Made by a program: the position numbers and the translations under genes. Under the pieces are notes generated by a model. The model had not been told where the DNA came from. It did not search any database and saw only the letters and a list, made by a program, of their open reading frames with translations. From Thermoplasmata archaeon (GTDB lineage: Archaea; Thermoplasmatota; Thermoplasmata; Lutacidiplasmatales; UBA184): a stretch of DNA of 64,000 bases. Position 1 is the first letter of the stretch, and each line of letters begins with the position of its first letter. This document shows, piece by piece, positions 1 through 64,000 of this stretch. Where the stretch lies: positions 32,001-96,000 of the forward strand of contig JAGWLG010000008.1 of assembly GCA_028864975.1 (NCBI GenBank). The letters run 5' to 3'.

Positions 1-470
1 GCTCGCCTTTCGGCGAGGGACCGACCGGAGAACCTGGGTGGACCTTCGACCCTCGGAGGTATGTCCACCTCCGAGCGCCGGGTCTCTTCCCGTTCGCTCC
101 GCCGCCCACGTTCGATGTACTTCGGCGGGGCGCGCCCCGCACCCCCGGAAGGGTGGGAACGCGGTCCCCCGCCGAGCGGCGCGCCCTCACGGGAGCGCCG
201 CTTCAGCCTGCTCCCCGTAGGGAGCGGACCCAGACCTGGGCGGGGACGGACCCCGCCGCGCCGAGGAGGGACGGCCCCTCGGCGCGCTCGGCCTGACGCC
301 GGACACGGCGTACCGAGGGCAGGGCGTGGCGGCTACTTAAGGGTAGTAGAACTGTTCTATCACCCCCTGCAAAGTGGGTTGCGCCCGGTGCAACCGTCGC
401 CGTTCCCGGCCCGTCGGGACAGGCTGAGGGTCGGACCGAAGCCCCCGGAAGAGCCGGAGGGGGTTCTACG
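1..470. ncRNA. Hairpin-dense non-coding region (candidate structured RNA or origin/terminus)
   Basis: Ten short perfect stems: 2-7/12-17, 52-60/67-75, 176-182/195-201, 210-215/220-225, 239-245/251-257, 258-266/277-285, 296-300/307-311, 333-337/345-349, 347-352/354-359, 377-382/390-395. No credible ORF. Confidence 0.35.
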
Positions 471-530
471 CGACGCACCGAGAAGGACGGTCAAGACCCC
501 CCAGGGTTTGCGCCCCGACCGCCACCCGCG

Positions 531-556
531 TATATAGACGGGAGGTGAAAGTTTCG
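531..556. promoter_or_regulatory. TATA box with adjacent GTGAAAGTTTCG operator-like motif
   Basis: TATATA at 531-536. The motif at 545-556 resembles GTGAAAGTGTCG at 16898. Confidence 0.45.
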
Positions 557-873
557 GGGGCGCAAAGGGTCGGTCCGAACCGGCGCGCTTCGACGGCCCC
601 GGAGGGAGGTGGAGGAGCCCTACCCACCAGCGTTCCGAGGTGCGCGCAAACCCGGACCGGCAAAAATGTCCCCGAGAGCCCGTCACACGGGGGACGTGGG
701 CCTAGATACGTGGGGGGGTCGGCCATACCCCCCATTTCCCCTGCGACGGCCCTTCCGGGCCCTGCTACGCCGCTCCCGGGACCGCGTACGAACCCGCGCC
801 GGAGATGCTCCCGGGCCCGCGGTGCGCGCTCTCCGAAGGTCCTAAGAGCCCGGGTGCTCCTCTCCCTTTGTCC

Positions 874-1329
874 ATGCCCGGCGTCTCCTGTGGCACCGCG
901 CAGTTGAACCTCAGCGGTTCCTTCCGCACCCTGCGCTCTCATACCAAGGACGATAAGCTGGAACACGGCTTCTTCGTCTTCCAACTCGGACAGTTGCTCG
1001 AACCAGGCGACGAGGTGTCAGGAACCCGCAACGGCATCGACGTGCTCGAACCCACCGACCGCCGGCCGGTCGGCATCGTGCACACGCATCCCGGGGGAAA
1101 CCCCAAGCCCAGCCGGCAGGACGTCCAGGTCTACACCGATTTCCAGTTGGACTTCGGCTGCATCGTCACGGCGGAGTCCAACTGCTGTGACTTCCTCCAC
1201 ATGACGGACCCGGAACGGAAGGAGTTGGCCGCTGTTATCGGGAAGACCCGGAGCTACGCGGAGGCCGAACGCATTCTCGACGACTACCGCCGCCGGGGGA
1301 AAATCTCCCGGTGCTGCACTCCAGCGTAG
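874..1329 (+). CDS. JAB/MPN+ family metalloprotease-like protein
   Basis: Glu in EHGF plus HTHPGGNPKPSRQD gives the E...HxH-x7-S-x2-D JAMM motif. Confidence 0.8.
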   Translation: MPGVSCGTAQLNLSGSFRTLRSHTKDDKLEHGFFVFQLGQLLEPGDEVSGTRNGIDVLEPTDRRPVGIVHTHPGGNPKPSRQDVQVYTDFQLDFGCIVTAESNCCDFLHMTDPERKELAAVIGKTRSYAEAERILDDYRRRGKISRCCTPA

Positions 1330-1400
1330 GAGCAAACGTGGCCGCCGCTCGCGCTCCCGCCACACCTCCCCCCGAACCTGACGAGGGGAACCCGGTCGCC

Positions 1401-1640
1401 ATGGCCGTGGTCAGGTCGCGCTACTTGAGCAACATCCGGAGCGAGGGCGCCGCGGAGAGGTTCTACAAGTCCCTCCTTAAGGCCGGGTTCCCGGAAGCGA
1501 CCGCGGAGAGAACCGTCACGAACTGGGTCGAGAGGTTCGCGGAAGACGGAGAACCTATCTCCGGAACGTACGGGAAGAACTACGCCGCGGTCTTCACGGA
1601 CCGCCCACTGGAGCGGAAGGTCCCGCGACGTCACCGGTAG
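1401..1640 (+). CDS. Hypothetical small helical protein
   Basis: ATG at 1401, coding-like composition. LLKAGFPEATA resembles the GYTPxEA helices in ORF 18995. Confidence 0.55.
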   Translation: MAVVRSRYLSNIRSEGAAERFYKSLLKAGFPEATAERTVTNWVERFAEDGEPISGTYGKNYAAVFTDRPLERKVPRRHR

Positions 1641-1648
1641 GCTGTAGC

Positions 1649-2269
1649 CTACGCCTTCGGCGGAGCGACCAACCGGGTCTGGGTCGTCCTAGCAACCCCC
1701 GCGCCGTCCGGCGGAGGTCTCCGTGTGGTGGTCGGTGTGCTCGTGGATGCCCCGCTACCAGCAAGAACCTCGCGGATGAGTCCCCGGTGTTCGCTGAACA
1801 GCCTCCTCAACAGTGAGATGTCCCCTTGAATTACCATCTCGCCGGAGTCGAAGTACACGATGTCCCACGCCCAGGCCTCGTCGATGTCTACCTCCTCCTT
1901 CAGAATCGCCATCGCGTTCCCGAGCGTCGTCCAACCCGTCGTGGTGACCGTGAGCCCCTCCTTCTGAATCTCGTCGGCGCTGAGCATCCGGATGCGCCCC
2001 CCCACCGTCGTGAGAAAGAGTTCCGCCACCTTCTGACCGCGGCGCAGGTGCACACCGGTCGTGATGAGCGCCCCGTTCAAGTTGTAGGGTTCCACGAACC
2101 GCAGGTTGACCACCGGTGGCGTCTCGTACTCCTGGAGCGATAGCTTCTGCCGGACCTCTTCCACCGGCACCCGCTTGTTCACCCGCCGCGCGATTCGGTT
2201 CAGAATCGCCTGCACCGCAATCGCCTGGACGCTCTGCTTCGCCTTCCCCAGATACTCCTTGAGCCCCAT
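1649..2269 (-). CDS. SCP2 sterol/lipid-carrier-like domain protein
   Basis: True start is MGLKEYLGK (ATG at 2269). ILKEEVDIDEAWAWDIVYFDSGEMVIQGDISLLRRL matches the C-terminal SCP2 pattern (G-x-x-x-I-x-G-D). Confidence 0.5.
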   Translation of the reverse strand: MGLKEYLGKAKQSVQAIAVQAILNRIARRVNKRVPVEEVRQKLSLQEYETPPVVNLRFVEPYNLNGALITTGVHLRRGQKVAELFLTTVGGRIRMLSADEIQKEGLTVTTTGWTTLGNAMAILKEEVDIDEAWAWDIVYFDSGEMVIQGDISLLRRLFSEHRGLIREVLAGSGASTSTPTTTRRPPPDGAGVARTTQTRLVAPPKA

Positions 2270-2280
2270 CGTTCGCCCCC

Positions 2281-3006
2281 CTACTGCTCCGCGAGCAGCC
2301 TCTCCGCGAGCCGGTCCAATACACTCGATTCGATGGTGAGCCCCTTCGACCGGTCCTGCCAGGGGACCTTGCCCAGGAAAGGAACCCCGTAGGCCGCGGC
2401 GACGTTCCCAGCGACGTCGTCGTTCCCGAACATGAAGTCGTCGTAGCCGCAGTGGGGACACTTCCTGAAGGCCATGTTCTCCAGCACGCCCACGATGGGA
2501 ACCTCCCTCGCCTGGAAAAGGCGCACGACCTTCTTCGCGTCGAGTTGGGCCACCGGGTCCGGCGTGCTGACGATGACAGCGCCCACCACCTCGTAGGTGT
2601 TCGCCAGCGCCATCATCTGCTCGGAGATTCCGGCTGGACAATCGACCACCAGGAAGTCCGTGTCCCCCCACTCTACGTTGCCGATGAACTCGTGGAGCAT
2701 CTGGGCCTTCTTCTCGCCGCCCCAGGCCGCGCCGATGTCGCTCCTCTTGACCATGGCGCTCGTCGAGATGACGCGCATCCCTTCGATAACGAGGGGGACC
2801 ATCTGGTGATTGGGCGCTGGAGGGCCGAGCTTCATCCCCTCGGCGCCAAGTTGCTGGAGAACATCTGGGCCGTCGAAATCTGCATCGCAGACCCCGACCC
2901 TCGTTCGCCAGGACAACCTCTTGGCGATGTTCAGCGAAATCCGAGTCTTTCCAACGCCGCCTTTCCCGGCACACAGCATGACCACGCGCACGGCTACCTT
3001 CCCCAC
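2281..3006 (-). CDS. mrp: Mrp/NBP35/ApbC family P-loop ATPase (Fe-S cluster carrier)
   Basis: GKGGVGKT Walker A, DADFDGP, VVDCPAG, ENM and C-terminal CPHC. Confidence 0.9.
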   Translation of the reverse strand: MGKVAVRVVMLCAGKGGVGKTRISLNIAKRLSWRTRVGVCDADFDGPDVLQQLGAEGMKLGPPAPNHQMVPLVIEGMRVISTSAMVKRSDIGAAWGGEKKAQMLHEFIGNVEWGDTDFLVVDCPAGISEQMMALANTYEVVGAVIVSTPDPVAQLDAKKVVRLFQAREVPIVGVLENMAFRKCPHCGYDDFMFGNDDVAGNVAAAYGVPFLGKVPWQDRSKGLTIESSVLDRLAERLLAEQ

Positions 3007-3041
3007 CGGGCGGAGGATGGGGTGATAGAAAAGAACTACGT

Positions 3042-3584
3042 TCAGGCCTTGGCGCGCGCTCGGCCCGTCGCCATCGACCCGAACACCGCGTTGAAGTCTC
3101 TCTGGTTGAACGGGTCCGCGGGCGGAGCGAACTCCTTCGCCATCTCGACCAGCAGGTCAGGGACCTCGGGCTTCGCCGACTCCTCCGCTAGCCCGGCGAC
3201 CGGCTTCCCAATCTCCGACATCATATCCTCCCAACCGGTCTCGCAGGCGAGGCACGTCGCGTGACGGGGAACTCCCGGCTGCGGGGCTGGGCATGGCCGC
3301 GGCGTCTTCTTCATGTGGGTGTCCACCGCGCCCTTGAACCGGCACATGTACGCGTACATATCGTCGGTCGTCGGGTCGAACGGGTGCTCGTCCATCCACT
3401 GCGCGCCGTGCCGCCCACAGCCCTTGCAGTAGTAGATTCGCTGGAGCGAGTCGTGGACGTACTGCCAGAGTTCCCGCTGGGACTTCGCGTCGGCGGGTGC
3501 GTAGTCGGCGAGGGTGAAGAAGTAGGGCCAGGTGGCGCGACCGAGCGCCGCGCGCATGTCCTCGACGCTCTGGTTGTCCGGCAT
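3042..3584 (-). CDS. Divergent ERV1/ALR-family sulfhydryl oxidase
   Basis: LGRATW...TLA followed by YYCKGCGRH (CxxC) and a helical C-terminal half. The canonical HNxVN is diverged to KGAVD. Confidence 0.65.
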   Translation of the reverse strand: MPDNQSVEDMRAALGRATWPYFFTLADYAPADAKSQRELWQYVHDSLQRIYYCKGCGRHGAQWMDEHPFDPTTDDMYAYMCRFKGAVDTHMKKTPRPCPAPQPGVPRHATCLACETGWEDMMSEIGKPVAGLAEESAKPEVPDLLVEMAKEFAPPADPFNQRDFNAVFGSMATGRARAKA

Positions 3585-3585
3585 C

Positions 3586-3780
3586 TCAGAACTTCACCGT
3601 GCCCTTCCCGCCGCAGTTCGGGCAACGCGCGGGGCACCGAATCCAGACCTTCGGGTCCACGATGGACGGGCTCGACCCACCGTCGTTGATGAGACCCAGC
3701 CCGACACACCACGGACACCGGTGGTCGTCCGCTGTCCTCCCCGCGGGAATCCCCGGCACGACCCGGTCAACGTTGAGCAC
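3586..3780 (-). CDS. Small DnaJ-type CxxCxGxG zinc-finger protein
   Basis: CPWCVGLG and CPNCGGKG. GTG start at 3780; its stop abuts the ERV start. Confidence 0.65.
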   Translation of the reverse strand: MLNVDRVVPGIPAGRTADDHRCPWCVGLGLINDGGSSPSIVDPKVWIRCPARCPNCGGKGTVKF

Positions 3781-3813
3781 GGTCTTAAGTATTGCCCCGA
3801 CATCGACCGGACG

Positions 3814-4089
3814 ATGCCCGAGTCCCCAGGGGAAGGGGAGAACCCCGTTTGCCGAACACTCGAAGAGTGCGCCGAGCGCAAGGCGCACCTGTTCTGCGAG
3901 TACTTGGACCAGGAGGAGCCGGCCCAGTGCCTCACGCTCCTGGAGAAGCTCCGCGACCACTCCTCCAGACCGGACCAGGTGAACGAGGAACTGGTGAAGC
4001 TCTACGGGGCGGACCAGGTGAAGGAGGCGAAGCACGCGGTCGCCGAGAAGCTCCGGAGTGAGCACGCCCCGAAGGCTCCCGCGTCGTAG
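3814..4089 (+). CDS. Hypothetical Cys-containing helical protein
   Basis: ATG at 3814, downstream of the divergent CTTAAGTA promoter-like site. Confidence 0.6.
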   Translation: MPESPGEGENPVCRTLEECAERKAHLFCEYLDQEEPAQCLTLLEKLRDHSSRPDQVNEELVKLYGADQVKEAKHAVAEKLRSEHAPKAPAS

Positions 4090-4092
4090 GCG

Positions 4093-4473
4093 ATGTCGAA
4101 CCTGCGCACGAAGCGCGTCGAGGTCCGCCTCTCCGAGGATGAGGACGGAGCACTCGACCGCCTTGCGCAACGGTGGCGCTGTGACCGTGCGGAAGCCATT
4201 CGACGCGCCTTCATCTCCTTCGACACGAACGGCTCCCACATCGTTTCTGTTCCTCTCGATGCGTACGACCTCGGCGTGGCTTCGACCCTCGCGCGCCGGT
4301 GGAACGTGGATGAGGGCGGCGCGGTGCGCAAGGCATTCCACGCCTTCAGCGGCCTCATGGAAATGGGTCTCGCTAACGTCATCGACCAGAGGAAGATGGA
4401 CTTCCTCGCTCGCGCCGTGGACGACCCGAGCATCGACGTGCCGCGCAAGCGACAGCCGACCCGCCATCACTGA
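4093..4473 (+). CDS. Tandem ribbon-helix-helix (CopG-like) regulator
   Basis: Two RHH-like units: KRVEVRLSEDEDGALDRLAQRWRCDRAEAIRRAF and HIVSVPLDAYDLGVASTLARRWNVDEGGAVRKAF. Confidence 0.75.
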   Translation: MSNLRTKRVEVRLSEDEDGALDRLAQRWRCDRAEAIRRAFISFDTNGSHIVSVPLDAYDLGVASTLARRWNVDEGGAVRKAFHAFSGLMEMGLANVIDQRKMDFLARAVDDPSIDVPRKRQPTRHH

Positions 4474-4572
4474 CGGACATCACCTCGAAGGGCGGTTGTA
4501 CGGCGCTACGCTCTCAGCGCCGTACGTCCCGCTATATCCCCACCCCTGTTCTCCCACTTCGAGGTCACAACG

Positions 4573-4905
4573 ATGTGTCCCATGCCCCAACACCTGGAGA
4601 GCAAGTACCAGAGGAACGCCGCCGCAGCCGCCCCGACCTGGAAGGCTGATGTCGCCGCCGCAGAGGCCAGTGGTGCCTACTGCGCGGGGATTCAGGCCCT
4701 CCTGGGAGAGGCCGTGCCCGAGTGCCAGTCCCTGCGACAGGGGAACTGGGCCTCCGGGCTCGACTCCGTCAGCGCCGCCGAGTGGGGAGCGTCCGTCTCC
4801 GCCGCCGGCGACCGCTGGGGCTCCGGCTACGCCGCCGCCTTCACGGGCGGCGCGAAGGCCCCCCGCGCGATGCCCCGCAAGGCGCGCGCCCGCGAAGAGT
4901 ACTAG
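4573..4905 (+). CDS. Ala/Trp-rich helical protein, candidate nucleocapsid or major virion protein
   Basis: Has its own CTATAT box (~4532), a downstream pyrimidine tract, periodic Trp residues and a basic C-terminal tail. Confidence 0.4.
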   Translation: MCPMPQHLESKYQRNAAAAAPTWKADVAAAEASGAYCAGIQALLGEAVPECQSLRQGNWASGLDSVSAAEWGASVSAAGDRWGSGYAAAFTGGAKAPRAMPRKARAREEY

Positions 4906-4995
4906 GTACTCTCGCTCTCTCGCCCCCGCCGGGTCGAGGACTTCCCCCCTCGGCCCGGCACAACCCTTTTCCTCTTGTTCTCCTACCTCCTCTCG

Positions 4996-5436
4996 ATGGG
5001 TGGTAGTCCGTTCCGACTGAAGGGTGTCTCCGTCGCGTCGGTCTCTTCCTCGAATGGGGCGACCCCATCTACGTCTCCCGGCACCCTCTCAACCGAACAG
5101 CGGATGCACTACCTCTTCGAGTCGTTGCGCGACGTGGACGCGACCGCCAAGGACCTCAGCCGTCAGTTCGCCGGCGCTTCCCCTGCAACCCGCCTTCTCA
5201 TCCTCTCCAAGCTCTCCGGGCTCACGTCTACGCTCCAGGGGCTCACCGAGTCCATCGACGAGTTGACCGCGACCCTGGCGCGGAGCAACGGCATCGTTGG
5301 ACTGCTCGGGGTTGCGATGCAGAGCCGCGGCGACGCTGAGAACCTCCTCGCCGGCATCCGCCAGCACCTCGAATCCCTCAGCGCGACCGTGAAGCAGGTC
5401 GTGGCCGAGGCGAAGCGGCAGGGCGCGGTGCTCTAG
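4996..5436 (+). CDS. Hypothetical coiled-coil/helical-bundle protein
   Basis: Heptad-like Leu pattern, ATG at 4996. Confidence 0.6.
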   Translation: MGGSPFRLKGVSVASVSSSNGATPSTSPGTLSTEQRMHYLFESLRDVDATAKDLSRQFAGASPATRLLILSKLSGLTSTLQGLTESIDELTATLARSNGIVGLLGVAMQSRGDAENLLAGIRQHLESLSATVKQVVAEAKRQGAVL

Positions 5437-5445
5437 GGACCCACT

Positions 5446-6372
5446 TCAGGGTGGGTTCTGTAGGGCTCGCAGCAGCCCCTCGACCGCGGTCAAGATGTTG
5501 GTGAAGCTCCCGACCCCGAGTAAGTGGAGCAACGTGGGCAGACCCAGCAACAGCGCTAGGACCGCGTAGGTCCCGTAGAAGCCCCTGGACCAGAGCTTCT
5601 CCCCCTTCCACTTGAACGCTCCTCCGATGGCGACGAACATCGGGACGACATAGAGCAGGAGCCAAGGGTTCCCGGTGTAGAGCCGCCACATCAGCATGAC
5701 GACCAGAGGCCATACCACACCGATGAGCGTGATGAACCGGGCGACCTCGCTGCCCCACCGGGTAGCTACGGTCTCGACTCCCGCGGCCATGTCCCCGGCC
5801 TGGTCGTCGATGTCCTTCGCGGTGTTGCCGAGGGTCACGAATGGAACTGTGATGGCGAGAACGGTCCAGAGCCCCGGCGAGAAGAAGCTCCCGTACACGA
5901 CCCACGCTGCCGCGATGCCGAGACCTCCTCTCGGGACTCCGAGGTTGAGCGCGTTGGGTCCCAGGTACTTCTTCCCATAGGGTGGTCGTGAGTAGACCCA
6001 AGCGAACGTGAGCGTGAGTGCATCCAGGGCAACGAAGATGGACGGCAGGAAGAGCGCGCCGACCACGATGGAGAGCAGCCAGCCGATGACGCCCACGGAC
6101 TGCACGACGCTCGCGTCCAGTTCACCGGATGCGACGGGCCGTGACTTGGTCCTCTCGTTCGTCCGGTCCGCGACCATGTCGATGGGCGAGGTCTCGTTGA
6201 TGAGGTTGCTACAGCCGTTCGCCACGACCAGCAAGCTCCCGGCGAGGAGGATGTGCAGCCACTGGTCCAGGTCCGGACCGTGACCGAGGCCCATCAGCGA
6301 GAAAACGACCGCCAGGACCAGCACCGGGAAGAGAGTGACCGGTCGGAAGAGCCGCAGCCAGGGACCTGGCAT
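5446..6372 (-). CDS. UbiA-family prenyltransferase 1 (DGGGP synthase-like)
   Basis: Multi-TM. Motifs NLINETSPIDMVAD...RPVASG and KDIDDQAGD...GVETV. ATG overlaps the upstream TAA (TAATG). Confidence 0.85.
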   Translation of the reverse strand: MPGPWLRLFRPVTLFPVLVLAVVFSLMGLGHGPDLDQWLHILLAGSLLVVANGCSNLINETSPIDMVADRTNERTKSRPVASGELDASVVQSVGVIGWLLSIVVGALFLPSIFVALDALTLTFAWVYSRPPYGKKYLGPNALNLGVPRGGLGIAAAWVVYGSFFSPGLWTVLAITVPFVTLGNTAKDIDDQAGDMAAGVETVATRWGSEVARFITLIGVVWPLVVMLMWRLYTGNPWLLLYVVPMFVAIGGAFKWKGEKLWSRGFYGTYAVLALLLGLPTLLHLLGVGSFTNILTAVEGLLRALQNPP

Positions 6373-7370
6373 TAGACCCCCGGCGCGAAGCTGCTCTTGC
6401 TCGTGCCCTTCTGTACGTAGAGGGACCGGTTGAATCCCACGAACCAGACGACCGGCGCTATAATGAGATAGAGGAAGAACCAGATGGGCATGGACCAGAA
6501 CAGCGCGATGGGTAGGAGCAGATAACTGGCCGCCTCTCCCAATCCGAGGAGCCTCATCCCCTTCGGACGGTTGTACGGCCCGCTCCGGAAGAGCTTCGCT
6601 TCGTACCCTCCGAACACGAGCACCGCGAGCAGAACTGTCACCCACCACCACCATGTCCACTCCCGGAGGAACAGCGAAATCGTCAGCACCTTAAGTGCGA
6701 CGAGGAATGTGATGAGCAGGCCGACGTCCGTGGATGTCGTCATCCGGCCCTTCTCCACTTTGCTCCCGAGCGCACGGAGCAGATTCCGTTCGTGCCCGGC
6801 CTCAAGCTCCTTCCACTCGCCGCCCCCCCATATTTGAGCTAGAACGTAACTGGTTACGAATAGGAATAGCGGCCACACTACGACACCATTCCACACTGCC
6901 GTTACAGCAAATGCGAGGAAACCGTAGCTCAACGCTATGGAAAGACCCGCTGCCAATTTGTTCTCTTTGCCCCGATGGTTATAGTAGAAACCTAGGGCGA
7001 TGAATAGGAGGAAGGGCAGGAGCGTCCACGTCGTGTGCCTCAACCCCACCAGGTAGACGAACATTGCCACGGAGATGGCCTGGCAGAGTCCGACCGCGAC
7101 CCACGCTTCGCCGAACGTCATGCGTCCTGCGATGAGCGGATGGTCGGCCTTGTCACCGGTCAGCGCGGCCTGTTTCTTGTCATACTCGTAGTCACTGACA
7201 GAGTTCTCCCCGAACGCTCCAAAATGTTCTAGCACCCCGAGCAGCACGAAGTACGGGAGCCAAATCCAGGGCGCTCCGCCGAGCCAACCGGCGAGGGCGA
7301 ACAGACCAACCTCTACCGCGGCGGTCTGGGCCCGGAAGAGGATTCCAAAGTCTCTCACTGAGGTCGGCAC
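6372..7370 (-). CDS. UbiA-family prenyltransferase 2
   Basis: Multi-TM. NSVSDYEYD...HPLIAG is present; the second acidic motif is degenerate (KELEAGHE). Confidence 0.75.
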   Translation of the reverse strand: MPTSVRDFGILFRAQTAAVEVGLFALAGWLGGAPWIWLPYFVLLGVLEHFGAFGENSVSDYEYDKKQAALTGDKADHPLIAGRMTFGEAWVAVGLCQAISVAMFVYLVGLRHTTWTLLPFLLFIALGFYYNHRGKENKLAAGLSIALSYGFLAFAVTAVWNGVVVWPLFLFVTSYVLAQIWGGGEWKELEAGHERNLLRALGSKVEKGRMTTSTDVGLLITFLVALKVLTISLFLREWTWWWWVTVLLAVLVFGGYEAKLFRSGPYNRPKGMRLLGLGEAASYLLLPIALFWSMPIWFFLYLIIAPVVWFVGFNRSLYVQKGTSKSSFAPGV

Positions 7371-8503
7371 AGGACCTCCCGTAGTCGTCGCATACAGTCC
7401 CCCGGGTTTTTCTTCAAGTCGGTCTCCCAGAACCTAATCACACTCCACCCCATGGCCCGTAATTCATTATCCTGCCGCTTGTCCTTGGCCACCACGAACC
7501 GCTGTGTGCTGTTTATTGGTCCGTCAGGGTAGAATCTCGGGTCGCAGTGCCAATACTTGCCGTCTGCGAATAGGGCGACCTTCTGTGCCCTCACAACGTA
7601 GTCAGGTTGACAGACTCCCTCAATTGGGACGTGGTCATCAAATGTCACGTTCATCTGTTCCAGGAGACTGCGTAGAGTCAACTCCGGTATCGCGTCCCTC
7701 TTGGGATACCTTCGACCGATGGCTGCGAGCCGTATCCTTTCCCTCGTCTCAGCCGGGCGCTTGCGCCCCGTATGGTACCTTCTTATGGCCGATTTCACGT
7801 ACTCACTCTTATCCCTGCATTCACGAGAGCAGAACATCTGCGGCAATGTTACACGAACACGAAACGTGCCTCCACAGGTAGGGCATACCTTCGTGGCTAT
7901 GGGTACTCTTCTGTGGAATGGGTCTGCGCCAATCACTCTGAGCCAGCATTCTCGTGAACAATACTTCTTGTCCTTCCTCCATACTTTGTGTTCTTTGCAC
8001 GCTGGGCATTGGCGTGGCGGGTGTGGTACCCTTGGTCCCCTGGAAACATTGGCTCTCCTTCGCTCAGTGAGGAACCGTTCTGGCGATGTACGCCAGAGTC
8101 TCGTCATCTTTCGTGCTTGATTTGGTCTTGGTGCTCGGACCCTCTTCAGCGTCTCAGGCTGACGCGCGAGCCATCTAGCCGCACATAACTGGGAACAGAA
8201 CTTTCTACGGGCGGCCCTACCTGGGTGACCACGGTAGTAGTCCGGTAGAACAATGGATACCCCGCAGTTGACGCACATCTTTGGGGCAGTCGGGGGGAGG
8301 TCCTTCATCCTCTGTCTCGATAGCTCACGTTGATTGAACGTGTTCGCACAGAGGTGTGAGCAGAACACTCGCTGTGTTGGTCCCTCCAGCCTCGTCCCAC
8401 ACTCACGACATACCTTTGGAGGGGTCGGAGGTAGAACTTCCATTGCTGAGGTGGACGTCGCCGCCTCCGGCCCTGTCTCCGATTCAATCGCTGGCGCTGA
8501 CAC
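7355..8503 (-). CDS. Vsr/DUF559-like endonuclease with Zn-finger repeats and NUMOD3-like motif (homing endonuclease-like)
   Basis: Repeated CxxC...FCSxxC, then HTGRKRPAETRERI, and C-terminal PDY...FADGKYWH...D...GWSVIRFWE. GC visibly lower than flanks. Confidence 0.8.
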   Translation of the reverse strand: MSAPAIESETGPEAATSTSAMEVLPPTPPKVCRECGTRLEGPTQRVFCSHLCANTFNQRELSRQRMKDLPPTAPKMCVNCGVSIVLPDYYRGHPGRAARRKFCSQLCAARWLARQPETLKRVRAPRPNQARKMTRLWRTSPERFLTERRRANVSRGPRVPHPPRQCPACKEHKVWRKDKKYCSRECWLRVIGADPFHRRVPIATKVCPTCGGTFRVRVTLPQMFCSRECRDKSEYVKSAIRRYHTGRKRPAETRERIRLAAIGRRYPKRDAIPELTLRSLLEQMNVTFDDHVPIEGVCQPDYVVRAQKVALFADGKYWHCDPRFYPDGPINSTQRFVVAKDKRQDNELRAMGWSVIRFWETDLKKNPGDCMRRLREVLCRPQ

Positions 8504-8556
8504 TACGACGCCACCTCAGCGCAAGGGATAGGGAATTTCTTGCTGATAACGATTCC

Positions 8557-8577
8557 GGACGGGGAGGCTTTGAAAAC
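8557..8577. repeat. Left TSD and terminal inverted repeat
   Basis: GGACGGGGA followed by GGCTTTGAAAAC. Confidence 0.9.
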
Positions 8578-8604
8578 AGTTGACCGGAAACCGCACATCC
8601 GTTC

Positions 8605-9864
8605 TCACGCGACCCGAACCGTTCCCACGAACTGAGGGGCGATGCCGTGCTCGAACATCTCGTGGACGACCACCGACAGGTTGTAGCAGATCAGCTTCGC
8701 CAAGACCTCGTTCGCCTGGGCGACCGGCGTCCTCGACCGGATGTTCTCCCCGAACTTGCGCTTGAGGGCCGAGAAGACCGATTCGACGTTGGACCTGACG
8801 TGGTAGCTCGCGTCGAAGGCGTCCCGGCACGCCTGGAAGAGGTGGAAGGCTTTCTTCCACGCGGGGGAGCCCCCCGCGTCGGGGATCGAGTTCGACTTGA
8901 ACGGGATGAGGGCGTGGAGCCCCAGGTCCTCGGCGAGTTGGTAGTTGTCGCGGGAGAGGTATCCCTTGTCGGCGGGGACCGTCGCGGGCCTGAACCCGGC
9001 TTCGAGCGCCCCACGCACGAGCGGGGCGAACTGGGGGCAGTCCGCCGAGTTCGCGTCGCCGACCACAGCGCCAATCACGATGTGGGTCTTGGTCCCGACG
9101 ATGGCGTGGACCTTGAGCCAATGCTTCGTCCGCTTCTCGCCGTGCTTCTCCTCGCGCCAGCCGCCGAACGAGGTCGTCTGGACGCCGGTGGAGTCGGGGG
9201 AGATTGCCCCGCCGTCCTCAAGGCCGGCCAAGGGGAGGGCGCTCTGCGTCAGGAGGTGGTAGAGGACCGCCGTTGCCTCGGGGCGGTTCAGGCAGTTCGA
9301 GGAGACGGCGTAGCTCGGGGCTCGGGTGAGGAGCCCCCGGTCCGCGACATTCAGGTGGACACCGTGGGCACGGCGGGCCGAGAGCCCCGAGTATACCTTC
9401 AGAACCGCGCAGTAAAGATCGTCCTTGAAGGGGGTCGGGGCCGGTCCCGGCATCCCGACCGGGCGGGGCATGTCGGGGACGCCACTCACCAGGTCGCGGA
9501 GGAGCGAGTCCACGAGGCGCATCTCCTCGGTCTGGCCTTGGGTGTAGCTCTGGTGCTGGGCGTACTGCTTGCGAGGCTTCTTGGTCGGGAGTTCGAGGCT
9601 CTGGCCGGACTCCCGGAGCCGAAGCTCCCACGCGGCCAGGATGTGCTTGCAGGGAAGGGTCCTCTTGGAGAAGTCGGGGCACGAGCACCGACCCTCGGCG
9701 ACTCCGAGGAGTTCGACGCGGTAGCGCCCGAAACCACTCTGGGAGGGGACGCTCCACTCGCTGTCGCCCAGCCGCTCGACCTGCTCCGGGTGGAGGGCGA
9801 TTTCCCTCGCTCGGGCCATTCTCTCGGTCGTTCCTGTCAGGTCGATGGTCGCCATCTTTCGCAC
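8605..9864 (-). CDS. SWIM zinc finger + DDE_Tnp_1 (IS4/IS5-like) transposase
   Basis: CSCPDF...CKH (SWIM), DSTG, ADKGY and YHVRSNVESVFSALK (YREK signature). Confidence 0.9.
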   Translation of the reverse strand: MRKMATIDLTGTTERMARAREIALHPEQVERLGDSEWSVPSQSGFGRYRVELLGVAEGRCSCPDFSKRTLPCKHILAAWELRLRESGQSLELPTKKPRKQYAQHQSYTQGQTEEMRLVDSLLRDLVSGVPDMPRPVGMPGPAPTPFKDDLYCAVLKVYSGLSARRAHGVHLNVADRGLLTRAPSYAVSSNCLNRPEATAVLYHLLTQSALPLAGLEDGGAISPDSTGVQTTSFGGWREEKHGEKRTKHWLKVHAIVGTKTHIVIGAVVGDANSADCPQFAPLVRGALEAGFRPATVPADKGYLSRDNYQLAEDLGLHALIPFKSNSIPDAGGSPAWKKAFHLFQACRDAFDASYHVRSNVESVFSALKRKFGENIRSRTPVAQANEVLAKLICYNLSVVVHEMFEHGIAPQFVGTVRVA

Positions 9865-9871
9865 GTCCTTG

Positions 9872-9957
9872 CTACCTATATGGCGACCTACGCATATAAG
9901 GTATAGGTAGCTAGGTAGGCGCGATAGACTATAAATAGGCTAGCGCCTATTAATAGG
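9872..9957. promoter_or_regulatory. Divergent AT-rich promoter/operator between transposase and AbrB gene
   Basis: Inverted repeat CTACCTATA (9872-9880) / TATAGGTAG (9902-9910), palindrome CCTATTAATAGG (9946-9957) and several TATA boxes. Confidence 0.7.
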
Positions 9958-9959
9958 TA

Positions 9960-10169
9960 GTGAGGTCGTCGGTGGAGACAACGAAGGTGGTGATTGCCCA
10001 AGCCAAGAGCAAGTCACTCCGCACGACTATCCCGGCCGGGATTGCCCGCCAGTTCAAGATCACGGCGGAGTCGGAACTCGGATGGGAGATTGAGGCGCGA
10101 GACAACGCCCTGGTGATTGTCGTCCGTCCGGTTTCGCCGCCCGCCAGACCGAACGAGGGAAAAGCCTGA
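9960..10169 (+). CDS. AbrB/MazE/SpoVT-type DNA-binding protein
   Basis: SLRTTIPAGIARQFKITAESELGWEI is a swapped-hairpin motif. Confidence 0.8.
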   Translation: MRSSVETTKVVIAQAKSKSLRTTIPAGIARQFKITAESELGWEIEARDNALVIVVRPVSPPARPNEGKA

Positions 10170-10445
10170 AGCGATTAGTAACCCGGGAGGACAGTTTGGC
10201 GGAGGAAGTTGTTGGGCACCTAGCACGTCGCTCGGCTCACACCCTCGACTTCAAATCCGCGTTCTTGAGTCGCCGCCTTCGTGTCTGGCTGGCGCTCCGC
10301 GGTCTTGGACGAATGGGGTGAGGATGGTTTGGCTCTCGCTCGTGCCCTCAAACAAACTGCCAAGCGCAAAGCATCCTGCATCTCAGATTTCGTCTCGACC
10401 ATCGAAGACCCGGGCACAATTCGCCCAGGGGGACGAACTAGTGAC

Positions 10446-12140
10446 ATGCCAAGATCATCCGGAAGCCTTCCGACGACCGCGTTGGACTCGGTCAAGACCC
10501 TGCTTGCGGGCACAACTCCTGAAGGGTCGGATCTGCGGCGGTTCGCGTTGAACACGGGACGGTTCTACACGCACGAATTCATCGGTCGGAGATTGGCGAA
10601 GGGAATCAGCAAGGCGCTGGGCGCACGGCTGAAAGGCCCTGTTTCGATTGTCGATCCGTTCTGTGGTGACGGAAGGCTCGTTGCCTGGTTTCTGGAGGAG
10701 ATTGGCACGAAGCCGATGGCTCGCGGGACGTCTCTCTCAGTCGACCTGTGGGATTGTGACGGGGCAGCTCTAAGGCAGGCTGCGAGGAGAGTCCAAGCGC
10801 TTTCCGACGACATGGGTTCAGTCATCGTGAACAGCCACCACTGGGATTCGTTCGACGGTGCTAGGCTACAATGGGGCCGGTTCGATTTTGTCCTGACAAA
10901 TCCTCCGTGGGAACTTCTAAAGCCGGATCCCCGCCAGATGCGCGGAATGCCCAAGGACGAGGCACTGCGGTTCTCGAAGAGCCTTAGGGAGGAAGACCGT
11001 AGGCTAACCGGCCTCTATCCCGCATCAGCTCCAAGAATCAGATACGCCGGGTGGGGGCTGAATCTCTCCCGATGCGGAACGGAAGCCGCCGTATCGCTCC
11101 TCAAGCCGGGGGGCCTGGGTGGAATCGTGGTTCCTGCGTCGCTGTTCGCTGACAACTCCAGCGGCGGTGTTCGCGAGTTGCTGACGACGAAGTTCGACCT
11201 CCTGTCTATGGACTATTTTCCATCTGAGGCTCATCTATTCCCAGGGACTGACCAACCTGCGGTGTCCGCCCTCGTTCGTCGTTCTGAGCCCAACGGTGTG
11301 TCGCTCGACCTCACCGTGTTCGATCGCGGGCTTGAAATTCGCAGCAATGGGCAGCTCAAGATTTCGAGGGAGGAGCTAGAACGGACTGATTTCGTGATTC
11401 CCGGACAGCTGCCAGCAAAGAGCTATTCCATACTGAGGAAGTTGAACCGACTGGGTGCGTTCGCCGAACTAGAAGGCGCCTCTCCTGCCGACCTCGTTGC
11501 CGGAAGAGAACTAGACGAGACGAGAATCGATGAGCGGCTCTCAAGCCGCGGCACTCATCGATTCGTCAAAGGCCGTATGGTCACCCGATTTCAGTCCGAC
11601 CTTCGCTCGGCCCGTTTCCTCCTTCCGAGCGTTGAGGTCCCTCCGTCCGCGGCTCACTGGAGAATCGCCTGGAGGGATGTCTCTCGGACGACTCAGGCGC
11701 GGCGTGTCAAGGCGACACTCCTCCCGCCAGGCGTCGTCACGGGGAACTCTCTCTCAATCGCTTACTTTCGCGACGACCACATGGCCCGGCTGAAGACACT
11801 TCTAGTGATCATGAACTCGGCAGTATTCGAATTTCAAATGCGACTGTGGCTCGCGACCCCTCACATCTCCCTCGGTGGGGTGCGAAGGGGACGGCTGCCG
11901 GCAAGCTGGAGTCCTAAGCAGCTCGCCGGAATGGCCCGCGTTTGTGACGGATGCTTAGCCGGGGAGCCCTCCTCCCTGATTGAGGCGGAGGTACGAGTTG
12001 CCCAGGCATACGGACTAGACCGTCGAGAGTTCGGGGCCATTCTCGACGAGTTCGGGAGGCTCTCAACTCATGAGAAATGCCATCTACTCGATTCCGCCTG
12101 TTGGGAACGGGTTCCCGGCTGGCTGGAGAGGTCCCCGTAG
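10446..12140 (+). CDS. N6-adenine DNA methyltransferase (Alw26I/Eco31I/Esp3I-type, gamma class)
   Basis: GRFYT, IVDPFCGDG (motif I), NPPW (motif IV) and a C-terminal TRD-like region. Confidence 0.85.
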   Translation: MPRSSGSLPTTALDSVKTLLAGTTPEGSDLRRFALNTGRFYTHEFIGRRLAKGISKALGARLKGPVSIVDPFCGDGRLVAWFLEEIGTKPMARGTSLSVDLWDCDGAALRQAARRVQALSDDMGSVIVNSHHWDSFDGARLQWGRFDFVLTNPPWELLKPDPRQMRGMPKDEALRFSKSLREEDRRLTGLYPASAPRIRYAGWGLNLSRCGTEAAVSLLKPGGLGGIVVPASLFADNSSGGVRELLTTKFDLLSMDYFPSEAHLFPGTDQPAVSALVRRSEPNGVSLDLTVFDRGLEIRSNGQLKISREELERTDFVIPGQLPAKSYSILRKLNRLGAFAELEGASPADLVAGRELDETRIDERLSSRGTHRFVKGRMVTRFQSDLRSARFLLPSVEVPPSAAHWRIAWRDVSRTTQARRVKATLLPPGVVTGNSLSIAYFRDDHMARLKTLLVIMNSAVFEFQMRLWLATPHISLGGVRRGRLPASWSPKQLAGMARVCDGCLAGEPSSLIEAEVRVAQAYGLDRREFGAILDEFGRLSTHEKCHLLDSACWERVPGWLERSP

Positions 12141-12143
12141 ACA

Positions 12144-13337
12144 ATGGCCGGAGACATCACAAGGTCGGCGGGATCTGGGACGCCTGCTACGATACCAAAC
12201 CACTACTCCCCACGGCTAAGTGAACTGGACCTCCGCATGGTCAAGGCCATCCCTCCGGGGGGGAACTGGAAGTCGATTCCACTGGACATTCCGTCGAGAC
12301 GCCTCTCTCAGATACGGCGGACCTTTCTGTCGGGAAATGGCAGCAGGTCCACGTACTATGGTCGGCTTGACCCGGACATGCCGGCGTTCACAATCAGCAC
12401 CTGCATCAACAGACCCGGCAACGGTTGCTACATTCACTATGACTGGGAGGGGGGACAACACCGCCTAATTTCCCAGCGGGAGGCTGCCAGGCTTCAAAGC
12501 TTTCCGGATTGGTTCGCTTTCCAGGGCACTCGAGCCTCCGTCAATCGTCAGATTGGAAATGCCGTCCCACCCCTTCTTGCGCACCACGTAGCGCGGAAAT
12601 TGGGACGCCCGGGTGTCTTCGTCGACCTGTTCTGCGGCGCGGGTGGGCTTTCCCTCGGGTTCAAGATGGCTGGATGGACCCCACTGATTGCAGTGGACCT
12701 CGACCCGAGTGCAGTCGCCACATATGGTCAGAACGTCCACGAGTCCGTGGTCGCGGGCTCGATAGAGGACGATGCGGTTTTTGAGGCGCTGCTCGAGAAA
12801 GTTGGCGAGCTTCGGCCGTCCGACCAACCCATGTTTGTAGTGGGGGGGCCGCCGTGTCAGGGATTTTCGACCGCGGGTAATCGGCGCTCAACCGCCGATC
12901 CGAGAAACTCTCTGTTCCGCCGCTTTAGCATGTTTATCGAAGAGGCACGACCCGACGGTTTCGTTTTCGAGAACGTGCCTGGGATTCTGAGCATGGACCG
13001 CGGCCGGTTCTTCGGTGTTATCCTTCACGAACTGTCAAAGCACGTCGCCGGAGTCAGTCACTGGCAGCTTGCAGCCGTTGAATTCGGAGTTCCGCAGCGC
13101 AGGCGCCGTGTATTCGTGGTCGGGCGACGGAACCAATCCGGGAAGCTCAGCCCCCCGGCCCGCGTGACTCGCCTCCCAGACGGCCAATCCTCTTTGGATG
13201 GTGTCGCAAGAGCCATCTCGGTAAGAGAGGCCCTGAGCGATCTGCCGCCGCTAGTTGCGGGTGAAGATGGAAGCCATCTCGACTACGTTCACGCTCCAGA
13301 AGGTGCTTACCAAGAACTCATGAGGAGAGGGCGTTAG
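12144..13337 (+). CDS. Circularly permuted C5-cytosine DNA methyltransferase
   Basis: Motifs IX-X (REAARLQSFP, QIGNAVPP) precede motif I (DLFCGAGG), IV (GPPCQGFS), VI (ENV) and VIII (QRRRR). Confidence 0.9.
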   Translation: MAGDITRSAGSGTPATIPNHYSPRLSELDLRMVKAIPPGGNWKSIPLDIPSRRLSQIRRTFLSGNGSRSTYYGRLDPDMPAFTISTCINRPGNGCYIHYDWEGGQHRLISQREAARLQSFPDWFAFQGTRASVNRQIGNAVPPLLAHHVARKLGRPGVFVDLFCGAGGLSLGFKMAGWTPLIAVDLDPSAVATYGQNVHESVVAGSIEDDAVFEALLEKVGELRPSDQPMFVVGGPPCQGFSTAGNRRSTADPRNSLFRRFSMFIEEARPDGFVFENVPGILSMDRGRFFGVILHELSKHVAGVSHWQLAAVEFGVPQRRRRVFVVGRRNQSGKLSPPARVTRLPDGQSSLDGVARAISVREALSDLPPLVAGEDGSHLDYVHAPEGAYQELMRRGR

Positions 13338-13369
13338 TCCTTCGAACGCCTGGGGGAACCCGGGAGACG

Positions 13370-14668
13370 ATGACGGCACTCCAAACTGGCAATCCGACCC
13401 TCTACGCACTTGCTCTCGACCGACTCGCAAGGCACAAGAGCCAGATTGGCCGAGAATTCAAGGGACGATTCATCCAAATCTTCCTCGCTCTCAAATTCTT
13501 TCAGAACAGTATCCCGAGCATGTTTTCCGGTAAGTTCGTCTCAACTGAGTCTCTTCAAACCCTCCTCGACAACCTCTACGCTAGGCACTCTCGGCCTCCA
13601 GGCGAGTGCGTACTGATGGTGTTTGAAGGCACCTACCTCGCCCGAACTGGTGTGGTTGGTACATCGAACACTGTGGCTCAGAACACTTGGCGGAACAACT
13701 TCAACTTACAGAAGGGGGTTGGGTGCTATGCATCTCGCCAAGAACTTTCAAGTCCCACATTCCTCGCCCAGCCGCGTCATGACTGTACCCACCTCGTTCC
13801 AGCTGTCGCGGGGAGCTTGAATGGGGCCAAGTGCGCCCTCTCTCCCAGAGGAGCGGCTTATCGGAGTGAGGAGCACGCCAAGTGGTTGAGAATTGACCAC
13901 GGGGGAAATGGATATGCCGTCGCCGACCTGATGAACGTGGATAACTTCAAGGGAGTCCTCGCCCCTGGAGGCCGACGGCTGCCCGTTGACCCCCTGATTG
14001 TGGCGCTCTACCACGACGCCCTCCCGAGCAGGTCCGCGATCCGCCCCCAAGGCGTCGAAGTCAGCGATTTCAAGGCGGATTTTTCCCTCTCCCCCTCAGA
14101 ATTCTCTGCATACTTCGACGACAGCGCGTCCAATCCGGATAACGGTGCGATTCGATCCGCGTCGGGAGCGGCTCCTGTGCCCTTGGCTGGCGCCGCGACT
14201 CCAACACCGCTAGCGGCTCCCACTCCCCCTACACGTCGACCGTCAAGGGTGGCTGATTTGTCGGGCACACCCGTAGCCCCCCCGAGCGTGAACTCTGGCT
14301 GGTCTGCGGAGGAATTTGTGAGGCAGGCGTTGATTAATCTCGGGTGGGCGACCGTTAACGTTTCCAGACAGCAGCTAGGATACGACTTGCTAGGCCAGCG
14401 TGGGAAAGCGACACGCTTCTTCGAGGTCAAGAGTTCCCTAGGGTACTGTTCTCCTCGCCTCACCGAAAGAGAGTGGGAGCAGGCGACTCAGCTGGGGAGT
14501 GACTACATTCTCGCCATCATCGAGAACTTCAACCCAGATGGGACGAACGAGATTTTCTGGGTGCCCAATCCCGCCGGGACCTGTGCCGCGACCGCGTCGT
14601 TGACCACCCAGTTCGGCATTGCTCGGCATGTGTGGCAAGCCGCTGCCGTCGACTCAATCGGCCTGTAG
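13370..14668 (+). CDS. Putative restriction endonuclease with C-terminal DUF3883 (PD-(D/E)xK) domain
   Basis: AEEFV...GYDL...FEVKSS...LTEREW. Lies directly after the MTase pair. Confidence 0.75.
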   Translation: MTALQTGNPTLYALALDRLARHKSQIGREFKGRFIQIFLALKFFQNSIPSMFSGKFVSTESLQTLLDNLYARHSRPPGECVLMVFEGTYLARTGVVGTSNTVAQNTWRNNFNLQKGVGCYASRQELSSPTFLAQPRHDCTHLVPAVAGSLNGAKCALSPRGAAYRSEEHAKWLRIDHGGNGYAVADLMNVDNFKGVLAPGGRRLPVDPLIVALYHDALPSRSAIRPQGVEVSDFKADFSLSPSEFSAYFDDSASNPDNGAIRSASGAAPVPLAGAATPTPLAAPTPPTRRPSRVADLSGTPVAPPSVNSGWSAEEFVRQALINLGWATVNVSRQQLGYDLLGQRGKATRFFEVKSSLGYCSPRLTEREWEQATQLGSDYILAIIENFNPDGTNEIFWVPNPAGTCAATASLTTQFGIARHVWQAAAVDSIGL

Positions 14669-14738
14669 AATTGGCTCTCTTCGAGAAGCGTTCTCACGCC
14701 CATCGATCCGTTCTCAGAAAGGCCCCGGGGGGCTATCC

Positions 14739-14759
14739 GTTTTCAAAGCCGGACGGGGA
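14739..14759. repeat. Right terminal inverted repeat and TSD
   Basis: GTTTTCAAAGCC followed by GGACGGGGA. Confidence 0.9.
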
Positions 14760-14797
14760 CCACACATTTTATACTACCCCTCCGCTCTCCGCCGAGC

Positions 14798-15475
14798 ATG
14801 GCCAAGCGCGCCGGCAAGGAAGCTGCACCTCTCGTGGACACGACGACCCTCTACGTTGACCTCGGTCCGGACAACACGGCGAGGCTCAACGACGTCCTCC
14901 TCGACCTCAAGGAGAAGGAGAAGGACGAGAAGAAGCGCGCGAAGCTCACCCCGGAACGGCACATCAAGGACGTGCTCATCGTCACCGCGACGCAGTACTT
15001 CGCCGTCTACCGGAAGCTCCTCCGGGAAGGGAAGGTCCCCGCGCAGACGCAGCGGTTCACCGGAGAGGTGCTGAAGTGGATGCCGCGGAAGGAATACGCG
15101 CCGCTCAACTACGAGCCCATCCCACCGGAGGGGGTGCACCGCGTCGGCTTGTCGGTCGATGTGGGTCCCAAGCTCCTGAAACAACTGGGCTGGGCCGCGG
15201 GGCTGATGAACACCGCGAACCGGCTCACGAACACCGGCAACACCTGGAAGACGTTCGACTCCTGGCTCCTTGACCTCGTGCTCGACGACCTCGACGTCCG
15301 GGACAGCGCCCTGAACGCGGAGGACCTCAAGGAAGAGGACGAGGAGGTCGAGACGCAATCGACCCTCGGCGACGAAGAGGAAGCGGGAGAGGAAGAGGAG
15401 GCGGCTGACGGGGAAGAGACCCCGGCGCCTCCCTCTTCACCCGCCGCCCCGGCCTCGGCTGGAGGGAAGGCCTGA
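14798..15475 (+). CDS. Hypothetical protein with acidic tail
   Basis: TTTTATA box ~30 nt upstream and strong codon bias. Confidence 0.7.
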   Translation: MAKRAGKEAAPLVDTTTLYVDLGPDNTARLNDVLLDLKEKEKDEKKRAKLTPERHIKDVLIVTATQYFAVYRKLLREGKVPAQTQRFTGEVLKWMPRKEYAPLNYEPIPPEGVHRVGLSVDVGPKLLKQLGWAAGLMNTANRLTNTGNTWKTFDSWLLDLVLDDLDVRDSALNAEDLKEEDEEVETQSTLGDEEEAGEEEEAADGEETPAPPSSPAAPASAGGKA

Positions 15476-15476
15476 G

Positions 15477-15857
15477 ATGCTGCTCGGTCGCTTGGGCGGT
15501 CAGGGTCAACCCGGAGGGGGCGCGGGTCTCCTAGGAGGCCTGCGCGGTGGTGGCGGCGGCGCCGGCGGCGTCATGGTGACCCTCTCGTTCAAGGTCGTCT
15601 GGAAGAACGCGGACCCGACTAAGGTCATCCCCGTCCAGGAAGCCCAGGTCACCATCTTCGGGCCGCTCGGCATGCGACCGGTCGCCGTGGGCCCGGCCTG
15701 GGACAACCAGAACGGCAAGCTCTCCGTGCATCAGTTCCAGGTCGGACGACTTCCTCACCCGTACATGGTGACCATCCCGGGGATGGACCAACCGGTCCGC
15801 GGCCAGTGCAACTCGGGCCGGGACGAGGTCGTCACCATCCAAGTCCAGCAGGGCTGA
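15477..15857 (+). CDS. Gly-rich N-terminus plus small beta-sandwich protein
   Basis: Coupled to the preceding ORF; alternating beta-strand pattern. Confidence 0.6.
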   Translation: MLLGRLGGQGQPGGGAGLLGGLRGGGGGAGGVMVTLSFKVVWKNADPTKVIPVQEAQVTIFGPLGMRPVAVGPAWDNQNGKLSVHQFQVGRLPHPYMVTIPGMDQPVRGQCNSGRDEVVTIQVQQG

Positions 15858-15860
15858 ACT

Positions 15861-15891
15861 CCGGGGGACCTGCCTAACGCAGGCCCCCCGG
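15861..15891. terminator. GC-rich hairpin between convergent genes
   Basis: CCGGGGG..CCTGC/GCAGG..CCCCCGG stem. Confidence 0.5.
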
Positions 15892-15900
15892 TCCGCTGTC

Positions 15901-16851
15901 TCACGCCAACTGGAGCGTGAAGGCGATGGTCCCGTCGCCGACCTTGGGCACCGTGGTTCCGGGTGTCACCGACCAGGTCACACCGGCTGCGCCGTTCTGG
16001 AAGCTCTGGCCTTGGAGTTGAGCCGGCGGCGCCGGACTGAAGGGTGGCAGGAACACGGTGGCCTGCAACTCCAGGTAGTGCGTGGCGTCTGCGGTGAACG
16101 TCGAGGCCTCCGTGAGGGAGTCCCCGTTCGCGGCGACCGCGGTCCCCGAGGCCGTGTAGGTCGCCGTGGAGTTCGAGGCGACCATCACCAACTGGTCGAG
16201 GATGGTCTGCCCGACGGTGTAGACCCCCAGGTCCTGCGCCTGGAACGCCTCGATGCTGGAGGCCTCCCCACCGGTCAAGGCGACCGTGGAAGGGACCTGG
16301 GTCAGCCGTACGACTCCGCCAGCGAGACGGGTCCCGACGCCGGCGCTCTGGGCGCTCCCGGTTGACCCGGTTGTGGTCTTCGCCTCCGGCCGGAAGCCGT
16401 GGATGCGGAAGGTCATCCCGGTGTTCGGCAGCAGAGCCGCCGGCACCGTCGTCCCCGCGCCACCGGCGAGGATGGCGACTGGGGTCGTGGAGCCCTTCGG
16501 CTGGTAGAGGATGTTCAGCCCCTGCGACGGGTTCGAGTAGTCGAGGGTGACGATGTCCTGGGGTTCGAGACCGACCTCGATGAGGAGGGTGACCGCACCA
16601 CCCCTGACCCCGGCCGCGGTGACGCTCGCCACCAGCACTGTCGGGAGGATGGGCTTGAAGGTCGTCTTCTGGTTGGGGTTCACCGGCACGGCGCCGAGCC
16701 CGTTCTTGAAGAGCGACGGGTCCGTTGCCGTGATGGCCTCGAACATATCGTCGGTGATGGAGAAACCACCGGCGAAGACCGAGGCGGAAGGGTTCGTCAC
16801 GTAGGCGGCCGGCGCAGCGGCGAGCGCTGTGGCGAGGGGAGGCAGAACCAT
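15901..16851 (-). CDS. Beta-rich Ala/Thr/Gly protein, putative virion structural protein
   Basis: Low-charge composition typical of virion proteins; divergent promoter upstream. Confidence 0.6.
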   Translation of the reverse strand: MVLPPLATALAAAPAAYVTNPSASVFAGGFSITDDMFEAITATDPSLFKNGLGAVPVNPNQKTTFKPILPTVLVASVTAAGVRGGAVTLLIEVGLEPQDIVTLDYSNPSQGLNILYQPKGSTTPVAILAGGAGTTVPAALLPNTGMTFRIHGFRPEAKTTTGSTGSAQSAGVGTRLAGGVVRLTQVPSTVALTGGEASSIEAFQAQDLGVYTVGQTILDQLVMVASNSTATYTASGTAVAANGDSLTEASTFTADATHYLELQATVFLPPFSPAPPAQLQGQSFQNGAAGVTWSVTPGTTVPKVGDGTIAFTLQLA

Positions 16852-16871
16852 GCCCGGGGGACCGGTAACGG

Positions 16872-16925
16872 GCTACTTATTCCTGGCCGTCAATTTCGTG
16901 AAAGTGTCGATAACCCGCTTATAGC
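16872..16925. promoter_or_regulatory. Divergent promoter with GTGAAAGTGTCGA motif
   Basis: CTTAT boxes at ~16876 and ~16918. The 13 bp motif at 16898-16910 is identical (reverse complement) to 29475-29487. Confidence 0.55.
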
Positions 16926-16955
16926 TGGAACCACTCGTTCCCGGCGGGGACGGCT

Positions 16956-18977
16956 GTGGCAATCAGTGGGCTTCTCAGCGCTGTCGAGTCCATCCAGGTC
17001 CGCTCTCTTCTTCCCCAGGTCCCCAACCTCCTTCTTCTCGCCGGGCAGACCCCTGCGCTCACCGCGCTCGCTGCCGCCCAGCCTCAGATTCAGTCCCTCC
17101 TCGTCAATTCGCTGGCGCTGAGCCCCCTCTTCGGTGGCGGCATCATCGCGCACCTCGTCCAACTCGCCACGAACCCGGTCTTTGCGAACCTCATCACGCT
17201 CGCCACGCCGCCGACGTTCAGCAACATCGTCGCGCTCACGTCCGGGGTGGCGTTCGTCAATCTCTCCGCCCTGGGCGCTCTCCCTTCCGTCCTCAACCTC
17301 GTCGCCCTGGCGAAGCTGTCGTCGGTGACGAACCTGGTGACCCTCGCAGGACTCCCCTCCGTGGGGAACCTTGTCACCGTCGCGGGTGCGCCTTCCACGA
17401 CGGTCACGAACGTCCTCACCCTTGGAACCGGCACCGTCTTCACCAACCTCAGCACGCTGGGCTCTCTCTCCTCCGTCGCGAGCCTCGTCACCCTCGCGGG
17501 ATTCTCCTCGACCGCGATGAGCAACCTCTCCATCATCGCCAACTTCACAACGAGCACCTTCGCCAACTCCGGGCCGGCGTACAACCTCACGTCGTTCTTC
17601 ACGAGCAATGCTTACCCGACCCTTCCGGCCGGAGGCGGCTTCCCCAACATCACCGCGTGGTTCGTCGCGCTCCAGAGCGCCCTCTCCATTAGCAACCTGG
17701 CGCTCTCGACGTTCTCCACCCAGCCGGCTGCGACATCCTCCGGGTTCAACTCCTCGCTCCTGTTCATCCCGGGTCTCGGACGCACCGGCCTCGACATGAC
17801 CACGACCCTCGGCAGCTTCTCCTCCCTTTCTTTCCAGGGCGGAGTGGCCGACATCCTCGGAACCCTCCCGCTCCTCGGCGCCATCGAGGAGACCGTCGCC
17901 ACCCTCGGAAGCCCGACCGGTTCCCTGCGCATCACGTCCATCGGCGCTGACAACAGCCTGCTCCACGACCTGTGGCAGTTCGCGCAGCGGCTGGAGAACG
18001 TCAACGTCATCGGGCTGAGTTCGCTCCCCGAGTTCCCGACGTCTCCTCTCGCCGGAACGCTCGGCTTCCTCCAGGCCGTCGAGGTCATCACCCGGCAACT
18101 CTTCTTCCAGACCGGCTACACGATTGCCTCGTCGGGAACGGTCCTCGACGCGGCGATGACCTTCTTCACCGGCGGACCCAACGTCTTCGGCTCGACGAGC
18201 AGCCGGCCCACCGGTCAGTTCCCCATCCAGCAGGGCGTCGCCACGGACATGATTGACACCCTCCAGTCGATGACCGACTGGGCCAACAACGGGATGGGCG
18301 TCCAGCACTTCCTCAACAACGCCGCCGGCCCCTTCCACGACGAGGAGGCCTCCTGGAACGGCAGCGCTCCGGGTTCCTCCGCCCTTTCCGGGCACAAGGG
18401 AGGGTTCGCTTTCGGGACGTTCTTCGCCAACACGGGTGGACCCTTTGGCGGCACCGGCTTCTTCACTGTCGGGGTCCAGTCGTGGTCCTTCTTCATCTAC
18501 GGCGACCAGGTTGCCGGTGTCTCCGGGCCCGATGGCTCCGGGAACATGACCGTCACCGGGACGAGCGGAGCGACGTACACTGTCTCGACCGGGGCGACAC
18601 CGACCGGCTCTCCATCTCCCCAGAACGTCTTTGGCGGCGCAGCCAACATGGCGTGGGGCAACATGGTCGCCATGCTGAGGGCGTTCCACCAGGCCACGGA
18701 CTTCCTCATCTCCGGGTTCGAGGCGCAATCGAACACCGGTGCCCTTGGCTCCCCTTCGGGAGACATCTTCCGGGCGCGGGTCGAGGCCTACCTCCACCGG
18801 GTCGCGTTCGACAACTTCGTGGACACGATGGCCACGGAAGTCGGGAACCTGTTCAACGGCCGGAACCTCGGCATCAAGACCCGGTTCTTCAACGACGGGG
18901 TCCTCCCTGGTCTCAACTCGGTCAGGAACCTCGCTCCGGCCGGGCTCCCCAACAGGAGCCTCGGTACCCTGAGCTAG
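16956..18977 (+). CDS. Large hydrophobic protein with ~12-aa tandem repeats, putative virion/envelope protein
   Basis: Repeats of type xxN[LI]VxLxxxxx (FANLITLATPPT, VTNLVTLAGLPS, FTNLSTLGSLSS) followed by a Gly/Phe-rich region. Confidence 0.7.
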   Translation: MAISGLLSAVESIQVRSLLPQVPNLLLLAGQTPALTALAAAQPQIQSLLVNSLALSPLFGGGIIAHLVQLATNPVFANLITLATPPTFSNIVALTSGVAFVNLSALGALPSVLNLVALAKLSSVTNLVTLAGLPSVGNLVTVAGAPSTTVTNVLTLGTGTVFTNLSTLGSLSSVASLVTLAGFSSTAMSNLSIIANFTTSTFANSGPAYNLTSFFTSNAYPTLPAGGGFPNITAWFVALQSALSISNLALSTFSTQPAATSSGFNSSLLFIPGLGRTGLDMTTTLGSFSSLSFQGGVADILGTLPLLGAIEETVATLGSPTGSLRITSIGADNSLLHDLWQFAQRLENVNVIGLSSLPEFPTSPLAGTLGFLQAVEVITRQLFFQTGYTIASSGTVLDAAMTFFTGGPNVFGSTSSRPTGQFPIQQGVATDMIDTLQSMTDWANNGMGVQHFLNNAAGPFHDEEASWNGSAPGSSALSGHKGGFAFGTFFANTGGPFGGTGFFTVGVQSWSFFIYGDQVAGVSGPDGSGNMTVTGTSGATYTVSTGATPTGSPSPQNVFGGAANMAWGNMVAMLRAFHQATDFLISGFEAQSNTGALGSPSGDIFRARVEAYLHRVAFDNFVDTMATEVGNLFNGRNLGIKTRFFNDGVLPGLNSVRNLAPAGLPNRSLGTLS

Positions 18978-18994
18978 ATAGGGAGAGGTGCACT

Positions 18995-20317
18995 GTGCGC
19001 GTCTCCAGGCTCCTGAAGCTCGAACGCCCGGTCACTGGGCAACTCGCTGAGCGACGCCGCGGCCCCCGTGGTCCTCCGCTTCCCCCGGCCGGCGTGACCC
19101 CTCCTCCCGAGTTCTTCTCCCGGCCCACCGTCGAGCAGAAGTTCCTCCTCGACTACGCGCAGGGCATCTGCGGCATCGTTCGCTCCTGCGACCCGGCCGT
19201 CGCTCCCTCCTGCACCCGGGAACAGGCAAGCTGCGTGAACGACTCTCTGCACAACCCCCGGTTCTACGACATCGGGGACCGGTTCTACGAGCGGGTGCAC
19301 GCGGCGTTCGCTGCTCCGCCCACGGGTTCCTTGGCTCAACCGCTCAACGCTCCCGCGAGCCAGTTCGTCGCCCGGTCCATCACCCGCGGCGTCCCATTCT
19401 CCGACATCACCCGACGGCTCGAACGCGAAGGCTACACCCCCGCCGAGGCAACCCGTTTGTACGACAAGGTCTACCGCGCCCTCATGCCTCCTTCGACCGG
19501 CGCCCACCTGCACCAGCAGGAGGTGTTCGTCCTCCCGCAGGACGTCACCTTTGTCCAGCAGGCCATCGAGCGGCACGAGAGCGCGACCGACATCAAGGAG
19601 GGTCTCGTGGAACGCGGTTACACTCCGCGGGAGGCTTCGCTCATCTTCGGGCGCGTCGCCCTAGAGTACCACGGCCTCGTTCCGTCTTCGTCCGCGCCGG
19701 GCCCCCGGGTCCGCATCGGGACCCACCTCTACCAGCCGGAGGAAGACGAGGATGACGAGGACTTCGGCGGCGGCGAGGGCATCGGCGTCGAAGCTCAAGC
19801 TCTCTCTGTCACGTACGAGGCGTTCGACGCACGGCTCGGCCAGGAGAAGGAGTGCCCGTCGGATGCGAAGGACCTCCCGCGCATCTTCTCTGACCTCGAC
19901 ACCGACCTCCAGCATCTGCGCGACTTCGCTCTCAGCAACGACCCCGGCGATGCTCAGACCGCGGAGACCTTCCTCCCCGCCATCACCCGCGACGTGGGGA
20001 ACCTCGGCTTCGCCATCCAGGACAAGGTGCTGGAGCAGGGGCTCACCGCGCAAGGGTTCCCCTCCACAGGTTCGCTCAGCGAGGAAAAGCATCAGTGGTA
20101 CTACTTTCCGGGCCATTACGTCGCCGGCCCGAGGATGGGACAGACCTGGTTCTCTCTTGGGTACCTTGAACCTTCCGACGCCGGAACAGGACTTGTCGGC
20201 CCGTTCCCGACCCGCGAAGCCGCGGTCATCAGCGCCTCAAGCCGGGGCTACACCGAACTTGTGCCGGGTCGCATACTCGGTCGCTCGGAGTCTGCTGCCC
20301 GGTACCACGCGGAGTGA
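18995..20317 (+). CDS. Multidomain hypothetical protein (Cys cluster, two GYTPxEA helical repeats, acidic linker)
   Basis: GTG start after GGAGAGGTG. Repeats RLEREGYTPAEA and GLVERGYTPREA. Confidence 0.6.
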   Translation: MRVSRLLKLERPVTGQLAERRRGPRGPPLPPAGVTPPPEFFSRPTVEQKFLLDYAQGICGIVRSCDPAVAPSCTREQASCVNDSLHNPRFYDIGDRFYERVHAAFAAPPTGSLAQPLNAPASQFVARSITRGVPFSDITRRLEREGYTPAEATRLYDKVYRALMPPSTGAHLHQQEVFVLPQDVTFVQQAIERHESATDIKEGLVERGYTPREASLIFGRVALEYHGLVPSSSAPGPRVRIGTHLYQPEEDEDDEDFGGGEGIGVEAQALSVTYEAFDARLGQEKECPSDAKDLPRIFSDLDTDLQHLRDFALSNDPGDAQTAETFLPAITRDVGNLGFAIQDKVLEQGLTAQGFPSTGSLSEEKHQWYYFPGHYVAGPRMGQTWFSLGYLEPSDAGTGLVGPFPTREAAVISASSRGYTELVPGRILGRSESAARYHAE

Positions 20318-20319
20318 AC

Positions 20320-21042
20320 ATGCTCGGTCGGAACGAGGTCTGCGAACTCGTCGCCCGGTCCGCACCGGACCCGGTGGCCGCGCGCCAGACCTGCCTCCGT
20401 CTCCGCGGTCGCCTCGCGCAGGAGTTGGTCACCTGCTCCGGCCCTCTCCTCGACCCGGAGACCCACGAGTGCGACGCCTCCGCCATCCTTGCTGCTCACG
20501 GCGCCGATTGGGATGCTGCGATGAACTCGGGTCGGTACGACACCGCGGTCGGCCACGCTCAGGGGGCCATCGACGATGCTAGGGAGATGCTCCGTCAGGC
20601 CCAGCGTTCCCAGAGGACAGGTCCACTCTCCAGGCGCAACGTCTCCCAGGAGCTAGACTCCTCTCGGTTCTGCCGTGCCGAGTCCCATGTCCTCACCCTC
20701 GTGGCAGGGGGAAACTTCGAGGATGCCGAGACCGCGGCTCTCGACCTGTGGGACGACATCGCCGGGGTCTTCCGGGACATCCAGAAGCGGGAAGCTGCAC
20801 CTCGCCCCGGCTCCATGCGCCAGGAGTTCGAGCAACTCGGCGTCATCCCCGGAACCCTGGAGGTTCATCCCACAGTCTGCCAGTCGATGCAGGGAGCCAC
20901 GTACCTCATCGGGAGCGCCAAGGAGTACGAGGAGGCCGAGGACTACCTCATCGACGCGCTCAAGGAAGCGGACAACCTGCTCGCCTGGGTCCAGAAGAGC
21001 GAACGGGTCCTGTCCCGGGCCGGGGTTCCGTGGAGCGGATAG
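20320..21042 (+). CDS. Helical Cys-paired hypothetical protein
   Basis: The N-terminal NEVCELVARSAPDPVAARQTC is paralogous to ORF 21045. Confidence 0.7.
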   Translation: MLGRNEVCELVARSAPDPVAARQTCLRLRGRLAQELVTCSGPLLDPETHECDASAILAAHGADWDAAMNSGRYDTAVGHAQGAIDDAREMLRQAQRSQRTGPLSRRNVSQELDSSRFCRAESHVLTLVAGGNFEDAETAALDLWDDIAGVFRDIQKREAAPRPGSMRQEFEQLGVIPGTLEVHPTVCQSMQGATYLIGSAKEYEEAEDYLIDALKEADNLLAWVQKSERVLSRAGVPWSG

Positions 21043-21044
21043 AA

Positions 21045-21530
21045 ATGGACGACCGGGAGTTCTGCGAGGCCGTCGCCCGGGGCGCCGACGACCCCGACGC
21101 CGCCTACGCCGCGTGCATGCGCAACGCCCCGCGCCGCGGTGAACTCCACCAGGAGGCTTGCCCGGCGTCCTGCGCCTACTGCGGGACCCGGTTTGGAACC
21201 GCTTGTCCAACGAAGTGCTCCGCTTGTGGTGCACCTGCTCCAGCAGCGGCTATCGGCCCAGAGGAGTCAGCGTGCGAGACCCTCTACTCGGATTTTCTGG
21301 CTGACCTAGAAACCATAGAGAGCAACGGTGTGGCCAGCTTCGACCTGAGCCAGTACCCTCGTTCTCGGAGGAAGGCCATCGAAGCGGCGTTCGGAGATGT
21401 CCTGGACCTTCTTGTGAAGCACCTGGAGGAGCCCCAAGCTAAGTCGTTCAACCTCCGGCACTGTGGTGAGACGCCGGAGTCACACGCTCTCCGGATGGTG
21501 GGTATTCCTGGCGCGAGTTCATTCCTCTGA
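21045..21530 (+). CDS. Cys-rich hypothetical protein
   Basis: REFCEAVARGADDPDAAYAAC plus CAYC..C..CSAC. Confidence 0.7.
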   Translation: MDDREFCEAVARGADDPDAAYAACMRNAPRRGELHQEACPASCAYCGTRFGTACPTKCSACGAPAPAAAIGPEESACETLYSDFLADLETIESNGVASFDLSQYPRSRRKAIEAAFGDVLDLLVKHLEEPQAKSFNLRHCGETPESHALRMVGIPGASSFL

Positions 21531-21536
21531 GGCCGC

Positions 21537-22973
21537 ATGCCGCTCACGCGCTACGTCGAGGAGCGGACCCACTACGGGTTGACCTCCGGTTCAGAGACCC
21601 AGCGCGAGGTCGTCCGCGGAGTCAGCACGACGCCGGGTTCCCTTGAGCCCTGGTCCGAACTCGATGCCGCGCTGGAACCGTTCCCGGTCCGCGGCCGGTA
21701 CGAGGAGTTGGGGCCGGGGGGAACGGACCGCGGCGTCGAGACGCATCCCTCTCGCTCCGGCCGGCTCGCGCAGCGCTCTCGCCCTCCGACCGGCGTTCGC
21801 CCCTTCCCCCAACCGGTGGCCAAGCGTCGCGCGCCTCCTCCTTCCTGTCCTCCGCCGGGAGCGAATCCACTCCCATGTCGGGACGTCCAGAAGCTCGCCC
21901 TACGGGGGCGACAGCTTGCTGACTATCTGCGGACTCGCACGGGGGAGGATTCCCTGTTCGCGGTGCTGTCCGGGGTGTTCCACTCCGGCCCCATCACCTA
22001 TCAAGGTCAGCAGTTAGCCGTAGAGTGGTTGAGTGAGAACAAGGACGTGGCCCTGGACCTGGCGAAGCAGGACGTGGACACCATCGAGCGGTTCTTCCGC
22101 AACCCACCCCCCGGCATTCCTTCTGTCCAGCACCCGCGTAGCCGGGCCAACATGTACACCGGCGCCATCGAGTGCTATGAGAACCTCTGCGGCCCGGACG
22201 GTAGAGCGTGCCTCGAACCGGACACCAGCGAGCGCCTGGTCCAGTGCATGGTCGCCAACGCCCGCGGCCCGCCGTCCGAGGGCAAGCGTCGCGGCGGCAT
22301 CGGCCCCAAGACCGCCGACCTCGTCCGGGAGTACCTCGGGAACAAGCGCGCCGTCGCCGTGGACCGCCACGTCTTCCGCTACCTGTGCTCCCACGGGCTC
22401 TTCGTCCCGCGCGACCCGGAGACCGGTCAACCTTACCCCGAGTGCTGCGAGCACTTCCGCAAGGAGAGCGGCTACAACATTCCTGCCGACGTCTTCGCCC
22501 AGGCCAAGGACTCGTTCCTCTCCAGCGCGGACTCTTGTGGCGTGGTCCCGACGGACCTCCAGGTCGGCGTGTGGTTCGCCGGGGTCTGCGACTCGGAGAC
22601 CCGCCGCGGGAACGCGGTCTACCTCGGACGCGATGGCTATTTCCCCTGTGTGAAGACCTTGCCCCTAGAGCACTTCGCGGAGGAGCAGGAGGGCTTTCCC
22701 GAGAAGCCTGCGACCCGGGACGTTGTCGTCAACGACTTCCGGTCCTCGATGGCCGACCTCCTCGGCGCCGGACGGAGCTACACCGACGGCGACCTCACTG
22801 GTTCGATTCTATGGAGCATGCAGCTTGCGAAGGACACGGAGCATCTTGAGTCCGACCTCCGCCTCCTGAAGAGGGAACAGCGGCAGGCCCGGGGCTTCTA
22901 CCTGCGCGAGCAACTGGCCCCCATCCCCGAGGACGACTTCGCTTCACCGGACGAGTTCCTCTTCGACGTGTGA
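21537..22973 (+). CDS. Protein with HhH-GPD DNA glycosylase/AP lyase-like domain
   Basis: GIGPKTADLV...AVAVDRHVFR retains the catalytic Lys and Asp positions; LQVGVW is also present. Confidence 0.7.
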   Translation: MPLTRYVEERTHYGLTSGSETQREVVRGVSTTPGSLEPWSELDAALEPFPVRGRYEELGPGGTDRGVETHPSRSGRLAQRSRPPTGVRPFPQPVAKRRAPPPSCPPPGANPLPCRDVQKLALRGRQLADYLRTRTGEDSLFAVLSGVFHSGPITYQGQQLAVEWLSENKDVALDLAKQDVDTIERFFRNPPPGIPSVQHPRSRANMYTGAIECYENLCGPDGRACLEPDTSERLVQCMVANARGPPSEGKRRGGIGPKTADLVREYLGNKRAVAVDRHVFRYLCSHGLFVPRDPETGQPYPECCEHFRKESGYNIPADVFAQAKDSFLSSADSCGVVPTDLQVGVWFAGVCDSETRRGNAVYLGRDGYFPCVKTLPLEHFAEEQEGFPEKPATRDVVVNDFRSSMADLLGAGRSYTDGDLTGSILWSMQLAKDTEHLESDLRLLKREQRQARGFYLREQLAPIPEDDFASPDEFLFDV

Positions 22974-22982
22974 GGTACTCCC

Positions 22983-23168
22983 GTGGAGTCGGCTCACCCG
23001 GTCCACGACTGCACCGGTCACCCGGCCTGCGACGCCTGCTGGCTCTCGCTCGGACCCGCGCTCATCCACGCTCCGGGTATGGGCGTGTCGGCTCAGCAGT
23101 GCGAGTGCCGCAAGTGCCCCAACTACGGGGTCTCCGCGGTCGAGGCGATGCAGAGGGCGCTGCGCTAG
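22983..23168 (+). CDS. Small Cys/His zinc-binding protein
   Basis: HDC..C..CW..LG...CECRKC, paralogous to 41007-41171. Confidence 0.5.
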   Translation: MESAHPVHDCTGHPACDACWLSLGPALIHAPGMGVSAQQCECRKCPNYGVSAVEAMQRALR

Positions 23169-23407
23169 GGGACCAGCCTCGCTTTCTTCAGCAATTCCTC
23201 GATGGGATACGACTTCTCCTCGCGGGTGCGTCGCTCCATCTCTTTCAGGAATGCTTCGGGGGGATGGTCCTCGATGAAACGGGTGAACACGTCGTCCCAG
23301 GATTCCCCAGGTCGCTTGTACTGCCTGAGCATCCGCACTGTGGAGTCGCGGAGGGTCATCTTGGTCAGCGGGTCTGGAGCAGTGGCCTTACTTCGCGGCC
23401 TCGACAT
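23165..23407 (-). CDS. Archaeal RHH antitoxin-like protein
   Basis: MTLRDSTVRMLRQYKRPGESWDDVFTRF pattern. Confidence 0.7.
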   Translation of the reverse strand: MSRPRSKATAPDPLTKMTLRDSTVRMLRQYKRPGESWDDVFTRFIEDHPPEAFLKEMERRTREEKSYPIEELLKKARLVP

Positions 23408-23443
23408 GGATATCCTTAAGAATCATTGGAACATATAACTTAC

Positions 23444-23719
23444 ATGGCCGCTACGACCATCAGCATCGACTCCGGCATACTGGAGGGACTCAAGCAGTAC
23501 CGCGGGGCCGGGAAGAACTACAGCGAGGTCCTCCGCCTGTTGATGCTCTCGACCTCTCCCGAGCAGGCCCTCGCCATCCGTCGCCGGATGCAGGAAATCA
23601 ACATCGACATCGACGAGGGACGACGACCGGTCCCCGAGTCGTTCTGGCGGGAGATGAAGCGGCGCAGCAAGGAGCCCAGCCTCTCGGCGGAGGAAGTTGA
23701 CCGAAGGCTGGGTCTCTGA
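23444..23719 (+). CDS. RHH antitoxin (RelB-like)
   Basis: TTISIDSGILEGLKQYRGAGKNYSEVLRLL. Overlaps the toxin start (TGATG). Confidence 0.75.
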   Translation: MAATTISIDSGILEGLKQYRGAGKNYSEVLRLLMLSTSPEQALAIRRRMQEINIDIDEGRRPVPESFWREMKRRSKEPSLSAEEVDRRLGL

Positions 23720-24036
23720 TGCCCCTCGCCGCGCGTGCGACCTACAAGCCCGAGGCACTTAGGGACCTTGAGCACCTACCCAGAGATGTCCAACTGGCCT
23801 TCCGTAAGGCACGGGAGGCTCTCCTACGTGACCCGACGCATCCGGCGCGGAACGGGGTCGATGCCGTCCGTTACGAACACGGGTCCTGGCGGCTGAAGGT
23901 CGGCGAGTACCGGGCCATCTACTACCTGCTCCCAGGCCTCGTCGTGGACTTCTACTGCTTCGGAGAAAGGAACGCACTCTACTCCCGCTTCAAGCTCATG
24001 TTCGACCTCGGGTTCCTCCCCGAGAAGCCGGACTAG
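23719..24036 (+). CDS. relE: RelE/ParE family toxin
   Basis: ALRDLEHLP...WRLKVGEYRAIY. Confidence 0.85.
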   Translation: MPLAARATYKPEALRDLEHLPRDVQLAFRKAREALLRDPTHPARNGVDAVRYEHGSWRLKVGEYRAIYYLLPGLVVDFYCFGERNALYSRFKLMFDLGFLPEKPD

Positions 24037-24037
24037 C

Positions 24038-24409
24038 TCAGTACGGTCTCAGGAGCTTCGCTGAAGGGTCCCTCCGGTGAAGGATTCGCGCACGGTCATC
24101 GAAGTGCGTCAGGTCCCGGTCCCGGATTTCGCGGAGCTTGAAGTCGTAGAGTGCCTCGTCGCGCGTGGCCGGTCTCAGCGACCGGTCGAACTCGTCCTCG
24201 TTCATCTGGGAGGCATCGAGCCAAAAGTCCGGCTCCGGGCAACCGAGCGAGCGCACCTCTGCCTCCTCGATTCTCCGGCCGACGTCCGGTCTCGCGGTCA
24301 GAATCCCCACCTGGTGGCCGGCACTCTTGAGCGCCGCCATGATGACGCAGAGGTCCCGCCCGTGGGGACCGAACAGCGTATCGTCCAGGTCGAAGGAGAA
24401 GCCGCTCAC
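24038..24409 (-). CDS. Minimal HAD-superfamily phosphatase
   Basis: FDLDDTL (motif I), LTAR (II), K (III) and FDD (IV). Confidence 0.8.
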   Translation of the reverse strand: MSGFSFDLDDTLFGPHGRDLCVIMAALKSAGHQVGILTARPDVGRRIEEAEVRSLGCPEPDFWLDASQMNEDEFDRSLRPATRDEALYDFKLREIRDRDLTHFDDRARILHRRDPSAKLLRPY

Positions 24410-24433
24410 GAACTAGGCCACGGGTGCCGCGCC

Positions 24434-24658
24434 TTATTGAGCCTTCTCTGTACCCTCAATCTTCCAGTTCTTCGAGACGACCCCAGTTATTCGGAGCCAC
24501 CCTATGGTACACGCCAAGCTCACTAACTCCTGGACCCATAGGAACGCCGCCAGGAATCTCAGGGTCAGGTTGAGGGTCACCATCACGAGCATCGTGAACC
24601 CGATGGTGTAGACGATGACCTCCATCACCACCTGGCGCTTGCCTAGCGAGAGCGCCAT
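24434..24658 (-). CDS. Small 2-TM membrane protein
   Basis: Two hydrophobic stretches; lies between GGR and HAD. Confidence 0.6.
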   Translation of the reverse strand: MALSLGKRQVVMEVIVYTIGFTMLVMVTLNLTLRFLAAFLWVQELVSLACTIGWLRITGVVSKNWKIEGTEKAQ

Positions 24659-24661
24659 TGG

Positions 24662-25906
24662 TCAACCCGCGAGCGCCTTCCACAGCCGCCCGGCCTTCCA
24701 CAGCGTCTTGATGGGACGGAACCCTTTCTTCCTCACGAATCGGAGCAGGTCCCGCCGCACCGTGTAAGGGTTGAAGTCACCCTCCGGCATCGGGAACTCG
24801 CAGAACCAGGTGAAGAACTGGCGGAGGTCAGCGTCACTCATGGAGAGGATGGTCTGTTTCATCGCCCACCGTGCGCGCATCTCCTTCGTGTACGGACGCA
24901 CCAACGGCTCGTAGTGGTCCGGCTGACCCTCGGCGACGGTCCTCGCGGCCATGACCCCCGATGCGAGGGCCTGGTGGATGCCGCCCCCAGTCACGGGGTC
25001 GCATAGCCTGGCCGAGTCACCGATGGAGAGGACCCGACCGGCGTGCAGCGTCCTCGGTGGCCTGTAGGTCGGGATGATTCCGCCCTCGCGCTGCAAGGGC
25101 TTCGTGTCGTAGCGCGGGTTCTGCTTCAGCCACCGGTTGAAGAACGTCTTCGTGGCAATGGTTCTACCCGCCTCGTCCTTCACACTGATGGGGGTACCGA
25201 TTCCGACACGCCTTGCGGGTCTACCCTTGAACGAGCACGGGAAGTCCCAGATGTATCCGGCCGGAGAAGTAGACCCAATCCACATCCCGACCTGGTCCTT
25301 GGGTAGCACCGCATTCTCCTCGATGGTCTGCTCGAAACCCATATGGAAACTCTCGGGTTCCAGTTCCCTCACGATGCCGAACTTGCGGGAGACCCGTGCG
25401 TCGTAGCCACCGGCGTCGAGCACCCAGCGTGTCGTCACCAATCGTACAGTCTTCCCGTCCCTCACCGCGACGTGGTATCCTCCGTCCGACCTCACGACGT
25501 CCTCGACTGCGCACGAATGCCACGCCGTCAACCCCTTTGACAGCGAGAACCGTTCGAGCCTCCCCAGGAAGTCGTCCTCGTTCAGGACGAAGCCAAGGTC
25601 CCCGGCCAACAGGTTCGTGTTGTTGAGGATACGCTTCTTCTCCGGTGCGTCTCCCGGGATGAAGATGCGGAAGGAGTTGATGGGACTGGAGACGGAAGAT
25701 TCGACTGGCGGGAAGCCGAGCTTCTTCAACCAGAAGGAGGCGATGCCCGAGGTCGAGGCCGCGGGATAACCAGCGCGACCCCGGCGGTCCACCAGGAGTG
25801 CCTTGTGCGCGAGCCCGAGCTTCGCTAGTTCGTGCGCCGCCGCCTGCCCGCCGTAACCCCCGCCGACGATGACCACCTGATACGCCGTTTCCCTCCCCGG
25901 TACCAT
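24662..25906 (-). CDS. Geranylgeranyl reductase family flavoprotein
   Basis: VIVGGGYGG FAD motif, PAGYIWDFP and GDSARLCDPVTGGGIHQALASG. Confidence 0.85.
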   Translation of the reverse strand: MVPGRETAYQVVIVGGGYGGQAAAHELAKLGLAHKALLVDRRGRAGYPAASTSGIASFWLKKLGFPPVESSVSSPINSFRIFIPGDAPEKKRILNNTNLLAGDLGFVLNEDDFLGRLERFSLSKGLTAWHSCAVEDVVRSDGGYHVAVRDGKTVRLVTTRWVLDAGGYDARVSRKFGIVRELEPESFHMGFEQTIEENAVLPKDQVGMWIGSTSPAGYIWDFPCSFKGRPARRVGIGTPISVKDEAGRTIATKTFFNRWLKQNPRYDTKPLQREGGIIPTYRPPRTLHAGRVLSIGDSARLCDPVTGGGIHQALASGVMAARTVAEGQPDHYEPLVRPYTKEMRARWAMKQTILSMSDADLRQFFTWFCEFPMPEGDFNPYTVRRDLLRFVRKKGFRPIKTLWKAGRLWKALAG

Positions 25907-25937
25907 TGACGCTTCCCCGCTGGCCACCTCATAGCGA

Positions 25938-26432
25938 ATGGGGTATAAGCACTTGTTCTACTACCCCTCGCCGATGCCCGAGGCCGAGGTCATCGACGTC
26001 CGCGCTCCCCCTGCCCCTGAGACCAAGAAGTCCGGCGGAGGTGCCGGTGGCAAGCGCAAGTACGAGAAGGGGCAACCGGCCAACGAGCACCCGAACTGGA
26101 ACATCCAGGCCCGCGCGATTGCGCGCACCGACTTCGACCTCGTCAAGGCCGCGGCGGAACAGCGCGGCATCGGCCAAGCGCAACTCATCGCTGAGGTGAT
26201 GCACCTGTGGTGCTCCGACCCGAATCTCCTCGTCTACAACGCTCTCTACGCAGAGTGGGAGCGGAACTACCAGGGGAACTACTCGTTCCCGTGCCGGTCG
26301 TGCAAGAACTCCTTGAATCTCACCCCGAAGTTCTGGAAGGAATACGTCTGGCCACGCATCGCCCGGCTCACGGACCAGCGGCTCTTTCCGCGGTTCCGGT
26401 GCCGGAACTGCGCCTCGCGGACCAAAAAGTAG
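25938..26432 (+). CDS. RHH-like plus zinc-ribbon regulator
   Basis: Helical DNA-binding-like segment followed by CRSC...CRNC. Confidence 0.6.
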   Translation: MGYKHLFYYPSPMPEAEVIDVRAPPAPETKKSGGGAGGKRKYEKGQPANEHPNWNIQARAIARTDFDLVKAAAEQRGIGQAQLIAEVMHLWCSDPNLLVYNALYAEWERNYQGNYSFPCRSCKNSLNLTPKFWKEYVWPRIARLTDQRLFPRFRCRNCASRTKK

Positions 26433-26462
26433 GTCTTAAAAAGGTGTCTGAGCTTCCCTGGG

Positions 26463-27590
26463 TTGGGGAAGAAGGTGGCCGGTGCAAGTGCCTACGCTTC
26501 CGGGGTCGCATCTGTGACCGGCGAAGGGGACAAGGACCCGGTTGCCGAAGAGCAGCGGGCATCAGGCCCCCTGACCGAGGACCCCGAAATCTTCGCCCGA
26601 CGTATCGACCTCCGCAGCAAAATCACCGGCATCCTGCTGCGCGTCAAGCGCCTCTCTAAGGTCTACGACGAGAAGACCGAACTCCTCCAGAAGCTCAACG
26701 ACTACAAGAACCGGCTCTCGACCGGGCGCAACGTCGGCCCGGAAATCCTCGACCTCATCGTGAGCGAACTCAACGGCGAAGTGACGCCGGAACTCCTTGC
26801 TCTCGAAGCCGACATGGAGTTGCACGGGTACCCACCTGACCTCCCCGCCGGTGTCCAGGGGAACAACGGTCACGCCCTCGCCAAGAAGGACGAGGTAGCG
26901 ATTCCGCGCATCATCGGCTCGACCAACTTCGGGAAGATGACGGACCGGGAGTGGAAGGAGTTCATCCAGAGCACTCCTGCCGAAACCATCCGCGCCGCCG
27001 CCTCCGGGTCGAAGGGCTCCGACGGGGAGAACGGTAACTCCAAGCTGTTGGAACGCCTCATGGACACCCAGCAGAAGTTCTTTGAGGAGCGGTTCGCGCA
27101 GCTTCGCTCTCAAGCGAACTGGAACCCGTTCGAGATGTTCGACACGCTCCGCCAGCACAACATCCCCGTCGTGATTGGAGGAGTTGGGGCTGGTGCGACG
27201 GACCCGGCCACGGCCAAGGTACAGGGCACCCACGAACTCGTGAAGACCGTCGTCCAGGGGCACAACCAGACCAAGAACCAACTCCTCACCATCCTCGGCC
27301 CGTTGGCCCGGGACGAAATCAAGCAGCGCCGACGACAGCACTACGGCTCCGCTCCGGTCGTGCACCAGTACTCCGCTGACGAAGCGGCCTCGCTCGCCGA
27401 GGAGCAATCCACGGCCGACGCCCGGGAGCGCGAGGAAGAGGAGAACGAGGAGCACGACGAACAGGTGACCTTCCATGGTCACAATGGTCACGACGGCGAC
27501 GGCGGGCCGGACACCGGGCCCGACAACGGCTCCGACCGCTCTCAGCCTCGCAACGGGAACGGCAATGGAGGTGCGCGCCGTGGCCGGTGA
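26463..27590 (+). CDS. Hypothetical coiled-coil protein with acidic/His tail
   Basis: Long ORF with strong codon bias. Confidence 0.65.
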   Translation: MGKKVAGASAYASGVASVTGEGDKDPVAEEQRASGPLTEDPEIFARRIDLRSKITGILLRVKRLSKVYDEKTELLQKLNDYKNRLSTGRNVGPEILDLIVSELNGEVTPELLALEADMELHGYPPDLPAGVQGNNGHALAKKDEVAIPRIIGSTNFGKMTDREWKEFIQSTPAETIRAAASGSKGSDGENGNSKLLERLMDTQQKFFEERFAQLRSQANWNPFEMFDTLRQHNIPVVIGGVGAGATDPATAKVQGTHELVKTVVQGHNQTKNQLLTILGPLARDEIKQRRRQHYGSAPVVHQYSADEAASLAEEQSTADAREREEEENEEHDEQVTFHGHNGHDGDGGPDTGPDNGSDRSQPRNGNGNGGARRGR

Positions 27591-28413
27591 ACCCTCCAGC
27601 ATCCCCTCCGACGCCCAGGTCCTCGTCAAGGAGAAGGACGGTGTCGAGGACAAGACCTACGTGTACGACGACGGGAAGAACATCGTCGTGGAACGCAACC
27701 TGGACTTCGAGCCCGGGTCCGAACCTGCTCCCCTCGGGAAGAGGGAGGGCGTGACACTTCAGGCCGGGCGCCGGAACATCAAGGGGCACGACTACCACAC
27801 CGTGCGCAAGGTGTTCTACGAGAAGGCGAAGGGGTTCGACGTGGCCAAGGTGATGGCGGAACTGCCGAAGCTCCTGGAGTACGAGGGGAAGTGCCCCCAC
27901 TGCTCGAAGGCCGCGGAGGCGGCGAAGCCGCTGCGGGTTCCCGGAAGTGCGCAGCCCGCGAAAACTGGAGGCTCCTCCAGAACGCCGCGCCAGCCGAAGG
28001 TCCCCAAGCCCGCGGACTGGTCGAAGCTCCCTGCCCCCGCGTTCAAGCCGCGCCCGCCGCCGCGACCGAAGTCCGCTCCTCCTGCGCCGGGCTCATCCCG
28101 GGCCCCCGCTCCATCCGGTCCCACTGCTCCCCCGGAGACCGGGGCTCCCGGCACCGGCCCGTTCCACATCGCAGAGGAAGGGGCGACCGTTCCCCGCTCC
28201 GGCTTCCTCGGGTTCGGTGTCGTGGGCTCGCTCGGAGTCCTACCGTCGTCCGGCCCGCGGTCCGGCCGCGTCGCCGAGCCCGGCCGCATGCGCTCCAGCA
28301 TCCCCCACGTCCCCCGCCCCGGACTCCTCAAGGACATCGGCGGCGACGCGCGGGAGGCCATCGACAAGCTCAAGCAGAACAGACCGCGCCTCTCTGAGGT
28401 GTTCAGCTTCTGA
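27580..28413 (+). CDS. Hypothetical protein with CPHC and Pro-rich linker
   Basis: GTG start after the GGAGGTG Shine-Dalgarno. Confidence 0.6.
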   Translation: MAGEPSSIPSDAQVLVKEKDGVEDKTYVYDDGKNIVVERNLDFEPGSEPAPLGKREGVTLQAGRRNIKGHDYHTVRKVFYEKAKGFDVAKVMAELPKLLEYEGKCPHCSKAAEAAKPLRVPGSAQPAKTGGSSRTPRQPKVPKPADWSKLPAPAFKPRPPPRPKSAPPAPGSSRAPAPSGPTAPPETGAPGTGPFHIAEEGATVPRSGFLGFGVVGSLGVLPSSGPRSGRVAEPGRMRSSIPHVPRPGLLKDIGGDAREAIDKLKQNRPRLSEVFSF

Positions 28414-28757
28414 TGCCGAAGAAGGCCCCTCCCTCCAAGGGCCGCTCTTCTTCCAAGGGCGCGCCGGTGCCTCGTGTTAGTCCTGCCGCGTCTTTGCCGA
28501 CTGCGCTCCCTCCCCCCCAGCCCGAACTTGCTGTCCTCCCGCAGGCCTCTCATATCCCTCTCCAGGGTCCCGCCAACGGCGAGACCGAGTACAAGATGAT
28601 GGGGAGGTACCGCGTGCGCCGTGAGACGTGGAACCTGTTCCACCAGGCGATGTCCCGGCGCTTCGGCTCACCTCATGGTCACACGAACGACTGCCTCGAC
28701 ATGGCGCTCGAACAGTGGAGCCGTTCGATGCTCGCCGCCCAGAACGCCTGGCTCTGA
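28413..28757 (+). CDS. Possible RHH-like DNA-binding protein
   Basis: YRVRRETWNLFHQAM...LDMALEQW. Confidence 0.5.
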   Translation: MPKKAPPSKGRSSSKGAPVPRVSPAASLPTALPPPQPELAVLPQASHIPLQGPANGETEYKMMGRYRVRRETWNLFHQAMSRRFGSPHGHTNDCLDMALEQWSRSMLAAQNAWL

Positions 28758-28773
28758 AACAGGGGAAGAGAAG

Positions 28774-29061
28774 ATGTCCGCGAAGCCCACCAAGAACGAC
28801 AAGGCCGAGTACCTCCGACGCATCACGAACACCGAGGTCCACTTCGAGAACCTCTCGAACGACGACATCGACCTGCTCTACGAACTGTTCCTGGCCCGGC
28901 TGCCGGAACTCGCCGCCCACATCACCCAGTTCAAGGCGAAGGAGCGCGTCGATACTGTCTCCGCGCAAATCCTGGGACAGGTCGGGCAGAACTTCCCCCT
29001 GGTCAACGCCTTCCTCGACAAGGCCAAGACCGCCGCGTCGGGACACGGCGCTATCCTCTAG
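28774..29061 (+). CDS. Hypothetical helical protein
   Basis: ATG at 28774 after a purine-rich RBS. Confidence 0.65.
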   Translation: MSAKPTKNDKAEYLRRITNTEVHFENLSNDDIDLLYELFLARLPELAAHITQFKAKERVDTVSAQILGQVGQNFPLVNAFLDKAKTAASGHGAIL

Positions 29062-29082
29062 GTACAGGTAGGAGGGACGGGC

Positions 29083-29466
29083 GTGGCGCACCCCCATCGC
29101 ACCAAGCAGCGCGCCGTCGAGCGCGAGGTCCGACGCGCCGGGCTCCCTCCCCCCGCGAGCAAGCTCGGCTGGCATGTCGCCTTCGTCCCGACTACCCCAG
29201 AGGTCCTCAAGTCCATGGGCGACCCGGACGCCGGTGTCCCCTACGCCTGCAAGAGTGTCCCCAACGGGGATGGTACGTACAGGGACGAGTTCTACCGGTT
29301 CGACCGGGTCGAGGACTTCCAGGCCGCGCTGATGCGTGACAGCAAGCTGCGGACCCTCGTTGAGCAGTGGCAAGCCAAAGGGTTCCGGGCCATGCCGGTC
29401 CCCGCGACTCCGAAGGACCGAATCGTGGGTGGCCTCGGGGAACGACGGGAGTTCCTCTCGTCCTGA
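29083..29466 (+). CDS. Hypothetical protein
   Basis: GGAGGG RBS and GTG start. Confidence 0.65.
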   Translation: MAHPHRTKQRAVEREVRRAGLPPPASKLGWHVAFVPTTPEVLKSMGDPDAGVPYACKSVPNGDGTYRDEFYRFDRVEDFQAALMRDSKLRTLVEQWQAKGFRAMPVPATPKDRIVGGLGERREFLSS

Positions 29467-29471
29467 GAACT

Positions 29472-29512
29472 CTTTCGACACTTTCACTACTTTCGCGGCT
29501 TGCCCTTTATAC
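29472..29512 (+). promoter_or_regulatory. Promoter of the putative major structural operon
   Basis: CTTTCGACACTTTCAC motif followed by the CTTTATAC TATA box at 29505. Confidence 0.65.
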
Positions 29513-29545
29513 CCCGCCCCACTCGCAGAGGGTTGAGGTCCCACA

Positions 29546-29752
29546 ATGGCCGTAAGCGACATCGGCAGCCGACTCGTCTACCGCGACCGAATGCAGAACA
29601 TCCGGGACGCCGTGGAGACCTTCCGGGACAGGAGCGCAGACGAGGCCGTCATCGGCCTGGTCTCGGGCTTCGGTCACAACAACCGGAAGCTCCTCCTCGG
29701 ACGCACCCAGGCGAACGGAGCCAGCAAGTTCGCCCCCGAAGGAGGGTTCTGA
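29546..29752 (+). CDS. Small hypothetical protein
   Basis: First gene after the TATA box. Confidence 0.65.
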   Translation: MAVSDIGSRLVYRDRMQNIRDAVETFRDRSADEAVIGLVSGFGHNNRKLLLGRTQANGASKFAPEGGF

Positions 29753-29800
29753 GCACCCCCCCGGGTGACTCAGCACTCTAGAAGGAGGTAGAAGAGCAAC

Positions 29801-30070
29801 ATGACGCTCGCTACCGCTCTCTCCGCCGCGCAGACCGCCCGGGCCTCGGCCCGCTCCGCGGCTGCCAGCGCCGTCACCGCGACGCTCGCCTCGGTGAAGT
29901 CGGTCCGCGCCAGCGTGGCCGCCTTCGCTCCGTTCTCCGGGGCCGCGCTCTCCGCGCTGGTCTCGACCCCGCTCGTGTCCATCTCGGCGGCCCCCGCGCC
30001 CGCCGCCGCGCCCGCCCCCGCCACGGAGCTTGGCACTGGCCTCAACAACGGGAGCAACGCGCTCCTCTAG
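29801..30070 (+). CDS. Ala-rich small putative virion protein
   Basis: Strong RBS (GAAGGAGG) and very Ala-rich composition. Confidence 0.6.
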   Translation: MTLATALSAAQTARASARSAAASAVTATLASVKSVRASVAAFAPFSGAALSALVSTPLVSISAAPAPAAAPAPATELGTGLNNGSNALL

Positions 30071-30104
30071 GTAGTCCAGGTCAAGTGAAAGGAGGAACAA
30101 GAAC

Positions 30105-30746
30105 ATGAGCAACAACAACTTGGGAGACATGGCCGAGGACTCCGTCCTCGCCTACGCCGGACTCAACCCGACCGCGAAGGCCTACCAGTCCTACGTGGAC
30201 ATCTCCATCGCCGACGATGGGGTGTCCGTGCAGGACCAGCCGGAAGCCTCCGCTCCGGGCGGGTCCACCGGGTACGCCGTGGTGAACGCCGCCGACAACA
30301 CCTCGGGCGCCGCACCCCCGAAGACCTACCACACGAACTTCGGGTGGATGACCCTGCGCTCGGGCGAGGTGGTCCGCGTCTTCTACGACTTCCAGATGAA
30401 GACCGTGGACGCGACGCTCCGGCTCACCCACGCCTCGGCGACCGCCACGCCCGGCGGAGCCGCGAACTTCAAGCAGGGGGACTCCGTCCTCGTGCAGAAG
30501 GGCAAGTGGGGAGGCGCCGCCTACAAGGCCGGCACCACCCCGACGGGAACCCTCAAGGCCCACCTGGGCGCCACCACGAGCGAGGGCGCGACCGGTGTCG
30601 TGCCCAAGCTGGACCAGGGGACCCCCGTCAACGTCGCGGCCGGCGAGGACATCGCTGTGGTCTTCGGGCTCGCCACCGCTCCCGCGCAGCACGCGGTGGG
30701 CGTCTACGGGCTCCACTACATCGGTCTCTCGACCGCGGTCGTCTGA
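30105..30746 (+). CDS. Beta-rich candidate major structural protein
   Basis: AAAGGAGGA RBS, extreme C/G third-position bias, followed by a strong terminator. Confidence 0.55.
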   Translation: MSNNNLGDMAEDSVLAYAGLNPTAKAYQSYVDISIADDGVSVQDQPEASAPGGSTGYAVVNAADNTSGAAPPKTYHTNFGWMTLRSGEVVRVFYDFQMKTVDATLRLTHASATATPGGAANFKQGDSVLVQKGKWGGAAYKAGTTPTGTLKAHLGATTSEGATGVVPKLDQGTPVNVAAGEDIAVVFGLATAPAQHAVGVYGLHYIGLSTAVV

Positions 30747-30772
30747 GCCCACCCCGGGTGAACGCCCAAGCT

Positions 30773-30822
30773 GACCGGAGGGAGTAGCTTCCCTCTCCCT
30801 CCGGTCGGCTCAACCCTTTTTT
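30773..30822 (+). terminator. 12 bp stem-loop with T-tract
   Basis: GACCGGAGGGAG (30773-30784) / CTCCCTCCGGTC (30795-30806), then TTTTTT at 30817-30822. Confidence 0.8.
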
Positions 30823-30852
30823 CTCTCACCCGCGGGGAGCAACAGCACACCG

Positions 30853-33003
30853 ATGACGGACAATGACCTCGTGAGCTACCCGCGAACCGGGCGCGATGGT
30901 CTCCTCGCGGCAGTTCAGACGCCGCAGTCCCTAGCGGACTATCTCTTCAACCTCGAAGGCTTCATCGCCACTTTCACCGGGGCCGACCCGACGCCCCATA
31001 GCGTCCTCGCCCCCATCACGTTCCTGGAGGGCGTGACCTTTGCTGGAGGGGTGACCTTCAGCGGCGGCGGTGGATTGGTCGGGTGCGTCCCCATCGACTC
31101 CATCTGCCCACCCTCGGGAACTCTGACCGTCAACGGGAACCTGACCGTGACCGGTGCGGAGACCATCGACCTCACGGAGACCGTTCTCGGGCTCTTGACC
31201 GTCAATGTCGCGGCCGGCAACATTGCGGAGTTCCAGGTCGGGGGGGTGACCAAGGCGCACATCGACGCCAACGGGACGTACCAAGCCGGTGGCTCCAGCG
31301 GCTACGGGCTCTCCGGCATCAGCATCGACGCCGGTGTTGTGTCGTACAACGTCACGCTTCAGGATGGGTCCACGGTCCGCTTCACCAGTGAACTTGTCGC
31401 GGGGTACACCGCCGGAGCCGCCGAGGTGTGGACCCTGGCGACGCAGAACGTCGGGTTCCCGCTTGCGACGCTGTACGGCGGCGCCGCCACGGCCGGAACC
31501 ATCCAGCTTTGGGGCCGGGCCGGGACGGACTACGCCGCTATCAACATCCTCGGCGGACTCGGGGGAGCCTTCCAGGCTATCGCTGACCCCAGCGGGGACT
31601 CCGTGTACTACGCCTACTCCTACCTGCGCGGAGGACAGGCAGCGTCACTACCCATCCAGGGGTACAACGGAGCGGCGTTCGTTACCGTGGCGACACTGAC
31701 CCAAGCGGCGACACCGACGTTCGACCTCGCGGCCGGGAGGTTGACCGGGGGATTCAATCTCAATGCGCAGACCCTCACCGGGAACGCTATCCTGACAGGG
31801 TTCCCCTACGCGCTCTCCGGCACCACCCTCGCCACCGGAGGGACCATCCTCCAGGCGTTCAGCGATGGGGGAGGCGTGCACATCATGGATATGCTACTCG
31901 CCGGGACGGTCCTCTCGTTCGACAGCAACTCTACCATCCCCATCAGCAAGAACCCCACCTATCAGTTTGGGAAGAACGTAAATGTCGTCTTTCCAATCGG
32001 TGAGAAGAACCGATTCGCTGTCTTTGGTAGCACCGGTGGCCTCTCGCTCCAAGCAGCGGACTCAACCGACCCGGTCACCCCCAATGGTCTCTTCTCGCTC
32101 AACAACACCCTCGACGACGGCACCACCGGCGCCGCCACCTTCGCCGGTCTCCTCACCATGTCCGCCGGGGCCAATCTCACCGGCACCCTCGCCTGGGTCA
32201 ACGCCCAGACGGTCACCCTGAGCCTCACCGCGCAGACCATCGGGGCTGCGACGCTCACCGTCCCCAACTTCGCGGGGGTCAGTGACACCTTCGCCTTCCT
32301 CACCCTGGCCCAGACCTTTGCCGGCGTCAAGACCTTCAGCGCGACCGCCGCGTTCACCAACGCAAGTCCGTTCTCCATGACCAATGCACAGGTCGTGACC
32401 GTGACCCTCACCGCCCAGACCGTCGGGGCCTCGACCCTCACCGTCCCGAACTTCGCGGGGGCCTCTGACACCTTCGCGTTCCTCACCTTGACTCAGACCC
32501 TCGCTAACAAGACCCTCGGCGCCGGCACCCTCCTTGGTGTGAGCCTTCTCCCGACCGCCGACAACACCTACCGACTCGGGTCCGCGGCCTTGCGCATCAC
32601 GGGTGTCTCGGTCAGCAGCGACTTCTCCGTCTACGCCGCCGCCTCCGACGCCTTCGCCGCCGCCGTGCTCGGTCCCTCCGGACTCCTCCTCGGACCGGGA
32701 GGCGCCGGTGCTGGTGACACCCACTGGCAGCGGCAGAGCGTTGGGGTCATCGGCGGAGCGCACATCCTTACCTCGGGCGGTGGCACCGCGCCCACGGCCG
32801 TTGTGGTTCCGGCCTCCGGCACCGCCTACACACCCTCCGCGACGCAAAACACCGTCGTCATGTCGTCAGGAGGCGTTGTCAGCGGCATCGCCATCAACGG
32901 CGTCGCCACCGGGCTTACCAGTGGAACCTTCTACCTCAAGGCCAGCGACACCATCACCTGGACGTACACCGGTGCTCCGTCAGCCGTCCAGATGAACGCT
33001 TGA
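30853..33003 (+). CDS. Fibre/spike protein paralog 1
   Basis: AQTFAGVKTF fibre motif, TVPNFAGxSDTFAFLTLAQT repeats and a C-terminal beta domain. Confidence 0.8.
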   Translation: MTDNDLVSYPRTGRDGLLAAVQTPQSLADYLFNLEGFIATFTGADPTPHSVLAPITFLEGVTFAGGVTFSGGGGLVGCVPIDSICPPSGTLTVNGNLTVTGAETIDLTETVLGLLTVNVAAGNIAEFQVGGVTKAHIDANGTYQAGGSSGYGLSGISIDAGVVSYNVTLQDGSTVRFTSELVAGYTAGAAEVWTLATQNVGFPLATLYGGAATAGTIQLWGRAGTDYAAINILGGLGGAFQAIADPSGDSVYYAYSYLRGGQAASLPIQGYNGAAFVTVATLTQAATPTFDLAAGRLTGGFNLNAQTLTGNAILTGFPYALSGTTLATGGTILQAFSDGGGVHIMDMLLAGTVLSFDSNSTIPISKNPTYQFGKNVNVVFPIGEKNRFAVFGSTGGLSLQAADSTDPVTPNGLFSLNNTLDDGTTGAATFAGLLTMSAGANLTGTLAWVNAQTVTLSLTAQTIGAATLTVPNFAGVSDTFAFLTLAQTFAGVKTFSATAAFTNASPFSMTNAQVVTVTLTAQTVGASTLTVPNFAGASDTFAFLTLTQTLANKTLGAGTLLGVSLLPTADNTYRLGSAALRITGVSVSSDFSVYAAASDAFAAAVLGPSGLLLGPGGAGAGDTHWQRQSVGVIGGAHILTSGGGTAPTAVVVPASGTAYTPSATQNTVVMSSGGVVSGIAINGVATGLTSGTFYLKASDTITWTYTGAPSAVQMNA

Positions 33004-33018
33004 AAGAGGAGAGGAAAC

Positions 33019-33495
33019 ATGCCGGGATTCCATGGAGTGCGCTGCCGCCGAGCCGCGATTGCCGACGGGGATGGGGTCTTCCTCTCCCAGCGCCCGCACA
33101 GCGCTAGCCTTGTGCTCCCCGCCGAGTTCTCGAACACCAACCATCTGTGGCTTGTGACCCAGGCGTCCGTGGTCACCGCGCCGGAAGGACCCCGGGTCGT
33201 GGCCCAGAAGAACTACTGGTTCGATTCCATGAACGAGGCCGACCAGGCGTTCGTGGGACTCGCCGCGGACCTGGGACACTCGCTCCAGATGGCCCGGCAC
33301 CCGTCGGACCTCCGGGTCCATCAGACCGGCACCCCGCCCACGGGCGCGTCGCCGCCGCGGCCGGTCTTCGGCTCTCCACCCTCACCGTCCCCGGCTGCAC
33401 CGGCCCCCGCGCAACCCGCGCCCGATGTGCCCGCGGCGGATGACACTCCCGAGCCCCCCACGAAGAAAGCACCCACCAAGAAGAAGAGGAACTGA
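33019..33495 (+). CDS. Hypothetical protein between the fibre genes (possible adaptor/chaperone)
   Basis: GAGGAGAGGA RBS and a Pro/Lys tail. Confidence 0.6.
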   Translation: MPGFHGVRCRRAAIADGDGVFLSQRPHSASLVLPAEFSNTNHLWLVTQASVVTAPEGPRVVAQKNYWFDSMNEADQAFVGLAADLGHSLQMARHPSDLRVHQTGTPPTGASPPRPVFGSPPSPSPAAPAPAQPAPDVPAADDTPEPPTKKAPTKKKRN

Positions 33496-33497
33496 AC

Positions 33498-35393
33498 ATG
33501 ACCGACAACGACCTCGTGAGCTATCCACGGACCGGACGCGACGCACTCCTCACCGCGGCCCAGAGCCCTGCGGCCCTCGCGGACTACCTCTTCAATCTAG
33601 AGGGGTTCATCGCGACGTTCACGGGCGCCGAACCCACCCCGCACACCGTCCTGGCCCCGATGACCTTCGAGCAAACGGTCACATTCCAGGCCACCACCGT
33701 CATGTCCGGTGGCGCGGTCATCGCCGGGGACGAGAGCATCACCGGGAACCTCACCGTGGGTGGGAACCTGACCGTCGTCGGGACCGAGACCATCGACCAG
33801 ACCGAGACGCTGCTCGGGCTCCTGACCGTCAACGTCGCCGCGGGGAACATCGCGGTGTTCCAGGTCGGCGGGGTCACGAAGGCCCACATCGACGCGACGG
33901 GGGCCTACACCGTCGGCGCCAGCACCACCTACGCGGATGGGAGCATCACGACGACCGGGACGCTTCTCGCCACCAACGCGACGCTCCAATCTCTGAGTGG
34001 CACCACCCTCCTCGCCGGCGGGGTCATACTACAGTCGTTCAGTGATGGAGGCGGGGTCGCAGTGCTAAGGGGGTCGAACAGAGGGAGCGAGCTTCAAGTG
34101 GACCCATTGGGAGCGTTCGCGGGCGGCATCTTGGTTGGCCCTGTCACTCCCGGCGCCTGGGGCGGATTCTACACTACGTTCAACACCCTGGATGACGGCG
34201 CGACCGGCGCCGCCACCTTTGCCGGGCTCGTGACCGGAGCCTCGTCCTTCCACGCGCTCAACGGCACCACCCTCGCCACCGGAGGGACCATCCTCCAGGC
34301 GTTCAGCGACGGGGGAGGGATTACCGTCGTCTCGTCTGGCGCGTCGCATCAGCTTCAGATTGACCCGAATGGCTCGTTCGGAATCACTGTCATCGGCCAC
34401 AAGACGACTTTGTTGTTGGCAGGGACGGCCTTCACCGTGCAGAATGACCTACTGCTCGTCAAGACGACCGGGGAGGTGGACACTTCTAACAACCTCCTCG
34501 ACGACGGCGCCACCGGCGCCGCGACCATCAGCGGCCTCCTCACGATGTCCGCGGGCGCGCATCTCACCGGCACCCTCGCTTGGGTCAACGCCCAGACGGT
34601 CACCCTGAGTCTCACCGCGCAGACCATCGGCGCTGCGACCTTGACCGTCCCGAACTTCGCGGGAGTCAGTGATACCTTTGCCTTCCTGACCTTGGCCCAG
34701 ACCTTTGCAGGTGTCAAGACCTTCAGCGCCACCGCCTCGTTCACCAACGCGAGCCCGTTCTCGATGACGAACGCTCAGGTGGTCACCGTCGCGCTCACCG
34801 CCCAGACCGTCGGGGCTGCCACGCTCACCGTCCCCAACTTCGCGGGGGCGAGTGATACGTTCGCGTTCCTCACCCTGGCTCAGACCCTGGTGAACAAGAC
34901 TCTCACGACACCGACCATCAATGGGGCCACGCTCTCTGGCACGCTTGCCGGAGCGGCCACCTTCTCCGGCGTGCTCACCCTCTCGGCCACCACCGCGTTC
35001 ACCAACGCGAGCCCGTTCTCGATGACCAACGCGCAGGTCGTGACCGTGACTCTGACCGCGCAGACCGTCGGCGCTGCGACGCTCACCGTCCCGAACTTCG
35101 CGGGCGCGAGCGACACCTTCGCCTTCGTGACTTTGGCCCAGACCCTCGCCAACAAGACCCTCGCGTCGCCAGTGTTCTCCGGCGATGCGACGTACGACCG
35201 GTCGCTGGTCTACGGTGGTCCGGCACTGGCGGGAGCCGGAACCTCGGGAACGCTGGAGGCTGCGACCAAGGCCGGGGCCCCCGTCGATGCGGACTTCGCT
35301 GTCCCACACGACGGCATGATTGTTGGGGACACGACGGACTCCAAAATCTACATCCGCCTCAGCGGAGCGTGGAAGAGCGTCGCGGTGGCGTGA
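33498..35393 (+). CDS. Fibre/spike protein paralog 2
   Basis: Shares the MTDNDLVSYPRTGRD N-terminus and stalk repeats with paralog 1. Different C-terminal tip (DTTDSKIYIRLSGAW). Confidence 0.8.
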   Translation: MTDNDLVSYPRTGRDALLTAAQSPAALADYLFNLEGFIATFTGAEPTPHTVLAPMTFEQTVTFQATTVMSGGAVIAGDESITGNLTVGGNLTVVGTETIDQTETLLGLLTVNVAAGNIAVFQVGGVTKAHIDATGAYTVGASTTYADGSITTTGTLLATNATLQSLSGTTLLAGGVILQSFSDGGGVAVLRGSNRGSELQVDPLGAFAGGILVGPVTPGAWGGFYTTFNTLDDGATGAATFAGLVTGASSFHALNGTTLATGGTILQAFSDGGGITVVSSGASHQLQIDPNGSFGITVIGHKTTLLLAGTAFTVQNDLLLVKTTGEVDTSNNLLDDGATGAATISGLLTMSAGAHLTGTLAWVNAQTVTLSLTAQTIGAATLTVPNFAGVSDTFAFLTLAQTFAGVKTFSATASFTNASPFSMTNAQVVTVALTAQTVGAATLTVPNFAGASDTFAFLTLAQTLVNKTLTTPTINGATLSGTLAGAATFSGVLTLSATTAFTNASPFSMTNAQVVTVTLTAQTVGAATLTVPNFAGASDTFAFVTLAQTLANKTLASPVFSGDATYDRSLVYGGPALAGAGTSGTLEAATKAGAPVDADFAVPHDGMIVGDTTDSKIYIRLSGAWKSVAVA

Positions 35394-35582
35394 GCCGGGT
35401 GAGTACCATGGGCAGCCCACCACCTCCTCCTCCCTCCGCCACGACCTCTACGACGGAGGAGGCCGGGCCGGCCCCGCTCGCCTTCGTACCCGCCCTCGCG
35501 CCCCCGTCGCCCCGAGGAAGCCGCACGGTGCGCCGGGCCGGAGAAGGGGGCCCGGTCGTGCGACGATGGAGGGTGGGCGAGC

Positions 35583-35924
35583 GTGGTCGGTGAACTCATC
35601 CCCCACCTCGGCATCTTGAAGGAGGAGCACCGGCGCCGCCTCCACATGGCCGGGGACGACGCGGTGTGCTACCTCGTCGTCCCGGGATGGCTCGCCGCTT
35701 TCGGGGTCATGGGAAGCGCCGCCAACAGCGTCCTCGTGGACCGCGGAGCCCTCCCTCAGCGCCAGCAGGTACCCGAACGCCTTTGGACGAACCGGGACCC
35801 CTCTTCGCGCATCGCGCGCTGCATCGCCTGGCAACCCCCCGAGGACCCGGACCGGACACCTCTAGAGGGAGCTAACTACGACCGGAAGCCTCTCCTCTCC
35901 TTCCGCCACCGGAGCCGGCCATGA
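35583..35924 (+). CDS. Hypothetical protein with SRIARCIA motif
   Basis: Shares the SxxIAxC[IL]A motif with downstream paralogs. Confidence 0.5.
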   Translation: MVGELIPHLGILKEEHRRRLHMAGDDAVCYLVVPGWLAAFGVMGSAANSVLVDRGALPQRQQVPERLWTNRDPSSRIARCIAWQPPEDPDRTPLEGANYDRKPLLSFRHRSRP

Positions 35925-36485
35925 GCCGGGTCACGTTCCGGGATGGAGAGGTCCTGGAGACCGGGCGCAGCCGTGTCCGCGGTTTTCTCCGAGGTCCGCT
36001 CACCCTCGACCGCGCGATTTCGCGCCAGGAAGAGCATGTCCAGGCCCGCCGGCGCATCGTCGAAGCCCTCTTCCCCCGGAGACCTGTCCCACCGGAAGGG
36101 AGGCGCCCATGAGCCACCGGATGGGTACGCGCAGCGCGGAGCCCATTGGCGGACCCCAGGCCCGGGCCGTCAGCATGGCCCAGCAATCGTTTCGCAACCT
36201 CTTCGACCAGCGCGAGAAGATGGCGGAGGAGCGCAGGGTTCAAGTGGACCAGTTCCTCTCACGTATCCAGGACGTCGTGCGCAGGAGGAAGTGAGAGAAT
36301 CATGCCGCTGCTGCTCCGCATCATCAACGCCGCGAGAGAGACCCACGCGACGAACGTCGCCGCGCGCAAGGCGTCCACCGACAAGGCCGTCGAACGGGGG
36401 AACGTCGTCGCTGACCGCACCACGGAAGTGGTCACCCGACCGCTCACCCGCGCCGGGGTCCGGTAGAGGAAGGAGGAGAAGGACA

Positions 36486-37391
36486 ATGGCCGGGAGCGCG
36501 TTCGGGGAAATCCAGGGAGAGTTCGCCACGACCGACGAGCGGCAGCGTCAGCGCGCCGCGCAGCGCGAGCAGGACCTCCGCCAGATGGCCCAGAACCTCC
36601 GGCGTCGGGCCGGGGTAGTAGAGCTTGGGGTGCTGCAACAGGGCCATGTCGTTGTCAGCGCCGCTGACCGCGCATACAGCGAGCAACTCCGCTCCCGCGC
36701 TCAGGCCCTCGACCAGCGCGCGGACGAAATCCAGCGCCGCGGTACCCTCTACCAGCCCGGAGAGTTCCTCCCCTCCGCCCAGGGCTTCGCCTACGGGGAA
36801 GAGCAGGAGCAGCGCGCCCGGCACCTCCCCTACACCGCCGCGAACCGGTGGGTGACCCGGGGAGAGGAACTCGGGCGCGGGTTCGCCTCCGGGACCGGGC
36901 TCGCGCAGCCTCCTCGCCGGCCGGGCCGGCCCAAGGTCTCCGACCACGACGTCTCCATCTGCCAGGGGGCCGTCGGTAGCTACAACGTCACCGACCACGC
37001 TTACCTCCTCGTCGCCGACCTCTCCGACGTCCGGAACGAGCTACGCGAGGCCGAACGCCTGCGCGCCCACTTCCCCAAGGTTCCCCGGTCCTCCGAGTGC
37101 GCGGAGCAGCGCGCCGCGAACCAGTTCTCCCGTTCCTTCGGCACTGTCGGCCTCATCGGGGAGGACCTGGAACTCCTCACGCTCTGGGTACCCCGGAACG
37201 ACATCGACCGGGTCAACTCCAAGCTGGGGCAACTGGAGGTGGACCTGCGCTCGGTCCCGGAGGGCGAACTCCCCACGCTCACCGGAGCGGACATCCTGAT
37301 GGACCGGGCCCAGGAAATCCGGGGCATGGTGGACATGGCCGTCTCCCGCGGCATCGCCAACTGCATCGCGTCCAGCATGGGAGGTGGATAG
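36486..37391 (+). CDS. Helical paralog A (SxxIAxC family)
   Basis: ICQGAVGSY ... SRGIANCIA. Confidence 0.7.
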   Translation: MAGSAFGEIQGEFATTDERQRQRAAQREQDLRQMAQNLRRRAGVVELGVLQQGHVVVSAADRAYSEQLRSRAQALDQRADEIQRRGTLYQPGEFLPSAQGFAYGEEQEQRARHLPYTAANRWVTRGEELGRGFASGTGLAQPPRRPGRPKVSDHDVSICQGAVGSYNVTDHAYLLVADLSDVRNELREAERLRAHFPKVPRSSECAEQRAANQFSRSFGTVGLIGEDLELLTLWVPRNDIDRVNSKLGQLEVDLRSVPEGELPTLTGADILMDRAQEIRGMVDMAVSRGIANCIASSMGGG

Positions 37392-37392
37392 G

Positions 37393-37878
37393 GTGGTGCA
37401 GATTCCATCCCGGACCTCGGTCCTCGCCAATCAGGTCGAGACCTGCCAGAGAGCCCTCGGTGACTACGACGCCATCCTCCGATTCGACCGGTTGCGCGTT
37501 GACCTCAACCGGGCCGCGTCGTTCCTACGCGATTTTCACGAGGCGGAGGCGCCCGGATTTTCAGAGCCGGCCATACGGTTCTTGAATGAGGCTAATGTCG
37601 CCTTGGACCGGGCCATGCACGAAGCGGACCTGGCGGATGGGTCGCTGGCACCCTTCTACGACATTTTCGACACCCCGGAAGTCAACGAGGCCAGGGCGGG
37701 TGTCCATCGTATCCGTGACGCCCTTCGTGACCTCCCGTTGCCGTCCGTCGAGACTCCTGCCGCAGCGTCCAGGGTCGGCGAACTCACTAGCGCTGCCGGC
37801 CGGGTCGAGGACCTGGTCAAGTCCCTCACCTCCCGCGCCATCGCCACCTGCCTCGCACGGTCCATGGAGGCCCCATGA
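37393..37878 (+). CDS. Helical paralog B (SxxIAxC family)
   Basis: TCQRALGDY ... SRAIATCLA. Confidence 0.7.
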   Translation: MVQIPSRTSVLANQVETCQRALGDYDAILRFDRLRVDLNRAASFLRDFHEAEAPGFSEPAIRFLNEANVALDRAMHEADLADGSLAPFYDIFDTPEVNEARAGVHRIRDALRDLPLPSVETPAAASRVGELTSAAGRVEDLVKSLTSRAIATCLARSMEAP

Positions 37879-38156
37879 GCTACCCACGAGCACGGATGTA
37901 CCAACAGCCACCGGCGCCAGCGCTTTCGAGAGAAATGACCCCCGAGGAGTTCTGTGAGGCCCTCGAACTGACCCTCTCCGAAACCGTTCCGGAGAGACAG
38001 GTGCGGGGAGCGGTACAGGCGTGCCGAACGACCTTCGACGGCCTGGCCGCGGCGGCAGAGGTCACCGCCGAGCACGAGATGGGTGGGCGACGCGCTCCAA
38101 CGGTGGAGCCCTTCGTCGGGTTCAAGGTTGCGACCCGTCGTCAACTGCCTCGCTAG
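37875..38156 (+). CDS. Small protein with EFCEA helical-hairpin motif
   Basis: EEFCEALE...VQAC resembles ORFs 20320 and 21045. Confidence 0.6.
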   Translation: MSYPRARMYQQPPAPALSREMTPEEFCEALELTLSETVPERQVRGAVQACRTTFDGLAAAAEVTAEHEMGGRRAPTVEPFVGFKVATRRQLPR

Positions 38157-38174
38157 GTCCATCGAGGGAAGCTG

Positions 38175-38681
38175 ATGCCGGTTACCGTTCTCCCCTTGCT
38201 GGACCGCCGGGTTCAGCACTGCCTCTACGACGTCGGGGTCTACGGGACCCTTCCCAAGGCCCACGAACTCCACGAGAACGTGCGCCTGCTCTACGGCGCC
38301 GTGGCTCTGCGCGAGAACCTGCCTTCCAACTACCCGGAGCGCCCGAACATCGACGAACGGGTCGAGGTCTTCCGCCTCGTCGCCGATGCCGACGCCGAGT
38401 CCCTCGCCCGGCTGGTCTCCTCCCTCGTCGGCAACGCGCCCCTCAAGGACGTGGACTCCATCCGGAACGAGCTAGGGTCCCTTGAGGAGATGCTCCACAC
38501 CCTCCGTGGTCCTCGCATCACGCAGGCCCAGGCCAGTGAGTTCGCACGGATGTCCGAGGACATCCAGCGCCGGGTGGACCGGGCCACGAGCGCCGGCATC
38601 GCCCGGTGCCTCGCGCGCACGTTCGAGCAGGAGCAGCAACTCCCACCGGAGATTCGCGCTGCTGCGGCTGGGGGAGGCTGA
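38175..38681 (+). CDS. Helical paralog C (SxxIAxC family)
   Basis: HCLYDVGVY ... SAGIARCLA. Confidence 0.7.
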   Translation: MPVTVLPLLDRRVQHCLYDVGVYGTLPKAHELHENVRLLYGAVALRENLPSNYPERPNIDERVEVFRLVADADAESLARLVSSLVGNAPLKDVDSIRNELGSLEEMLHTLRGPRITQAQASEFARMSEDIQRRVDRATSAGIARCLARTFEQEQQLPPEIRAAAAGGG

Positions 38682-38685
38682 AACC

Positions 38686-39138
38686 ATGCTCGCTCAACCT
38701 GCCTCCCGCCGACAGACCGCCATCCTCCTCTGCCGGGCCCTCGCCGTCAACCTCGCCGAGAACACCCACGCCCTCGAAAAGCTGGAGAAGGAGTTCTACA
38801 CCGAAGCCCGACGCGCCGAGCGCAAGAACCCCAAGGAACCGGACTACCTCCGGGCCCTCCGGGACACTGTGAAGCGCGACGAGCAGGCCGTCGAACTCTG
38901 CGAGTCACTCAAGGCGTCGTTCCCGGTGCCCCCCAGCCGCGCTACGTTCCTACCCACCACCCGGGAGAACCCCTTCCGCGGGGGAATCGTTCCCGCGGGC
39001 ACCCGCGTCGCCGAGGAGAACCCCTTCGACCCCGCGGACTGGGCCGTATTCCCCCAGGAGCCTCCTCGTGAGTGCCCCCCGGGCTCCGCCTGCTCACTCC
39101 GGCCCCTGGTGCAGCGACGGAGGGTCGTCTTCGTCTGA
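38686..39138 (+). CDS. Hypothetical helical protein with Cys pair
   Basis: LLCRALA...ELCESL; GGGAGG RBS. Confidence 0.6.
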   Translation: MLAQPASRRQTAILLCRALAVNLAENTHALEKLEKEFYTEARRAERKNPKEPDYLRALRDTVKRDEQAVELCESLKASFPVPPSRATFLPTTRENPFRGGIVPAGTRVAEENPFDPADWAVFPQEPPRECPPGSACSLRPLVQRRRVVFV

Positions 39139-39422
39139 TGAAGTGGAACCCGCTGGACCCGGCACTGAACTTCGCCATCGAGCATGCCGCCATCGGCTTC
39201 GGGTACCTCGTCGCCATCTACGTCGTCCTCCTTCACATCGGACTCTTCTGGTTCCTCCTCGCCCTCGCCATCTTCGTCACCGTCATCGTCACCAAGGAAA
39301 CGTACTGGGACCCCCGGCATGAGAAGAACCCACCCCAGCCCTTCCTCTGGATGGGCGCGCGGGACCTCTTCTTCTACGCCGTCGGACTCCTGCTCGCGGC
39401 GCCCATCGTCCTTTTCCACTAG
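39138..39422 (+). CDS. Small multi-pass membrane protein
   Basis: Three hydrophobic segments; TGATG overlap with the preceding gene. Confidence 0.7.
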   Translation: MKWNPLDPALNFAIEHAAIGFGYLVAIYVVLLHIGLFWFLLALAIFVTVIVTKETYWDPRHEKNPPQPFLWMGARDLFFYAVGLLLAAPIVLFH

Positions 39423-39441
39423 CCGGATTCCCGGGGACCCC

Positions 39442-39825
39442 GTGCCCTTCAACCGGAAGACCGCCTGGCAGCTTCTCGTCAAGGGCGCTGTGTACCGCCC
39501 CTTCGCCATCGCGCTGGAGGTCCTCGCCACCTACCTGTGGTTCCACGGCTCTCTGACCTTCACGCTGCTCTTTGCGCCCGTCATCCTCATCACGAACTTC
39601 ATGCGGTTCGTGGGGTACGTCCTGTACGACTTCGTCTGGGCGAACCTGGTCCAGACCCGGTGGCACCTCAAGCAGCGGGGCCTCCACCGGCTCCATCTCA
39701 ACGGGAACGGGAATGGCAACCCCGCGCCCCAGGCTCAGCCGGCCCCCACCCCCCTCGAAGAACTGGAGAAGGAGGTAGAGAGCCTCTTTACGCAGCCGCC
39801 GACTTCCGGGGAACCGGGCACGTAG
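39442..39825 (+). CDS. DUF2061-like membrane protein
   Basis: LLVKGAVYRPFA...GYVLYDFVW pattern. Confidence 0.55.
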   Translation: MPFNRKTAWQLLVKGAVYRPFAIALEVLATYLWFHGSLTFTLLFAPVILITNFMRFVGYVLYDFVWANLVQTRWHLKQRGLHRLHLNGNGNGNPAPQAQPAPTPLEELEKEVESLFTQPPTSGEPGT

Positions 39826-39888
39826 CGCAGCAGGAGGCGCGTCTCGACGGCATCGAGAAGGCCGCGGGTTCGATTCCCGCCGTGTCCA
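39816..39888 (+). tRNA. tRNA-Ala(GGC) with non-canonical C33
   Basis: Full cloverleaf: acceptor GGGCACG/CGTGTCC with G3:U70 and A73; D stem GCGC/GCGC; anticodon stem TCTCG/CGAGA with loop ACGGCAT; T arm GCGGG-TTCGATT-CCCGC. No encoded CCA. Confidence 0.85.
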
Positions 39889-39895
39889 CTCAAAG

Positions 39896-40477
39896 ATGAC
39901 TCACCGCGAACGCCGGCGCCAAGCGTGGGCTGCACCCCGCCCGACCCAACCGGTCGGACTTCCCCCGATTGTTCGGACCCCGCCTCCTGCTCCGATGCCA
40001 CCTGCCCCGCCACCCGCACCCCTGCCCGCCCCCATCATCGCACCTCCTCCTGCCCCGGTCAATCCTGCCCGTCCCCCGACTCCTCCCCCGCGCCCGGTGC
40101 CCCCTCCGGCTCAGACACCTAGCCAGCCCCCGGCACCTCCCGACCTCGATGCCACTCTCGGTACGGACGACAAGTGGCTCTCGTTCGACCCGCAGCGTCG
40201 CCCGGTCCACCTCTTCTCCTTCTACTGTCCCTGCGGTCGTCGCTCCCACATCTTCGTCTCCATGACGGCCCAGTTCTCCTTCCCAAACCACTTTCCGGAG
40301 GGCACCAAGCCCACCCGGGACCTGAACGTCTGGTTCGCCCGGGTCGATGGCGACCGGCTCAGTATCTCGCCCTCCATTGGCCTCCAGCAGGTCGATGGCC
40401 ATAGCAACACCGAGAAGTGTCACCTCGTTCTGACCAACATCCCTTTCAGGTGGGACAAGCCGGATTCGGCTGGTTGA
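39896..40477 (+). CDS. Pro-rich protein with DUF6527-like C-terminal domain
   Basis: CPCG...W...LSISPSI...CH. Confidence 0.55.
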   Translation: MTHRERRRQAWAAPRPTQPVGLPPIVRTPPPAPMPPAPPPAPLPAPIIAPPPAPVNPARPPTPPPRPVPPPAQTPSQPPAPPDLDATLGTDDKWLSFDPQRRPVHLFSFYCPCGRRSHIFVSMTAQFSFPNHFPEGTKPTRDLNVWFARVDGDRLSISPSIGLQQVDGHSNTEKCHLVLTNIPFRWDKPDSAG

Positions 40478-40491
40478 TGGGAGCCCCTCGC

Positions 40492-41010
40492 TCAGCCCTT
40501 CCGCTTCAGGGTCACGTAGTGCACGAACGACGGCCCCTTCCCCCGCTTCTTGTTGATGCGCGCGAGGTGACCGTCGCTCTGAACCCGCTTGTCCTCGACC
40601 ACGGTGAACCCCGTGAGCAGCACCTCTAGGTCCCCCCGGTCCACCATTCGCCCGTGCGACCGGCTCCCGTCCGGGACCTTGAAGTGCAGTAGGCCCCCCG
40701 GCTCCAGGACACGCCCGAACTCCCCGTTGACCTTCTCCAGGAACTGGAACCACTCTGCGAACGTTCCCCACCGCGAGAACCGCCCGTAGTCCGGGATGTA
40801 GGAGAGGTCCGAGACCCACTTCTTGCCCCGGCCGACGAGGTGCGGGGGGTCGCAGTAGACCTCGCTGAACGCTCCCTCCTTGAACGGCAGCCGGGTGTCG
40901 TCCGCGAGAACGTCCGGCCGGGCGCCCTTGGCCACGTCCACCCGAACGTCCGCGCGCTCGGGCCACGCTCGCTTCTGGGAACACGTTGAATCGAGCACGA
41001 GGCCGGTCAC
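40492..41010 (-). CDS. Small amino-type (DPPH) SAM-dependent methyltransferase, probably DNA
   Basis: VLDSTCS, DVRVD, DDTRLPF, CDPPH and RVLEPGG. Confidence 0.75.
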   Translation of the reverse strand: MTGLVLDSTCSQKRAWPERADVRVDVAKGARPDVLADDTRLPFKEGAFSEVYCDPPHLVGRGKKWVSDLSYIPDYGRFSRWGTFAEWFQFLEKVNGEFGRVLEPGGLLHFKVPDGSRSHGRMVDRGDLEVLLTGFTVVEDKRVQSDGHLARINKKRGKGPSFVHYVTLKRKG

Positions 41011-41171
41011 GTTGCTCCTCCCCCCCCGCAGCTTCGGCAGAAGCAGAGCGTCGTTATCAGGCCGTAGGTGTGGTCGTGGACCCGGTGCTCCCCCTCGCTC
41101 GACCCCAACACCATCCAGCACTCGGCGCAGGAGCAGTTGGAGCAATCGTGGTAGGCCGGACTTCCGCTCAC
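41007..41171 (-). CDS. Small Cys/His zinc-binding protein
   Basis: HDCSNCSCAECWMVLG...CFCRSC. Confidence 0.5.
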   Translation of the reverse strand: MSGSPAYHDCSNCSCAECWMVLGSSEGEHRVHDHTYGLITTLCFCRSCGGGGAT

Positions 41172-41494
41172 GGGCCTCCTTGGGTCTCTGGAGGCGGTGC
41201 TCCCTCCCGGGGCCAATCCACCTTCGCGCGGCGTCTCCTCTTCATCACCCCGGCCCAGGCCAGCAACGTGAACACCCAGAGTATCACCACCAGCAGAATG
41301 GCCGGAGGGAGCACCGTGAACCCGCTCCCCGCTCCCTTGGTGCCGTTCCCTGCCGGGGGTGACGGTTGGACGATGACGACGGAGGGGTGCGTCGCCGACC
41401 ACACCGCGGCGAACGTGCTGATGGCGGTCAAGAGGAACGAGCCCAGCGTCAGCCGGTCCACGGGCTTCCGGCGCCGCTTGTGCAAGGTGCGCAC
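41168..41494 (-). CDS. 2-TM membrane protein with basic ends
   Basis: Two hydrophobic helices flanked by Arg/Lys clusters. Confidence 0.6.
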   Translation of the reverse strand: MRTLHKRRRKPVDRLTLGSFLLTAISTFAAVWSATHPSVVIVQPSPPAGNGTKGAGSGFTVLPPAILLVVILWVFTLLAWAGVMKRRRRAKVDWPREGAPPPETQGGP

Positions 41495-41611
41495 GGGGCC
41501 GGGAAAGGCCCCCCGGGGTCTTAGTCTGAGCGGTTGCCGAGTCCCGCCAGAGAAGGTAGGATTCGCCCCTCCCGGAGCCCCCGGCGGCGGGCTTTTGTAG
41601 TGGTTTTACCT

Positions 41612-42316
41612 ATGCCCACCCTGCACATGGTAACGCCCCGGAGGCACCGGCGACGCCGCAGCAAGCGGTCTCACCACGCCAAGACCCCCAGCCGCTACCG
41701 TACCGGGCAGGACGCTCTCACCACTGAGGAGATGGAGCGCCTCCTGGGGGCATGCGAGAACTTGGAAGAGTCGGCGCTCCTTTCCTTGGCGGTCTTTGGC
41801 GGTCTACGTCGTGAGGACATCGTGGGGGTCGAGCGTGGCCGGGTCCAGCGGGTGGTTCACAACGGCAAGGTCCTTGCCGAGGTCAAGTTCTGGGAGCACA
41901 AGAAGAGACGCGACTACACCATCTGGGTCGCGGAGGACGCTGCTAAGCAGGTCCTCTTCCAGTTGGCTGCTACCCAGGACTCACGATGGCTCTTCCCCGG
42001 GCATCAGAAGGGGCATGGCCATCTGGCGAGCAAGAGTGCCTACAACCTCCTCCAACGGGTCTTGGTCCGGGCTGGGCTTCGTAAGCGCCCGTTCCACGCT
42101 CTTCGGGCCACCTGCATCAAGGACTGCAAGCGGAAGGGGTTGAGCATCGAGGACACCATGGCGCTCACCGGCGACTCCTTCCGGGTCATCCACGAGCACT
42201 ACCTCACCCCCTCCGATGACGAGATGAAGGATGCAGCGACCCGGCGTCACTTGCCTCCCAGCTACGTGCAGGGCCGCCCTCCGCCCGTCACTGAGCCGGC
42301 AGTGGAGTCCCCATGA
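41612..42316 (+). CDS. Tyrosine recombinase, catalytic domain only
   Basis: GLRREDI (R), FHALR (HxxR) and HEHY (Tyr). The second His/Trp position is Asp (TGDS). No N-terminal core-binding domain. Confidence 0.8.
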   Translation: MPTLHMVTPRRHRRRRSKRSHHAKTPSRYRTGQDALTTEEMERLLGACENLEESALLSLAVFGGLRREDIVGVERGRVQRVVHNGKVLAEVKFWEHKKRRDYTIWVAEDAAKQVLFQLAATQDSRWLFPGHQKGHGHLASKSAYNLLQRVLVRAGLRKRPFHALRATCIKDCKRKGLSIEDTMALTGDSFRVIHEHYLTPSDDEMKDAATRRHLPPSYVQGRPPPVTEPAVESP

Positions 42317-42804
42317 CCCCCGACCAGTTCCAGGGCTCCTGGGCCGAGTTCGACCGGTCGAGGACGTACCGGTACTCCCTCGGTCGGGTCTGGGACCCGG
42401 CGAAGCCCCGGGTCGCGTTCGTGATGTTGAACCCGTCGGTCGCAGACCTGGACCAGTTGGACCCCACTGTTCGCCGCTGCGTCGGCTTCGCCAAGGACTG
42501 GGGCTACGGTAGTCTGGAGGTCGGGAACCTGTTCGCCATCCGCAGCACCGACCCGGTGGCGCTCTATCAACTCCACCCCGAGCCCATTGGCTGGAGCAAC
42601 GACGCCGCGCTGCTCAGGATTCAGCGGCGCTCCAAGGAGGTCATCGTCGCCTGGGGCAACCACGGATGGCACCTCGGCCGGGGGGACGCCGTCCTCGACC
42701 TCCTCCGAGCCAACGGACCGGTCCGGTGCCTGGGCTACACCAAGCAGGGCCAGCCGGCCCACCCGCTCTACCTGAAGGCGACCACGGAGAGGAGGCCCCT
42801 TTGA
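42313..42804 (+). CDS. DUF1643 family protein
   Basis: YRYSL.R.W, MLNPS.AD...DPT, NLFA, AWG and HPLY. Confidence 0.9.
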   Translation: MTPDQFQGSWAEFDRSRTYRYSLGRVWDPAKPRVAFVMLNPSVADLDQLDPTVRRCVGFAKDWGYGSLEVGNLFAIRSTDPVALYQLHPEPIGWSNDAALLRIQRRSKEVIVAWGNHGWHLGRGDAVLDLLRANGPVRCLGYTKQGQPAHPLYLKATTERRPL

Positions 42805-43182
42805 CCCCCCGTCGCCCCCTCTGGTTCCTCTGCCCCCGGTGCCGGTGGAGCATCTCGACCCGGGGACCCGCCGTCATCTTCCTGTTCCGACGCTGGGCGC
42901 ACCAGGTCCGGTGGGGGCACCCCCCCGCGCTCATGGTGCCTCCCGGCTTCGAGCGAGTTCTGGGGTTCGGCGGAGCCTATGTCGAGTTCCCGGACGGGAG
43001 CGTGCTGCCTTGAACCCTCTCCAGGACTGCGTCGTCTGCGGGAAGCCGGTCAGTCGGCACAGTCCTGACCCGGAGTGTCACGCGCATTGCCAACGAGAAC
43101 GCGAGGAGAAGGTGGCGAGGATACGACTAGCCGCGGAACAGGCTGCCCTCGAAGCGGAACGGGCGGCTGTGGAGGCAGGACC

Positions 43183-43476
43183 GTGACCTACGCCTTCAAG
43201 CCCTCGGCCTCGGGCTCCGTCGTCGTCCCCTACCCCGCCAAGATTCCTCCGGGGACCTGGGCCGTGGTCAGCGACCGGACCTTCGGCTCCCGGGTCCCCC
43301 AGGTCGTCTGCCCGCTCTGCTGCACGCCCTCGATTCTCTCCCCGGAGATTCACAGCGTCGCCGCGGATGGGACCGTCCGGCCTTCCCTCATCTGCCTACA
43401 GTACGACTTCTCGCAGCAGCCGCCGGTCAGGTGCACGTTCCACGACCACGTCATCCTGGAGGGTTGGACACCTTGA
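43183..43476 (+). CDS. DUF6527-like small protein
   Basis: CPLC...GTVRPSLIC...CTFHDHVILEGW. Confidence 0.55.
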   Translation: MTYAFKPSASGSVVVPYPAKIPPGTWAVVSDRTFGSRVPQVVCPLCCTPSILSPEIHSVAADGTVRPSLICLQYDFSQQPPVRCTFHDHVILEGWTP

Positions 43477-44658
43477 ACGACACGGCGTTCCAGTCGGCGG
43501 GCTACAACGAGCCCAAGACCTACGACTATAGGAAGACGGGTGGGACTCATCCCACCGAACACCTCGTCGTCAGGAAGGGTGTCCAGTCTGAGCGCGGGTG
43601 CTCGAAGTGTAGGCTCTCGGACATGATGGCGGTCACCTGCGGAACATGCGCCTTCGCCGATGGAACGCTCCGGTGTCAGCACTATTGCCTCTGCGACGAT
43701 GGTCCTCTTGAAACGAGGGCGTGTTGCACTTGACCCCTACATCTTCCACCAACAGCCGTCCCGGGGGGGACGGACAGCGGGGCCGGACGCTGGCTGTCAA
43801 GGGGGAAACCCCACCGGCCACCCCGCCTCCGACGGAGCCTGAGTGGGTCTCCCTGGCGAAGTGGGAGCGGGGCTCGACCCTTCGCAACGGCCGGACCACC
43901 GAGATAGTCGGCTGCCCCTTCTGCGGAGCGACTTATGTGGTCTCGGCCTGGAGCTTCGCCGGGTCGGGAAAACGCTGCACCTGTGGGGCGTTGCTGAGCC
44001 GGAACGGGGCGAGGAAATGAGGCGAGGCGGAATCAAGCTCCCGGACTACCGCGACGACCCGAGGTTCGATGCCTGGTTGAGAGAAATGTTCAGCAGCGCC
44101 CAGTATCAGAAGCTCACCGCCTACAAGATGCGGTCCATCGCAAGGAAGTTCGCCCTCGCGTGGAGAGATGGATACGTCGCTGGAGCGATGGGGGGCCGCA
44201 AGGACCAGGTCGCCGGGCTGCTTCGCCGGATGGCGAAGGACTTCGAGCGCGGGAGTGCGCCATGACGCTGGTTCTGCTCCCCCCACCCGCGAAGAAGGTG
44301 ATGTGCGGAATCGACGGGTGCCGACGGTGTATCCCCGTCCGGAGCCTCCCGCGTCACATCGGCTGGAAACACGGCAAGGACCGAATCGAGAGAGCGCGCG
44401 AGTTCCTTGCCCGAACCAAGGCTGGGCTCTGCATCGAGGGAGAGGTCAACGAACTCGTTATCTTTGCCGAGGAACTTCAGCTACAGTTGGCCCGCCCAAC
44501 GCCCGAGCCGACGAACACGACCGCCGACCCGTGGACCGTCCGGGGTGAACCGTGAGCGCTCCTGAAGAAGCTGAGACGACTCCGCCCCCCTTCGTCGAGG
44601 GACCCTGCGCGACGTGCCACGGCCACGGTAGAATCCTCTGGGGCTGCGGAGAGCCCGG

Positions 44659-45036
44659 TTGCATGGTGATTCACTGGCGCCAGTGCCCCGCTTGCCTCGG
44701 CTCCGGGAGGTTCTCTTGAGGCCCACCGACATCGGCGTGTCGATGCGCGCCGAGATTCTGGAGTACAAGAAGCGCATCCTCAAGCAGAAGGACATCTACG
44801 CCGCGTACTGGACCTTCCCACTACCGGTGACCCGGACCGTGGGCATCGGCTCCTACCTCTGGGTGGCGCAGGGAGGCCGCTGGCGCGGACACTTCACCAT
44901 CACGGAGACCGACGGCTACGACGATGACCGAATCTACGAGGTGGATTTCGACCACTGGGTCAGCGACGACCGCGGCCCCCGGCGCCCTTTTCAGGGATTC
45001 ACGTTGAAAGTCCCTCCGCGGAGGTCGCGCCGGTGA
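44659..45036 (+). CDS. PUA/ASCH-like domain protein
   Basis: YWT...GSYLWVAQGGRWRGHF...RPFQGF. Confidence 0.45.
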   Translation: MHGDSLAPVPRLPRLREVLLRPTDIGVSMRAEILEYKKRILKQKDIYAAYWTFPLPVTRTVGIGSYLWVAQGGRWRGHFTITETDGYDDDRIYEVDFDHWVSDDRGPRRPFQGFTLKVPPRRSRR

Positions 45037-45250
45037 GCGAACCCGTTCCCCTGACGGCTGAGACCGCCAAGGTGGGCCAAAGGGTGTGGACTCCACGGTC
45101 CACGGCCTCGGCTGAACGCATCGTCGGAGTCTTGGTCATCGTCGAGCCCTCTCGCCTGGTGGTGCTCGCCGACGGACCGGATACGCTCCCGCGACAGGCC
45201 CGGATTTTTGAGCGATGGAACCTTCCGGTGTACGCTTGCCAGGAGGAACC

Positions 45251-45688
45251 GTGAGCATCGCCGTCATCTCCGAGGGAACCGTCAACTACCTCAGCATCCG
45301 CCCGGTTTTCGACCTGCGGGAGGCGGACACGATTGAGCCCCCCGTCGTCCACCCTCCTGTTCCCTTTCCCCGCGCCTGCCTCACTTGCTTCGGTGAGGGG
45401 CGCCTCCGCCGCAGCGTCATGGCGAAGTTCCTGGACAAGGATGAGCGGTTCTTCAAGGAGTGCCCGGATTGCGATGGGTCGGGTACTGAAGTCACCGCCG
45501 AAGCCCGCGGCCACCCCACCTGGAAGAAGGACTACGTCTGGGCCGGCCGGTCGCCTCACTCGCTGTGCGTGGGATTTGGGTGGTGCGTCGCACCGAAGCT
45601 CAGCATCGCGCCGCCCGGCATGGACCCTCAGCCGTACTATTTTTGTCCAGGCTTGGGCATGCACGAGGACCCGGAGGTTCACCCTTGA
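45251..45688 (+). CDS. CxxCxGxG zinc-finger protein
   Basis: CLTCFGEG and CPDCDGSG. Confidence 0.6.
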   Translation: MSIAVISEGTVNYLSIRPVFDLREADTIEPPVVHPPVPFPRACLTCFGEGRLRRSVMAKFLDKDERFFKECPDCDGSGTEVTAEARGHPTWKKDYVWAGRSPHSLCVGFGWCVAPKLSIAPPGMDPQPYYFCPGLGMHEDPEVHP

Positions 45689-45966
45689 CCTTCACCGCGA
45701 CCCGCGTGGACCACCTCTCCCAGTTGGCCCCGGGGACCTGGTGCCCCGTCAAGACGTCCGGTGGCAAGCGCACCGCCGCGTTCTGCTGCCCCAACGGGCA
45801 CAAGCTCGCGCTCACCGCTCACGCGATTCTTCCGACCGGCCAAGCGTTCGTCACCGCGGACGTCGTGTCCAAGGAGACCGAGGTGGGACTGCTCATCGGC
45901 ACCGTCCCCAGCGTCTCGTGCCCCAAGTGTGAGTTCTACGACTCCGTCGTCCTCAAGGGGTGGTGA
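45685..45966 (+). CDS. DUF6527-like small protein
   Basis: PGTW...CCPNGH...PSVSCPKCEFYDSVVLKGW, paralogous to 43183. Confidence 0.55.
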   Translation: MTFTATRVDHLSQLAPGTWCPVKTSGGKRTAAFCCPNGHKLALTAHAILPTGQAFVTADVVSKETEVGLLIGTVPSVSCPKCEFYDSVVLKGW

Positions 45967-45967
45967 G

Positions 45968-46357
45968 ATGGGCGTCGGAATGCCCGGCAGCATCTGGCTC
46001 GACGAGTTCGGCTGCATCCTGAACGATGCGTTCGGGACCATCCCCTACCTCGTCGGCTCCGCCCTCGAAAAGAAGGAGGGGTGGCGAGACGTGGATGTCC
46101 GTGTTCTTCTCAGCAAGGAGGAGTGGGACCGGTGGCAGTTCGGAGACCCGGAGCGCGTCCGCTCCAACAGCCGGTGGGTCGCCGTCGTCCTGGCGTTCTC
46201 GGCGCTCGGGCAACGGATGACCTCATTGCCAATCGACTTCCAACCCCAACTCGCGGAGTGGGCCAACGCGAAGTTCCCCCGGCCCCGTAGCGCCCTGGGG
46301 ATAGCCTACCTGTCCCGCTTCCGAGAGGTCGAACCGGAGGTGGCGGCACGGCCATGA
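45968..46357 (+). CDS. Minimal nucleotidyltransferase (Pol beta-like)
   Basis: YLVGSA...RDVDVR is the GS...DxD motif. Confidence 0.7.
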   Translation: MGVGMPGSIWLDEFGCILNDAFGTIPYLVGSALEKKEGWRDVDVRVLLSKEEWDRWQFGDPERVRSNSRWVAVVLAFSALGQRMTSLPIDFQPQLAEWANAKFPRPRSALGIAYLSRFREVEPEVAARP

Positions 46358-46735
46358 ACGACCCTGCGTACTGCATCAGCACGGGGGGCCACCAGTACGT
46401 GACCACCTCGACCCTCAAGCAGCAGCATCCGCCGCCGAGCTACTACCCGGGGTTCATTTTCTACACCGTCCTCTCCTGGTGGGAGACGGTCACCCGCTGC
46501 ATCTATTGTGGGGTCGAATCTTGAAGGCCACCATCCACTCCGGCCACGGCCTTGCATCGGCAACCGAAGGGGACCGCCTCCTCGCCGAACTCGCCAGGTA
46601 CGGCGTGGATGAGGAGATGGTGAACATGGCGACCGGCGTGACGAACTTCGCCCTGGTCCTCAACGGGCGCCCCCAGCAAACTTGGAAGATGACGGCTGAG
46701 CATTGGCTGGAAGACCTGCGCGCGGGGAGGCTCAG

Positions 46736-47230
46736 ATGAGCGAGCCCGAGCCCACGAGGTCCGCCCGGCCCCGCACCGAAATCCTCAACGGCTGGACCCA
46801 GGTCGAGGGGGACTTCCTCGCGGTGTACCGGGTGACCAAGACCTTGCGCCCCCTCGTCCCGGGTAAAGCGGGGCGGCCCCGGAAGTGGCTCCCCAAGGAC
46901 GTCAGCGACGTCCGCCGCCGCTGGGCCGAGGGTCAGACCTGGCCGCTGATTCGCTCCGCGACCGGTATCCCCCTCAAGACCATCGGAGCGATGCTGGACC
47001 GGAACGGACAGTACAAGGAGGTGGGAGAGTGGTTTGAGCCGCTCACCCCGCGGCGCTCAAGGAAGTCTCAGGAGAGGCCGTCGGCTGGTCCAGGTGCACC
47101 AGCGCCAACTGACGCTCCGGCTCCTCCCGAAGCACCGACGTCATCCCCGAGAGGACCAGGTGCGCCTCCCGGACCCCGCCCCGACCCACCCAACGAAGCT
47201 CCACCGCCTCGAACCGAGACACCAGTCTGA
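46736..47230 (+). CDS. Possible HTH DNA-binding protein
   Basis: GRPRKW followed by TWPLIRSATGIPLKTI. Confidence 0.45.
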   Translation: MSEPEPTRSARPRTEILNGWTQVEGDFLAVYRVTKTLRPLVPGKAGRPRKWLPKDVSDVRRRWAEGQTWPLIRSATGIPLKTIGAMLDRNGQYKEVGEWFEPLTPRRSRKSQERPSAGPGAPAPTDAPAPPEAPTSSPRGPGAPPGPRPDPPNEAPPPRTETPV

Positions 47231-47597
47231 CCAACGTCCCGCGCCAGCGGCTCCGGTGCGCATCCACCACGTTCTTGTAGTCCGTCTCCACCACGACCCG
47301 GCTACTCCGCGCCCGGTCCCCGAGTTCCCCGTGGAGCCACTCCAGAGCCTCGTAGATGGCCCGCCGCTCGAAGAGCGTCGAGCGGGGCGCCTCCCTGGAC
47401 CTACCCATCTTCCCGATGCTCACCGTGCGCCCCGGGAGCCTCGCCACGAACGCCCAGCCGGCCAGGTGCCCCGGCTCCCCGTTCTTCTCGGTCCTTACCG
47501 AGCCGTCGGTCACGACGGTCACGGTCGTTCCGCTCAACGTCGCGCCCGCCGTCGCTGGTGCCTCGGAATATACGGCGCCGCTGTCCCCGTCGGACAT
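47043..47597 (-). CDS. RNase H-fold protein
   Basis: VTDGS...GWAFV, FERRAIYEAL, ETDY and ELRWVGR. The fourth acidic residue appears replaced by His (REAH). Confidence 0.7.
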   Translation of the reverse strand: MSDGDSGAVYSEAPATAGATLSGTTVTVVTDGSVRTEKNGEPGHLAGWAFVARLPGRTVSIGKMGRSREAPRSTLFERRAIYEALEWLHGELGDRARSSRVVVETDYKNVVDAHRSRWRGTLVRLVSRFEAVELRWVGRGGVREAHLVLSGMTSVLREEPERQLALVHLDQPTASPETSLSAAG

Positions 47598-48154
47598 TGG
47601 TGCTCTATCCCGTTCAACTCGGTCGTCTTGAACAGCAGCGGACCCCGACCGTAGGCCATGACCCCACGACCACACGTCGGGCAGGCCATGTGCGCCGCCC
47701 ACTCCTGGTCCGGGCCGATGTCCTTCGGGACCTCTGGCTCCGGCGCCGGTTGGACCGGCGAACTTCCCACCGTCACCCGCGCTGTCGCGGCCCTCGCCGC
47801 TTCCGCTTGCCGTCTCTCCTGGCTCATCTGCTCGATGAATCTCGCGTACCATTGGCCGTTCTGACTCCCCAACAGGTCGTCCATGAAGTCCTGCATCGTC
47901 GCCGCCGGCTCCGGGGTCCTGCGCTCCGCGGTCCCCCATCCGTTCACCAGCAGCATCCGCTCCGCCGCCGATGCGCTCTCGATTCTCTCCACGGCCTCGT
48001 TCAGCGCCACCATCTTCCCGTGGTTGTCCTCGGTGTCGCCGGCGAGGTCCGGGTGCACCGCGCGAACCTTGGTCCGGTAGGCCTTCCTGACCTCCTTCTC
48101 CGTGGCCGAGGGCTTCAACCCCAGCAACCGGTAGGCCTCTTCGAGGGTGACCAT
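47534..48154 (-). CDS. J-domain (DnaJ-like) protein with C-terminal Zn ribbon
   Basis: AYRLLGL...VRKAYR...HPD...LNEA. Confidence 0.85.
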   Translation of the reverse strand: MVTLEEAYRLLGLKPSATEKEVRKAYRTKVRAVHPDLAGDTEDNHGKMVALNEAVERIESASAAERMLLVNGWGTAERRTPEPAATMQDFMDDLLGSQNGQWYARFIEQMSQERRQAEAARAATARVTVGSSPVQPAPEPEVPKDIGPDQEWAAHMACPTCGRGVMAYGRGPLLFKTTELNGIEHQCPTGTAAPYIPRHQRRRARR

Positions 48155-48934
48155 CTACATCCCTGCGACCGCTGCCACGCGCCGCCTGGCATCCCGCACG
48201 TACTTCGAGGAGATGTCGATTCCGACCCACCTGCGCCCGAGCGACCTGGCGACCGCCGGCGTTGTCCCGGTCCCCACCCACGGGTCGCACACGACCATTC
48301 CCGGGTAGCAGAGGAACTTCACCAGCCGGTAGACCAGCTTCTCGGGGAAAGGACACGGGTGCCCCAGCTTCCTCCCCTCCGGGTTGATGTGCCAGAAGCC
48401 GTCCGACCAGTGCTTGAACTCGTCACCGGTGATGTCGGCGGGGTGACCGTTCGGCTCCAGGCGGCGCGAGCGGTTGTAGAACACCTGAACGTGCTCCCAA
48501 CTGTAGACGAAGCACGGGCTCGACGGTTGCTTCCACGAGCCCCAGGCGGTGCGCTTGTAGATTTGCTGCTTGTACCAGAGCACCTCTCCGAAGGGCTTCC
48601 ACCCGGCGAGCACCGCGGCGCGGTGGCAGTCATGCTGAATTGCCCAGTACCCCGACTTTGCCCTCCCTCCCCGGACGTTGACTCCGGCGGGGATGTTCAG
48701 CGCGAGTCTCCCCCCCACGACGGTCGCCCTACGTAGCTCTCGGAGTGTGCGGGTGAGCATCGTGAGGTAGTCTCGGTACGGGAGGTCGTCGGAGTAACCG
48801 GCGTACGGCTGGCCGATGTTGTAGGGGGGAGAACAAACGGTCAGGTGCACGAATGGCCCTCCCGCCTTCTTGCGCAGGTCCGGAAGCACCTCTGTCGCGT
48901 CACCACGGTAGATTCGGTCTAGAACGTCCGTCAT
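48155..48934 (-). CDS. Beta-class N4/N6 DNA methyltransferase
   Basis: SPPYN precedes HPCPFP...VCDPWVGTGTT. Confidence 0.9.
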   Translation of the reverse strand: MTDVLDRIYRGDATEVLPDLRKKAGGPFVHLTVCSPPYNIGQPYAGYSDDLPYRDYLTMLTRTLRELRRATVVGGRLALNIPAGVNVRGGRAKSGYWAIQHDCHRAAVLAGWKPFGEVLWYKQQIYKRTAWGSWKQPSSPCFVYSWEHVQVFYNRSRRLEPNGHPADITGDEFKHWSDGFWHINPEGRKLGHPCPFPEKLVYRLVKFLCYPGMVVCDPWVGTGTTPAVARSLGRRWVGIDISSKYVRDARRRVAAVAGM

Positions 48935-48958
48935 TTCAGTAGGCCTGACCCGTTCGGC

Positions 48959-49537
48959 TCAACGCTCATCCTTCATCCTCCCTGTTCCCCCGGTACCGTG
49001 GAACTGAAGTACCTTTTCCTGGCGACGGCCAAGGTCCTTGGTGCGAGCGGGCTCGCGCTCTCCCTCTACCTTGCCGCGACCGGCCACGACCTCTTGCTCG
49101 ACGTCGCCGCGACCATCATGCTCCCCTTCGCCGGGTGGACGCTCTACGACACTAGCCGTTGTCTGCTTCGGGTCCTGCGTCACGGTGAACCTCACTAGGT
49201 TGTCCTCGTCCTTGGCGAATCCCAGAGCGTTCTCCGGGTTGCAGAGACCCATCCGGAAGTCCTCCTTCCTGAAGGAGATGAGCCGGTCGATGGCCTTCCA
49301 CTCCCTGAGCCCGATACGTTTCATCGCCGCGTGGAGAGTCTCGTGGTTCAACAGGCGGACGAGGTCTCGGACCATCCCTTTCGGGTCCGCCGCGTAGAAC
49401 TCCATGTACCCGTTGCCCGGGGACAGAACGATGGTGTCCGGGTCGTCTGTGTAGACCATTCCGGTGACTCGCTTCCCCTTCCAGCGGAGGGGACGTTTCG
49501 CCAGGCGCAGGCCGATGGGTGGGCGCTGGTTACCCAT
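48959..49537 (-). CDS. HExxH metallopeptidase-like protein
   Basis: LNHETLH. The 3' part overlaps a possible small + strand membrane ORF (48998-49198). Confidence 0.5.
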   Translation of the reverse strand: MGNQRPPIGLRLAKRPLRWKGKRVTGMVYTDDPDTIVLSPGNGYMEFYAADPKGMVRDLVRLLNHETLHAAMKRIGLREWKAIDRLISFRKEDFRMGLCNPENALGFAKDEDNLVRFTVTQDPKQTTASVVERPPGEGEHDGRGDVEQEVVAGRGKVEGEREPARTKDLGRRQEKVLQFHGTGGTGRMKDER

Positions 49538-50013
49538 CAGGCCCGCCTCAGTTCCGCTCGAAGGTCCTTGAGCATTGCCCCGAGCATGTTCTTTCCGTCG
49601 CCCTTCTTCCCGATTCCCCAAAAGGCGTCGGTCTTTGATGCCTCGACCAGTGGCGCATCGCCGGTGTCGAGGAGCTTTGCCTTCAACCGCGCGTCCGAGA
49701 ACTTCGCCCGAAGGACCTGGTTCATCCAGTCCACCTTCTTCTCGCTCCACCCTGGTACAACGTCGAACGGGAACAGACCGTGCCCCAGAATCGCTGCGGA
49801 CCGGGGGAGCGACGTCGTCAGGATGTCCGCCCTCATCCGTGGGTCTCTTGCTTTCGCCCACTGGTAGGCGTGCTCCGCGGACGCCGCTAGGATGAACGTG
49901 AACTCCTCCTTGGTCCAGGCCGGGATGTCAACCTTCACCGCGCACGGGTAGAGGTTCGACAGGAAGCCGTACTCGCCGGCGGCTCGGTAGAACTGGATGG
50001 GCTCGCTGGCCAT
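49537..50013 (-). CDS. NADAR (YbiA-like) family protein
   Basis: FY...FLSN...SAEHAYQ.AK...W...M...L.AKF...LL.TG...L.EAS..D.FWG.G...G.N.LG. Confidence 0.9.
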   Translation of the reverse strand: MASEPIQFYRAAGEYGFLSNLYPCAVKVDIPAWTKEEFTFILAASAEHAYQWAKARDPRMRADILTTSLPRSAAILGHGLFPFDVVPGWSEKKVDWMNQVLRAKFSDARLKAKLLDTGDAPLVEASKTDAFWGIGKKGDGKNMLGAMLKDLRAELRRA

Positions 50014-50962
50014 ATTCACCCGTGCATCGGCGGCCCCGGGGGCCTCGGCTTCAGGTCCTCGGTACGGTGGGCGTAGACGTACATCGGGTCCGGCTCGTTG
50101 GGGTCGATGGGCTTGTCCTCAACCATGCATCCGGTCCTCCAGTTGCAGCCGCCGCTGTAGCGTCGCCACGACATACTCCAGCCCGGCCCGGGGAAGGTCC
50201 GTCGCTACCGCCAGAATCAACTGCTCCTCCAGGGCTGCCTTCGTGGCCTTGGTGTGCGGCCAGGCCTGGGACGTCGTGACGACGTGAGTGACCCCGGTCG
50301 AATCCTTCCACGTATGAGCGATGGCGGCGAGCATCGGCCCCGCCAGGTCCACTGGCTCCAGTCCTCTCTCCTTTCGGTACGCGGCGACAGCGGCCTGGAG
50401 GTTCCGGTGGAACTCCTCGCAGTAGGGCTTGCAGGTGTCCCCTTCGTTCTTCTCCCCCTCTTCAGCCATGCATGCTCACCCCGCTCTTGCTCTCCATGAC
50501 GACCTTGTCCCCTGCCTCGATGGCACCGGCGACCGTGGCCAAGACCGCCCCCCGGACCTCCGGGGTCATGCTCACCAGCAGCGAGGCCGCGAGCAGACCG
50601 AACGTGTCGTCACTCCCTTCCCCTGGAGCCGCGAGCCGACCCATCCATGACCTCCCGCCCGGGTCCTTCCGGATGCACACGATGGCGTACGTCGCGTCGT
50701 TCATCCCCTCCCCGTTCTCTGGGTACCCCTTGCACACCGCCTCCAGTAGATTGTGCGCGACCTGCCTCACCTTCCTCGTCATCTTCTCGTCCAGTTCCAC
50801 ACTGGCGTCGGTCACGGTTGCCTCTGACATCGTACCTCCGTTCGCTCTTGCGCTTCCTTCAGAATCGTTGCTGTCAGTTCCCATAGTTCCGTTCCACCGG
50901 CGAGGCGCCCCAGCGCCGCGCCGACCTTGAGCCCCACGCCCACTCCTTGGACGAAGTCCGTG

Positions 50963-51682
50963 TCACCGGCCTTCCTGGCCCTGTCCAGGGCTTCCCTGAG
51001 CCTCCGGCACTCGTACAGCACCGTTTCCCGGGCCGTTGGCGGGAGCCCGGTGAGCAGCGGAGCGAGGTCTGCGTCGGACGCGGCCACGGCCCCCTGAGCG
51101 CCCCTGGTTCTTCAAAGGTTCCTCCAAAAATGGCCTCATCAACGGTTTCCTCAAAGGTTTCACCCCCTTCGGCCTCTTGATGGGGTCCCCGCTCCGGTCC
51201 CGCCACGACGTCTTCCACCCCCGGTCCGTCAACTGCCAGCAGCAGAAGTAGCCCGGCTGCCCCTTCGACCTCGCTCGCCAGGCCCAGACATCTATCCGGG
51301 CCCGGTCGTTGGCTCTCGGGGCCGGCATGTTTGCCTCCCGCATCACCTTCAGCACCTTCGCCCTCCGGTGCGACCCGTTGGAGTACTCCGTCGCCTGGAT
51401 GAGCCAGATGACCGGCCCCCGGTTCGAGCGCTGGAAGTTGAGCCCCCCCAGGTCGAAGGCCTTCCACAGGTCTTCCTGGATGGGCATGAAGACGAACGGT
51501 GGGGGTTTCTGCCCCGGCTTCGACCGGGCCCTGGCGATGGACCAGTACCGCGGGTGACCCCTCGGGATGAGGGCGTAGGCTTGCCGAGCCTGGTGGACCC
51601 AGTAGTCCTGGCCCTGCAACCAGCGACGGACCCGACCGGCTATCTCGTTGCCCTTCTTCCGGGCCCGGCTACGCTTGCCCAC
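50963..51682 (-). CDS. Putative PD-(D/E)xK-like nuclease (resolvase-like)
   Basis: DLWKAFDL...IWLIQAT..SN pattern. Confidence 0.45.
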   Translation of the reverse strand: MGKRSRARKKGNEIAGRVRRWLQGQDYWVHQARQAYALIPRGHPRYWSIARARSKPGQKPPPFVFMPIQEDLWKAFDLGGLNFQRSNRGPVIWLIQATEYSNGSHRRAKVLKVMREANMPAPRANDRARIDVWAWRARSKGQPGYFCCWQLTDRGWKTSWRDRSGDPIKRPKGVKPLRKPLMRPFLEEPLKNQGRSGGRGRVRRRPRSAAHRAPANGPGNGAVRVPEAQGSPGQGQEGR

Positions 51683-51812
51683 TGGTCACCCGAGCCTTCC
51701 GGCGAGGCTTGCAGCGGCGGTTGAAGTGGCGGTAGTAGTTCAGCCCCCGCGTCACGAGCACGGCTCCACATCGGGGGCATTTCCACGGCGGCTTCTTGCT
51801 CGGATACATCGC

Positions 51813-52631
51813 TCAGCCCCTCGGGAACTCCCGCCAGAGTCTTCCGTCCAGCAGCGCAGCGTCGCCGCCACGCTTGTCCGTCGGTCCGCCCAACTGCTTC
51901 AGAAAGAAGGGCACCTTGGCCGTCGTGCACTGGTCTCTCAACGACCTCACCCAGTTCAGGTCCATCGGCTGCGCACCGCGCCCCGACTGCCCCCCGGTGA
52001 TGACCCAGTGCAGATTGGGTAGGTACTTCGTCAGGTCCAGCGCACCCAGCAGCGGCTCGCACGAGAGGAACATCACCTGGGCTCCCGTGCTCAGCAACGG
52101 CGGGATGCGCGCCTCCGCCCAACGCTGGGTCTCGACACTCGTCCCGAGCCACAGGTTCTCCGGTAGCTCGTCGTGCACCTCGGTGTACTTCCTCACGTAG
52201 CGGAGCATGATGGCCGGCCTCTTGGTCAGCACTAGGTAGACGTGCTGGGGCGTCCGTCGGATGACTGTGAGCACGCTGTCGATGAACTCGAAGGGGACCA
52301 GGTGGTGGAAGAGGTCGCTCATCGAGTTAATGAACACCCCCGACGATTCCTTCCACTTCTCCGGGAGAAGCAGTCTCTCCGGGTGCAGCCTCACGTTGAA
52401 CTTGGCGTTCTCCTCGGTCCACTCGCGGTACGGCTCACCGTACCACTCCGTGTTGAACCGGTAGTGCAGCATCTCGGCGTAGCAGGCACCGCCCTCTTCG
52501 AGCCCCTCCGGGCCCTTGCCGCAACCCTCGGAGACCCGCGAGCAGCCCGTTACCGGGTTCCAGGACCTGCCCTTGAACACCGTCCCGTCGGGTCGGTGAA
52601 TCCAGGTCCATTCGATTTTTGTGTCGGTCAA
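51813..52631 (-). CDS. DUF5131 (phage Gp37/Gp68) radical-SAM-like protein
   Basis: TKIEW, WNPVTGCSRVSEGC...CYAE, FINSMSDLFH, LTKRP and WVITGGQSG. Confidence 0.9.
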   Translation of the reverse strand: MTDTKIEWTWIHRPDGTVFKGRSWNPVTGCSRVSEGCGKGPEGLEEGGACYAEMLHYRFNTEWYGEPYREWTEENAKFNVRLHPERLLLPEKWKESSGVFINSMSDLFHHLVPFEFIDSVLTVIRRTPQHVYLVLTKRPAIMLRYVRKYTEVHDELPENLWLGTSVETQRWAEARIPPLLSTGAQVMFLSCEPLLGALDLTKYLPNLHWVITGGQSGRGAQPMDLNWVRSLRDQCTTAKVPFFLKQLGGPTDKRGGDAALLDGRLWREFPRG

Positions 52632-53230
52632 GGCGCTGGTGCCTCCACGACCCCCGTCCTGTCCACGGAGACCCCGGCCTGCGTCGCCCGGATGACCTCT
52701 CTACCCTTCCACTGGTCCACGAGACCCTGGAAGTGGACGACGAGCAGCACAATCCTGCTTACATCCGTCGGAAGAGGTGGGGTCCGGAAGTCCGCGCAGA
52801 TGGGCACCAGGTTCTTCGGTAGCTCCCACCCGAGTTCCTTGAGCCCGTCGGCCAAGGTCTCGGGCACAATCTCGACCGCGTAGACCTTCCGGCACACCTC
52901 CGCCGCCAGCACCGCGAACGCGAGGTTCCCGGCACCGGCGTCCAGCACGACGTCCCCGTGCCGCAGGAGCTTCAGCGCCGGTTCGTAGTTGAACGACTCC
53001 GGAGCCCACATCCGAACCGGACCGTTCAGCACGCTCCGTGATTCCCAGAACCGCCGCTGCGCTGCAAGCTCCTCCTTCTTGCCGGGTCGAGGCTCGTGCC
53101 AAGCGACCGCGCTAGGATAATACTGCCGGAGCAACCGCTTTGCCAGCGGCCAGTTCGCCATCTTGCCGATAGGTCCTTCCTCCAGCTTCTGGAGCTTGAT
53201 GTCGCCCCAGCCCCCCTTCTCTGCCTCCAT
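52628..53230 (-). CDS. Class I SAM-dependent methyltransferase
   Basis: VVLDAGAGN...VYAVEI...ADF. Confidence 0.75.
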   Translation of the reverse strand: MEAEKGGWGDIKLQKLEEGPIGKMANWPLAKRLLRQYYPSAVAWHEPRPGKKEELAAQRRFWESRSVLNGPVRMWAPESFNYEPALKLLRHGDVVLDAGAGNLAFAVLAAEVCRKVYAVEIVPETLADGLKELGWELPKNLVPICADFRTPPLPTDVSRIVLLVVHFQGLVDQWKGREVIRATQAGVSVDRTGVVEAPAP

Positions 53231-53998
53231 CACGGTCCGTGCTTCTCCTCCACCTTCAGATTCCCGTCCGGGGTGAACCAGATGCGCTCCTCCTTCTTGC
53301 CGTGGAAGAGCCGGACCAGGACCCCGGGCCCGTGGTCCTCCCGGTAGGTCAGGATGGCGTGACCAGCCTGCCCCTTCACCGCGAACTGGACCTCCCGAAC
53401 GTCGGTCAGGTGCATCGCCCGTTGCTCTTTCCGCGGCCACTCCCCAACCGTGAGCGTCGCGACGGCGCCGTGCTTCTTGTCGGTCACGCTCGTTGCCTCC
53501 GCTCTCGCTCGGGCAGGTGCTGTATCGACGACGAGTAGAGGTCCCACTCCTCCGCCTTGTGTCCCGGTTTCGCGTCGAACAGGACCGTGACTTCCGGGTC
53601 TTCCAAGTGTCGCACGCTCAGTACCTTTCCCGTCCTCACCGGCCAGTTCTCCGGTTCCATGGCCACCATCTGCGGGGCCAGTCTGAACCTATCCCCTCGC
53701 TTCCAGGGCTTCGGCCTCGTCATCACTTCCTGCTCTCTTCGACCCACGCCTTCGCTTGGGCCCAAGGACAGTCGTCGGCGTGCTTGAACTCCTCCGGCTT
53801 GAACGTGATGGCGTTCCCCCCGGTGCGCGCAGTTCCCGGACAGTACCGACAAAGGTACCCGTGCACCAGTTCCGTCGGGATGAACCCGATGAACCCCACC
53901 GGCTCGAAGTGGATTCTCCCTCCACCTCCGACCTCGGCGACGAGCGGGTTGGCCTCGGCGAACTTCTCTAGAATGCTCACGGGGTTGTTCTGCGCCAC

Positions 53999-54499
53999 TT
54001 ACCTTGCCTCCAGGACCACCCAGGCGCGACTGTCCTTCTTCTGAACCTTGAACTCTCCGATTTCGATGGGCGGAGAGACCCGGATGAATGTCACGTAGTC
54101 GTACCCGGGCTCGTTGAACTTCTCCTCGACCGCACGCCGCGTCGCCGTGTCCATCACGTCGATGGTGGTCCAGATGTCCTCGTGGAACCCGATGCCCGGC
54201 GCCCTCGCGTCCGAGACCACGCGGAGCACCCTCGATGCCCGGTGTCCTGTTCCCCCGACCGGTTTCCAGATGACGACGTCATCCTTCTTCACTCGTCCGT
54301 ACGGCGCGGCCTTCACCTTCGTCACCCTGGTCTCCCAGACCTTCGTCCCGTCGAGGAGGTTCTGGTAGTGTGGCGCCCGCATGATGGCGAGGTGCGCCTT
54401 GACACCGGACTTCCCGTAGCCGAGGCGCTTCAGGGCCCGGCGATTCCCGGGGGAGAGGTGCCACTTGAGCGGGGATGCGCTGGAATCTGTCAAGGCCAC
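53999..54499 (-). CDS. ASCH domain protein
   Basis: HLAIMRAPHYQNLLDGTKVWETR...PYGRVKKDD. Confidence 0.75.
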   Translation of the reverse strand: MALTDSSASPLKWHLSPGNRRALKRLGYGKSGVKAHLAIMRAPHYQNLLDGTKVWETRVTKVKAAPYGRVKKDDVVIWKPVGGTGHRASRVLRVVSDARAPGIGFHEDIWTTIDVMDTATRRAVEEKFNEPGYDYVTFIRVSPPIEIGEFKVQKKDSRAWVVLEAR

Positions 54500-54656
54500 C
54501 TCCCGCGAGTGACCCCGCCGAGTCTTCTGACCTTCGCTTGGAGCCTGCGGACTTTTCGTTCCAGCCGGTCCCGTTCTTCGTGTAACCAGAGGTAGTGCTC
54601 CCGCGTGTTAGAGTGGAGGTTACAGCACGCCGTGAATGGCTTGGGCTTCTTCCAGG

Positions 54657-55016
54657 TCATCGGGGCGCCTCCCGAGCCAGCATCTTTCTCTCGACCTTCG
54701 CCATCTTCTCTGCCCAGGCCAGAGCGAAGTCCTCTCGGGACACCCCGAGTCTCTGAACGAGGATGGTGATGTAGGCCTGGACGTCTGCAATCTCTTCCAG
54801 CATCCGGGTCATGTCGAGTGGAACCGTCCCCCGTGTTCCATCGTGGTCGGCACGCTTGATGAGGTCCGCCACCTCACCGACCTCCGACACCAACGATACG
54901 AGGTAGTGGGAGAGGTCACCGTGTGGTCCCCAGAACTTCGTCTGAAGCCGCTCGGTCTCGTCCCAGACCTCATCCAGTGAGATGGGCTGGCCCGACTTGC
55001 GCTGCGCCTCAGCCAT
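54657..55016 (-). CDS. MazG-like NTP pyrophosphohydrolase
   Basis: SEVGEVAD...EEIADV. Confidence 0.8.
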   Translation of the reverse strand: MAEAQRKSGQPISLDEVWDETERLQTKFWGPHGDLSHYLVSLVSEVGEVADLIKRADHDGTRGTVPLDMTRMLEEIADVQAYITILVQRLGVSREDFALAWAEKMAKVERKMLAREAPR

Positions 55017-55959
55017 CGTCTCCCTCCTGGGCCGCGAGCGCCACGTCGAGCGTGTAGCACTGTTCGTGGACCCTTCCCTCGCCTCTCCCGGTCACCGGCT
55101 TCCCGCACACGATACACGGCTCTGGCTGCTTCTTCGCGCTCATCTCTTCTTCCTCGGGTCGAAACTGTCGATGATGAACTGCGCGTTCGCCTCGGCCACC
55201 GCCTGGGCGTCCTCTCCGTCCCTGACCTCGTCGATGAGCACCCGGATGAACTCCCCGGGGTCTTCCTTCACGCTCAGCACGAGCCACCCCGGGGTGCACT
55301 CCTCCGCATCCCTGTTCCTCTCCAGCGGACCTTCAGTTCTCGTCGTCACCATCGTCTCGCTCTCCTCTTCGGCGGCTCCCGGTAGTTGCGAATCTGGTCC
55401 AGGCTCACCGGCCTTCCCCCGAGCGTCGCCGCGTGCGCGTCGCGCCGCTGCTGGAACTTCCTCGCCGCTCTGCCCCACTTGTCCTTGGGGCTCGGCGAAC
55501 TGTCGTCCTTCTTCTCCGGCGGCGGCTGGACCTTCGGGCACCGACACTGGTCCGGCGGGTAGTGACACTTGACGCACTCGTCCTCCATCAGCCGGAGGTT
55601 CTTTACCAGGCGACGACCGCAGCGGCAGAGGTTCTCCGACATGGCTCAGTAGTGGACCTTGTAGCCCCGTCGGCTCTCCCAATCGCCCCACCCGTTCTCT
55701 CCTGCGCTCACCCAGGCCTGCTCGCTAGACCCCTCGAACTCCCTTGCGAGAATCTTCGCCGCGCCCTCCACCGGCACCTTGTGCCAGCCCGTCAGGTGGC
55801 CGAGCAGGCTCCACGGGCCGTACCGCGCCCAACTCCCCGCGCACCAGGCGCAGGTGATGGTGGACGCGAGGTGCACCGCCAACTGGTTCAGCTTCTCGAT
55901 GGTCTCCGCGTCCAGTTGACTCTTCGGCTCCGTCCCCGGGGCCGCGGTGTTCTCCGCGC

Positions 55960-57828
55960 TCATTCTACGCTCCAGAGCGTGTCCGACGCCTTGACCCGAT
56001 TGTAGAGCGCGGCTCGCCGGTTCTCCAGGTCTTCCTGTGGGATGGACTCCTTCACCGCCGGAAGCTCCTCGACGAGGCCGTTCGTCCTCAGCACCGACAG
56101 GTTGTTCCCGAAGGTCCCCCCGCTGGCCTCGTACCCGCTCTTCTCCCCAAGCTCGATTCTGGTCAGCGGGTTCGGGTGCTCCTGCTCCAAGACGTCGAGC
56201 ATCTTCCGCGGGCCCGCGGGCAGGTTGCGGTGCCACATCGCCATGACCTCTTCGTGGGTCTGGGGCGCGACCGGCTTCTCCCCGATGAACGCCATCCCAG
56301 CCTCGGAGGCTCGAACCGAGCCGTCCGCGGACTCGTCGAGGTACCCCGCCTTGCGCAGGATGGACAGTTGGTTCCCGAACGTACCACCGCCCGCGGCGTA
56401 TCCGGACAGCGTCCCTAGCTGGGACCTCGTGAGCGTGAGAGGGTGCCGACGCGCCAACTCGGTGAGCATCTTCAGCGCACCCTTGCCCAGGGTCACCTCC
56501 CCCTCCGGTTCGGCCCCAGCCAGCTTCGAGTGGTCCACTGGGAAGGAGCGCATCGGCGTCTCCGCCACCCTCCGGGCATGCTCAACGTCGGCTGGGTGGG
56601 CCTTCACGAAGGGTACGGCCTGCGGGACCGGTTGCTGGACAGGTGGCGACGCAACTCTACCCGGGTCGTCGGATGGTGCGAACCTCGGATACCCGTCCCA
56701 CCATTTCTGAACACCGCGCAGGTGCTTCTCCATCGCGCTCACGATGCCAGCGAGCCGGTGGGCCTCCTGCTGGTAGTGACTCGACTCCATGCGCAGCCTC
56801 GATACGAGCACCGGGTCCACGGTCGGCCCCGGGTCCGGCCGTGCCTTCGCCGCCTCCAGTTGCTTCTTCAGCGTCGCTAGCTCCGCGCGCAGCTTGGGCA
56901 CGTTCGCCGCCTCAGCTTTCTTCTCCGCGAGGACCTTGAACGTCTCCCCGAGCTTCGTCACGAGCGGCGCCACGTCCGTTGTGGTGACCCTCACCTTGAG
57001 CATCCCTGTCTTCCGGAGATGCGTCCGGTCCGGGTGGAAGGTCTCGAACTCCCGCACGAAGACCTTCTCGAAGCGCTGGAACTCCCGTGGGGACCAGAAG
57101 AAGCACTCGCGCACTTTGAGCGCGGCAAGCTCCCGGTCGAACTGCTCAAGTTGCTTCTCCGTGCCCCACGCCTCCACCCACTCGCGCAGGGCTTTCCGGT
57201 CCGGGGTTCCGGTGAGACCGAAGATGACCATAGTTCCGCACTGACAAAGTGCGTCCTTGTTCACCGTCGCCGCGCGCTGGGAGATTAACGTCACTCCAAG
57301 GCCCTTGTTCCTGCCCATCCTTACGATGCGCTCGACCGCGTCATACGTGGTCGCGTTGTCCGGGCGCACTGTCTGAGGCAGGACCTCCTTGGCCTCGTCA
57401 ATGACGAGCAGCCGGCTCGTGTCGTTGATGCCGTAGATGGTGTCGCAGAAGTCCTTCAGGAACCGGCGGTACGCGGCCTTCGGCTCCTCGGAGAAGTCGA
57501 TGACGCAGGATACGTTCGCCTCGACGATGGCCCTGGCGACCTCTGCGCCTGTGTTCGCGTTGAGCGGTAGGTCCTGGTGAGCCCCACCGATGACCAGCAC
57601 CGGGAGTCCTGGACTTTTCCCATCACGGGAACTCTTGATGCCCCAGCCGACACCGGCCGGGTCGAAGACCACGAAGGGGAGACCCACCCGAACTAGCTCC
57701 TCTTCGACTACTTTCAGTAGGCCCGATTTCCCGAGCCCACTTTGCCCGATTATTGCGGTCCGTGCCTCGATATACTCCTCCGCGGGCACAGAGAATCTTG
57801 CCCCGATATGCAGCACCTTCTTCGGCAC
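55960..57828 (-). CDS. HerA/FtsK-superfamily (DUF87-like) ATPase with C-terminal tandem wHTH
   Basis: GQSGLGKS, LLVIDEA, GRNKG...ISQR and two GGTFGNxLSxLRxxG repeats. Confidence 0.85.
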   Translation of the reverse strand: MPKKVLHIGARFSVPAEEYIEARTAIIGQSGLGKSGLLKVVEEELVRVGLPFVVFDPAGVGWGIKSSRDGKSPGLPVLVIGGAHQDLPLNANTGAEVARAIVEANVSCVIDFSEEPKAAYRRFLKDFCDTIYGINDTSRLLVIDEAKEVLPQTVRPDNATTYDAVERIVRMGRNKGLGVTLISQRAATVNKDALCQCGTMVIFGLTGTPDRKALREWVEAWGTEKQLEQFDRELAALKVRECFFWSPREFQRFEKVFVREFETFHPDRTHLRKTGMLKVRVTTTDVAPLVTKLGETFKVLAEKKAEAANVPKLRAELATLKKQLEAAKARPDPGPTVDPVLVSRLRMESSHYQQEAHRLAGIVSAMEKHLRGVQKWWDGYPRFAPSDDPGRVASPPVQQPVPQAVPFVKAHPADVEHARRVAETPMRSFPVDHSKLAGAEPEGEVTLGKGALKMLTELARRHPLTLTRSQLGTLSGYAAGGGTFGNQLSILRKAGYLDESADGSVRASEAGMAFIGEKPVAPQTHEEVMAMWHRNLPAGPRKMLDVLEQEHPNPLTRIELGEKSGYEASGGTFGNNLSVLRTNGLVEELPAVKESIPQEDLENRRAALYNRVKASDTLWSVE

Positions 57829-58021
57829 GGTTCACTCCCCCCCGAGCTTCAACAGGTCCCGCCGCGCTTCCCGCGCCAGAAGATTCGCCTGCGCCGAGCG
57901 CTGGTCCATCGCCTTCCGCAGGTCCTCGACTATCGCTTTGACCATGGCAAGGTGCTCCCTGTCCGACGTCGTGCGCCGATGGACCAGGCCGCACTCCTGG
58001 CACGGCGCCCCGGCGAGTTCG

Positions 58022-58582
58022 TCAATTCCCACGACCGGTCACCTGCTTGCGGCCTGCTTCCGTCAGCTTCAGTTGGAGCACGGGTCTCCCGTGACACGTC
58101 GCCCTGTGCGAGTTCACGTAGTTCCCCTTCTCGAACCAACCGGTGCCCTTGGTCGCCTCGCGCACCACGCTCCCGTTGATTTTCGCGCTGACCCTCACCG
58201 TCCCGTCGGGGTCCTTGTTCCAATCCTCTCCCAGCGTGTCCCAGATGGCGTCCGTGGTCACGATGCCGTCCGGGCTCGCCGCGGCTGCGGTCAGGAGGAC
58301 GGTCAGCAGGACGCCGACGTCCTCTTCGTGCTCCTCCGCCATCCTCTGGAGAACCTCCTCCGCGATGCCCCGGGCCGTCTCCAGCCGCTCCGCCACGCCC
58401 GGTTGGGCTCCCACGTTCCTCTGCGCCCACATCGCCATCAGGACGTGCTTGCAGCGCTTCCGCTCCGAACCGCACGAGCACACCCACCCCTTCTCCGGGT
58501 CGTAGAAGGTGTCCGGGGGCGCCCCCTGCGGCCGGTACTCTCCCAACGTTGACTGACGTTCGCTCTGCTCGTTGCTCATCAT
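58022..58582 (-). CDS. SWIM zinc-finger protein
   Basis: WVCSCG...CKH. Confidence 0.65.
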   Translation of the reverse strand: MMSNEQSERQSTLGEYRPQGAPPDTFYDPEKGWVCSCGSERKRCKHVLMAMWAQRNVGAQPGVAERLETARGIAEEVLQRMAEEHEEDVGVLLTVLLTAAAASPDGIVTTDAIWDTLGEDWNKDPDGTVRVSAKINGSVVREATKGTGWFEKGNYVNSHRATCHGRPVLQLKLTEAGRKQVTGRGN

Positions 58583-59063
58583 CTCGCCCTTCCCCAGGCG
58601 GGGCCCGGTGCTCCGGGCCCGGCCACCAATAATTCTACTACCCCTTTGAAGCCTTCGGTCGGCTCACGGGGTGCGTCCGTACCTCACCTGGTGGATGACG
58701 AGCCCCTCCGGTTCCCTCCGGACGAGCAGTTTCATCCCTATCAATCCAAGCGGTACCTGCGCCCGGTAGATTCGTACCGCCACCTTGTCCCAGTTCTCGA
58801 AGTTGTAGACCGTCGCCCCCAGCAGTTTCGGCGCGGTGCCCAATGTCCCCCGGTCTTGGAGGTAAATCGTCGGCGGGGACTCACTGCTCGTCATCAACAT
58901 GGAGAGCCCCACCACCTCCAGCAGCCGCTCCTCCCCGGGCTTCAGGTAGCCCGTCGTCAGTTGCTCGACCGTCCTCTCTTCCTCTTCATCCGTGTCCACT
59001 CTTGTCGTCATGCCGCACCTTCCCCTTCTCGTTGCTCTGACTTGCCGCTGAACTCGTCGCCGC

Positions 59064-59993
59064 TCATCCATACCCGGACTGGTAGCTGTCGGTCCCTGGT
59101 GGCGGTGGGAACGGCGGTGGCCTCTCCGTCCTCTCCACCTCCGCTTTGTGACGCTCAAGCTGTAGCTCGTTCTGCAAGAGCTTCTCCAGCCGGACCGTCG
59201 GACTACCCTCCTTCACAATCTGCATCGCCTGAGCCAGCGTCAGGTCCTTCGGCCCCAGGTGGACCTCGTGACGGACCTTCTTCCCCTTCTGGTAGAGCTG
59301 CTCCAGCGCGTTGCTGAACCTCCGCAGTTCCACCGCGCGAAGACCCTTCAGCCTCCACCCCTCGTAGTCCGTGTGAATCCCAATCTGGGTGACCATGAAC
59401 TTCGAGCCGGCGTCCTCGATGCCGAACGCTCCCTCTAGCCACCCCTGCAATCCCCCGAACTCCTGGAACCGGATTGGCCTCTCCGTCGATGGCACGTAGA
59501 CCGTGATGCTGTCCTTCCCCGGGGCGTGGCGTATCTCGACCCACCACTTCCTCCAGAGACGCTTCACGACACCCCAGCGCACGCCGGGCTTGTACGTCAT
59601 GTCCGGGAATCGTTCGGCGACCAAATCATCAAGTTCCGTAGCACCGCCACGCGGCAACGGGGTATGGACTACCCCTTTCCGCCACTTCGCATACAGCGTG
59701 AGCCCGTGGATGCCCTCCTCTCCGAACGGGTCGCCTTTGATGTCAGGGGTCCCCGGTTGACCGATGTAGGGACCCCGGGGGTAGTCCTGGCGTATGACCC
59801 CTTCCTGCGTCAGGTCCTTGAGGTGACGCTCGACCGTCCTCAGAGGGAGGCCGGCCCTCTTGGCGATGAGCTTCGCCGGGGCTCCGGCCCTGTCGAACTC
59901 CCCCAACGCCTTCAGGATGCGGCGGATGACTGCCGCCACGTCTTTGCGCCGCGGAGCCGCCAGTTCACCGGCGCGAGGGTTTCCCCTACCCAT
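59064..59993 (-). CDS. wHTH protein, possible replication initiator
   Basis: N-terminal AKLIAKRAGLPLRTVERHLKDLTQEG HTH, an uncharacterised C-terminal domain and a ~450 bp non-coding region upstream. Confidence 0.45.
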   Translation of the reverse strand: MGRGNPRAGELAAPRRKDVAAVIRRILKALGEFDRAGAPAKLIAKRAGLPLRTVERHLKDLTQEGVIRQDYPRGPYIGQPGTPDIKGDPFGEEGIHGLTLYAKWRKGVVHTPLPRGGATELDDLVAERFPDMTYKPGVRWGVVKRLWRKWWVEIRHAPGKDSITVYVPSTERPIRFQEFGGLQGWLEGAFGIEDAGSKFMVTQIGIHTDYEGWRLKGLRAVELRRFSNALEQLYQKGKKVRHEVHLGPKDLTLAQAMQIVKEGSPTVRLEKLLQNELQLERHKAEVERTERPPPFPPPPGTDSYQSGYG

Positions 59994-60703
59994 CGTGCTT
60001 CACCTCGACCGGAAGGGCGGCTCAGACGCGCCACTTTCGAGGGGTAGGCCGGGTCGGGGGGTGGTGTCTCACCGTCCCGCCGCTGCGTACTCCTTCCACG
60101 ATGGCCTCGGGCTGAAGTTCGCCGGCTGTGATTGTCACTCCCTCTCACCCCCGACCCGGTCGGCACGCCGAACGGCGTGAGGGGTGCTGTAGAGAAGTCC
60201 GCCTCTGCCCGCGCTCAACAGGAGCGTGGACCGCTCGGCGGCGTGCCTGGGAAATGACGACGGTACGTGAAGAGGTTGGTCAATGTCGGTGAGCGCGAGG
60301 GTGTCCCCTCTCATGGCGCCGTGGCCCCCGAGAAGAAGACCTCAGAGGAGTCCGGCGTTGGATGGCGCGTTCTGCGCTAGTTCCTTCGATTGTGGCAACC
60401 CATTCGCCCCCAGGGAAGTCGCTGCATAGCGAGCATGCTACAGCCGACGAGCTACTTAACCCGCACGGCCGGAACTAGCTCGACTCGCAGGAGGGGTGGG
60501 GGGGTGCCGAAGTCTCACCGTGAGCCCGCTGCGCCGGAGCACCATCCTGAACCGGTTCTCCGTGTCGTGCAGCCGGAGCGCGATGATGTAGGCGTTCCGC
60601 ACGACGAACCGGAGGACGCAGTGCTTCTCCATTCCCGGGTCCACCCTCTTCACGACCCACACGAACGGGTCGAAGAAGTAGACCCCGACGACCTGGCGGG
60701 GCT

Positions 60704-61258
60704 TCACCGGGCGCTCCTGCTCGCCCCGACGGCCCGGCAGAACGCTCCCGCCTCCGCCTGGTACCTCGGGTCAGAGCATAGCTGCTTGCGCACCTTCTCC
60801 GGACTGTCGAAGATTTCCGGTCTCCCCCTCTCCGACGGGATGACCTTGACCAACGCAATGTTGTCGGGCGCAATCTCCTCGCAGGTGAGCCACTCGTGCC
60901 CACCCAACTGCTCCACGTACGTCGTGGGGATGAAGTCCGTCCCGTGCAACCGGGCCTTGAGCGTGTCGATGTAGAGGATGGCCAGGTCGTCGAGCTTACC
61001 GGTCGTCTCCCCGGCCTTCATCGAGGCGGCGGAGGCGAAGAACCTGGCGATGGGCTCCTCCTCGGTCAGGAAGATACAGCCCTTGACGCTCTCGGCGAAC
61101 GCCGGGTCCGTCGCCCTCGCGCACTCGCCCTTGATGAGCCCCCTCTCCAGGATTCCGGGGAGACAGCGCAGGCTCGTTCCGTGGAGCAGGACCCTCGGCA
61201 GCGCGCGCTTCTCTCCAGTCAGTCCACTCTTTCCGACCACTGGTGCCCCGCGCGCCAT
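60704..61258 (-). CDS. ADP-ribosyltransferase-fold protein
   Basis: LLHGTS..L..IL..GL, IFLT...A..FA and HEW. Confidence 0.65.
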   Translation of the reverse strand: MARGAPVVGKSGLTGEKRALPRVLLHGTSLRCLPGILERGLIKGECARATDPAFAESVKGCIFLTEEEPIARFFASAASMKAGETTGKLDDLAILYIDTLKARLHGTDFIPTTYVEQLGGHEWLTCEEIAPDNIALVKVIPSERGRPEIFDSPEKVRKQLCSDPRYQAEAGAFCRAVGASRSAR

Positions 61259-61259
61259 C

Positions 61260-61706
61260 TCAACTCCCTCCGCCCGCCTTGATGACCTTCTTCCTCAACT
61301 CGCCGACGAGCTTCGGAACGTTGCGGTAGGTCATTCGTTCGCCGGGGACCCAGTGGCTCTCGGTCTCGCCACCCAGCTTCGCCCCGTTCTCCTCGAAGAA
61401 GACCGCGGTCTTCTTGCCCAGCGGCCGGCCCTTCGAGTCCTGCGCCCCTTCCTTCGCCACGGCCACGACCACGTAGGACGGCCCTTCCGGCGGGGAAACG
61501 AAGTCCTCGCTCCACACGTTGAGATGCTCGATGGCCGGGTCGCTCATCTTGACCGCGAGGCACAACTGGTTCTCGTCGCCGGAACCGCCCTCGCAATCCG
61601 TGACCTGCTCCGCGCCCGCGTTCTTGAACTCCTCGACGAGCACCTCCCGCGCCTCGCGCAGGCGGGCGACACGGTCACCGGGCACGGTGAACCTGAGCAC
61701 CTTCAC
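61260..61706 (-). CDS. Hypothetical protein
   Basis: Coding-like ORF coupled to its neighbours. Confidence 0.6.
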   Translation of the reverse strand: MKVLRFTVPGDRVARLREAREVLVEEFKNAGAEQVTDCEGGSGDENQLCLAVKMSDPAIEHLNVWSEDFVSPPEGPSYVVVAVAKEGAQDSKGRPLGKKTAVFFEENGAKLGGETESHWVPGERMTYRNVPKLVGELRKKVIKAGGGS

Positions 61707-62157
61707 CCACTTGAGCTTGCAGGCCGGGTCGCCTTCAGGTCCGCGACGTACTTCTCCGCCCGGTCCAAAGTGTGGTCCAGGTTGTCACACTCCCCATAGA
61801 GAAAGCACTCACTGAAGAGCCTGCTCTCCAGGATGGTGAACTCGTCGGCGATGTCCCCATGGCCGAGTCGCCTGAGAGACTCGCGGCGCTGGGGATTCCC
61901 AAGTCTCGGCTCGGGGGTCCCTGCCCCATTCCTATCTAGGAACTGGTCCGTTGCCCGGATGACTTCCAGCCACGCCTTCTCCGCGGCCCGCTGGAGAATC
62001 GTGGTTGGCCGGGGTTCGGGTTCGAGCATCTCCTCTAGGAGCTTGGGACCAGGAACCGGGGGCTGCTATGCTGCGACCCAGGGGAGGCGGCGAAGCCACA
62101 CCCGGACCCGGTCCTGGCTGAACCGGTGAGGCTACCGCTGGTAATTGAGGGTTTCTA

Positions 62158-62397
62158 TTACCCCCGCGCGAGCCCCGGGTGCCCCTTCTCCACCTTCCCC
62201 GAGCCATCGCAGATGAAGCAGCGCACTGAGCCACCCTTGTAGGGATGCTGGCCCGGCGTGGATTCGTTCTTGCAGCAGGGGCACGGAAATGTGGTCTCCT
62301 CGACCGGCGACATGGGCGCTGGGACCATCGGCGCAGGCGGTAGGGGCGGTGGAGGCGGCGGCGGCGGCGGCGGGAACGGTAGCTCTTGGCTCTGCAT
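62158..62397 (-). CDS. Pro-rich zinc-finger protein
   Basis: CPCC...CFICDGSG. Confidence 0.5.
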   Translation of the reverse strand: MQSQELPFPPPPPPPPPPLPPAPMVPAPMSPVEETTFPCPCCKNESTPGQHPYKGGSVRCFICDGSGKVEKGHPGLARG

Positions 62398-63090
62398 GGA
62401 ACTTCAACCGGTCGCTGTCTCGGGCATCGGCGTCCGGACCGGGCGACGAGAGAAGACGTAGGCGGTGACGACCACGACCCCCGTGCCGACCAACGCCAAC
62501 GCGAGGTACGGCAGCCGCGGCCAGATGTCGATGGGGTCCAGGGCTCCGAAGACGATGGCCAAGAGGCCCAGCACGAAGTACTTCGTCTCCGGCCGCTGCG
62601 TGAGCTTCACAGTCTCATCCCCGGGTCCCTCAGCCACCGGGCGATGCTGTAGGACACGCCCGCTACTCCCATCCAACCGACCGCGAGCCCCGCCGCGCTA
62701 GCGATGAGGTCGTTCGCTGAGATGTGGAGCGCCGAGAGTGTAATCATGGACCAGCCCATCCCGTTCAGCACTAGGAGGATGGCGGTTCGCAGGACCCGGA
62801 TAGTCTGCGCGGGCGTTCGCTTGTCATCTGGGTCACCACCACCCTCGTGATGCGTCACGGGGTAATCCTCCCTGGACCACTTGGTTCTTTCGTTACCTGG
62901 GCGAGTTGGACACCGCACACACAGGTCCACACCGGTGCGGATTCCCCTAGGGGGGTCCACGTCCTCGACAGGACCATCCGGGAGTGACACCTGGGGCAGC
63001 GTTCGACGGCGGGCATGGTCGGCGGGTCCAAAATCAGGGCACCTGCCATGTGTATCCCCACCTACGGGGACCTGATAAGCTCCTCGGCGA

Positions 63091-63122
63091 CTTTCGACAC
63101 TTTGAGGGCCGGGCTCTTATCC
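63091..63122. promoter_or_regulatory. Divergent promoter with CTTTCGACACTTT motif
   Basis: 13 bp identical to 29472-29484; CTTAT box at ~63116. Confidence 0.5.
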
Positions 63123-63144
63123 CGGCACCGGTTCCTCCCGGTCG

Positions 63145-63624
63145 ATGCCTGGCCGGGTCCGACGCTCTTGGCACTACCTCCGCCAGGAGCCCGCGGCGTA
63201 TCCTCGCGTCGTCACCTACCAGAGCACACTCCCCTTGAGCGACAACTCCGGGGACCCCATCGACGCTTTCATCCTGGAAAAGTACCCCCTAGAGGCCGCG
63301 GAGAAGTACGGCGGCGTCTCGGTCATCCCGAAAATCCTCGGGTGCTTCAAGGGGATGGAGAGGGACGGCGCACCGTCGCTCCAGTGTGAGGAGGTCTTCC
63401 GGTTCGAGGTGACGCTGGAGGAGCATACCCCCGACGAGACCCAGGAGAACAGCGACTTCTTCACGAGCCTCGCGCACCGCGCTGCTCTGGAGCTTGGCCA
63501 GGAGAGCGTTTTCAATGTGACGGAGTTGGACGTGAGCGAGCAGTTCGTCGCCGGTGAGCGGCTCCCCCGGTTGCCCCAGGAGAAGCTCTCCCGCGACGTG
63601 TTCCGACGAACGCTCGGCCGGTGA
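63145..63624 (+). CDS. DUF3574-like small ferredoxin-fold protein
   Basis: YGGVSV...G.F...E.V...ELGQESV. Start codon uncertain. Confidence 0.45.
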   Translation: MPGRVRRSWHYLRQEPAAYPRVVTYQSTLPLSDNSGDPIDAFILEKYPLEAAEKYGGVSVIPKILGCFKGMERDGAPSLQCEEVFRFEVTLEEHTPDETQENSDFFTSLAHRAALELGQESVFNVTELDVSEQFVAGERLPRLPQEKLSRDVFRRTLGR

Positions 63625-63625
63625 G

Positions 63626-63961
63626 CTACCTCTTCGGGAACTTCCTCTTCCCGTACCACGGGATGCCACCGATGTGCTCCTTGACCGCCGTGCCGAGCGC
63701 AATGTCCAGGAACTTGGTCTTGTACCGCTTCAGCACCGCGTCCAGGACGGCTTCGGTCGCGTAGCGCACCGTGCGGTGAGGCGTCGCGTTCGCCTTGAGC
63801 CCGGCCGGCCCGCCGCCCCGGTCCTCCTCCTTGCCCTCCTCCTTGAGCTTCAGGAACGCCTTCAGGAACGGGTGCCAACCATTCGCCCACATGCCCGCCT
63901 CCAGGTCCGCGACGCCCTGGTCGAGCCGGAAGAAGATGTCCCCATCGCGCACGACGAGCAC
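63626..63961 (-). CDS. Hypothetical protein (may begin beyond the window edge)
   Basis: Coding-like; the frame appears to stay open to position 64000. Confidence 0.5.
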   Translation of the reverse strand: MLVVRDGDIFFRLDQGVADLEAGMWANGWHPFLKAFLKLKEEGKEEDRGGGPAGLKANATPHRTVRYATEAVLDAVLKRYKTKFLDIALGTAVKEHIGGIPWYGKRKFPKR

Positions 63962-64000
63962 GGTCGAGTGAGGGTAGACCGGAAGGTAGCCGTAGGCGTG

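Follow-up and report, generated by a model that had tools for sequence, protein, structure and literature searches.

Three co-occurring genes for UbiA-type and GGR-like proteins on a large mobile element, with a probable role in isoprenoid lipid chemistry

The UbiA pair and its operon

The window (the whole stretch of DNA analysed, 64,000 nt) carries two tandem UbiA genes on its minus strand, as the first-pass annotation had read them. UbiA-1 (5446..6372, 308 aa) is a UbiA-superfamily prenyltransferase matching Pfam PF01040 with 93 bits, and UbiA-2 (6372..7358, 328 aa) is a divergent UbiA-superfamily membrane protein matching the same family with 44.8 bits; both scores lie above the cut-off (34.2 bits, as given for the UbiA-2 match). 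The adjoining minus-strand gene (7355..8503) encodes a protein with a Vsr/DUF559-type endonuclease domain (TIGR00632 vsr, E 8.6e-13; weak Pfam matches to Vsr and MTES_1575) and a Cys-rich N-terminal part. This Vsr-like gene lies upstream and overlaps UbiA-2 by GTGA, and the two UbiA genes, which are translationally coupled, are joined by TAATG. Because of these gene-end overlaps, the three genes constitute one coupled operon (Vsr-like, UbiA-2, UbiA-1, in that order). A transposon is located 53 bp upstream and may alter expression of the operon.

In alignments, both Asp-rich motifs of UbiA-1 were intact (N59-E-x4-D65-x3-D69 and K-D-I-D-D-Q-A-G-D). UbiA-2 retained the first motif (N52, D56, D60), and in place of the second Asp motif it had K-(E/D)-x6-E-x-N, conserved within its clade; this pattern and a C-terminal tail (NRxLW..GSAxAPGV) were kept across 11 sequences of the UbiA-2 clade. 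As the canonical second Asp motif is absent, UbiA-2 could be non-catalytic.

The best NCBIfam model for UbiA-1 was PRK12884 (DGGGPS-like; 50.6 bits against a cut-off of 269), the best NCBIfam score for UbiA-2 was only 27 bits, and neither protein reached the cut-offs of the DGGGPS models. When PDB sequences were searched, UbiA-1 matched solely the DGGGP synthase 6M31 (E 8.5e-5) and UbiA-2 matched nothing. UbiA-1 resembles this archaeal enzyme (from M. jannaschii) in its PF01040 domain and its two Asp-rich motifs. It differs in being 23% identical to the DGGGPS of the MAG itself, in belonging to a long-branched clade of its own, and in its location on mobile elements, where it is paired with an aberrant UbiA-2 that lacks DxxxD.

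The GGR-like flavoprotein and its small neighbours

The GGR-family gene that had been noted lies at 24662..25906 (minus strand) and encodes an FAD flavoprotein of 404-414 aa (TIGR02032, 113.8 bits; PDB 3OZ2, E 8e-32). Its open reading frame spans 24662-25876, or runs from 25906 in the database gene call (414 aa), with which the earlier coordinate agrees. The protein retains GxGxxG, PAGYIWDFP and GDSARLCDPVTGGGI, and thus shares GxGxxG, PxxYxWxFP, GD..DP.TGGGI and overall length with the GGRs of T. acidophilum (3OZ2) and S. acidocaldarius (3ATQ). In contrast to GGRs, it has Ser51 in place of the catalytic Cys, and S-T-S-G is invariant in 19/19 members of its clade. This Cys is reported to be conserved throughout the archaeal GGRs and essential (Cys47) in the S. 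acidocaldarius enzyme (PMC10821996). The protein is 23-25% identical to three host GGR-family genes, its TIGR02032 score is under the cut-off of 158.8, and the Thermoplasmatales DGGGPL-reductase model gave 117.8 against 780. Since the Cys is replaced and the TIGR02032 cut-off is missed, the GGR-like protein might be no prenyl reductase at all.

Two small minus-strand genes are found downstream. The first (24434..24658, 3 nt from the GGR-like gene) encodes a protein of 74 aa whose translation shows two hydrophobic helices, as had been described, and gave no family match in Pfam or NCBIfam. The second (24038..24409) encodes a 123-aa protein, previously called a HAD phosphatase, and this assignment held at the level of motifs: its translation reads FSFDLDDTLF ... 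VGILTAR ... K ... FDD, in agreement with HAD motifs I-IV. Profile and PDB searches did not bear it out, as no match was obtained in Pfam, NCBIfam or PDB sequences, even at E<=5 to 10. The AF2 single-sequence model was poor (pLDDT 53; beta-alpha-beta-alpha-beta order), and Foldseek returned nothing significant, with several HAD enzymes among the weak rows. A small capless phosphatase is possible. Relatives of the 74-aa and 123-aa proteins were not found on the related elements searched.

The 206-aa protein at 1649..2269 (minus strand), preceded by an Mrp/NBP35-type ATPase gene (2281-3006), had been called SCP2-like. This call found no support: the protein is an orphan with no match to SCP2 or any other family in Pfam (E<=5), NCBIfam or PDB sequences and no relative on the related elements, and its comparison with the protein that follows ParA in those elements gave an hhalign probability of 1.3%. 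It probably stands outside the lipid set.

Source contig and type of element

The window is part of contig C2 (119,883 bp), which carries ~221 short, mostly orphan genes in long same-strand runs. Housekeeping genes were absent from the contig, blastn gave no match between it and the other 123 contigs of the 3.6-Mb archaeal MAG, and of all contigs in the MAG it deviated most in tetranucleotide composition (r 0.957; median 0.994). These results set C2 apart from the host chromosome: the window belongs to a large element, extrachromosomal or mobile (virus or plasmid), and not to an ordinary chromosome. The accessory genes of C2 are of phage or MGE type (DUF5131, DUF1643, NADAR, MazG, HNH, several DNA methylases, MoxR with VWA), and the contig also bears a transposon with an RM system. 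An archaeal-type promoter geometry, with a peak of AT-rich hexamers near -30 relative to start codons, was seen in the MAG, in the related contig G401:C190 (64.6 kb; hereafter C190) and, weakly, in C2. The probable archaeal host is assigned by binning only; the MAG yielded no CRISPR array.

The contig had been read as a large archaeal viral genome with a five-part pathway (two UbiA, GGR, HAD, SCP2) by which the virus builds or remodels the ether lipids of its own envelope. The small-gene architecture and phage-type accessory genes of C2 are compatible with a virus, as are RecT, RusA, Mom, integrase and PKD-domain proteins on related elements; the language-model look-alikes of a 213-aa protein (30105-30746) were viral hypothetical proteins, at a score of 0.87, below the reliability line of the tool itself. 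Against this, capsid, portal and terminase were unmatched among 129 C2 and 60 C190 proteins (Pfam, PHROGs), so that "virus" is unproven for C2. Virion hallmark genes were not found on C2 or on one fully read relative, and scans of IMG/VR yielded no relative. The match of a 546-aa ATPase was confined to its P-loop stretch, and the best-conserved large orphan among those folded (DUF6744, pLDDT 81.5) did not have a capsid fold. Nor is the pathway self-contained: polyprenyl synthases (including GGPP synthase), GGGPS, CarS, DGGGPS and a canonical GGR are encoded on other MAG contigs, and because the genes for GGPP synthase, GGGPS and CarS lie there, the two UbiA genes and the GGR-like gene (the trio) do not make up a full pathway. 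With SCP2 unsupported and the HAD-like and 2-TM proteins not conserved, the viral five-part pathway is distinctly unlikely.

Distribution of the trio and its possible chemistry

Co-occurrence on related contigs, which had been put forward as a check, was confirmed. At least three independent elements of 60-120 kb carried orthologues of UbiA-1, UbiA-2 and the GGR-like protein together, and further elements carried pairs of them; the relatives are not to be read as independent samples, and in BLAST they had few other genes in common with C2. In C190 the identities to the C2 genes were 37.5% (UbiA-1), 37.6% (UbiA-2) and 49% (GGR-like). A 60-63 kb element from four samples (L017, L035, L036, L037, L033) carried all three genes plus Vsr, and in L017, L035 and L037 a Vsr gene of 37% identity lies directly next to the UbiA-1 orthologue. 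GGR-like and UbiA genes were present on 85-kb contigs, GGR-like and UbiA-2 on an 87-kb contig, and GGR-like and probably also UbiA-2 on a 71-kb contig. The UbiA pair and the GGR-like gene are 17 kb apart in the window and 6-19 kb apart on the relatives, never in one operon, and it is from their co-occurrence that we infer a common pathway. The conserved unit is three genes and not five, because SCP2 is unsupported, HAD is recognised by motif only, and neither is conserved in the relatives. One relative was binned with an Acidimicrobiales bacterium.

The trio shared 18-25% identity with the DGGGPS, MenA-like, MqnP-like, CtaB and GGR genes of the MAG, and in trees its members fell into clades of their own, apart from the host paralogues (UbiA-1 orthologues, support 99/99; UbiA-2, support 100/99; GGR-like, SH-aLRT 100 with a stem of 2.29 substitutions per site). 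The genes are therefore not recent host passengers. The GGR-like clade is almost confined to loose contigs of 12-156 kb: it was present in 2/185,579 species genomes, both times on loose MAG contigs. Among 50,697 phage records no GGR-like relative and no credible UbiA-1 relative were detected, and the GGR-like gene was not found in 72,556 plasmid records.

Since the trio travels together on several related elements, such elements probably produce or modify their own isoprenoid lipid. Our preferred reading, to which we give a probability of roughly 0.6, is that the C2 mobile element carries as cargo a conserved three-gene prenyl-lipid set that makes or alters its own isoprenoid compound. The earlier proposal of element-specific lipids is upheld in that the genes are non-host and travel together; ether lipid synthesis with saturation is just one possibility among several. 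Judging from the motifs, the chemistry is probably other than plain DGGGP synthesis and saturation, because Ser replaces Cys throughout the GGR-like clade and the second motif of UbiA-2 is lost.

Under the preferred reading, the host would supply polyprenyl diphosphate, and UbiA-1, with a complete predicted Mg2+/diphosphate site, would join the prenyl chain to an acceptor at the membrane. UbiA-2, with its non-canonical but conserved acidic site, might carry out a second, different transfer or act as a partner subunit, and the GGR-like flavoprotein, with its altered centre, would reduce or otherwise modify double bonds of the prenyl chain. In C2 only, dephosphorylation or a membrane step may also be contributed by the HAD-like and 2-TM proteins. 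The set would yield a membrane isoprenoid that is not made by the host itself. While the element is carried or infects, this compound could change the membrane or surface of its host, for instance through competitor exclusion resembling lysogenic conversion or through the preparation of membrane for particles.

Temperate phages keep O-antigen conversion genes, such as those for bactoprenol-linked modification, beside int/attP. The trio may be analogous, as its putative membrane-lipid-linked accessory enzymes lie directly beside an integrase in several relatives, although it belongs to other enzyme families and to an archaeal-type setting. A related alternative is that the trio makes or modifies a polyprenyl-phosphate (dolichol-like) carrier or lipid-linked sugar and so alters host surface glycosylation. 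UbiA-1 orthologues directly adjoin the integrase in L005 and C190; C190 further bears GDP-mannose 4,6-dehydratase, GT1/GT4 and GT2 glycosyltransferases and a methyltransferase, and L015 bears a sugar epimerase/dehydratase. Decaprenyl-phosphate phosphoribosyltransferase is a UbiA superfamily member, and weak NCBIfam rows for it were obtained, yet far under cut-off and weaker than the DGGGPS-like models. In Haloferax, dolichol is saturated by a GGR paralogue (PMC10821996). With no glycosyltransferase among the family matches listed for C2, and evidence for a flippase or oligosaccharyltransferase absent, we consider this alternative unlikely.

UbiA, MenA and MqnP prenylate aromatic head groups, and one or both UbiA proteins could do likewise, the flavoprotein then partly saturating the side chain, with a change in host respiration or a bioactive lipid as the outcome. 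UbiA-1 scored 48.2 bits with TIGR01475 and 46.4 bits with TIGR01474, near its DGGGPS-like score, and quinone precursors exist, as MenA-like and MqnP-like genes are present in the MAG. Quinone prenyl reductases are moreover GGR paralogues without the usual GGR motifs (PMC10821996). The cavity motif PxxYxWxFP, which is typical of lipid GGRs, is nevertheless present in the GGR-like protein. As the sole PDB sequence match of UbiA-1 is a DGGGP synthase and the trio in C2 has no linked gene for making a head group (polyketide, chorismate-derived, methyltransferase partner), this role is very doubtful.

It is highly improbable that the trio consists of drifting, functionless remnants acquired from cells. 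Loss of the catalytic Cys and of the second Asp motif of UbiA-2 would fit decay, but both substitutions are fixed clade-wide, and all copies, which share 36-52% identity between divergent elements, have full-length open frames, as purifying selection would produce.

UbiA-type and GGR-like genes of the contig and their host paralogues

The window spans positions 32001-96000 of C2, a 119,883-bp contig of a metagenome-assembled genome (MAG) of 3.6 Mb in 124 contigs (completeness 89.6%, contamination 1.9%). The MAG is archaeal, and C2 was assigned to it by binning only. No CRISPR array was found in the MAG by k-mer scan, so no spacer links C2 to its host. The lipid genes of the MAG include GGGPS adjoining DGGGPS (contig C121), CarS (contig C53), three polyprenyl synthases, heme o synthase, MenA-like and MqnP-like prenyltransferases and three genes of the geranylgeranyl reductase (GGR) family, the best of which reached 493 bits, under the cut-off, on the Thermoplasmatales DGGGPL-reductase model, a hint at Thermoplasmata; C2 carries none of these genes.

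Genes were called with a codon model trained on the MAG, and the called genes were then scanned. UbiA-1 (5446-6372, minus strand, 308 aa) and UbiA-2 (6372-7358, minus strand, 328 aa) scored 93 and 44.8 bits on PF01040 (gathering cut-off 34.2) and are therefore both members of the UbiA superfamily, which bears out the two tandem UbiA genes reported in the first-pass annotation. The UbiA-2/UbiA-1 junction is TAATG, and UbiA-2 is preceded, with a GTGA overlap, by a gene for a Vsr/DUF559-type endonuclease (7355-8503, minus strand); these junctions indicate that the Vsr-like gene, UbiA-2 and UbiA-1 form one coupled operon. An insertion (8557-14759) ends 53 bp upstream of this operon: it has a low GC content (about 59%), encodes a DDE transposase with a SWIM finger (8605-9855), an Eco57I-like protein, a C5 cytosine methylase and a NOV_C-domain protein, and looks like a transposon with a restriction-modification system as cargo.

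Both UbiA proteins keep the first Asp-rich motif, N-x-x-x-D-x-x-x-D (UbiA-1: N59, D65, D69; UbiA-2: N52, D56, D60), whose Asn and Asp columns are invariant in the two UbiA family alignments, A2 and A8. The second motif (D-x-x-D-x-x-x-D) is intact in UbiA-1 (KDIDDQAGD). It is missing from UbiA-2 and from its entire clade, which have K-(E/D)-x6-E-x-N at that position, and the C-terminal tail is conserved across the clade. This region of UbiA-2 is best read as an altered site under selection, not as decay, and the reading of the three lipid genes as decaying passengers is very improbable.

The best profile of UbiA-1 was a DGGGPS-like model, matched far under its cut-off and just above the aromatic prenyltransferase models. 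On the DGGGP synthase models (NF009521/NF009522; PRK12884-like), UbiA-1 scored 50.6, 24.9 and 30.7 bits against cut-offs of 269, 296 and 353; UbiA-2 scored 27.2 bits against 269, and the host DGGGPS scored 182 and 176 bits on the same models. In the tree, neither UbiA-1 nor UbiA-2 grouped with support with bona fide DGGGPS. A DGGGP synthase identity of these genes was not upheld by profiles or tree. A prenylated aromatic compound or quinone as the product of the lipid genes, to which the proximity of the aromatic prenyltransferase scores is relevant, is quite unlikely.

The GGR-like flavoprotein gene (24662-25876, minus strand; 414 aa in the public gene call, which starts at 25906) had been described as a geranylgeranyl reductase, and this description holds in part. 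Its product matched the T. acidophilum GGR 3OZ2 among PDB sequences (E 8e-32) and keeps the FAD-binding GxGxxG (VGGGYGG), the cavity motif PxxYxWxFP (PAGYIWDFP) and GDSARLCDPVTGGGI, but scored under every family and equivalog cut-off: 113.8 bits on TIGR02032 (cut-off 158.8) and 117.8, 96.4 and 40 bits on the DGGGPL-reductase equivalogs (cut-offs 780, 580 and 700). The three host GGR genes reached 190-237 bits. According to PMC10821996, every archaeal GGR conserves the catalytic cysteine (Cys47 in the S. acidocaldarius enzyme), and this residue is essential in that enzyme. It is present in all three host GGRs; in the GGR-like protein, Ser51 aligns with it, and S51-T52-S53-G54 is invariant in 19 members of the GGR-like clade. 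Divergently oriented from this gene is that of a 164-aa Cys-rich protein (25938-26432, plus strand), whose weak match to the phage terminase gpA ATPase domain, confined to the end of that domain, falls short of the threshold (E 5.9e-4; 20 bits vs 25.6) and probably reflects a zinc ribbon only.

Identity to host paralogues was low: 18-23% for UbiA-1 and UbiA-2 against the four UbiA-family genes of the MAG, and 23-25% for the GGR-like protein against the three GGR genes. Each element-borne group was monophyletic (UbiA-1, 99/99; UbiA-2, 100/99; GGR-like, SH-aLRT 100), the GGR-like clade on a stem of 2.29 substitutions per site, and the host paralogues were placed elsewhere on long branches. A weakly supported cellular sister group of UbiA-2 (24-30% identity) came from one family of archaeal genomes of 45% GC. 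Given these separate supported clades and identities of 18-25%, the genes are not passengers from the host. By the profile, motif and tree tests above, the three proteins fall outside the DGGGPS and GGR equivalogs and represent new clades within the DGGGPS and GGR superfamilies; for enzymology, they offer two uncharacterised UbiA clades and one Cys-less GGR clade.

Recurrence of the lipid genes on related elements

Close homologues of the three lipid genes were scarce (6, 10 and about 27 clusters among 5.8 billion), and the contigs that carry them consist of small orphan genes. The neighbourhood of the GGR-like gene is recurrent: an integrase, a 165-aa protein, ParA, two small genes and a 545-618-aa orphan are followed by a small gene, the GGR-like gene and a PrimPol-D5 primase-helicase, with RecT, RusA, Mom, PKD proteins and DNA methylases nearby on the relatives.

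The co-occurrence of UbiA-1, UbiA-2 and the GGR-like gene (the trio) was checked on these relatives and confirmed. The full trio is present on C190, a related contig of another MAG (G401), with 37.5%, 37.6% and 49% identity, respectively, to the C2 proteins; a 60-63 kb element found in four samples and a 156-kb contig (Ga0455671_0000321) likewise contain all three genes (loci L017, L032, L033 and L035-L037). There too, UbiA-1 adjoins a Vsr gene. According to gene tables, two 85-kb contigs carry the GGR-like and UbiA genes; an 87-kb contig carries the GGR-like gene and UbiA-2, and a 71-kb contig carries the GGR-like gene and, as contigs of identical length suggest, probably UbiA-2. Beyond the lipid genes and a ParA/Mrp-type ATPase, the BLAST overlap of C2 with related elements was almost nil, and with almost no other genes in common the trio is shared by otherwise divergent elements. 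Among the few non-lipid genes in common with the 60-kb element (L017; 38% identity over 61 aa) is that of a 94-aa protein (39138-39422, plus strand) that has three hydrophobic helices, shows very high codon adaptation and may serve these elements as a conserved membrane component.

The conservation of the trio on divergent elements, its dissimilarity to the host paralogues and its altered catalytic positions point to an element-specific lipid chemistry. Our preferred reading, held at a probability of about 0.6, is that the trio is a portable three-gene set with which the element would, to its own benefit, build or alter a membrane isoprenoid with the help of polyprenyl diphosphates made by the host.

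The bin of C190 (64,641 bp, 71% GC) is an Acidimicrobiales MAG. In the archaeal MAG, in C190 and, weakly, in C2, AT-rich hexamers have their peak at about -30 from the start codon, without a -10 peak; this pattern is consistent with leaderless genes behind archaeal TATA boxes and suggests that C190 was wrongly binned with Acidimicrobiales. The left arm of C190 (510, 391, 340 aa and further proteins) was considered as a terminase-portal-capsid block and rejected, as it encodes glycan-type and other genes instead: positions 1-15600 (L028) contain a GDP-mannose 4,6-dehydratase, three or four glycosyltransferases, a methyltransferase, a 533-aa coiled-coil protein and an 854-aa S8 protease/PKD protein, and look like a surface-glycan module. 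Sugar-nucleotide enzymes and glycosyltransferases on C190 and on another locus (L015), together with the position of UbiA-1 beside an integrase, would favour a polyprenyl-phosphate or glycan carrier as the product of the trio, which we regard as somewhat unlikely. The trio gives a testable entry into membrane manipulation by archaeal mobile elements and a marker set for an element family that virus-detection pipelines now miss.

The first-pass annotation had joined the trio to two further genes in a five-gene lipid set. The recurrence of UbiA-1, UbiA-2 and the GGR-like gene stands, but the HAD-like, two-helix and "SCP2" genes, like the Erv1-like gene, were absent from all related elements compared. 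The two-helix protein was confirmed as a 74-aa product with two hydrophobic helices, encoded 3 nt downstream of the GGR-like gene (24434-24658, minus strand). The 123-aa HAD-like protein is encoded 24 nt further on (24038-24409, minus strand): its proposed identity as a HAD phosphatase agrees with motifs I-IV (DxDxT; S/T; K/R; DD), recognised by eye in the translation (FSFDLDDTLF, VGILTAR, K, FDD), but no match was found in Pfam, NCBIfam or PDB sequence searches. The single-sequence AF2 model was poor (pLDDT 53), and in its Foldseek search no row reached E<=0.001; several HAD enzymes appeared in the rows at E 0.1-0.3. The 206-aa protein at 1649-2269, said to be SCP2-like, matched neither SCP2 (PF02036) nor any other Pfam family at E<=5, nor any NCBIfam model or PDB sequence, which leaves the SCP2 assignment unsupported. 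It was also ruled out as the counterpart of the post-ParA protein of the relatives (hhalign probability 1.3%). Nearby, an Erv1/Alr-family sulfhydryl oxidase-like protein (3042-3584, minus strand; Pfam 37.5 bits, cut-off 27.6) is encoded next to an Mrp/NBP35-type P-loop ATPase (2281-3006, minus strand; PF10609, 132.7 bits). Erv1/Alr proteins are seldom seen except in eukaryotes and the large DNA viruses of eukaryotes.

Nature of the contig

C2 carries about 221 short genes in long runs on one strand, shares no DNA with the other MAG contigs (blastn) and has the most deviant tetranucleotide composition of the 39 MAG contigs of at least 30 kb (r 0.957; median 0.994). Pfam and PHROGs scans covered 129 C2 proteins of at least 100 aa and 60 C190 proteins. 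The families listed for C2 were DUF5131, DUF1643, NADAR, MazG, DnaJ, JAB, HNH, several DNA methylases, a Toprim-type protein, RNA ligase, MoxR, VWA and integrase- and transposase-like families. PHROGs gave integrase-like families for one C2 protein; the tyrosine integrase family PF00589 had seven matches in the MAG, none of them on C2. Gene layout, lack of shared DNA, composition and gene content together indicate that C2 is a mobile or extrachromosomal element.

The contig had been taken for a virus with a virion module and a five-part envelope-lipid pathway (two UbiA, GGR, HAD and SCP2). Capsid, portal and terminase were absent from the first 25 families listed per run of these scans, and IMG/VR contained no relatives of UbiA-1, UbiA-2 or the GGR-like protein when scanned with each protein and with the GGR-like alignment; the viral assignment gained no support from these searches, though a capsid of novel fold may have escaped them. 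The virion module fared no better: the large proteins of that block had no family in direct scans, and language-model look-alikes of two of its proteins gave one weak viral lead (0.87) and, for the other protein, none. The match of a 546-aa ATPase (55960-57600) was limited to a P-loop stretch. No megablast match was obtained for positions 1-25000 against plasmids or 25001-50000 against 50,697 phage records. The GGR-like clade occurred in 2 of 185,579 species genomes, both times on loose MAG contigs, and was absent from IMG/VR, the 50,697 phage records and 72,556 plasmids. The full five-part viral reading is unlikely.

Archaeal viruses and plasmids are thought to obtain their lipids from the host. 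The literature searched yielded no paper that places UbiA- or GGR-type genes on a virus or plasmid of archaea; it included a 2026 survey covering 3,708 archaeal viral genomes, whose main text contains no UbiA or GGR terms. The phage and plasmid records likewise contained no such lipid genes on an archaeal mobile element. It is doubtful that the 60-156 kb high-GC contigs are an undescribed archaeal virus lineage which lacks recognisable capsid genes and makes its own lipid, one not made by the host, with a DGGGPS-like transferase, an aberrant second UbiA and a Cys-less GGR. If true, the lipid would serve the virion membrane or the remodelling of infected cells, and this would be the first lipid synthesis encoded by an archaeal virus.

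The best-conserved large orphan folded was a DUF6744 protein (C2 positions 114617-115696; minus strand, L014:14617-15696) with strong codon adaptation and 116 distant homologues. It was considered as an HK97-type capsid and rejected, the AF2 fold from a 60-sequence alignment (pLDDT 81.5, pTM 0.79) not being HK97-like. Foldseek gave no PDB match at E<=0.001, which leaves a fold modelled with confidence that has no counterpart among solved structures.

A tRNA-Ala(GGC) gene (39816-39889, plus strand) ends the plus-strand gene block and has no near-identical copy elsewhere in the MAG (blastn); ARAGORN also lists a tRNA-Arg(GCG) (16495-16583) within an ORF, which is probably spurious. In the terminal regions of C2 (positions 1-1070, 1991-3154 and 119190-119882), a MoxR AAA+ protein (1991-3154) and a VWA protein (119190-119882) are encoded on one strand at opposite ends of the contig. 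Two proteins match phrog_24053, and to the eye the first and last ~45 nt resemble each other at about 80%; the contig probably ends where assembly failed within a repeat, the element itself being circular or longer.

Follow-up and report, generated by a model that had tools for sequence, protein, structure and literature searches.

A divergent Erv/ALR-family protein encoded with a zinc-finger protein and an Mrp/NBP35-type ATPase in a conserved operon of an archaeal element

The literature found describes Erv/ALR oxidases from eukaryotes, Nucleocytoviricota and baculo-like viruses. Bacterial homologues have been stated to be absent, and the gene has been used to date the origins of giant viruses (PMC10598087); elsewhere it has been termed shared only among eukaryotic viruses (PMC11654684). 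The stand-alone enzymes (Erv2, 1jra/1jr8; Erv1, 4e0h; AtErv1, 2hj3; ALR, 1oqc/3mbg) have a common four-helix bundle followed by helix 5. Their usual redox motif is CxxC-x2-H, the hallmark of adenine stacking is an alpha1 His together with the alpha4 His and two Asn (H-N-x-x-N), and in the KxxF/Y motif between alpha4 and alpha5 the base serves the phosphates while the aromatic residue lies on the adenine (PMC3616962). The alpha4 His has been described as invariable, and the alpha1 Trp and G-R as stacking on the isoalloxazine (PMC4721541). The oxidases of Nucleocytoviricota (ASFV pB119L, 3gwl; mimivirus R596, 3td7; vaccinia E10R) are small and cytoplasmic. In the psi-Erv domains of QSOX and baculovirus P33/Ac92, which are fused to an active Erv and have no CxxC, the Erv fold is retained and the FAD-binding hallmarks are lost.

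A protein of this family, designated P0001, is encoded in the window (the whole stretch of 64,000 nucleotides of archaeal metagenomic DNA that was analysed). The features of the locus are collected in Table 1. P0001 matched Pfam PF04777 (Evr1_Alr) over residues 16-98 with 37.5 bits (E 3.2e-9; gathering cut-off 27.6 bits) and scored 38.6 bits in a whole-genome scan, and phmmer returned AtErv1 (2hj3, 3e-6), ALR (1oqc) and Erv2 (1jr8). The AF2 model had helices at residues 4-28, 33-50, 54-66, 76-90 and 107-112, with a pLDDT of 88-98 over residues 11-100; an extra 60 residues at the C-terminus were modelled with low confidence. The best 24 Foldseek matches in the PDB were all Erv-family (TM 0.74-0.77 to Erv2). 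VIA-align placed 15 Erv entries at Z 10.7-11.8 and the best unrelated chain at Z 6.7, and across both methods the matches were solely Erv enzymes down to Z 9.7. Structural neighbours in BFVD were all NCLDV sulfhydryl oxidases. These results confirm P0001 as a true but divergent Erv/ALR-family protein, with both the fold and the redox CxxC. The first-pass annotation had called it ERV/ALR-like from the motifs LGRATW (residues 14-19), CKGC (53-56) and a following His (H59), all of which were located, and the predicted structure does give the Erv helical bundle.

Table 1. Positions in the window of the Erv/ALR-family gene, its cysteine motifs and the neighbouring operon features.
Feature	Position	Strand	Remarks
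206-aa ORF, last gene of the operon	1649..2269	-	No family match
Mrp/NBP35/ApbC-type P-loop ATPase, 241 aa	2281..3006	-	PF10609; GKGGVGKT and C183-P-H-C186
Erv/ALR-family gene, P0001	3042..3584	-	ATG start, 180 aa; coordinates exact
Erv fold proper, residues about 10-119	3228..3557	-	Four-helix bundle and short helix 5; VIA alignments span residues ~7-113/119
Second CxxC, C111-L-A-C114	3243..3254	-	At or after helix 5; candidate shuttle disulfide
C81...C98 pair	3291..3344	-	Putative structural disulfide: Cx16C spacing matches that of Erv; aligned with the Erv1/ALR pair
Candidate redox-active CxxC, C53-K-G-C56	3417..3428	-	Lines up with the CxxC next to FAD in Erv1, ALR and AtErv1
P0051, 57-aa zinc-finger protein, operon gene 1	3586..3759	-	GTG start; knuckles CPWCVGLG and CPNCGGKG
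AATACTTAAGA, TATA-like box	3783..3793	-	~28 nt upstream of the zinc-finger GTG

Compared with the stand-alone enzymes (rmsd 2.3-4.5 A over 97-105 residues, Z 10.7-11.8), P0001 is only 16-27% identical, and it has in common with them the alpha1 G-R-x-x-W (G15, R16, W19), a CxxC that opens alpha3 and has a His after it (C53-K-G-C56-G-R-H59) and the Cx16C spacing. C53 and C56 were invariant across 39 aligned sequences. As in Erv2 and AtErv1, a second di-cysteine lies C-terminal to the core; its counterpart in the closest homologue, P0002, is CVEC, and the other members of the clade described below have none. Against the FAD-contact list published for yeast Erv1 (PMC4721541), G15, R16, W19, Y51, C56, C81, V87 and K93 are kept, as are H59 and the Cx16C pair, and Erv1 F137 corresponds to G60. 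The hallmark contacts on the adenine side are all substituted (alpha1 His by F23; alpha4 His by K84 and the two Asn by G85 and D88; the KxxF/Y aromatic by R96). Both altered stretches lie between C81 and C98, where a degenerate alpha4 F-K84-G85-A-V-D88 replaces H-N-x-V-N and K93-T-P-R96, with its Lys kept, replaces KxxF/Y. The loss of the FAD-contacting His and HNxxN residues had been noticed at first reading, and R96 is to be added to that list.

P0001 thus differs from the stand-alone enzymes in its replaced adenine-stacking residues and its 60-residue extra tail, and also in being cytoplasmic, since both a signal peptide and a TM segment are absent, and in its place on a prokaryotic mobile element. 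It is small and cytoplasmic like the Nucleocytoviricota enzymes (VIA-align Z of 11.1 with pB119L, 9.7 with R596), but unlike them it has a degenerate FAD adenine pocket. The loss of FAD-binding hallmarks is shared with psi-Erv domains, in contrast to which P0001 stands alone and keeps the CxxC and the residues on the isoalloxazine side.

In the tree, P0001 grouped with ten further sequences (P0001-P0011; UFboot 86, SH-aLRT 95 for the branch) as a separate Erv clade carried on prokaryote-style metagenome contigs with densely packed small ORFs, apart from the eukaryotic sequences. Nine of the ten other members keep the alpha4 His-Asn, from which a normal FAD site is taken to be ancestral in the clade. 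P0002 retains this His-Asn but is without the Arg and Tyr, suggesting that constraints on the cofactor have been loosened or have changed in this branch. P0002 alone has the zinc finger-Erv-Mrp operon and a tail CxxC, and its contig alone matches the present one in its high GC; the other clade contigs have 32-42% GC and no other gene in common with this element. No further copy or relative of P0001 was found in genome contigs or IMG/VR, nor was the Erv pattern found in JGI metagenome contigs. Likewise, tblastn with P0001, P0011, P0044 and P0040 against GenBank phage and archaeal-virus records returned nothing, no PHROGs family exists for P0001-P0004 or P0010, and PF04777 exceeded its cut-off in 0/40 relatives and in 0/400 further genomes from the phylum. 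That mobile elements of prokaryotic style carry an Erv clade of their own, and that one of these elements is linked to an archaeon, alters the range over which the family is known, with a bearing on the origin of the eukaryotic and giant-virus enzymes.

The preferred reading, to which about an even chance is given, is that P0001 is a cytoplasmic flavin-linked thiol oxidase belonging to a folding or redox module in an operon of the archaeal element. In this scheme C111-C114 would be reduced by a client dithiol, perhaps through the small zinc-finger protein, and would in turn reduce C53-C56. W19, Y51 and H59 would hold the isoalloxazine beneath this pair, and O2 or another acceptor would re-oxidise the flavin. 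All of this is presumptive: that a flavin is bound, that the protein is an oxidase, in which order thiols and disulfides exchange, and what the clients are. FAD-dependent oxidase activity is tentative in particular because the pocket is partly rebuilt and its adenine half consists of other residues. A J-domain protein, a further folding gene of the element, and the COX1 of the host favour this reading; the lost adenine contacts and the lack of an evident Cys-rich client nearby weigh against it.

The same residues admit a redox-active protein that is no FAD oxidase, being cofactor-free or binding only an isoalloxazine (FMN, riboflavin or a flavin-like molecule) and serving the zinc finger and Mrp as a sensor or by thiol-disulfide exchange, with no de novo formation of disulfides from O2. 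In its favour are the combination of substituted adenine hallmarks and kept isoalloxazine-side residues, the loss of other residues (Arg and Tyr) in P0002, and the existence of cofactor-free psi-Erv domains in QSOX and the baculovirus oxidases (PMC3616962, PMC11654684). Psi-Erv domains are without the CxxC, however, whereas P0001 keeps it along with W19, Y51, H59 and the Cx16C pair, and the alpha4 His-Asn persists in all but one of the ten other clade members; this alternative is judged unlikely, though it is the strongest of those considered. With all its adenine contacts lost in nature, P0001 offers a test case for what an Erv fold requires to retain a flavin.

The gene lies in a tightly packed operon in the order DnaJ-type zinc finger, Erv, Mrp/NBP35 ATPase and 206-aa ORF. 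The Erv ATG is 1 nt past the zinc-finger stop with GGTGA 9 nt upstream of it, and AATACTTAAGA, judging from its resemblance to a TATA box, is a possible promoter of the operon. P0051 scored below the cut-off of PF00684 (16.1 bits, E 0.013; cut-off 32.7), but both CxxCxGxG motifs are perfect, and the four Cys conserved, in P0051 and in its homologue on L004, the contig of P0002; from these motifs it may be a DnaJ-type zinc-finger unit or, alternatively, a rubredoxin-like Fe site. The ATPase matched PF10609 with 183 bits (cut-off 27.1), and its best NCBIfam models were MrpORP and the ApbC Fe-S carrier, both below their equivalog cut-offs. It is 56% identical to the product of the gene downstream of P0002 and 34% identical to the host's own Mrp. 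The 206-aa ORF had no match in Pfam, PHROG or NCBIfam and no usable match from its Atlas model (pLDDT 0.41); an SCP2-like assignment found no support in any of the four.

On L004, too, zinc finger, Erv and Mrp follow one another in this order, although the Erv protein there (P0002) is only 37% identical to P0001. This is the one independent second instance of the operon, L006 and L007 being 100% identical copies of the present DNA. The zinc finger-Erv-Mrp/NBP35 operon is therefore conserved; it is the strongest piece of context, was overlooked by the first-pass annotation and is new here. A complex prediction of Erv (residues 1-130) with the zinc finger and FAD scored 0.02 and was uninformative on binding. 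Zinc finger, Erv and NBP35-type ATPase together make a concrete three-protein test system.

From this context a second alternative arises, in which the module handles iron-sulfur or metal clusters and not protein disulfides: Erv and the four-Cys finger would give oxidising equivalents to, or take them from, the assembly or transfer of clusters by Mrp/NBP35, in the service of Fe-S proteins encoded by the element. The Erv-Mrp linkage is kept on two divergent contigs, the best models of the ATPase are MrpORP and ApbC Fe-S carriers with the CxxC motif kept, and the element carries candidate Fe-S enzymes, among them a DUF5131 protein. In yeast, Erv1 has been connected with cytosolic Fe/S maturation, for which Cfd1-Nbp35 is the scaffold (PMC5216125). 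Weighing against the alternative, the linkage is known from just two independent cases, the other nine clade members whose contigs were examined have no Mrp neighbour, and a metagenome scan with the Mrp pair yielded only generic Mrp genes (<=40% identity), with an Erv nearby in 0/80 loci. The connection in yeast has, moreover, been disputed. It is considered quite improbable. Its boldest form, a virus-borne machine for redox-coupled delivery of Fe-S (or metal) clusters in which an Erv with a rebuilt pocket works directly with an NBP35-type scaffold, is a long shot. If it were true, the debated association of eukaryotic Erv1 with the cytosolic Fe-S assembly scaffold Cfd1-Nbp35 would have a precedent in prokaryotes, and the Erv family, regarded as an invention of eukaryotes and giant viruses, would seem to have diversified first in viruses of prokaryotes.

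The first-pass annotation had gone further and proposed that an archaeal virus encodes its own cytoplasmic disulfide system, perhaps of poxvirus type, noting paired Cys in many putative virion proteins. The cytoplasmic Erv fold, the CxxC and an aerobic host (the host MAG encodes COX1, 480 bits, and so respires oxygen) are consistent with a disulfide system as such. No thioredoxin- or glutaredoxin-fold carrier was recognised by Pfam in ~180 contig proteins, a scan that covered ORFs above about 60-75 aa and all but very divergent folds. The remark on paired Cys is borne out only in part. Contig proteins are richer in Cys than those of the host (1.43% vs 0.92%) and many small ones carry CxxC pairs, but proteins with even and odd Cys counts number 67 and 68, showing no even-Cys bias, and Cys counts in the five largest proteins of fibre-like or structural appearance are 0, 0, 0, 2 and 0. 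No cysteine-packed structural protein lies beside the Erv gene. The earlier interpretation as a whole is thus partly supported, but with neither a Trx/Grx carrier nor Cys-rich clients found, its poxvirus-like pathway is not. P0001 accordingly differs from the Nucleocytoviricota oxidases in its archaeal host, in the lack of a recognised G4L-like Trx-fold partner and of Cys-rich structural clients, and in its DnaJ-type zinc-finger and Mrp/NBP35 partners, which occur in no described viral disulfide pathway. The small four-Cys protein P0051 (57 aa) is translationally coupled to the oxidase gene and conserved upstream of it. A small Cys-motif protein adjoining an Erv gene recalls vaccinia A2.5L.

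The Cys-rich ORFs of the contig are mostly small zinc-ribbon types, and a further alternative makes P0001 a non-catalytic helical adaptor in which CxxC...H and the tail CxxC are structural Zn ligands. In its favour are the four Cys in two CxxC motifs, with H59; but CxxC-x2-H is the normal Erv motif (PMC3616962) and the two CxxC motifs fall on different helices of the model, so this is regarded as very improbable.

The contig is an ORFan-rich replicon of ~119.9 kb. Its ends overlap and one ORF runs across the junction, and it therefore appears circular; it was binned with the MAG of a mesophilic, aerobic soil Thermoplasmata archaeon. That it instead stems from a eukaryote or a giant virus of eukaryotes, was wrongly binned and carries an ordinary Erv gene is hardly credible: binning can misplace contigs and the BFVD neighbours are all NCLDV, but the contig has prokaryote-style packing with overlapping or 1-nt-spaced genes and the GGTGA Shine-Dalgarno sequence, its codon usage correlates with that of host genes at r = 0.978, an IS transposase on the window has relatives at 66-73% DNA identity in same-genus and same-family genomes, the best model of its geranylgeranyl reductase is the Thermoplasmatales enzyme, and the tree places P0001 with prokaryote-style contigs and not with eukaryotic sequences. 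Apart from the IS transposase, the DNA of the window was absent from same-genus genomes.

The contig is read as a ~120-kb circular extrachromosomal element of this archaeon, probably a virus. Of the earlier term 'archaeal virus', the tie of a mobile element to an archaeon stands; a viral nature is plausible, although Pfam and PHROG scans of the contig recognised neither a capsid nor a portal nor a clear terminase. The signs of a virus are indirect: a HerA/FtsK-type ATPase matches PHROG 2666, 'terminase large subunit' (3e-17), a DUF6744 protein belongs to clusters that are 50-71% viral, the DUF5131 protein occurs, and a PKD/Ig protein has weak tail and Hoc-like matches. For a candidate structural protein (30105-30746), AF2 without homologues gave a pLDDT of 28.7, which was unusable, and the MAG held no CRISPR arrays for spacer matching. 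A provirus integrated at tRNA-Ala was ruled out because the contig closes on itself. A thermophile rationale, with disulfides as stabilisation, was also rejected because the 16S GC is 58.5% and the IVYWREL index predicts ~26 C.

The protein under study, P0001, was placed securely in the Erv/ALR family and fold, because sequence and structure comparisons agreed. Pfam Evr1_Alr matched residues 16-98 at 37.5 bits (curated cut-off 27.6), and phmmer against PDB sequences returned Arabidopsis Erv1 2hj3 (3e-6), rat ALR 1oqc, human ALR, yeast Erv2 and yeast Erv1. An AlphaFold2 model made from 39 homologues had pLDDT of 88-98 across residues 11-100, with helices at 4-28, 33-50, 54-66 and 76-90 and a short one at 107-112. 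The best 24 Foldseek matches of this model in the PDB were all Erv family (TM 0.74-0.77 and rmsd about 2 Å to Erv2p). VIA-align placed 15 Erv entries (Erv2, AtErv1, Erv1, ALR, ASFV pB119L) at Z 11.8-10.7 and mimivirus R596 at 9.7, with unrelated helical proteins next at 6.7, and all top matches among predicted viral structures were giant-virus sulfhydryl oxidases. The first-pass annotation of an ERV/ALR-like ORF at 3042-3584 was thus borne out by family score, PDB matches and modelled fold. No signal peptide or membrane segment was found in P0001, which should therefore be cytoplasmic.

Residues were scored against two published lists: the FAD contacts of yeast Erv1 (G91, R92, W95, Y128, C133, F137, C159, H162, V165, K171, F174, R182 and W183; PMC4721541) and the Erv hallmarks (an alpha1 Trp and His, a CxxC followed by His and Phe, an alpha4 His with two Asn, and a KxxF/Y motif; PMC3616962). 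P0001 retains G15, R16, W19, Y51, C53/C56, H59, C81, V87 and K93, together with the Cx16C partner C98. As had been cautioned for the FAD-contacting His and HNxxN residues, the alpha1 His is replaced by F23, the alpha4 His by K84 and the two Asn by G85 and D88; the KxxF/Y aromatic has become R96, and F137 has become G60. The isoalloxazine/redox half of the site is thus intact, and the residues normally stacking on or holding the adenine are all lost. The degenerate adenine pocket would suit a redox-active Erv scaffold with a truncated flavin or none, a strong rival to the thiol-oxidase reading given below, though we consider it unlikely. Since the alpha4 His-Asn is kept in 9 of the 10 nearest relatives, its loss is peculiar to P0001; the closest homologue, P0002, has His-Asn and lacks the Arg and Tyr. 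P0001 (CLAC) and P0002 (CVEC) share a further CxxC, located in P0001 at helix 5 or immediately behind it (C111-C114); it is a candidate for a shuttle disulfide, on the pattern of the C-terminal di-cysteines in Erv2 and plant Erv1.

The gene is the second of a four-gene operon (see table). A TATA-like AATACTTAAGA lies about 28 nt 5' of the GTG at 3759 on the (-) strand, and the Erv ATG falls 1 nt past the stop of the preceding gene, with GGTGA 9 nt upstream. GKGGVGKT and C-P-H-C motifs are present in the Mrp ATPase, which among NCBIfam models fits those of Fe-S carrier proteins best. On the contig of P0002 (66% GC; P0002 is 37% identical to P0001, E 2e-15) the order four-Cys CxxCxGxG protein, Erv, Mrp is kept, and the contig stops there. 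The Mrp encoded on it is 56% identical to the operon Mrp, and the host's own only 34%. Erv was found near generic Mrp in 0 of 80 metagenomic loci, and because of this and of the distant host Mrp the Erv-Mrp linkage is specific to the small P0001/P0002 branch. The whole analysis is based on one MAG contig and one short independent contig. The conserved NBP35-type partner could point to Fe-S or metal cluster handling by P0001, with an echo of yeast Erv1, which has been reported to take part in cytosolic Fe/S protein maturation (scaffold Cfd1-Nbp35; PMC5216125); we regard this role as improbable.

Features of the element and of a related Erv contig (window positions unless marked)
Feature	Coordinates	Strand	Remarks
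Operon gene 1	3759-3586	-	57 aa; two perfect CxxCxGxG knuckles
Operon gene 2, Erv (P0001)	3584-3042	-	ATG start; 180 aa
Operon gene 3, Mrp/NBP35/ApbC-type P-loop ATPase	3006-2281	-	PF10609, 183 bits
Operon gene 4	2269-1649	-	206-aa ORFan
Two tandem UbiA prenyltransferases and geranylgeranyl reductase	5446-7370 and 24662-25927	-	
Low-GC3 block	8605-14668		third-position GC 0.65 vs about 0.85
IS transposase	8626-9570		
Fibre-like paralogue	30853-33003	+	716 aa; 2 Cys
Fibre-like paralogue	33498-35393	+	631 aa; 0 Cys
tRNA-Ala(GGC)	39816-39889	+	Rfam 56.5 bits
Tyrosine integrase	41534-42316	+	1.6 kb from tRNA-Ala
J-domain protein	47534-48154	-	206 aa; DnaJ domain E 2e-10
HerA/FtsK-type ATPase	55960-57828	-	622 aa
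PKD/Ig protein, outside window	L113:4490-6544 (C2:112487-114544)	-	685 aa; 8 Cys
Erv copies on L196	2565-2954 and 8323-8712		JGI 3300001340 contig, 9 kb

The 16S rRNA gene of the host MAG (GCA_028867375.1; 3.6 Mb, 89.6% complete) is archaeal. The 119,883-bp contig C2, whose positions 32001-96000 make up the window, is binned into this MAG. By EF-1alpha the MAG is close to many soil 'Thermoplasmata archaeon' MAGs (96% to 83% identity) and more distant from Methanomassiliicoccales (about 70%). From the 16S GC (58.5%), an IVYWREL index giving about 26 °C and balanced acidic and basic residues, the host is judged a non-halophilic mesophile. It encodes haem-copper oxidase subunit I, and oxygen is therefore available as acceptor.

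The most likely reading, to which we give an even chance, is that P0001 works as a thiol oxidase in the cytoplasm and supplies disulfides to a small protein-folding/redox module. It is favoured by the Trp/Tyr/CxxC/His set that P0001 still has, by its Cx16C pair and conserved tail CxxC, and also by translational coupling to the four-Cys finger, the J-domain protein on the element and the aerobic host. Thiol-disulfide activity has been reported for modules of the DnaJ-type four-Cys finger kind, and the J-domain protein, an element-encoded co-chaperone, has a C-terminal Cys motif. P0001 would oxidise thiols in the cytoplasm and pass disulfides to the module while the element replicates. The Erv/ALR family itself is already known, its published range being eukaryotes, Nucleocytoviricota and baculo-like viruses (PMC10598087, PMC11654684), with bacterial homologues stated to be absent in one paper (PMC10598087); a literature search turned up no report of archaeal viruses or plasmids with an Erv gene. 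Three things are new here: the setting on an archaeal element, the conserved zinc finger-Erv-Mrp/NBP35 operon, which is the chief new finding, and the exchange of all the adenine-binding hallmark residues.

A wider, poxvirus-like disulfide pathway encoded by the virus, as first proposed, was not upheld. No thioredoxin- or glutaredoxin-fold protein was found on C2 with Pfam. With genes called by a simple GC3-based caller, Cys content was 1.43% in C2 proteins vs 0.92% in host proteins, and Cys counts were even in 67 C2 proteins and odd in 68 (binomial p = 1), with no difference from the host (Fisher p = 0.48). The claim of paired Cys held for the JAB protein (7 Cys, two CC pairs among them) but not for the large fibre- or structural-looking proteins (0, 0, 0, 2 and 0 Cys). 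The Cys-rich ORFs are chiefly small zinc-ribbon-type proteins; a 478-aa ORF has 12 Cys. There is no sign of a disulfide-based C2 proteome, and the host being a mesophile, thermostabilising disulfides are not expected.

Among 1.84 billion representative proteins (E <= 1e-3) just 39 matched P0001. In a maximum-likelihood tree of Erv cores a long branch set P0001-P0011 apart (UFboot 86, SH-aLRT 95; split present in 89% of bootstrap trees), and the named sequences outside this group were fungal. P0003-P0011 come from metagenome contigs of 32-42% GC and <=64 kb with co-directional, overlapping small ORFans, which also encode polyprenyl synthetase, sugar epimerase, methyltransferases and large DUF4214 proteins, and are probably genomes of uncultured prokaryotic viruses of an undescribed group. 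Besides Erv, no genes common to these contigs and C2 were found. Contigs L194, L195 and L196 are of this low-GC (32-42%) kind and their Erv-like genes belong to the same clade; among the genes near these are those for polyprenyl synthetase, epimerase, methyltransferases and a giant protein with DUF4214.

The Erv gene is accessory: PF04777 was found above cut-off in 0 of 40 relatives (three of the same genus) and 0 of 400 other genomes of the phylum. The window DNA is likewise accessory, 60 kb of it being unmatched in genomes of the same genus or family save the IS transposase, which is 66-73% identical to copies there. These IS relatives, codon usage (r = 0.978 against host genes) and the geranylgeranyl reductase, best matched by the NCBIfam model for the Thermoplasmatales digeranylgeranylglycerophospholipid reductase, tie C2 to the host lineage. 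That C2 is a mobile element of the archaeon is well supported. The UbiA and reductase genes give this mobile element an auxiliary set of archaeal lipid genes, and with the polyprenyl synthetase of the low-GC contigs Erv and isoprenoid genes occur together twice. The low-GC3 block holds a SWIM+DDE transposase, an Eco57I-like methylase, a C5 cytosine methylase and a NOV_C-domain protein; the transposase alone has DNA relatives (66-73%), a useful host link. No copy similar to the tRNA-Ala was seen elsewhere in the MAG, and an ARAGORN tRNA-Arg (16495-16583), inside an ORF and unconfirmed by Rfam, is probably false.

At the ends of C2 (L009:1-1133 and L113:11190-11883) the first 74 nt and last 77 nt are 89% identical, and a single ORF, 3' of a MoxR AAA+ ATPase and with a VWA domain at its end, spans the junction. 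From this C2 is taken to be, most likely, an entire replicon, either circular or circularly permuted, with a MoxR-VWA pair; the matching ends and the ORF through the junction argue against a chromosomal provirus.

C2 carries about 180-200 ORFs, mostly small, and >85% have no family. Those assigned include DUF5131 (phage Gp37/Gp68), two DNA methylases, MazG, NADAR, DUF1643, HNH, tyrosine integrase, toxin-antitoxin pieces, a J-domain protein, two UbiA prenyltransferases and geranylgeranyl reductase. Several features resemble those of viruses: the HerA/FtsK-type ATPase matched the 'terminase large subunit' family PHROG 2666 (3e-17), the Atlas clusters of the DUF6744 protein were 50-71% viral, the secreted PKD/Ig protein gave weak tail and Hoc-like matches, and there are the two fibre-like paralogues. 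Searches of C2 revealed neither a capsid nor a portal nor a clear-cut terminase, and IMG/VR and GenBank virus records yielded no relatives of it. On balance C2 is rather probably a virus. The HerA/FtsK-type ATPase also weakly matches NCBIfam anti-phage HerA models, and may serve in packaging, conjugation or defence. The fibre-like paralogues, for which no family match was found, share near-identical N-terminal ~130 residues followed by Gly/Thr/Ala-rich repeat bodies. The PKD/Ig protein has a signal/TM segment and many N-glycosylation sequons and adjoins the DUF6744 protein (a family mostly of tailed viruses), and the two are a possible virion surface module.

Follow-up and report, generated by a model that had tools for sequence, protein, structure and literature searches.

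A cargo-bearing transposon related to IS903, with a putative Type IIS-like restriction-modification system, in an uncultured Thermoplasmata archaeon

Boundaries of the element and its empty site

By inspection of the sequence, we delimited a 6185 bp element in an uncultured Thermoplasmata archaeon, at positions 8566-14750 of the window (the 64-kb stretch of DNA that we analysed). Its genes encode a transposase, an AbrB-like protein, an N6-adenine methyltransferase, a C5-cytosine methyltransferase, and a nuclease, which matches the list in the first-pass annotation. The features are:

8557-8565, no strand: left copy of the target-site duplication, GGACGGGGA (9 bp, perfect)
8566-8577, plus strand: transposase-proximal terminal inverted repeat, GGCTTTGAAAAC, with the GGCTTTG tip in common with IS903B
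8597-8627, minus strand: two 11-nt subterminal repeats, TGAGAACGGAT (8597-8607) and TGGGAACGGTT (8617-8627), 20 bp apart
8605-9864, minus strand: transposase of 419 amino acids with DDE_Tnp_1 and SWIM domains
9865-9959, no strand: AT-rich, putative control region from which the transposase and AbrB genes diverge, read from the sequence
9960-10169, plus strand: small protein of 69 amino acids with an AbrB/MazE fold (Pfam PF04014, E = 2e-4, below the cut-off)
10281-12140, plus strand: m6A (N6-adenine) DNA methyltransferase, probably of the Alw26I/Eco31I/Esp3I type (TIGR02987; PADLOC MTase_II)
12144-13337, plus strand: C5-cytosine DNA methyltransferase, circularly permuted as judged by motif order
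13370-14668, plus strand: candidate restriction endonuclease of 432 amino acids with a NOV_C/DUF3883 PD-(D/E)xK domain
14686-14716, minus strand: two distal subterminal repeats, TGAGAACGCTT (14686-14696) and TGAGAACGGAT (14706-14716), 20 bp apart and non-coding
14739-14750, minus strand: distal terminal inverted repeat, GGCTTTGAAAAC on the minus strand (the reverse complement of the proximal one)
14751-14759, no strand: right copy of the target-site duplication, GGACGGGGA (9 bp, perfect)

The terminal inverted repeats (TIRs) match at 12 of 12 positions, or at 16 of 20 if they are extended, and they lie with the perfect target-site duplication (TSD) exactly where they had been claimed. The 12-mer GGCTTTGAAAAC has just two sites in the whole 3.6-Mb assembly, which are the two ends of the element; these are also its only matches without mismatch in the window. 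The weight of the TSD comes from its directly adjoining both TIRs, not from its rarity. Since the flank ends in CC, the identical run at the junctions is 11 nt; a duplication of 9 bp is the correct reading because all 16 relatives (below) show 9-bp duplications. If the element is removed in silico, a 100-bp intergenic region remains between divergent ORFs with start codons at 8503 and 14798, in agreement with the divergent promoter region that had been predicted. A TTTTATA box lies about 26 nt upstream of the right-hand ATG.

The first-pass annotation had suggested searching for other copies with different cargo. From Thermoplasmata metagenome-assembled genomes (MAGs) and metagenome contigs, we delimited 16 related elements of 3.5-7.5 kb, whose cargo varies. 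Perfect 9-bp duplications flank all 17 elements (the relatives and this one). (An informal look at the 17 duplications gave no evident target consensus.) Most family ends have GGCTTTG tips, and a few have GGCTTTA. Each of the 17 elements carries 2-6 kb of cargo, so that none is transposase-only. At least eight, including this one, encode DNA methyltransferases or restriction-modification (RM) genes of unrelated types: the relatives' examples are an Eco29kI-type RM system, a methyltransferase-Mrr fusion, and DUF6996/6997 with a methyltransferase. Other cargo includes TIR-domain and Panacea proteins, ParB with PAPS reductase, proteases, and proteins without a known function.

We considered that the TIRs and TSD might be a chance likeness, or the edge of a recombinase-mediated island, instead of the boundary of a DDE transposon. 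The 9-mer GGACGGGGA is indeed common by itself (4 occurrences in the window, as compared to 2.5 expected). But the 21-nt junctions of TSD plus TIR are mirror images, the TIR 12-mer is unique to the ends, and no integrase is encoded inside the element. Furthermore, all 16 delimited relatives have the same architecture, each with different 9-bp duplications. The unique 12-mer, this shared architecture, and the empty-site unitig described next refute the alternative, whose probability we put close to nil.

To look at the locus in the likely source metagenome (run X1), we used assembly unitigs (k=31), which are contigs, not raw reads. The unitigs break exactly at 8565 and 14749. The occupied form is represented by a unitig that spans 8536-14778 (depth 11.1). 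A unitig of 49 nt (depth 5.2) maps to 8536-8554 plus 14749-14778; it reads left flank, a single GGACGGGGA, and right flank, with no mismatch to either flank. Its length is exactly that predicted for a k=31 bubble, and the depths of the flanks (14.2 and 15.5) are near 11.1 + 5.2. The first-pass annotation had staked its reading on just such an empty-site allele, and the reading withstands that test. Only some of the sampled population carries the element. The coexistence of empty and occupied alleles in the likely source sample supports the claim that the element was recently mobile, presumably by transposition.

Alternatively, the insertion might be old and immobile, and the 49-nt unitig might derive from a different, related replicon or strain, or be an artefact of assembly. 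This MAG has a single copy of the element (we did not find a second near-identical insertion of it), the evidence comes from contigs and not from raw reads, and the unitig is short: its left side has just 19-21 nt, which is less than the 31-nt bridging rule, and no joint is listed by that rule. Against this stand the mismatch-free flanks, the exact length, and the additive depths, and a strain that lacks the element at an otherwise identical site would still carry an empty-site allele. Perfect TIRs and TSD and an intact transposase with all of its catalytic residues also argue against an old insertion, and they agree with the earlier description of an intact element with a single transposase. 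We consider an old, immobile insertion to be improbable and recent mobility to be the better explanation.

That the element had inserted into a virus, as was also claimed, is not established. Of the ten large ORFs of the replicon that we compared to PHROGs, one has a virion or packaging label: an FtsK/HerA-type ATPase (55960-57828) matches a PHROG labelled terminase large subunit. No capsid gene was found among these ten ORFs, and the contig ends have no terminal overlap.

The transposase, its ends, and its partner gene

In the transposase, a SWIM zinc finger near the N-terminus (residues 48-78, CxC...CxH) precedes a DDE_Tnp_1 domain (PF01609, E = 2.5e-28). We keep the earlier label of SWIM-DDE "transporter IS". 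Its best plasmid matches are the transposases of IS903B, ISAba12, ISRm33, and ISRusp1. In an alignment with IS903B, D224, D299, and E361 are invariant, as are Y354/R357/E361/K368, which form the Y(2)R(3)E(6)K signature. Over the catalytic domain, identity to IS903-type transposases amounts to only 24-31%, and the best NCBIfam model (NF033579, transpos_IS5_2) scores 119.4 bits, below its cut-off of 140, which implies that the transposase is a divergent relative and not a routine member.

IS903B and this element share more than the catalytic domain: both have a single transposase and GGCTTTG termini, and IS903B also generates 9-bp repeats (PMC9769513). The IS903B end that we examined (locus L051) reads GGCTTTGTTG... 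/ GGCTTTGTTGAATAAATC..., and at this one copy there is neither a subterminal repeat array nor an AbrB partner gene. Nor does the IS903 transposase have a counterpart of the ~110 additional N-terminal residues that include the SWIM finger. And IS903 is a bacterial element of about 1 kb with no cargo, whereas the elements described here are archaeal, with sizes of 3.5-7.5 kb and 2-8 extra genes. From these sequence comparisons, the element is best placed in a lineage that is specific to Thermoplasmata and is related to the IS903 group (IS5 family).

Each end of the element consists of the GGCTTTGAAAAC terminus and two further copies of an 11-nt motif at a spacing of about 20 bp. The recurrence of CGTTCTCA near both ends, noticed earlier, is part of this pattern: its three copies (8600-8607, 14689-14696, and 14709-14716) lie within the 11-nt repeat TGAGAACGGAT (minus strand) and belong to a conserved, co-varying set. 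Exact copies of TGAGAACGGAT are found just twice in the window, both at most 45 nt from an end of the element. The proximal repeats are inverted with respect to the terminal copy, and the distal repeats are direct. Across the family's elements, the repeats have a density of 18.8 per kb in the ends as compared to 0.98 per kb internally, with a strand bias of 55 to 3 and fixed positions, and the motif co-varies between elements. Nearly all of the 17 family members have repeats at the same proximal positions, -42 and -62. The proximal repeats overlap the stop codon and the last codons of the transposase, so their conservation could be partly coding.

The AbrB-like gene is transcribed divergently from the transposase. 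The AT-rich region between them contains several boxes that resemble TATA and, at 9934-9951, a 7-4-7 palindrome (AATAGGC-TAGC-GCCTATT), which suggests a regulatory role. The AbrB gene is present as the first-pass annotation listed it, but we would not assign it to the RM cargo. The protein is 72-76% identical in three other elements (L033, L040, and L049) whose RM cargo is unrelated, and because of this we regard the gene, by sequence comparison, as conserved transposon core. (The orthologues in L033 and L040 score above the PF04014 cut-off.) Six more elements have weaker AbrB homologues in the same position.

The putative restriction-modification cargo

The three cargo genes are tightly packed in one orientation. 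The m6A methyltransferase probably starts at the ATG at 10446 (564 amino acids) and contains the motifs DPFCGDG and NPPW. It matches positions 3-517 of the 523 in TIGR02987 (320.5 bits, E = 2e-95, under the cut-off of 353.5) and PADLOC's MTase_II model (1.4e-110), and it is 37% identical to a homologue from a Roseomonas plasmid. In the C5-cytosine methyltransferase, a motif X-like GNAVPP (around residue 138) precedes motifs I (FCGAGG163), IV (PCQ237), VI (ENV276), and VIII (QRRRR318). Such a circular permutation, with motifs IX-X before I-VIII, is found in the C5 methyltransferases of the Alw26I/Eco31I/Esp3I/BsaI group (PMC5944983).

The candidate endonuclease has an N-terminal domain (residues 1-266) without a recognised fold, a disordered linker, and a C-terminal nuclease domain. 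Its putative catalytic residues are E314, D339, and E352-V-K354; across 40 homologues, D339 and K354 never vary, and position 352 is always E or D. With an AlphaFold2 model (pLDDT 81), Foldseek gave Holliday-junction resolvases first (Hjc 2eo0, E = 9e-5, TM 0.61 by target) and EcoRV second; DpnI was also found. The same order of genes (m6A methyltransferase, m5C methyltransferase, DUF3883) occurs on the Roseomonas plasmid CP099480.1. The pairing of this nuclease with the methyltransferases is suggested by that gene order in one bacterial plasmid, together with the modelled fold.

The cargo resembles the Alw26I/Eco31I/Esp3I systems (BsaI, BsmAI, BsmBI, BcoDI) in combining a probable TIGR02987-type m6A methyltransferase with a permuted m5C methyltransferase; those systems have one methyltransferase per strand of an asymmetric site (PMC5944983). 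The two methyltransferases are separate polypeptides here, which is also the case in Eco31I. The m6A methyltransferase differs in falling below the family's trusted cut-off. R.Eco31I is an HNH enzyme, as are known Eco31I-type endonucleases according to a title cited in PMC5714182, and the NOV_C/DUF3883 PD-(D/E)xK nuclease is not related to it.

The transposon might be genuine while its cargo is not a working RM system, with orphan or epigenetic methylases beside an unrelated or inactive DUF3883 nuclease (such as a modification-dependent or repair enzyme). Besides the HNH precedent and the resolvases that lead the fold neighbours, this would account for several null results: no PADLOC endonuclease model matched the nuclease (only TmtA C-termini did), no PDB sequence matched it, no HNH family was found in it, and site counts showed no depletion of GTCTC-type sites, the kind that Alw26I/Eco31I/Esp3I-type systems recognise and outside of which they cut, in the replicon or genome. 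However, the packing and shared orientation of the genes, an order that recurs on the Roseomonas plasmid, the conserved catalytic E...D...(E/D)xK, and a two-domain structure with a linker, which is typical of Type IIS enzymes, all point to an RM system, and several sister elements carry classical pairs of methyltransferase and endonuclease. So we think that non-RM cargo is unlikely. As had been claimed, the system looks complete, with two methyltransferases and a PD-(D/E)xK nuclease, and RM activity is predicted. The most likely reading of the cargo sequence is a Type IIS-like RM system, from which any replicon that carries it would benefit.

Proposed mechanism and comparison with known systems

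We propose that the element is, very probably, an intact and recently inserted unit transposon ("transporter IS") of an IS903-related lineage with a horizontally acquired Type IIS-like RM cassette. The transposase would bind the terminal and subterminal sites via its N-terminal region, pair the two structurally different ends, cut at the GGC tips, and integrate with a 9-bp stagger. The AbrB-like protein may act on the palindrome-bearing divergent promoter region and so control the transposase and possibly the cargo. In the cargo, presumably a horizontally acquired three-gene cassette, the m6A and m5C methylases would each modify one strand of an asymmetric site, and their partner would be the two-domain PD-(D/E)xK endonuclease.

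One transposase and passenger genes lie inside a single TIR pair and one TSD, as in a unit transposon or a transporter IS (tIS, as defined by the authors of ISfinder), which has IS-like ends and one transposase that enclose passenger genes. The differences from tIS are the archaeal host and the cargo in every delimited member, in many cases an entire RM or defence module. The Tn7-like transposons that carry defence genes (PMC8649781) likewise have a cargo rich in defence systems and asymmetric ends with several repeats, which bind the transposase in Tn7 and are predicted to do so here. But Tn7 relies on several proteins (TnsA/B/C plus target selectors) and on dedicated attachment sites, and it duplicates 5 bp; here, a single DDE protein of the IS5 type goes with duplications of 9 bp. 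In the PIF/Harbinger elements of eukaryotes, an IS5-related DDE transposase works together with subterminal repeats and with another small protein, which the element itself encodes and which binds DNA. Their partner is a Myb/SANT protein, and Harbinger duplications are 3 bp. Here the partner has an AbrB fold and a proposed role, and we do not claim homology between the partner proteins.

In 2019, a survey stated that no transposon with passenger genes had so far been detected in an archaeon (Krupovic et al., PMC6563490), and archaeal Tn7 family elements were not reported until 2025 (bioRxiv 10.1101/2025.07.27.667033). These IS903-like transposons with varying cargo, often DNA-defence genes, are apparently an undescribed family. 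A broader proposal, to which we give even odds, is that the element is the first recognised member of an undescribed archaeal family of unit transposons from an IS903-like ancestor, with a SWIM-finger DDE transposase, a co-inherited AbrB-fold partner, and asymmetric ends with three phased predicted binding sites each; that this family always carries cargo; and that it preferentially shuttles interchangeable RM or defence cassettes between Thermoplasmata chromosomes and large extrachromosomal elements. It would then be a one-protein archaeal counterpart of the bacterial Tn7-like transposons that carry defence genes.

The combination of an Eco31I-type methylase pair with a different nuclease fold would represent natural nuclease swapping within the Type IIS RM architecture. 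The ends are short, at about 100 bp each, and have phased repeats that vary along with the transposase, which is itself single and small. The system is therefore open to direct testing and might be developed into a genetic tool where archaea have none. DNA transposons that carry cargo have a central place in bacterial gene flow. This family, a simple one-transposase vehicle whose ends are known to the exact base pair, would account in part for the spread of RM and other defence genes among uncultured Thermoplasmata and onto large mobile replicons.

Element boundaries, empty site and host replicon

The transposon occupies 6185 bp of the window (8566–14750). The ends and the perfect 9-bp target-site duplication (TSD) proposed in the first-pass annotation were borne out, as GGACGGGGA abuts both GGCTTTGAAAAC ends. 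The boundary features and the genes at the transposase end are:

8557–8565 and 14751–14759: TSD GGACGGGGA, both copies identical
8566–8577, and as the reverse complement 14739–14750: terminal inverted repeat (TIR) GGCTTTGAAAAC, directly inside the TSD copies
8605–9864 (-): transposase, 419 aa; DDE_Tnp_1, E = 2.5e-28; SWIM zinc finger at residues 48–78
Between the transposase and AbrB-like genes: AT-rich spacer of 95 bp with TATA-like boxes and a 7-4-7 palindrome (9934–9951)
9960–10169: AbrB/MazE-fold protein, 69 aa, divergent from the transposase gene

By itself, the TSD 9-mer is unremarkable (4 occurrences in the window versus 2.5 expected); the boundary signal is the mirror-image 21-nt junctions rather than the 9-mer alone. 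Across the 3.6-Mb, 124-contig assembly, the TIR 12-mer occurs in only two places, which are the two ends of the element, and its reversed control has 0 occurrences. The element is single-copy in its own genome: neither a DNA search nor the search with the TIR 12-mer found a second copy there. Because the left flank, like the TIR, ends in CC, the identical flank run is 11 nt; 9 bp is the correct duplication length, since all of the relatives have 9-bp duplications.

Evidence for an empty site comes from Logan unitigs (k = 31), not raw reads. Most of the stretch is covered by seven public runs of mine-drainage and soil metagenomes, which come from two studies. In run X1, the likely source sample, one unitig stops exactly at 8565, another begins at 14749, and a third (8536–14778, depth 11.1) comprises the element with 30-nt overlaps. 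A 49-nt unitig (depth 5.2) maps without mismatch to 8536–8554 plus 14749–14778. Since 8555–8565 equals 14749–14759, this 49-mer is identical to 8536–8565 followed by 14760–14778, that is, left flank, one GGACGGGGA, and right flank. Its length is 30 + 19 nt, as required of an empty-site bubble, and the depths of the two flanks, 14.2 and 15.5, come close to 11.1 + 5.2. Unitigs from run X2 break as they do in X1, and those from run X3 are continuous through both occupied junctions. By the rule applied, a bridging joint needs 31 nt to either side; the X1 unitigs gave none, and the 49-nt unitig falls short of this, so the empty-site reading rests on a de Bruijn-graph argument. The first-pass annotation had expected a single GGACGGGGA at an empty junction, and the X1 unitig, with one copy, bears this out. 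In 40 related genomes, BLAST of the right flank (14760–16000) found no homologous region. DDE elements seldom excise precisely; we take the empty allele to be ancestral and to predate the insertion.

The insertion lies within a 100-bp spacer between divergent ORFs and leaves intact the TTTTATA box of the right-hand gene, ~26 nt ahead of its ATG. At 119,883 bp, the host contig has 65.4% GC versus 67.4% for the genome; its ends have no terminal overlap of 11–200 nt, and its first 40 nt and its last 40 nt each occur only once. That the element had inserted into a virus, as the first-pass annotation suggested, is not established, because there is only one packaging-family match and no capsid or portal genes were found on the host replicon. 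This sole virus-type match is a HerA/FtsK-type ATPase (DUF87, HerA_C; 55960–57828, - strand), which matches phrog_2666, terminase large subunit (E = 3e-17); ten large ORFs were tested, and no other matched a virus packaging family. The replicon also has genes for tRNA-Arg(GCG) and tRNA-Ala(GGC), at 16495–16583 and 39816–39889 of the window. The tRNA-Arg is unusually long (89 nt) and may contain an intron or be a mis-call.

The predicted restriction-modification cargo

From its sequence, the cargo is best read as a horizontally mobile, predicted Type IIS-like restriction-modification (RM) cassette. The m6A methyltransferase has the motifs DPFCGDG and NPPW and a full-length match to TIGR02987 (the Alw26I/Eco31I/Esp3I family) at 320.5 bits, just under the cut-off of 353.5. 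The longest ORF shows homology from residue 92 onward, and a start at the ATG at 10446 yields a 564-aa product, which is a typical size. The m5C methyltransferase is circularly permuted, with GNAVPP (motif X-like) ahead of FCGAGG, PCQ, ENV, and QRRRR. This rare topology has been described for M.Alw26I, M2.Eco31IC, M.Esp3I, and M2.BsaI, as well as for M.BsmAI, M.BsmBI, and M2.BcoDI (PMC5944983). A single PADLOC model, a fused 1036-aa methyltransferase, matches the m6A and m5C genes in series.

The nuclease (432 aa) has over 200 homologues of ~435 aa at 48–62% identity, labelled only as DUF3883/NO VEIN, and a PDB sequence search with it gave no match. Its AlphaFold model (pLDDT 81) has an N-terminal domain, a disordered linker (268–296), and a C-terminal domain whose closest solved folds are archaeal Hjc resolvases and EcoRV or DpnI. 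D339 and K354 are invariant, either E or D occupies position 352, and 39 of 40 homologues have E314. The methylase half is Eco31I-like, and the nuclease fold differs from that of R.Eco31I, which is an HNH enzyme according to a title cited in PMC5714182.

A plasmid tblastn for nuclease neighbourhoods gave one informative record: Roseomonas mucosa plasmid CP099480.1 has the same three genes in the same order, with a vsr gene directly ahead of them. In the window, the left-hand ORF beside the element (7355–8503, - strand) has cysteine-rich stretches in its N-terminal part and a C-terminus that resembles Vsr/DUF559/MTES_1575 nucleases. Its adjacency to the cassette may be a coincidence, because the empty-site allele shows that this gene predates the insertion.

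GTCTC, GGTCTC, CGTCTC, and control Type IIS sites were not depleted in the host contig or in the rest of the genome. Within the element, GGTCTC occurs 0 times versus 4.2 expected, too weak a signal to rely on.

Kinship with IS903 and known transposons

Against bacterial plasmids, the transposase matched only IS903-type members of the IS5 family (IS903B, ISAba12, ISRm33, and ISRusp1), at 25–31% identity over residues ~125–395. Its top NCBIfam model is IS5_2, with a score below that model's curated cut-off. Alignment with IS903B shows that D224, D299, E361, and the Y-R-E-K signature are retained, and that the first ~110 residues, including the SWIM CxC...CxH, are an addition relative to IS903B. 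An IS903B copy in a Klebsiella plasmid has an end that reads GGCTTTGTTGAATAAATC, and IS903B generates 9-bp repeats (PMC9769513). The element therefore resembles IS903 in its GGCTTTG tip, 9-bp stagger, and catalytic signature. Unlike the element, IS903 is compact and transposase-only.

IS elements with passenger genes (tIS) are already known (PMC7986276), as are Tn7-like transposons with cargo rich in defence systems (PMC8649781). Passenger-gene transposons had, according to Krupovic et al. (2019), not been detected in archaea (PMC6563490), and a 2025 preprint describes archaeal Tn7-family elements (bioRxiv 10.1101/2025.07.27.667033). Our literature searches (ISfinder was outside their scope) found no account of an IS903-like family with a SWIM finger, of unit transposons that carry RM genes in Thermoplasmata, or of archaeal tIS with RM systems.

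Ends, core and cargo of the sister elements

A scan of prokaryotes with one genome per species found 17 transposase loci at 47–75% identity (15 labelled Thermoplasmata, one only "archaeon", and one "bacterium"), and a metagenome scan added 31. A close relative was not found in the IMG/VR viral collection. Requiring a GGCTTT-type tip, at least 12/20 TIR matches, and a 9-bp duplication, we delimited 16 distinct elements of 3542–7489 bp; the remaining loci run off contig ends. All 16 have perfect 9-bp duplications, whose sequences differ, and none is transposase-only.

In all 17 elements (including the window's), the terminal motif, which is TGAAAACGGAT in the window element, is present twice more at each end. 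The copies of CGTTCTCA that the first-pass annotation noticed near both ends are these conserved subterminal sites. The extra copies at the distal end, at about +25 to +35 and at +45 to +55, have the same orientation as the terminal copy. Those at the transposase-proximal end, at -42 and -62, are inverted, so all of the subterminal copies are on the transposase-sense strand. Motif density is 18.8 per kb at the ends versus 0.98 per kb inside, with a strand bias of 55 to 3. The motif varies among lineages (TGAAAAC, TGAAAC, TGAATC, TGTAGG, or TGCACC) and is the same at all sites within any one element. As the transposase is the only protein common to all 17 elements, we infer that its N-terminal region would read these sites. 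The two ends are predicted to be functionally distinct. At sister locus L065 (12654–12740), two candidate transposase-proximal ends, ending at 12654 and 12731, lie 77 bp apart, and the 9-mer GGTCCGAGA follows each of them; this may reflect duplication of the end or the remnant of a solo end.

The window's AbrB-like protein is 72–76% identical to its counterparts in sister elements L033, L040, and L049, whose cargo is unrelated to the window's, and weaker homologues occupy the same divergent position in six further elements. The AbrB-like gene therefore belongs to the transposon core. We also considered that its main role might be as an RM controller, and set this aside since the gene is kept across elements with unrelated cargo. 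The protein would act on the divergent promoter region. L049 (64–6616) combines an AbrB-like protein at 74% identity to the window's with a transposase at only ~50% identity and a different end motif (TGTAGG). This points either to an exchange of modules or to the small protein being under far stronger constraint.

The first-pass annotation had called for a search for other copies with different cargo, and the cargo of the 16 relatives is indeed varied. At least 8 of the 17 elements encode a DNA methyltransferase, alone or together with a nuclease.

Cargo of sister elements
L033, L034: N6/N4 methyltransferase and Eco29kI-type GIY-YIG nuclease
L035: split methyltransferase
L037, L057: methyltransferase-Mrr fusion
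L038: ParB-N protein and PAPS reductase
L039: large methyltransferase, Panacea-domain protein, and TIR-domain protein
L040: DUF6996/6997 protein and methyltransferase
L042, L043: proteases
Several others: genes of unknown function

PADLOC had 0 matches among 10 of the unknown-function cargo proteins. In L035 (6982–8260), the N6/N4 methyltransferase is broken into ORFs of 211 and 169 aa, and this cargo gene is probably decaying within an otherwise intact transposon. The transposase gene of L036 (8339–12868) is central, with ~1.6 kb on either side, whereas it adjoins one end in other elements; the transposase-proximal end can therefore gain sequence too. The L036 transposase is 85% identical to those of L037 and L057, yet the cargo is different, so cargo turns over faster than the core.
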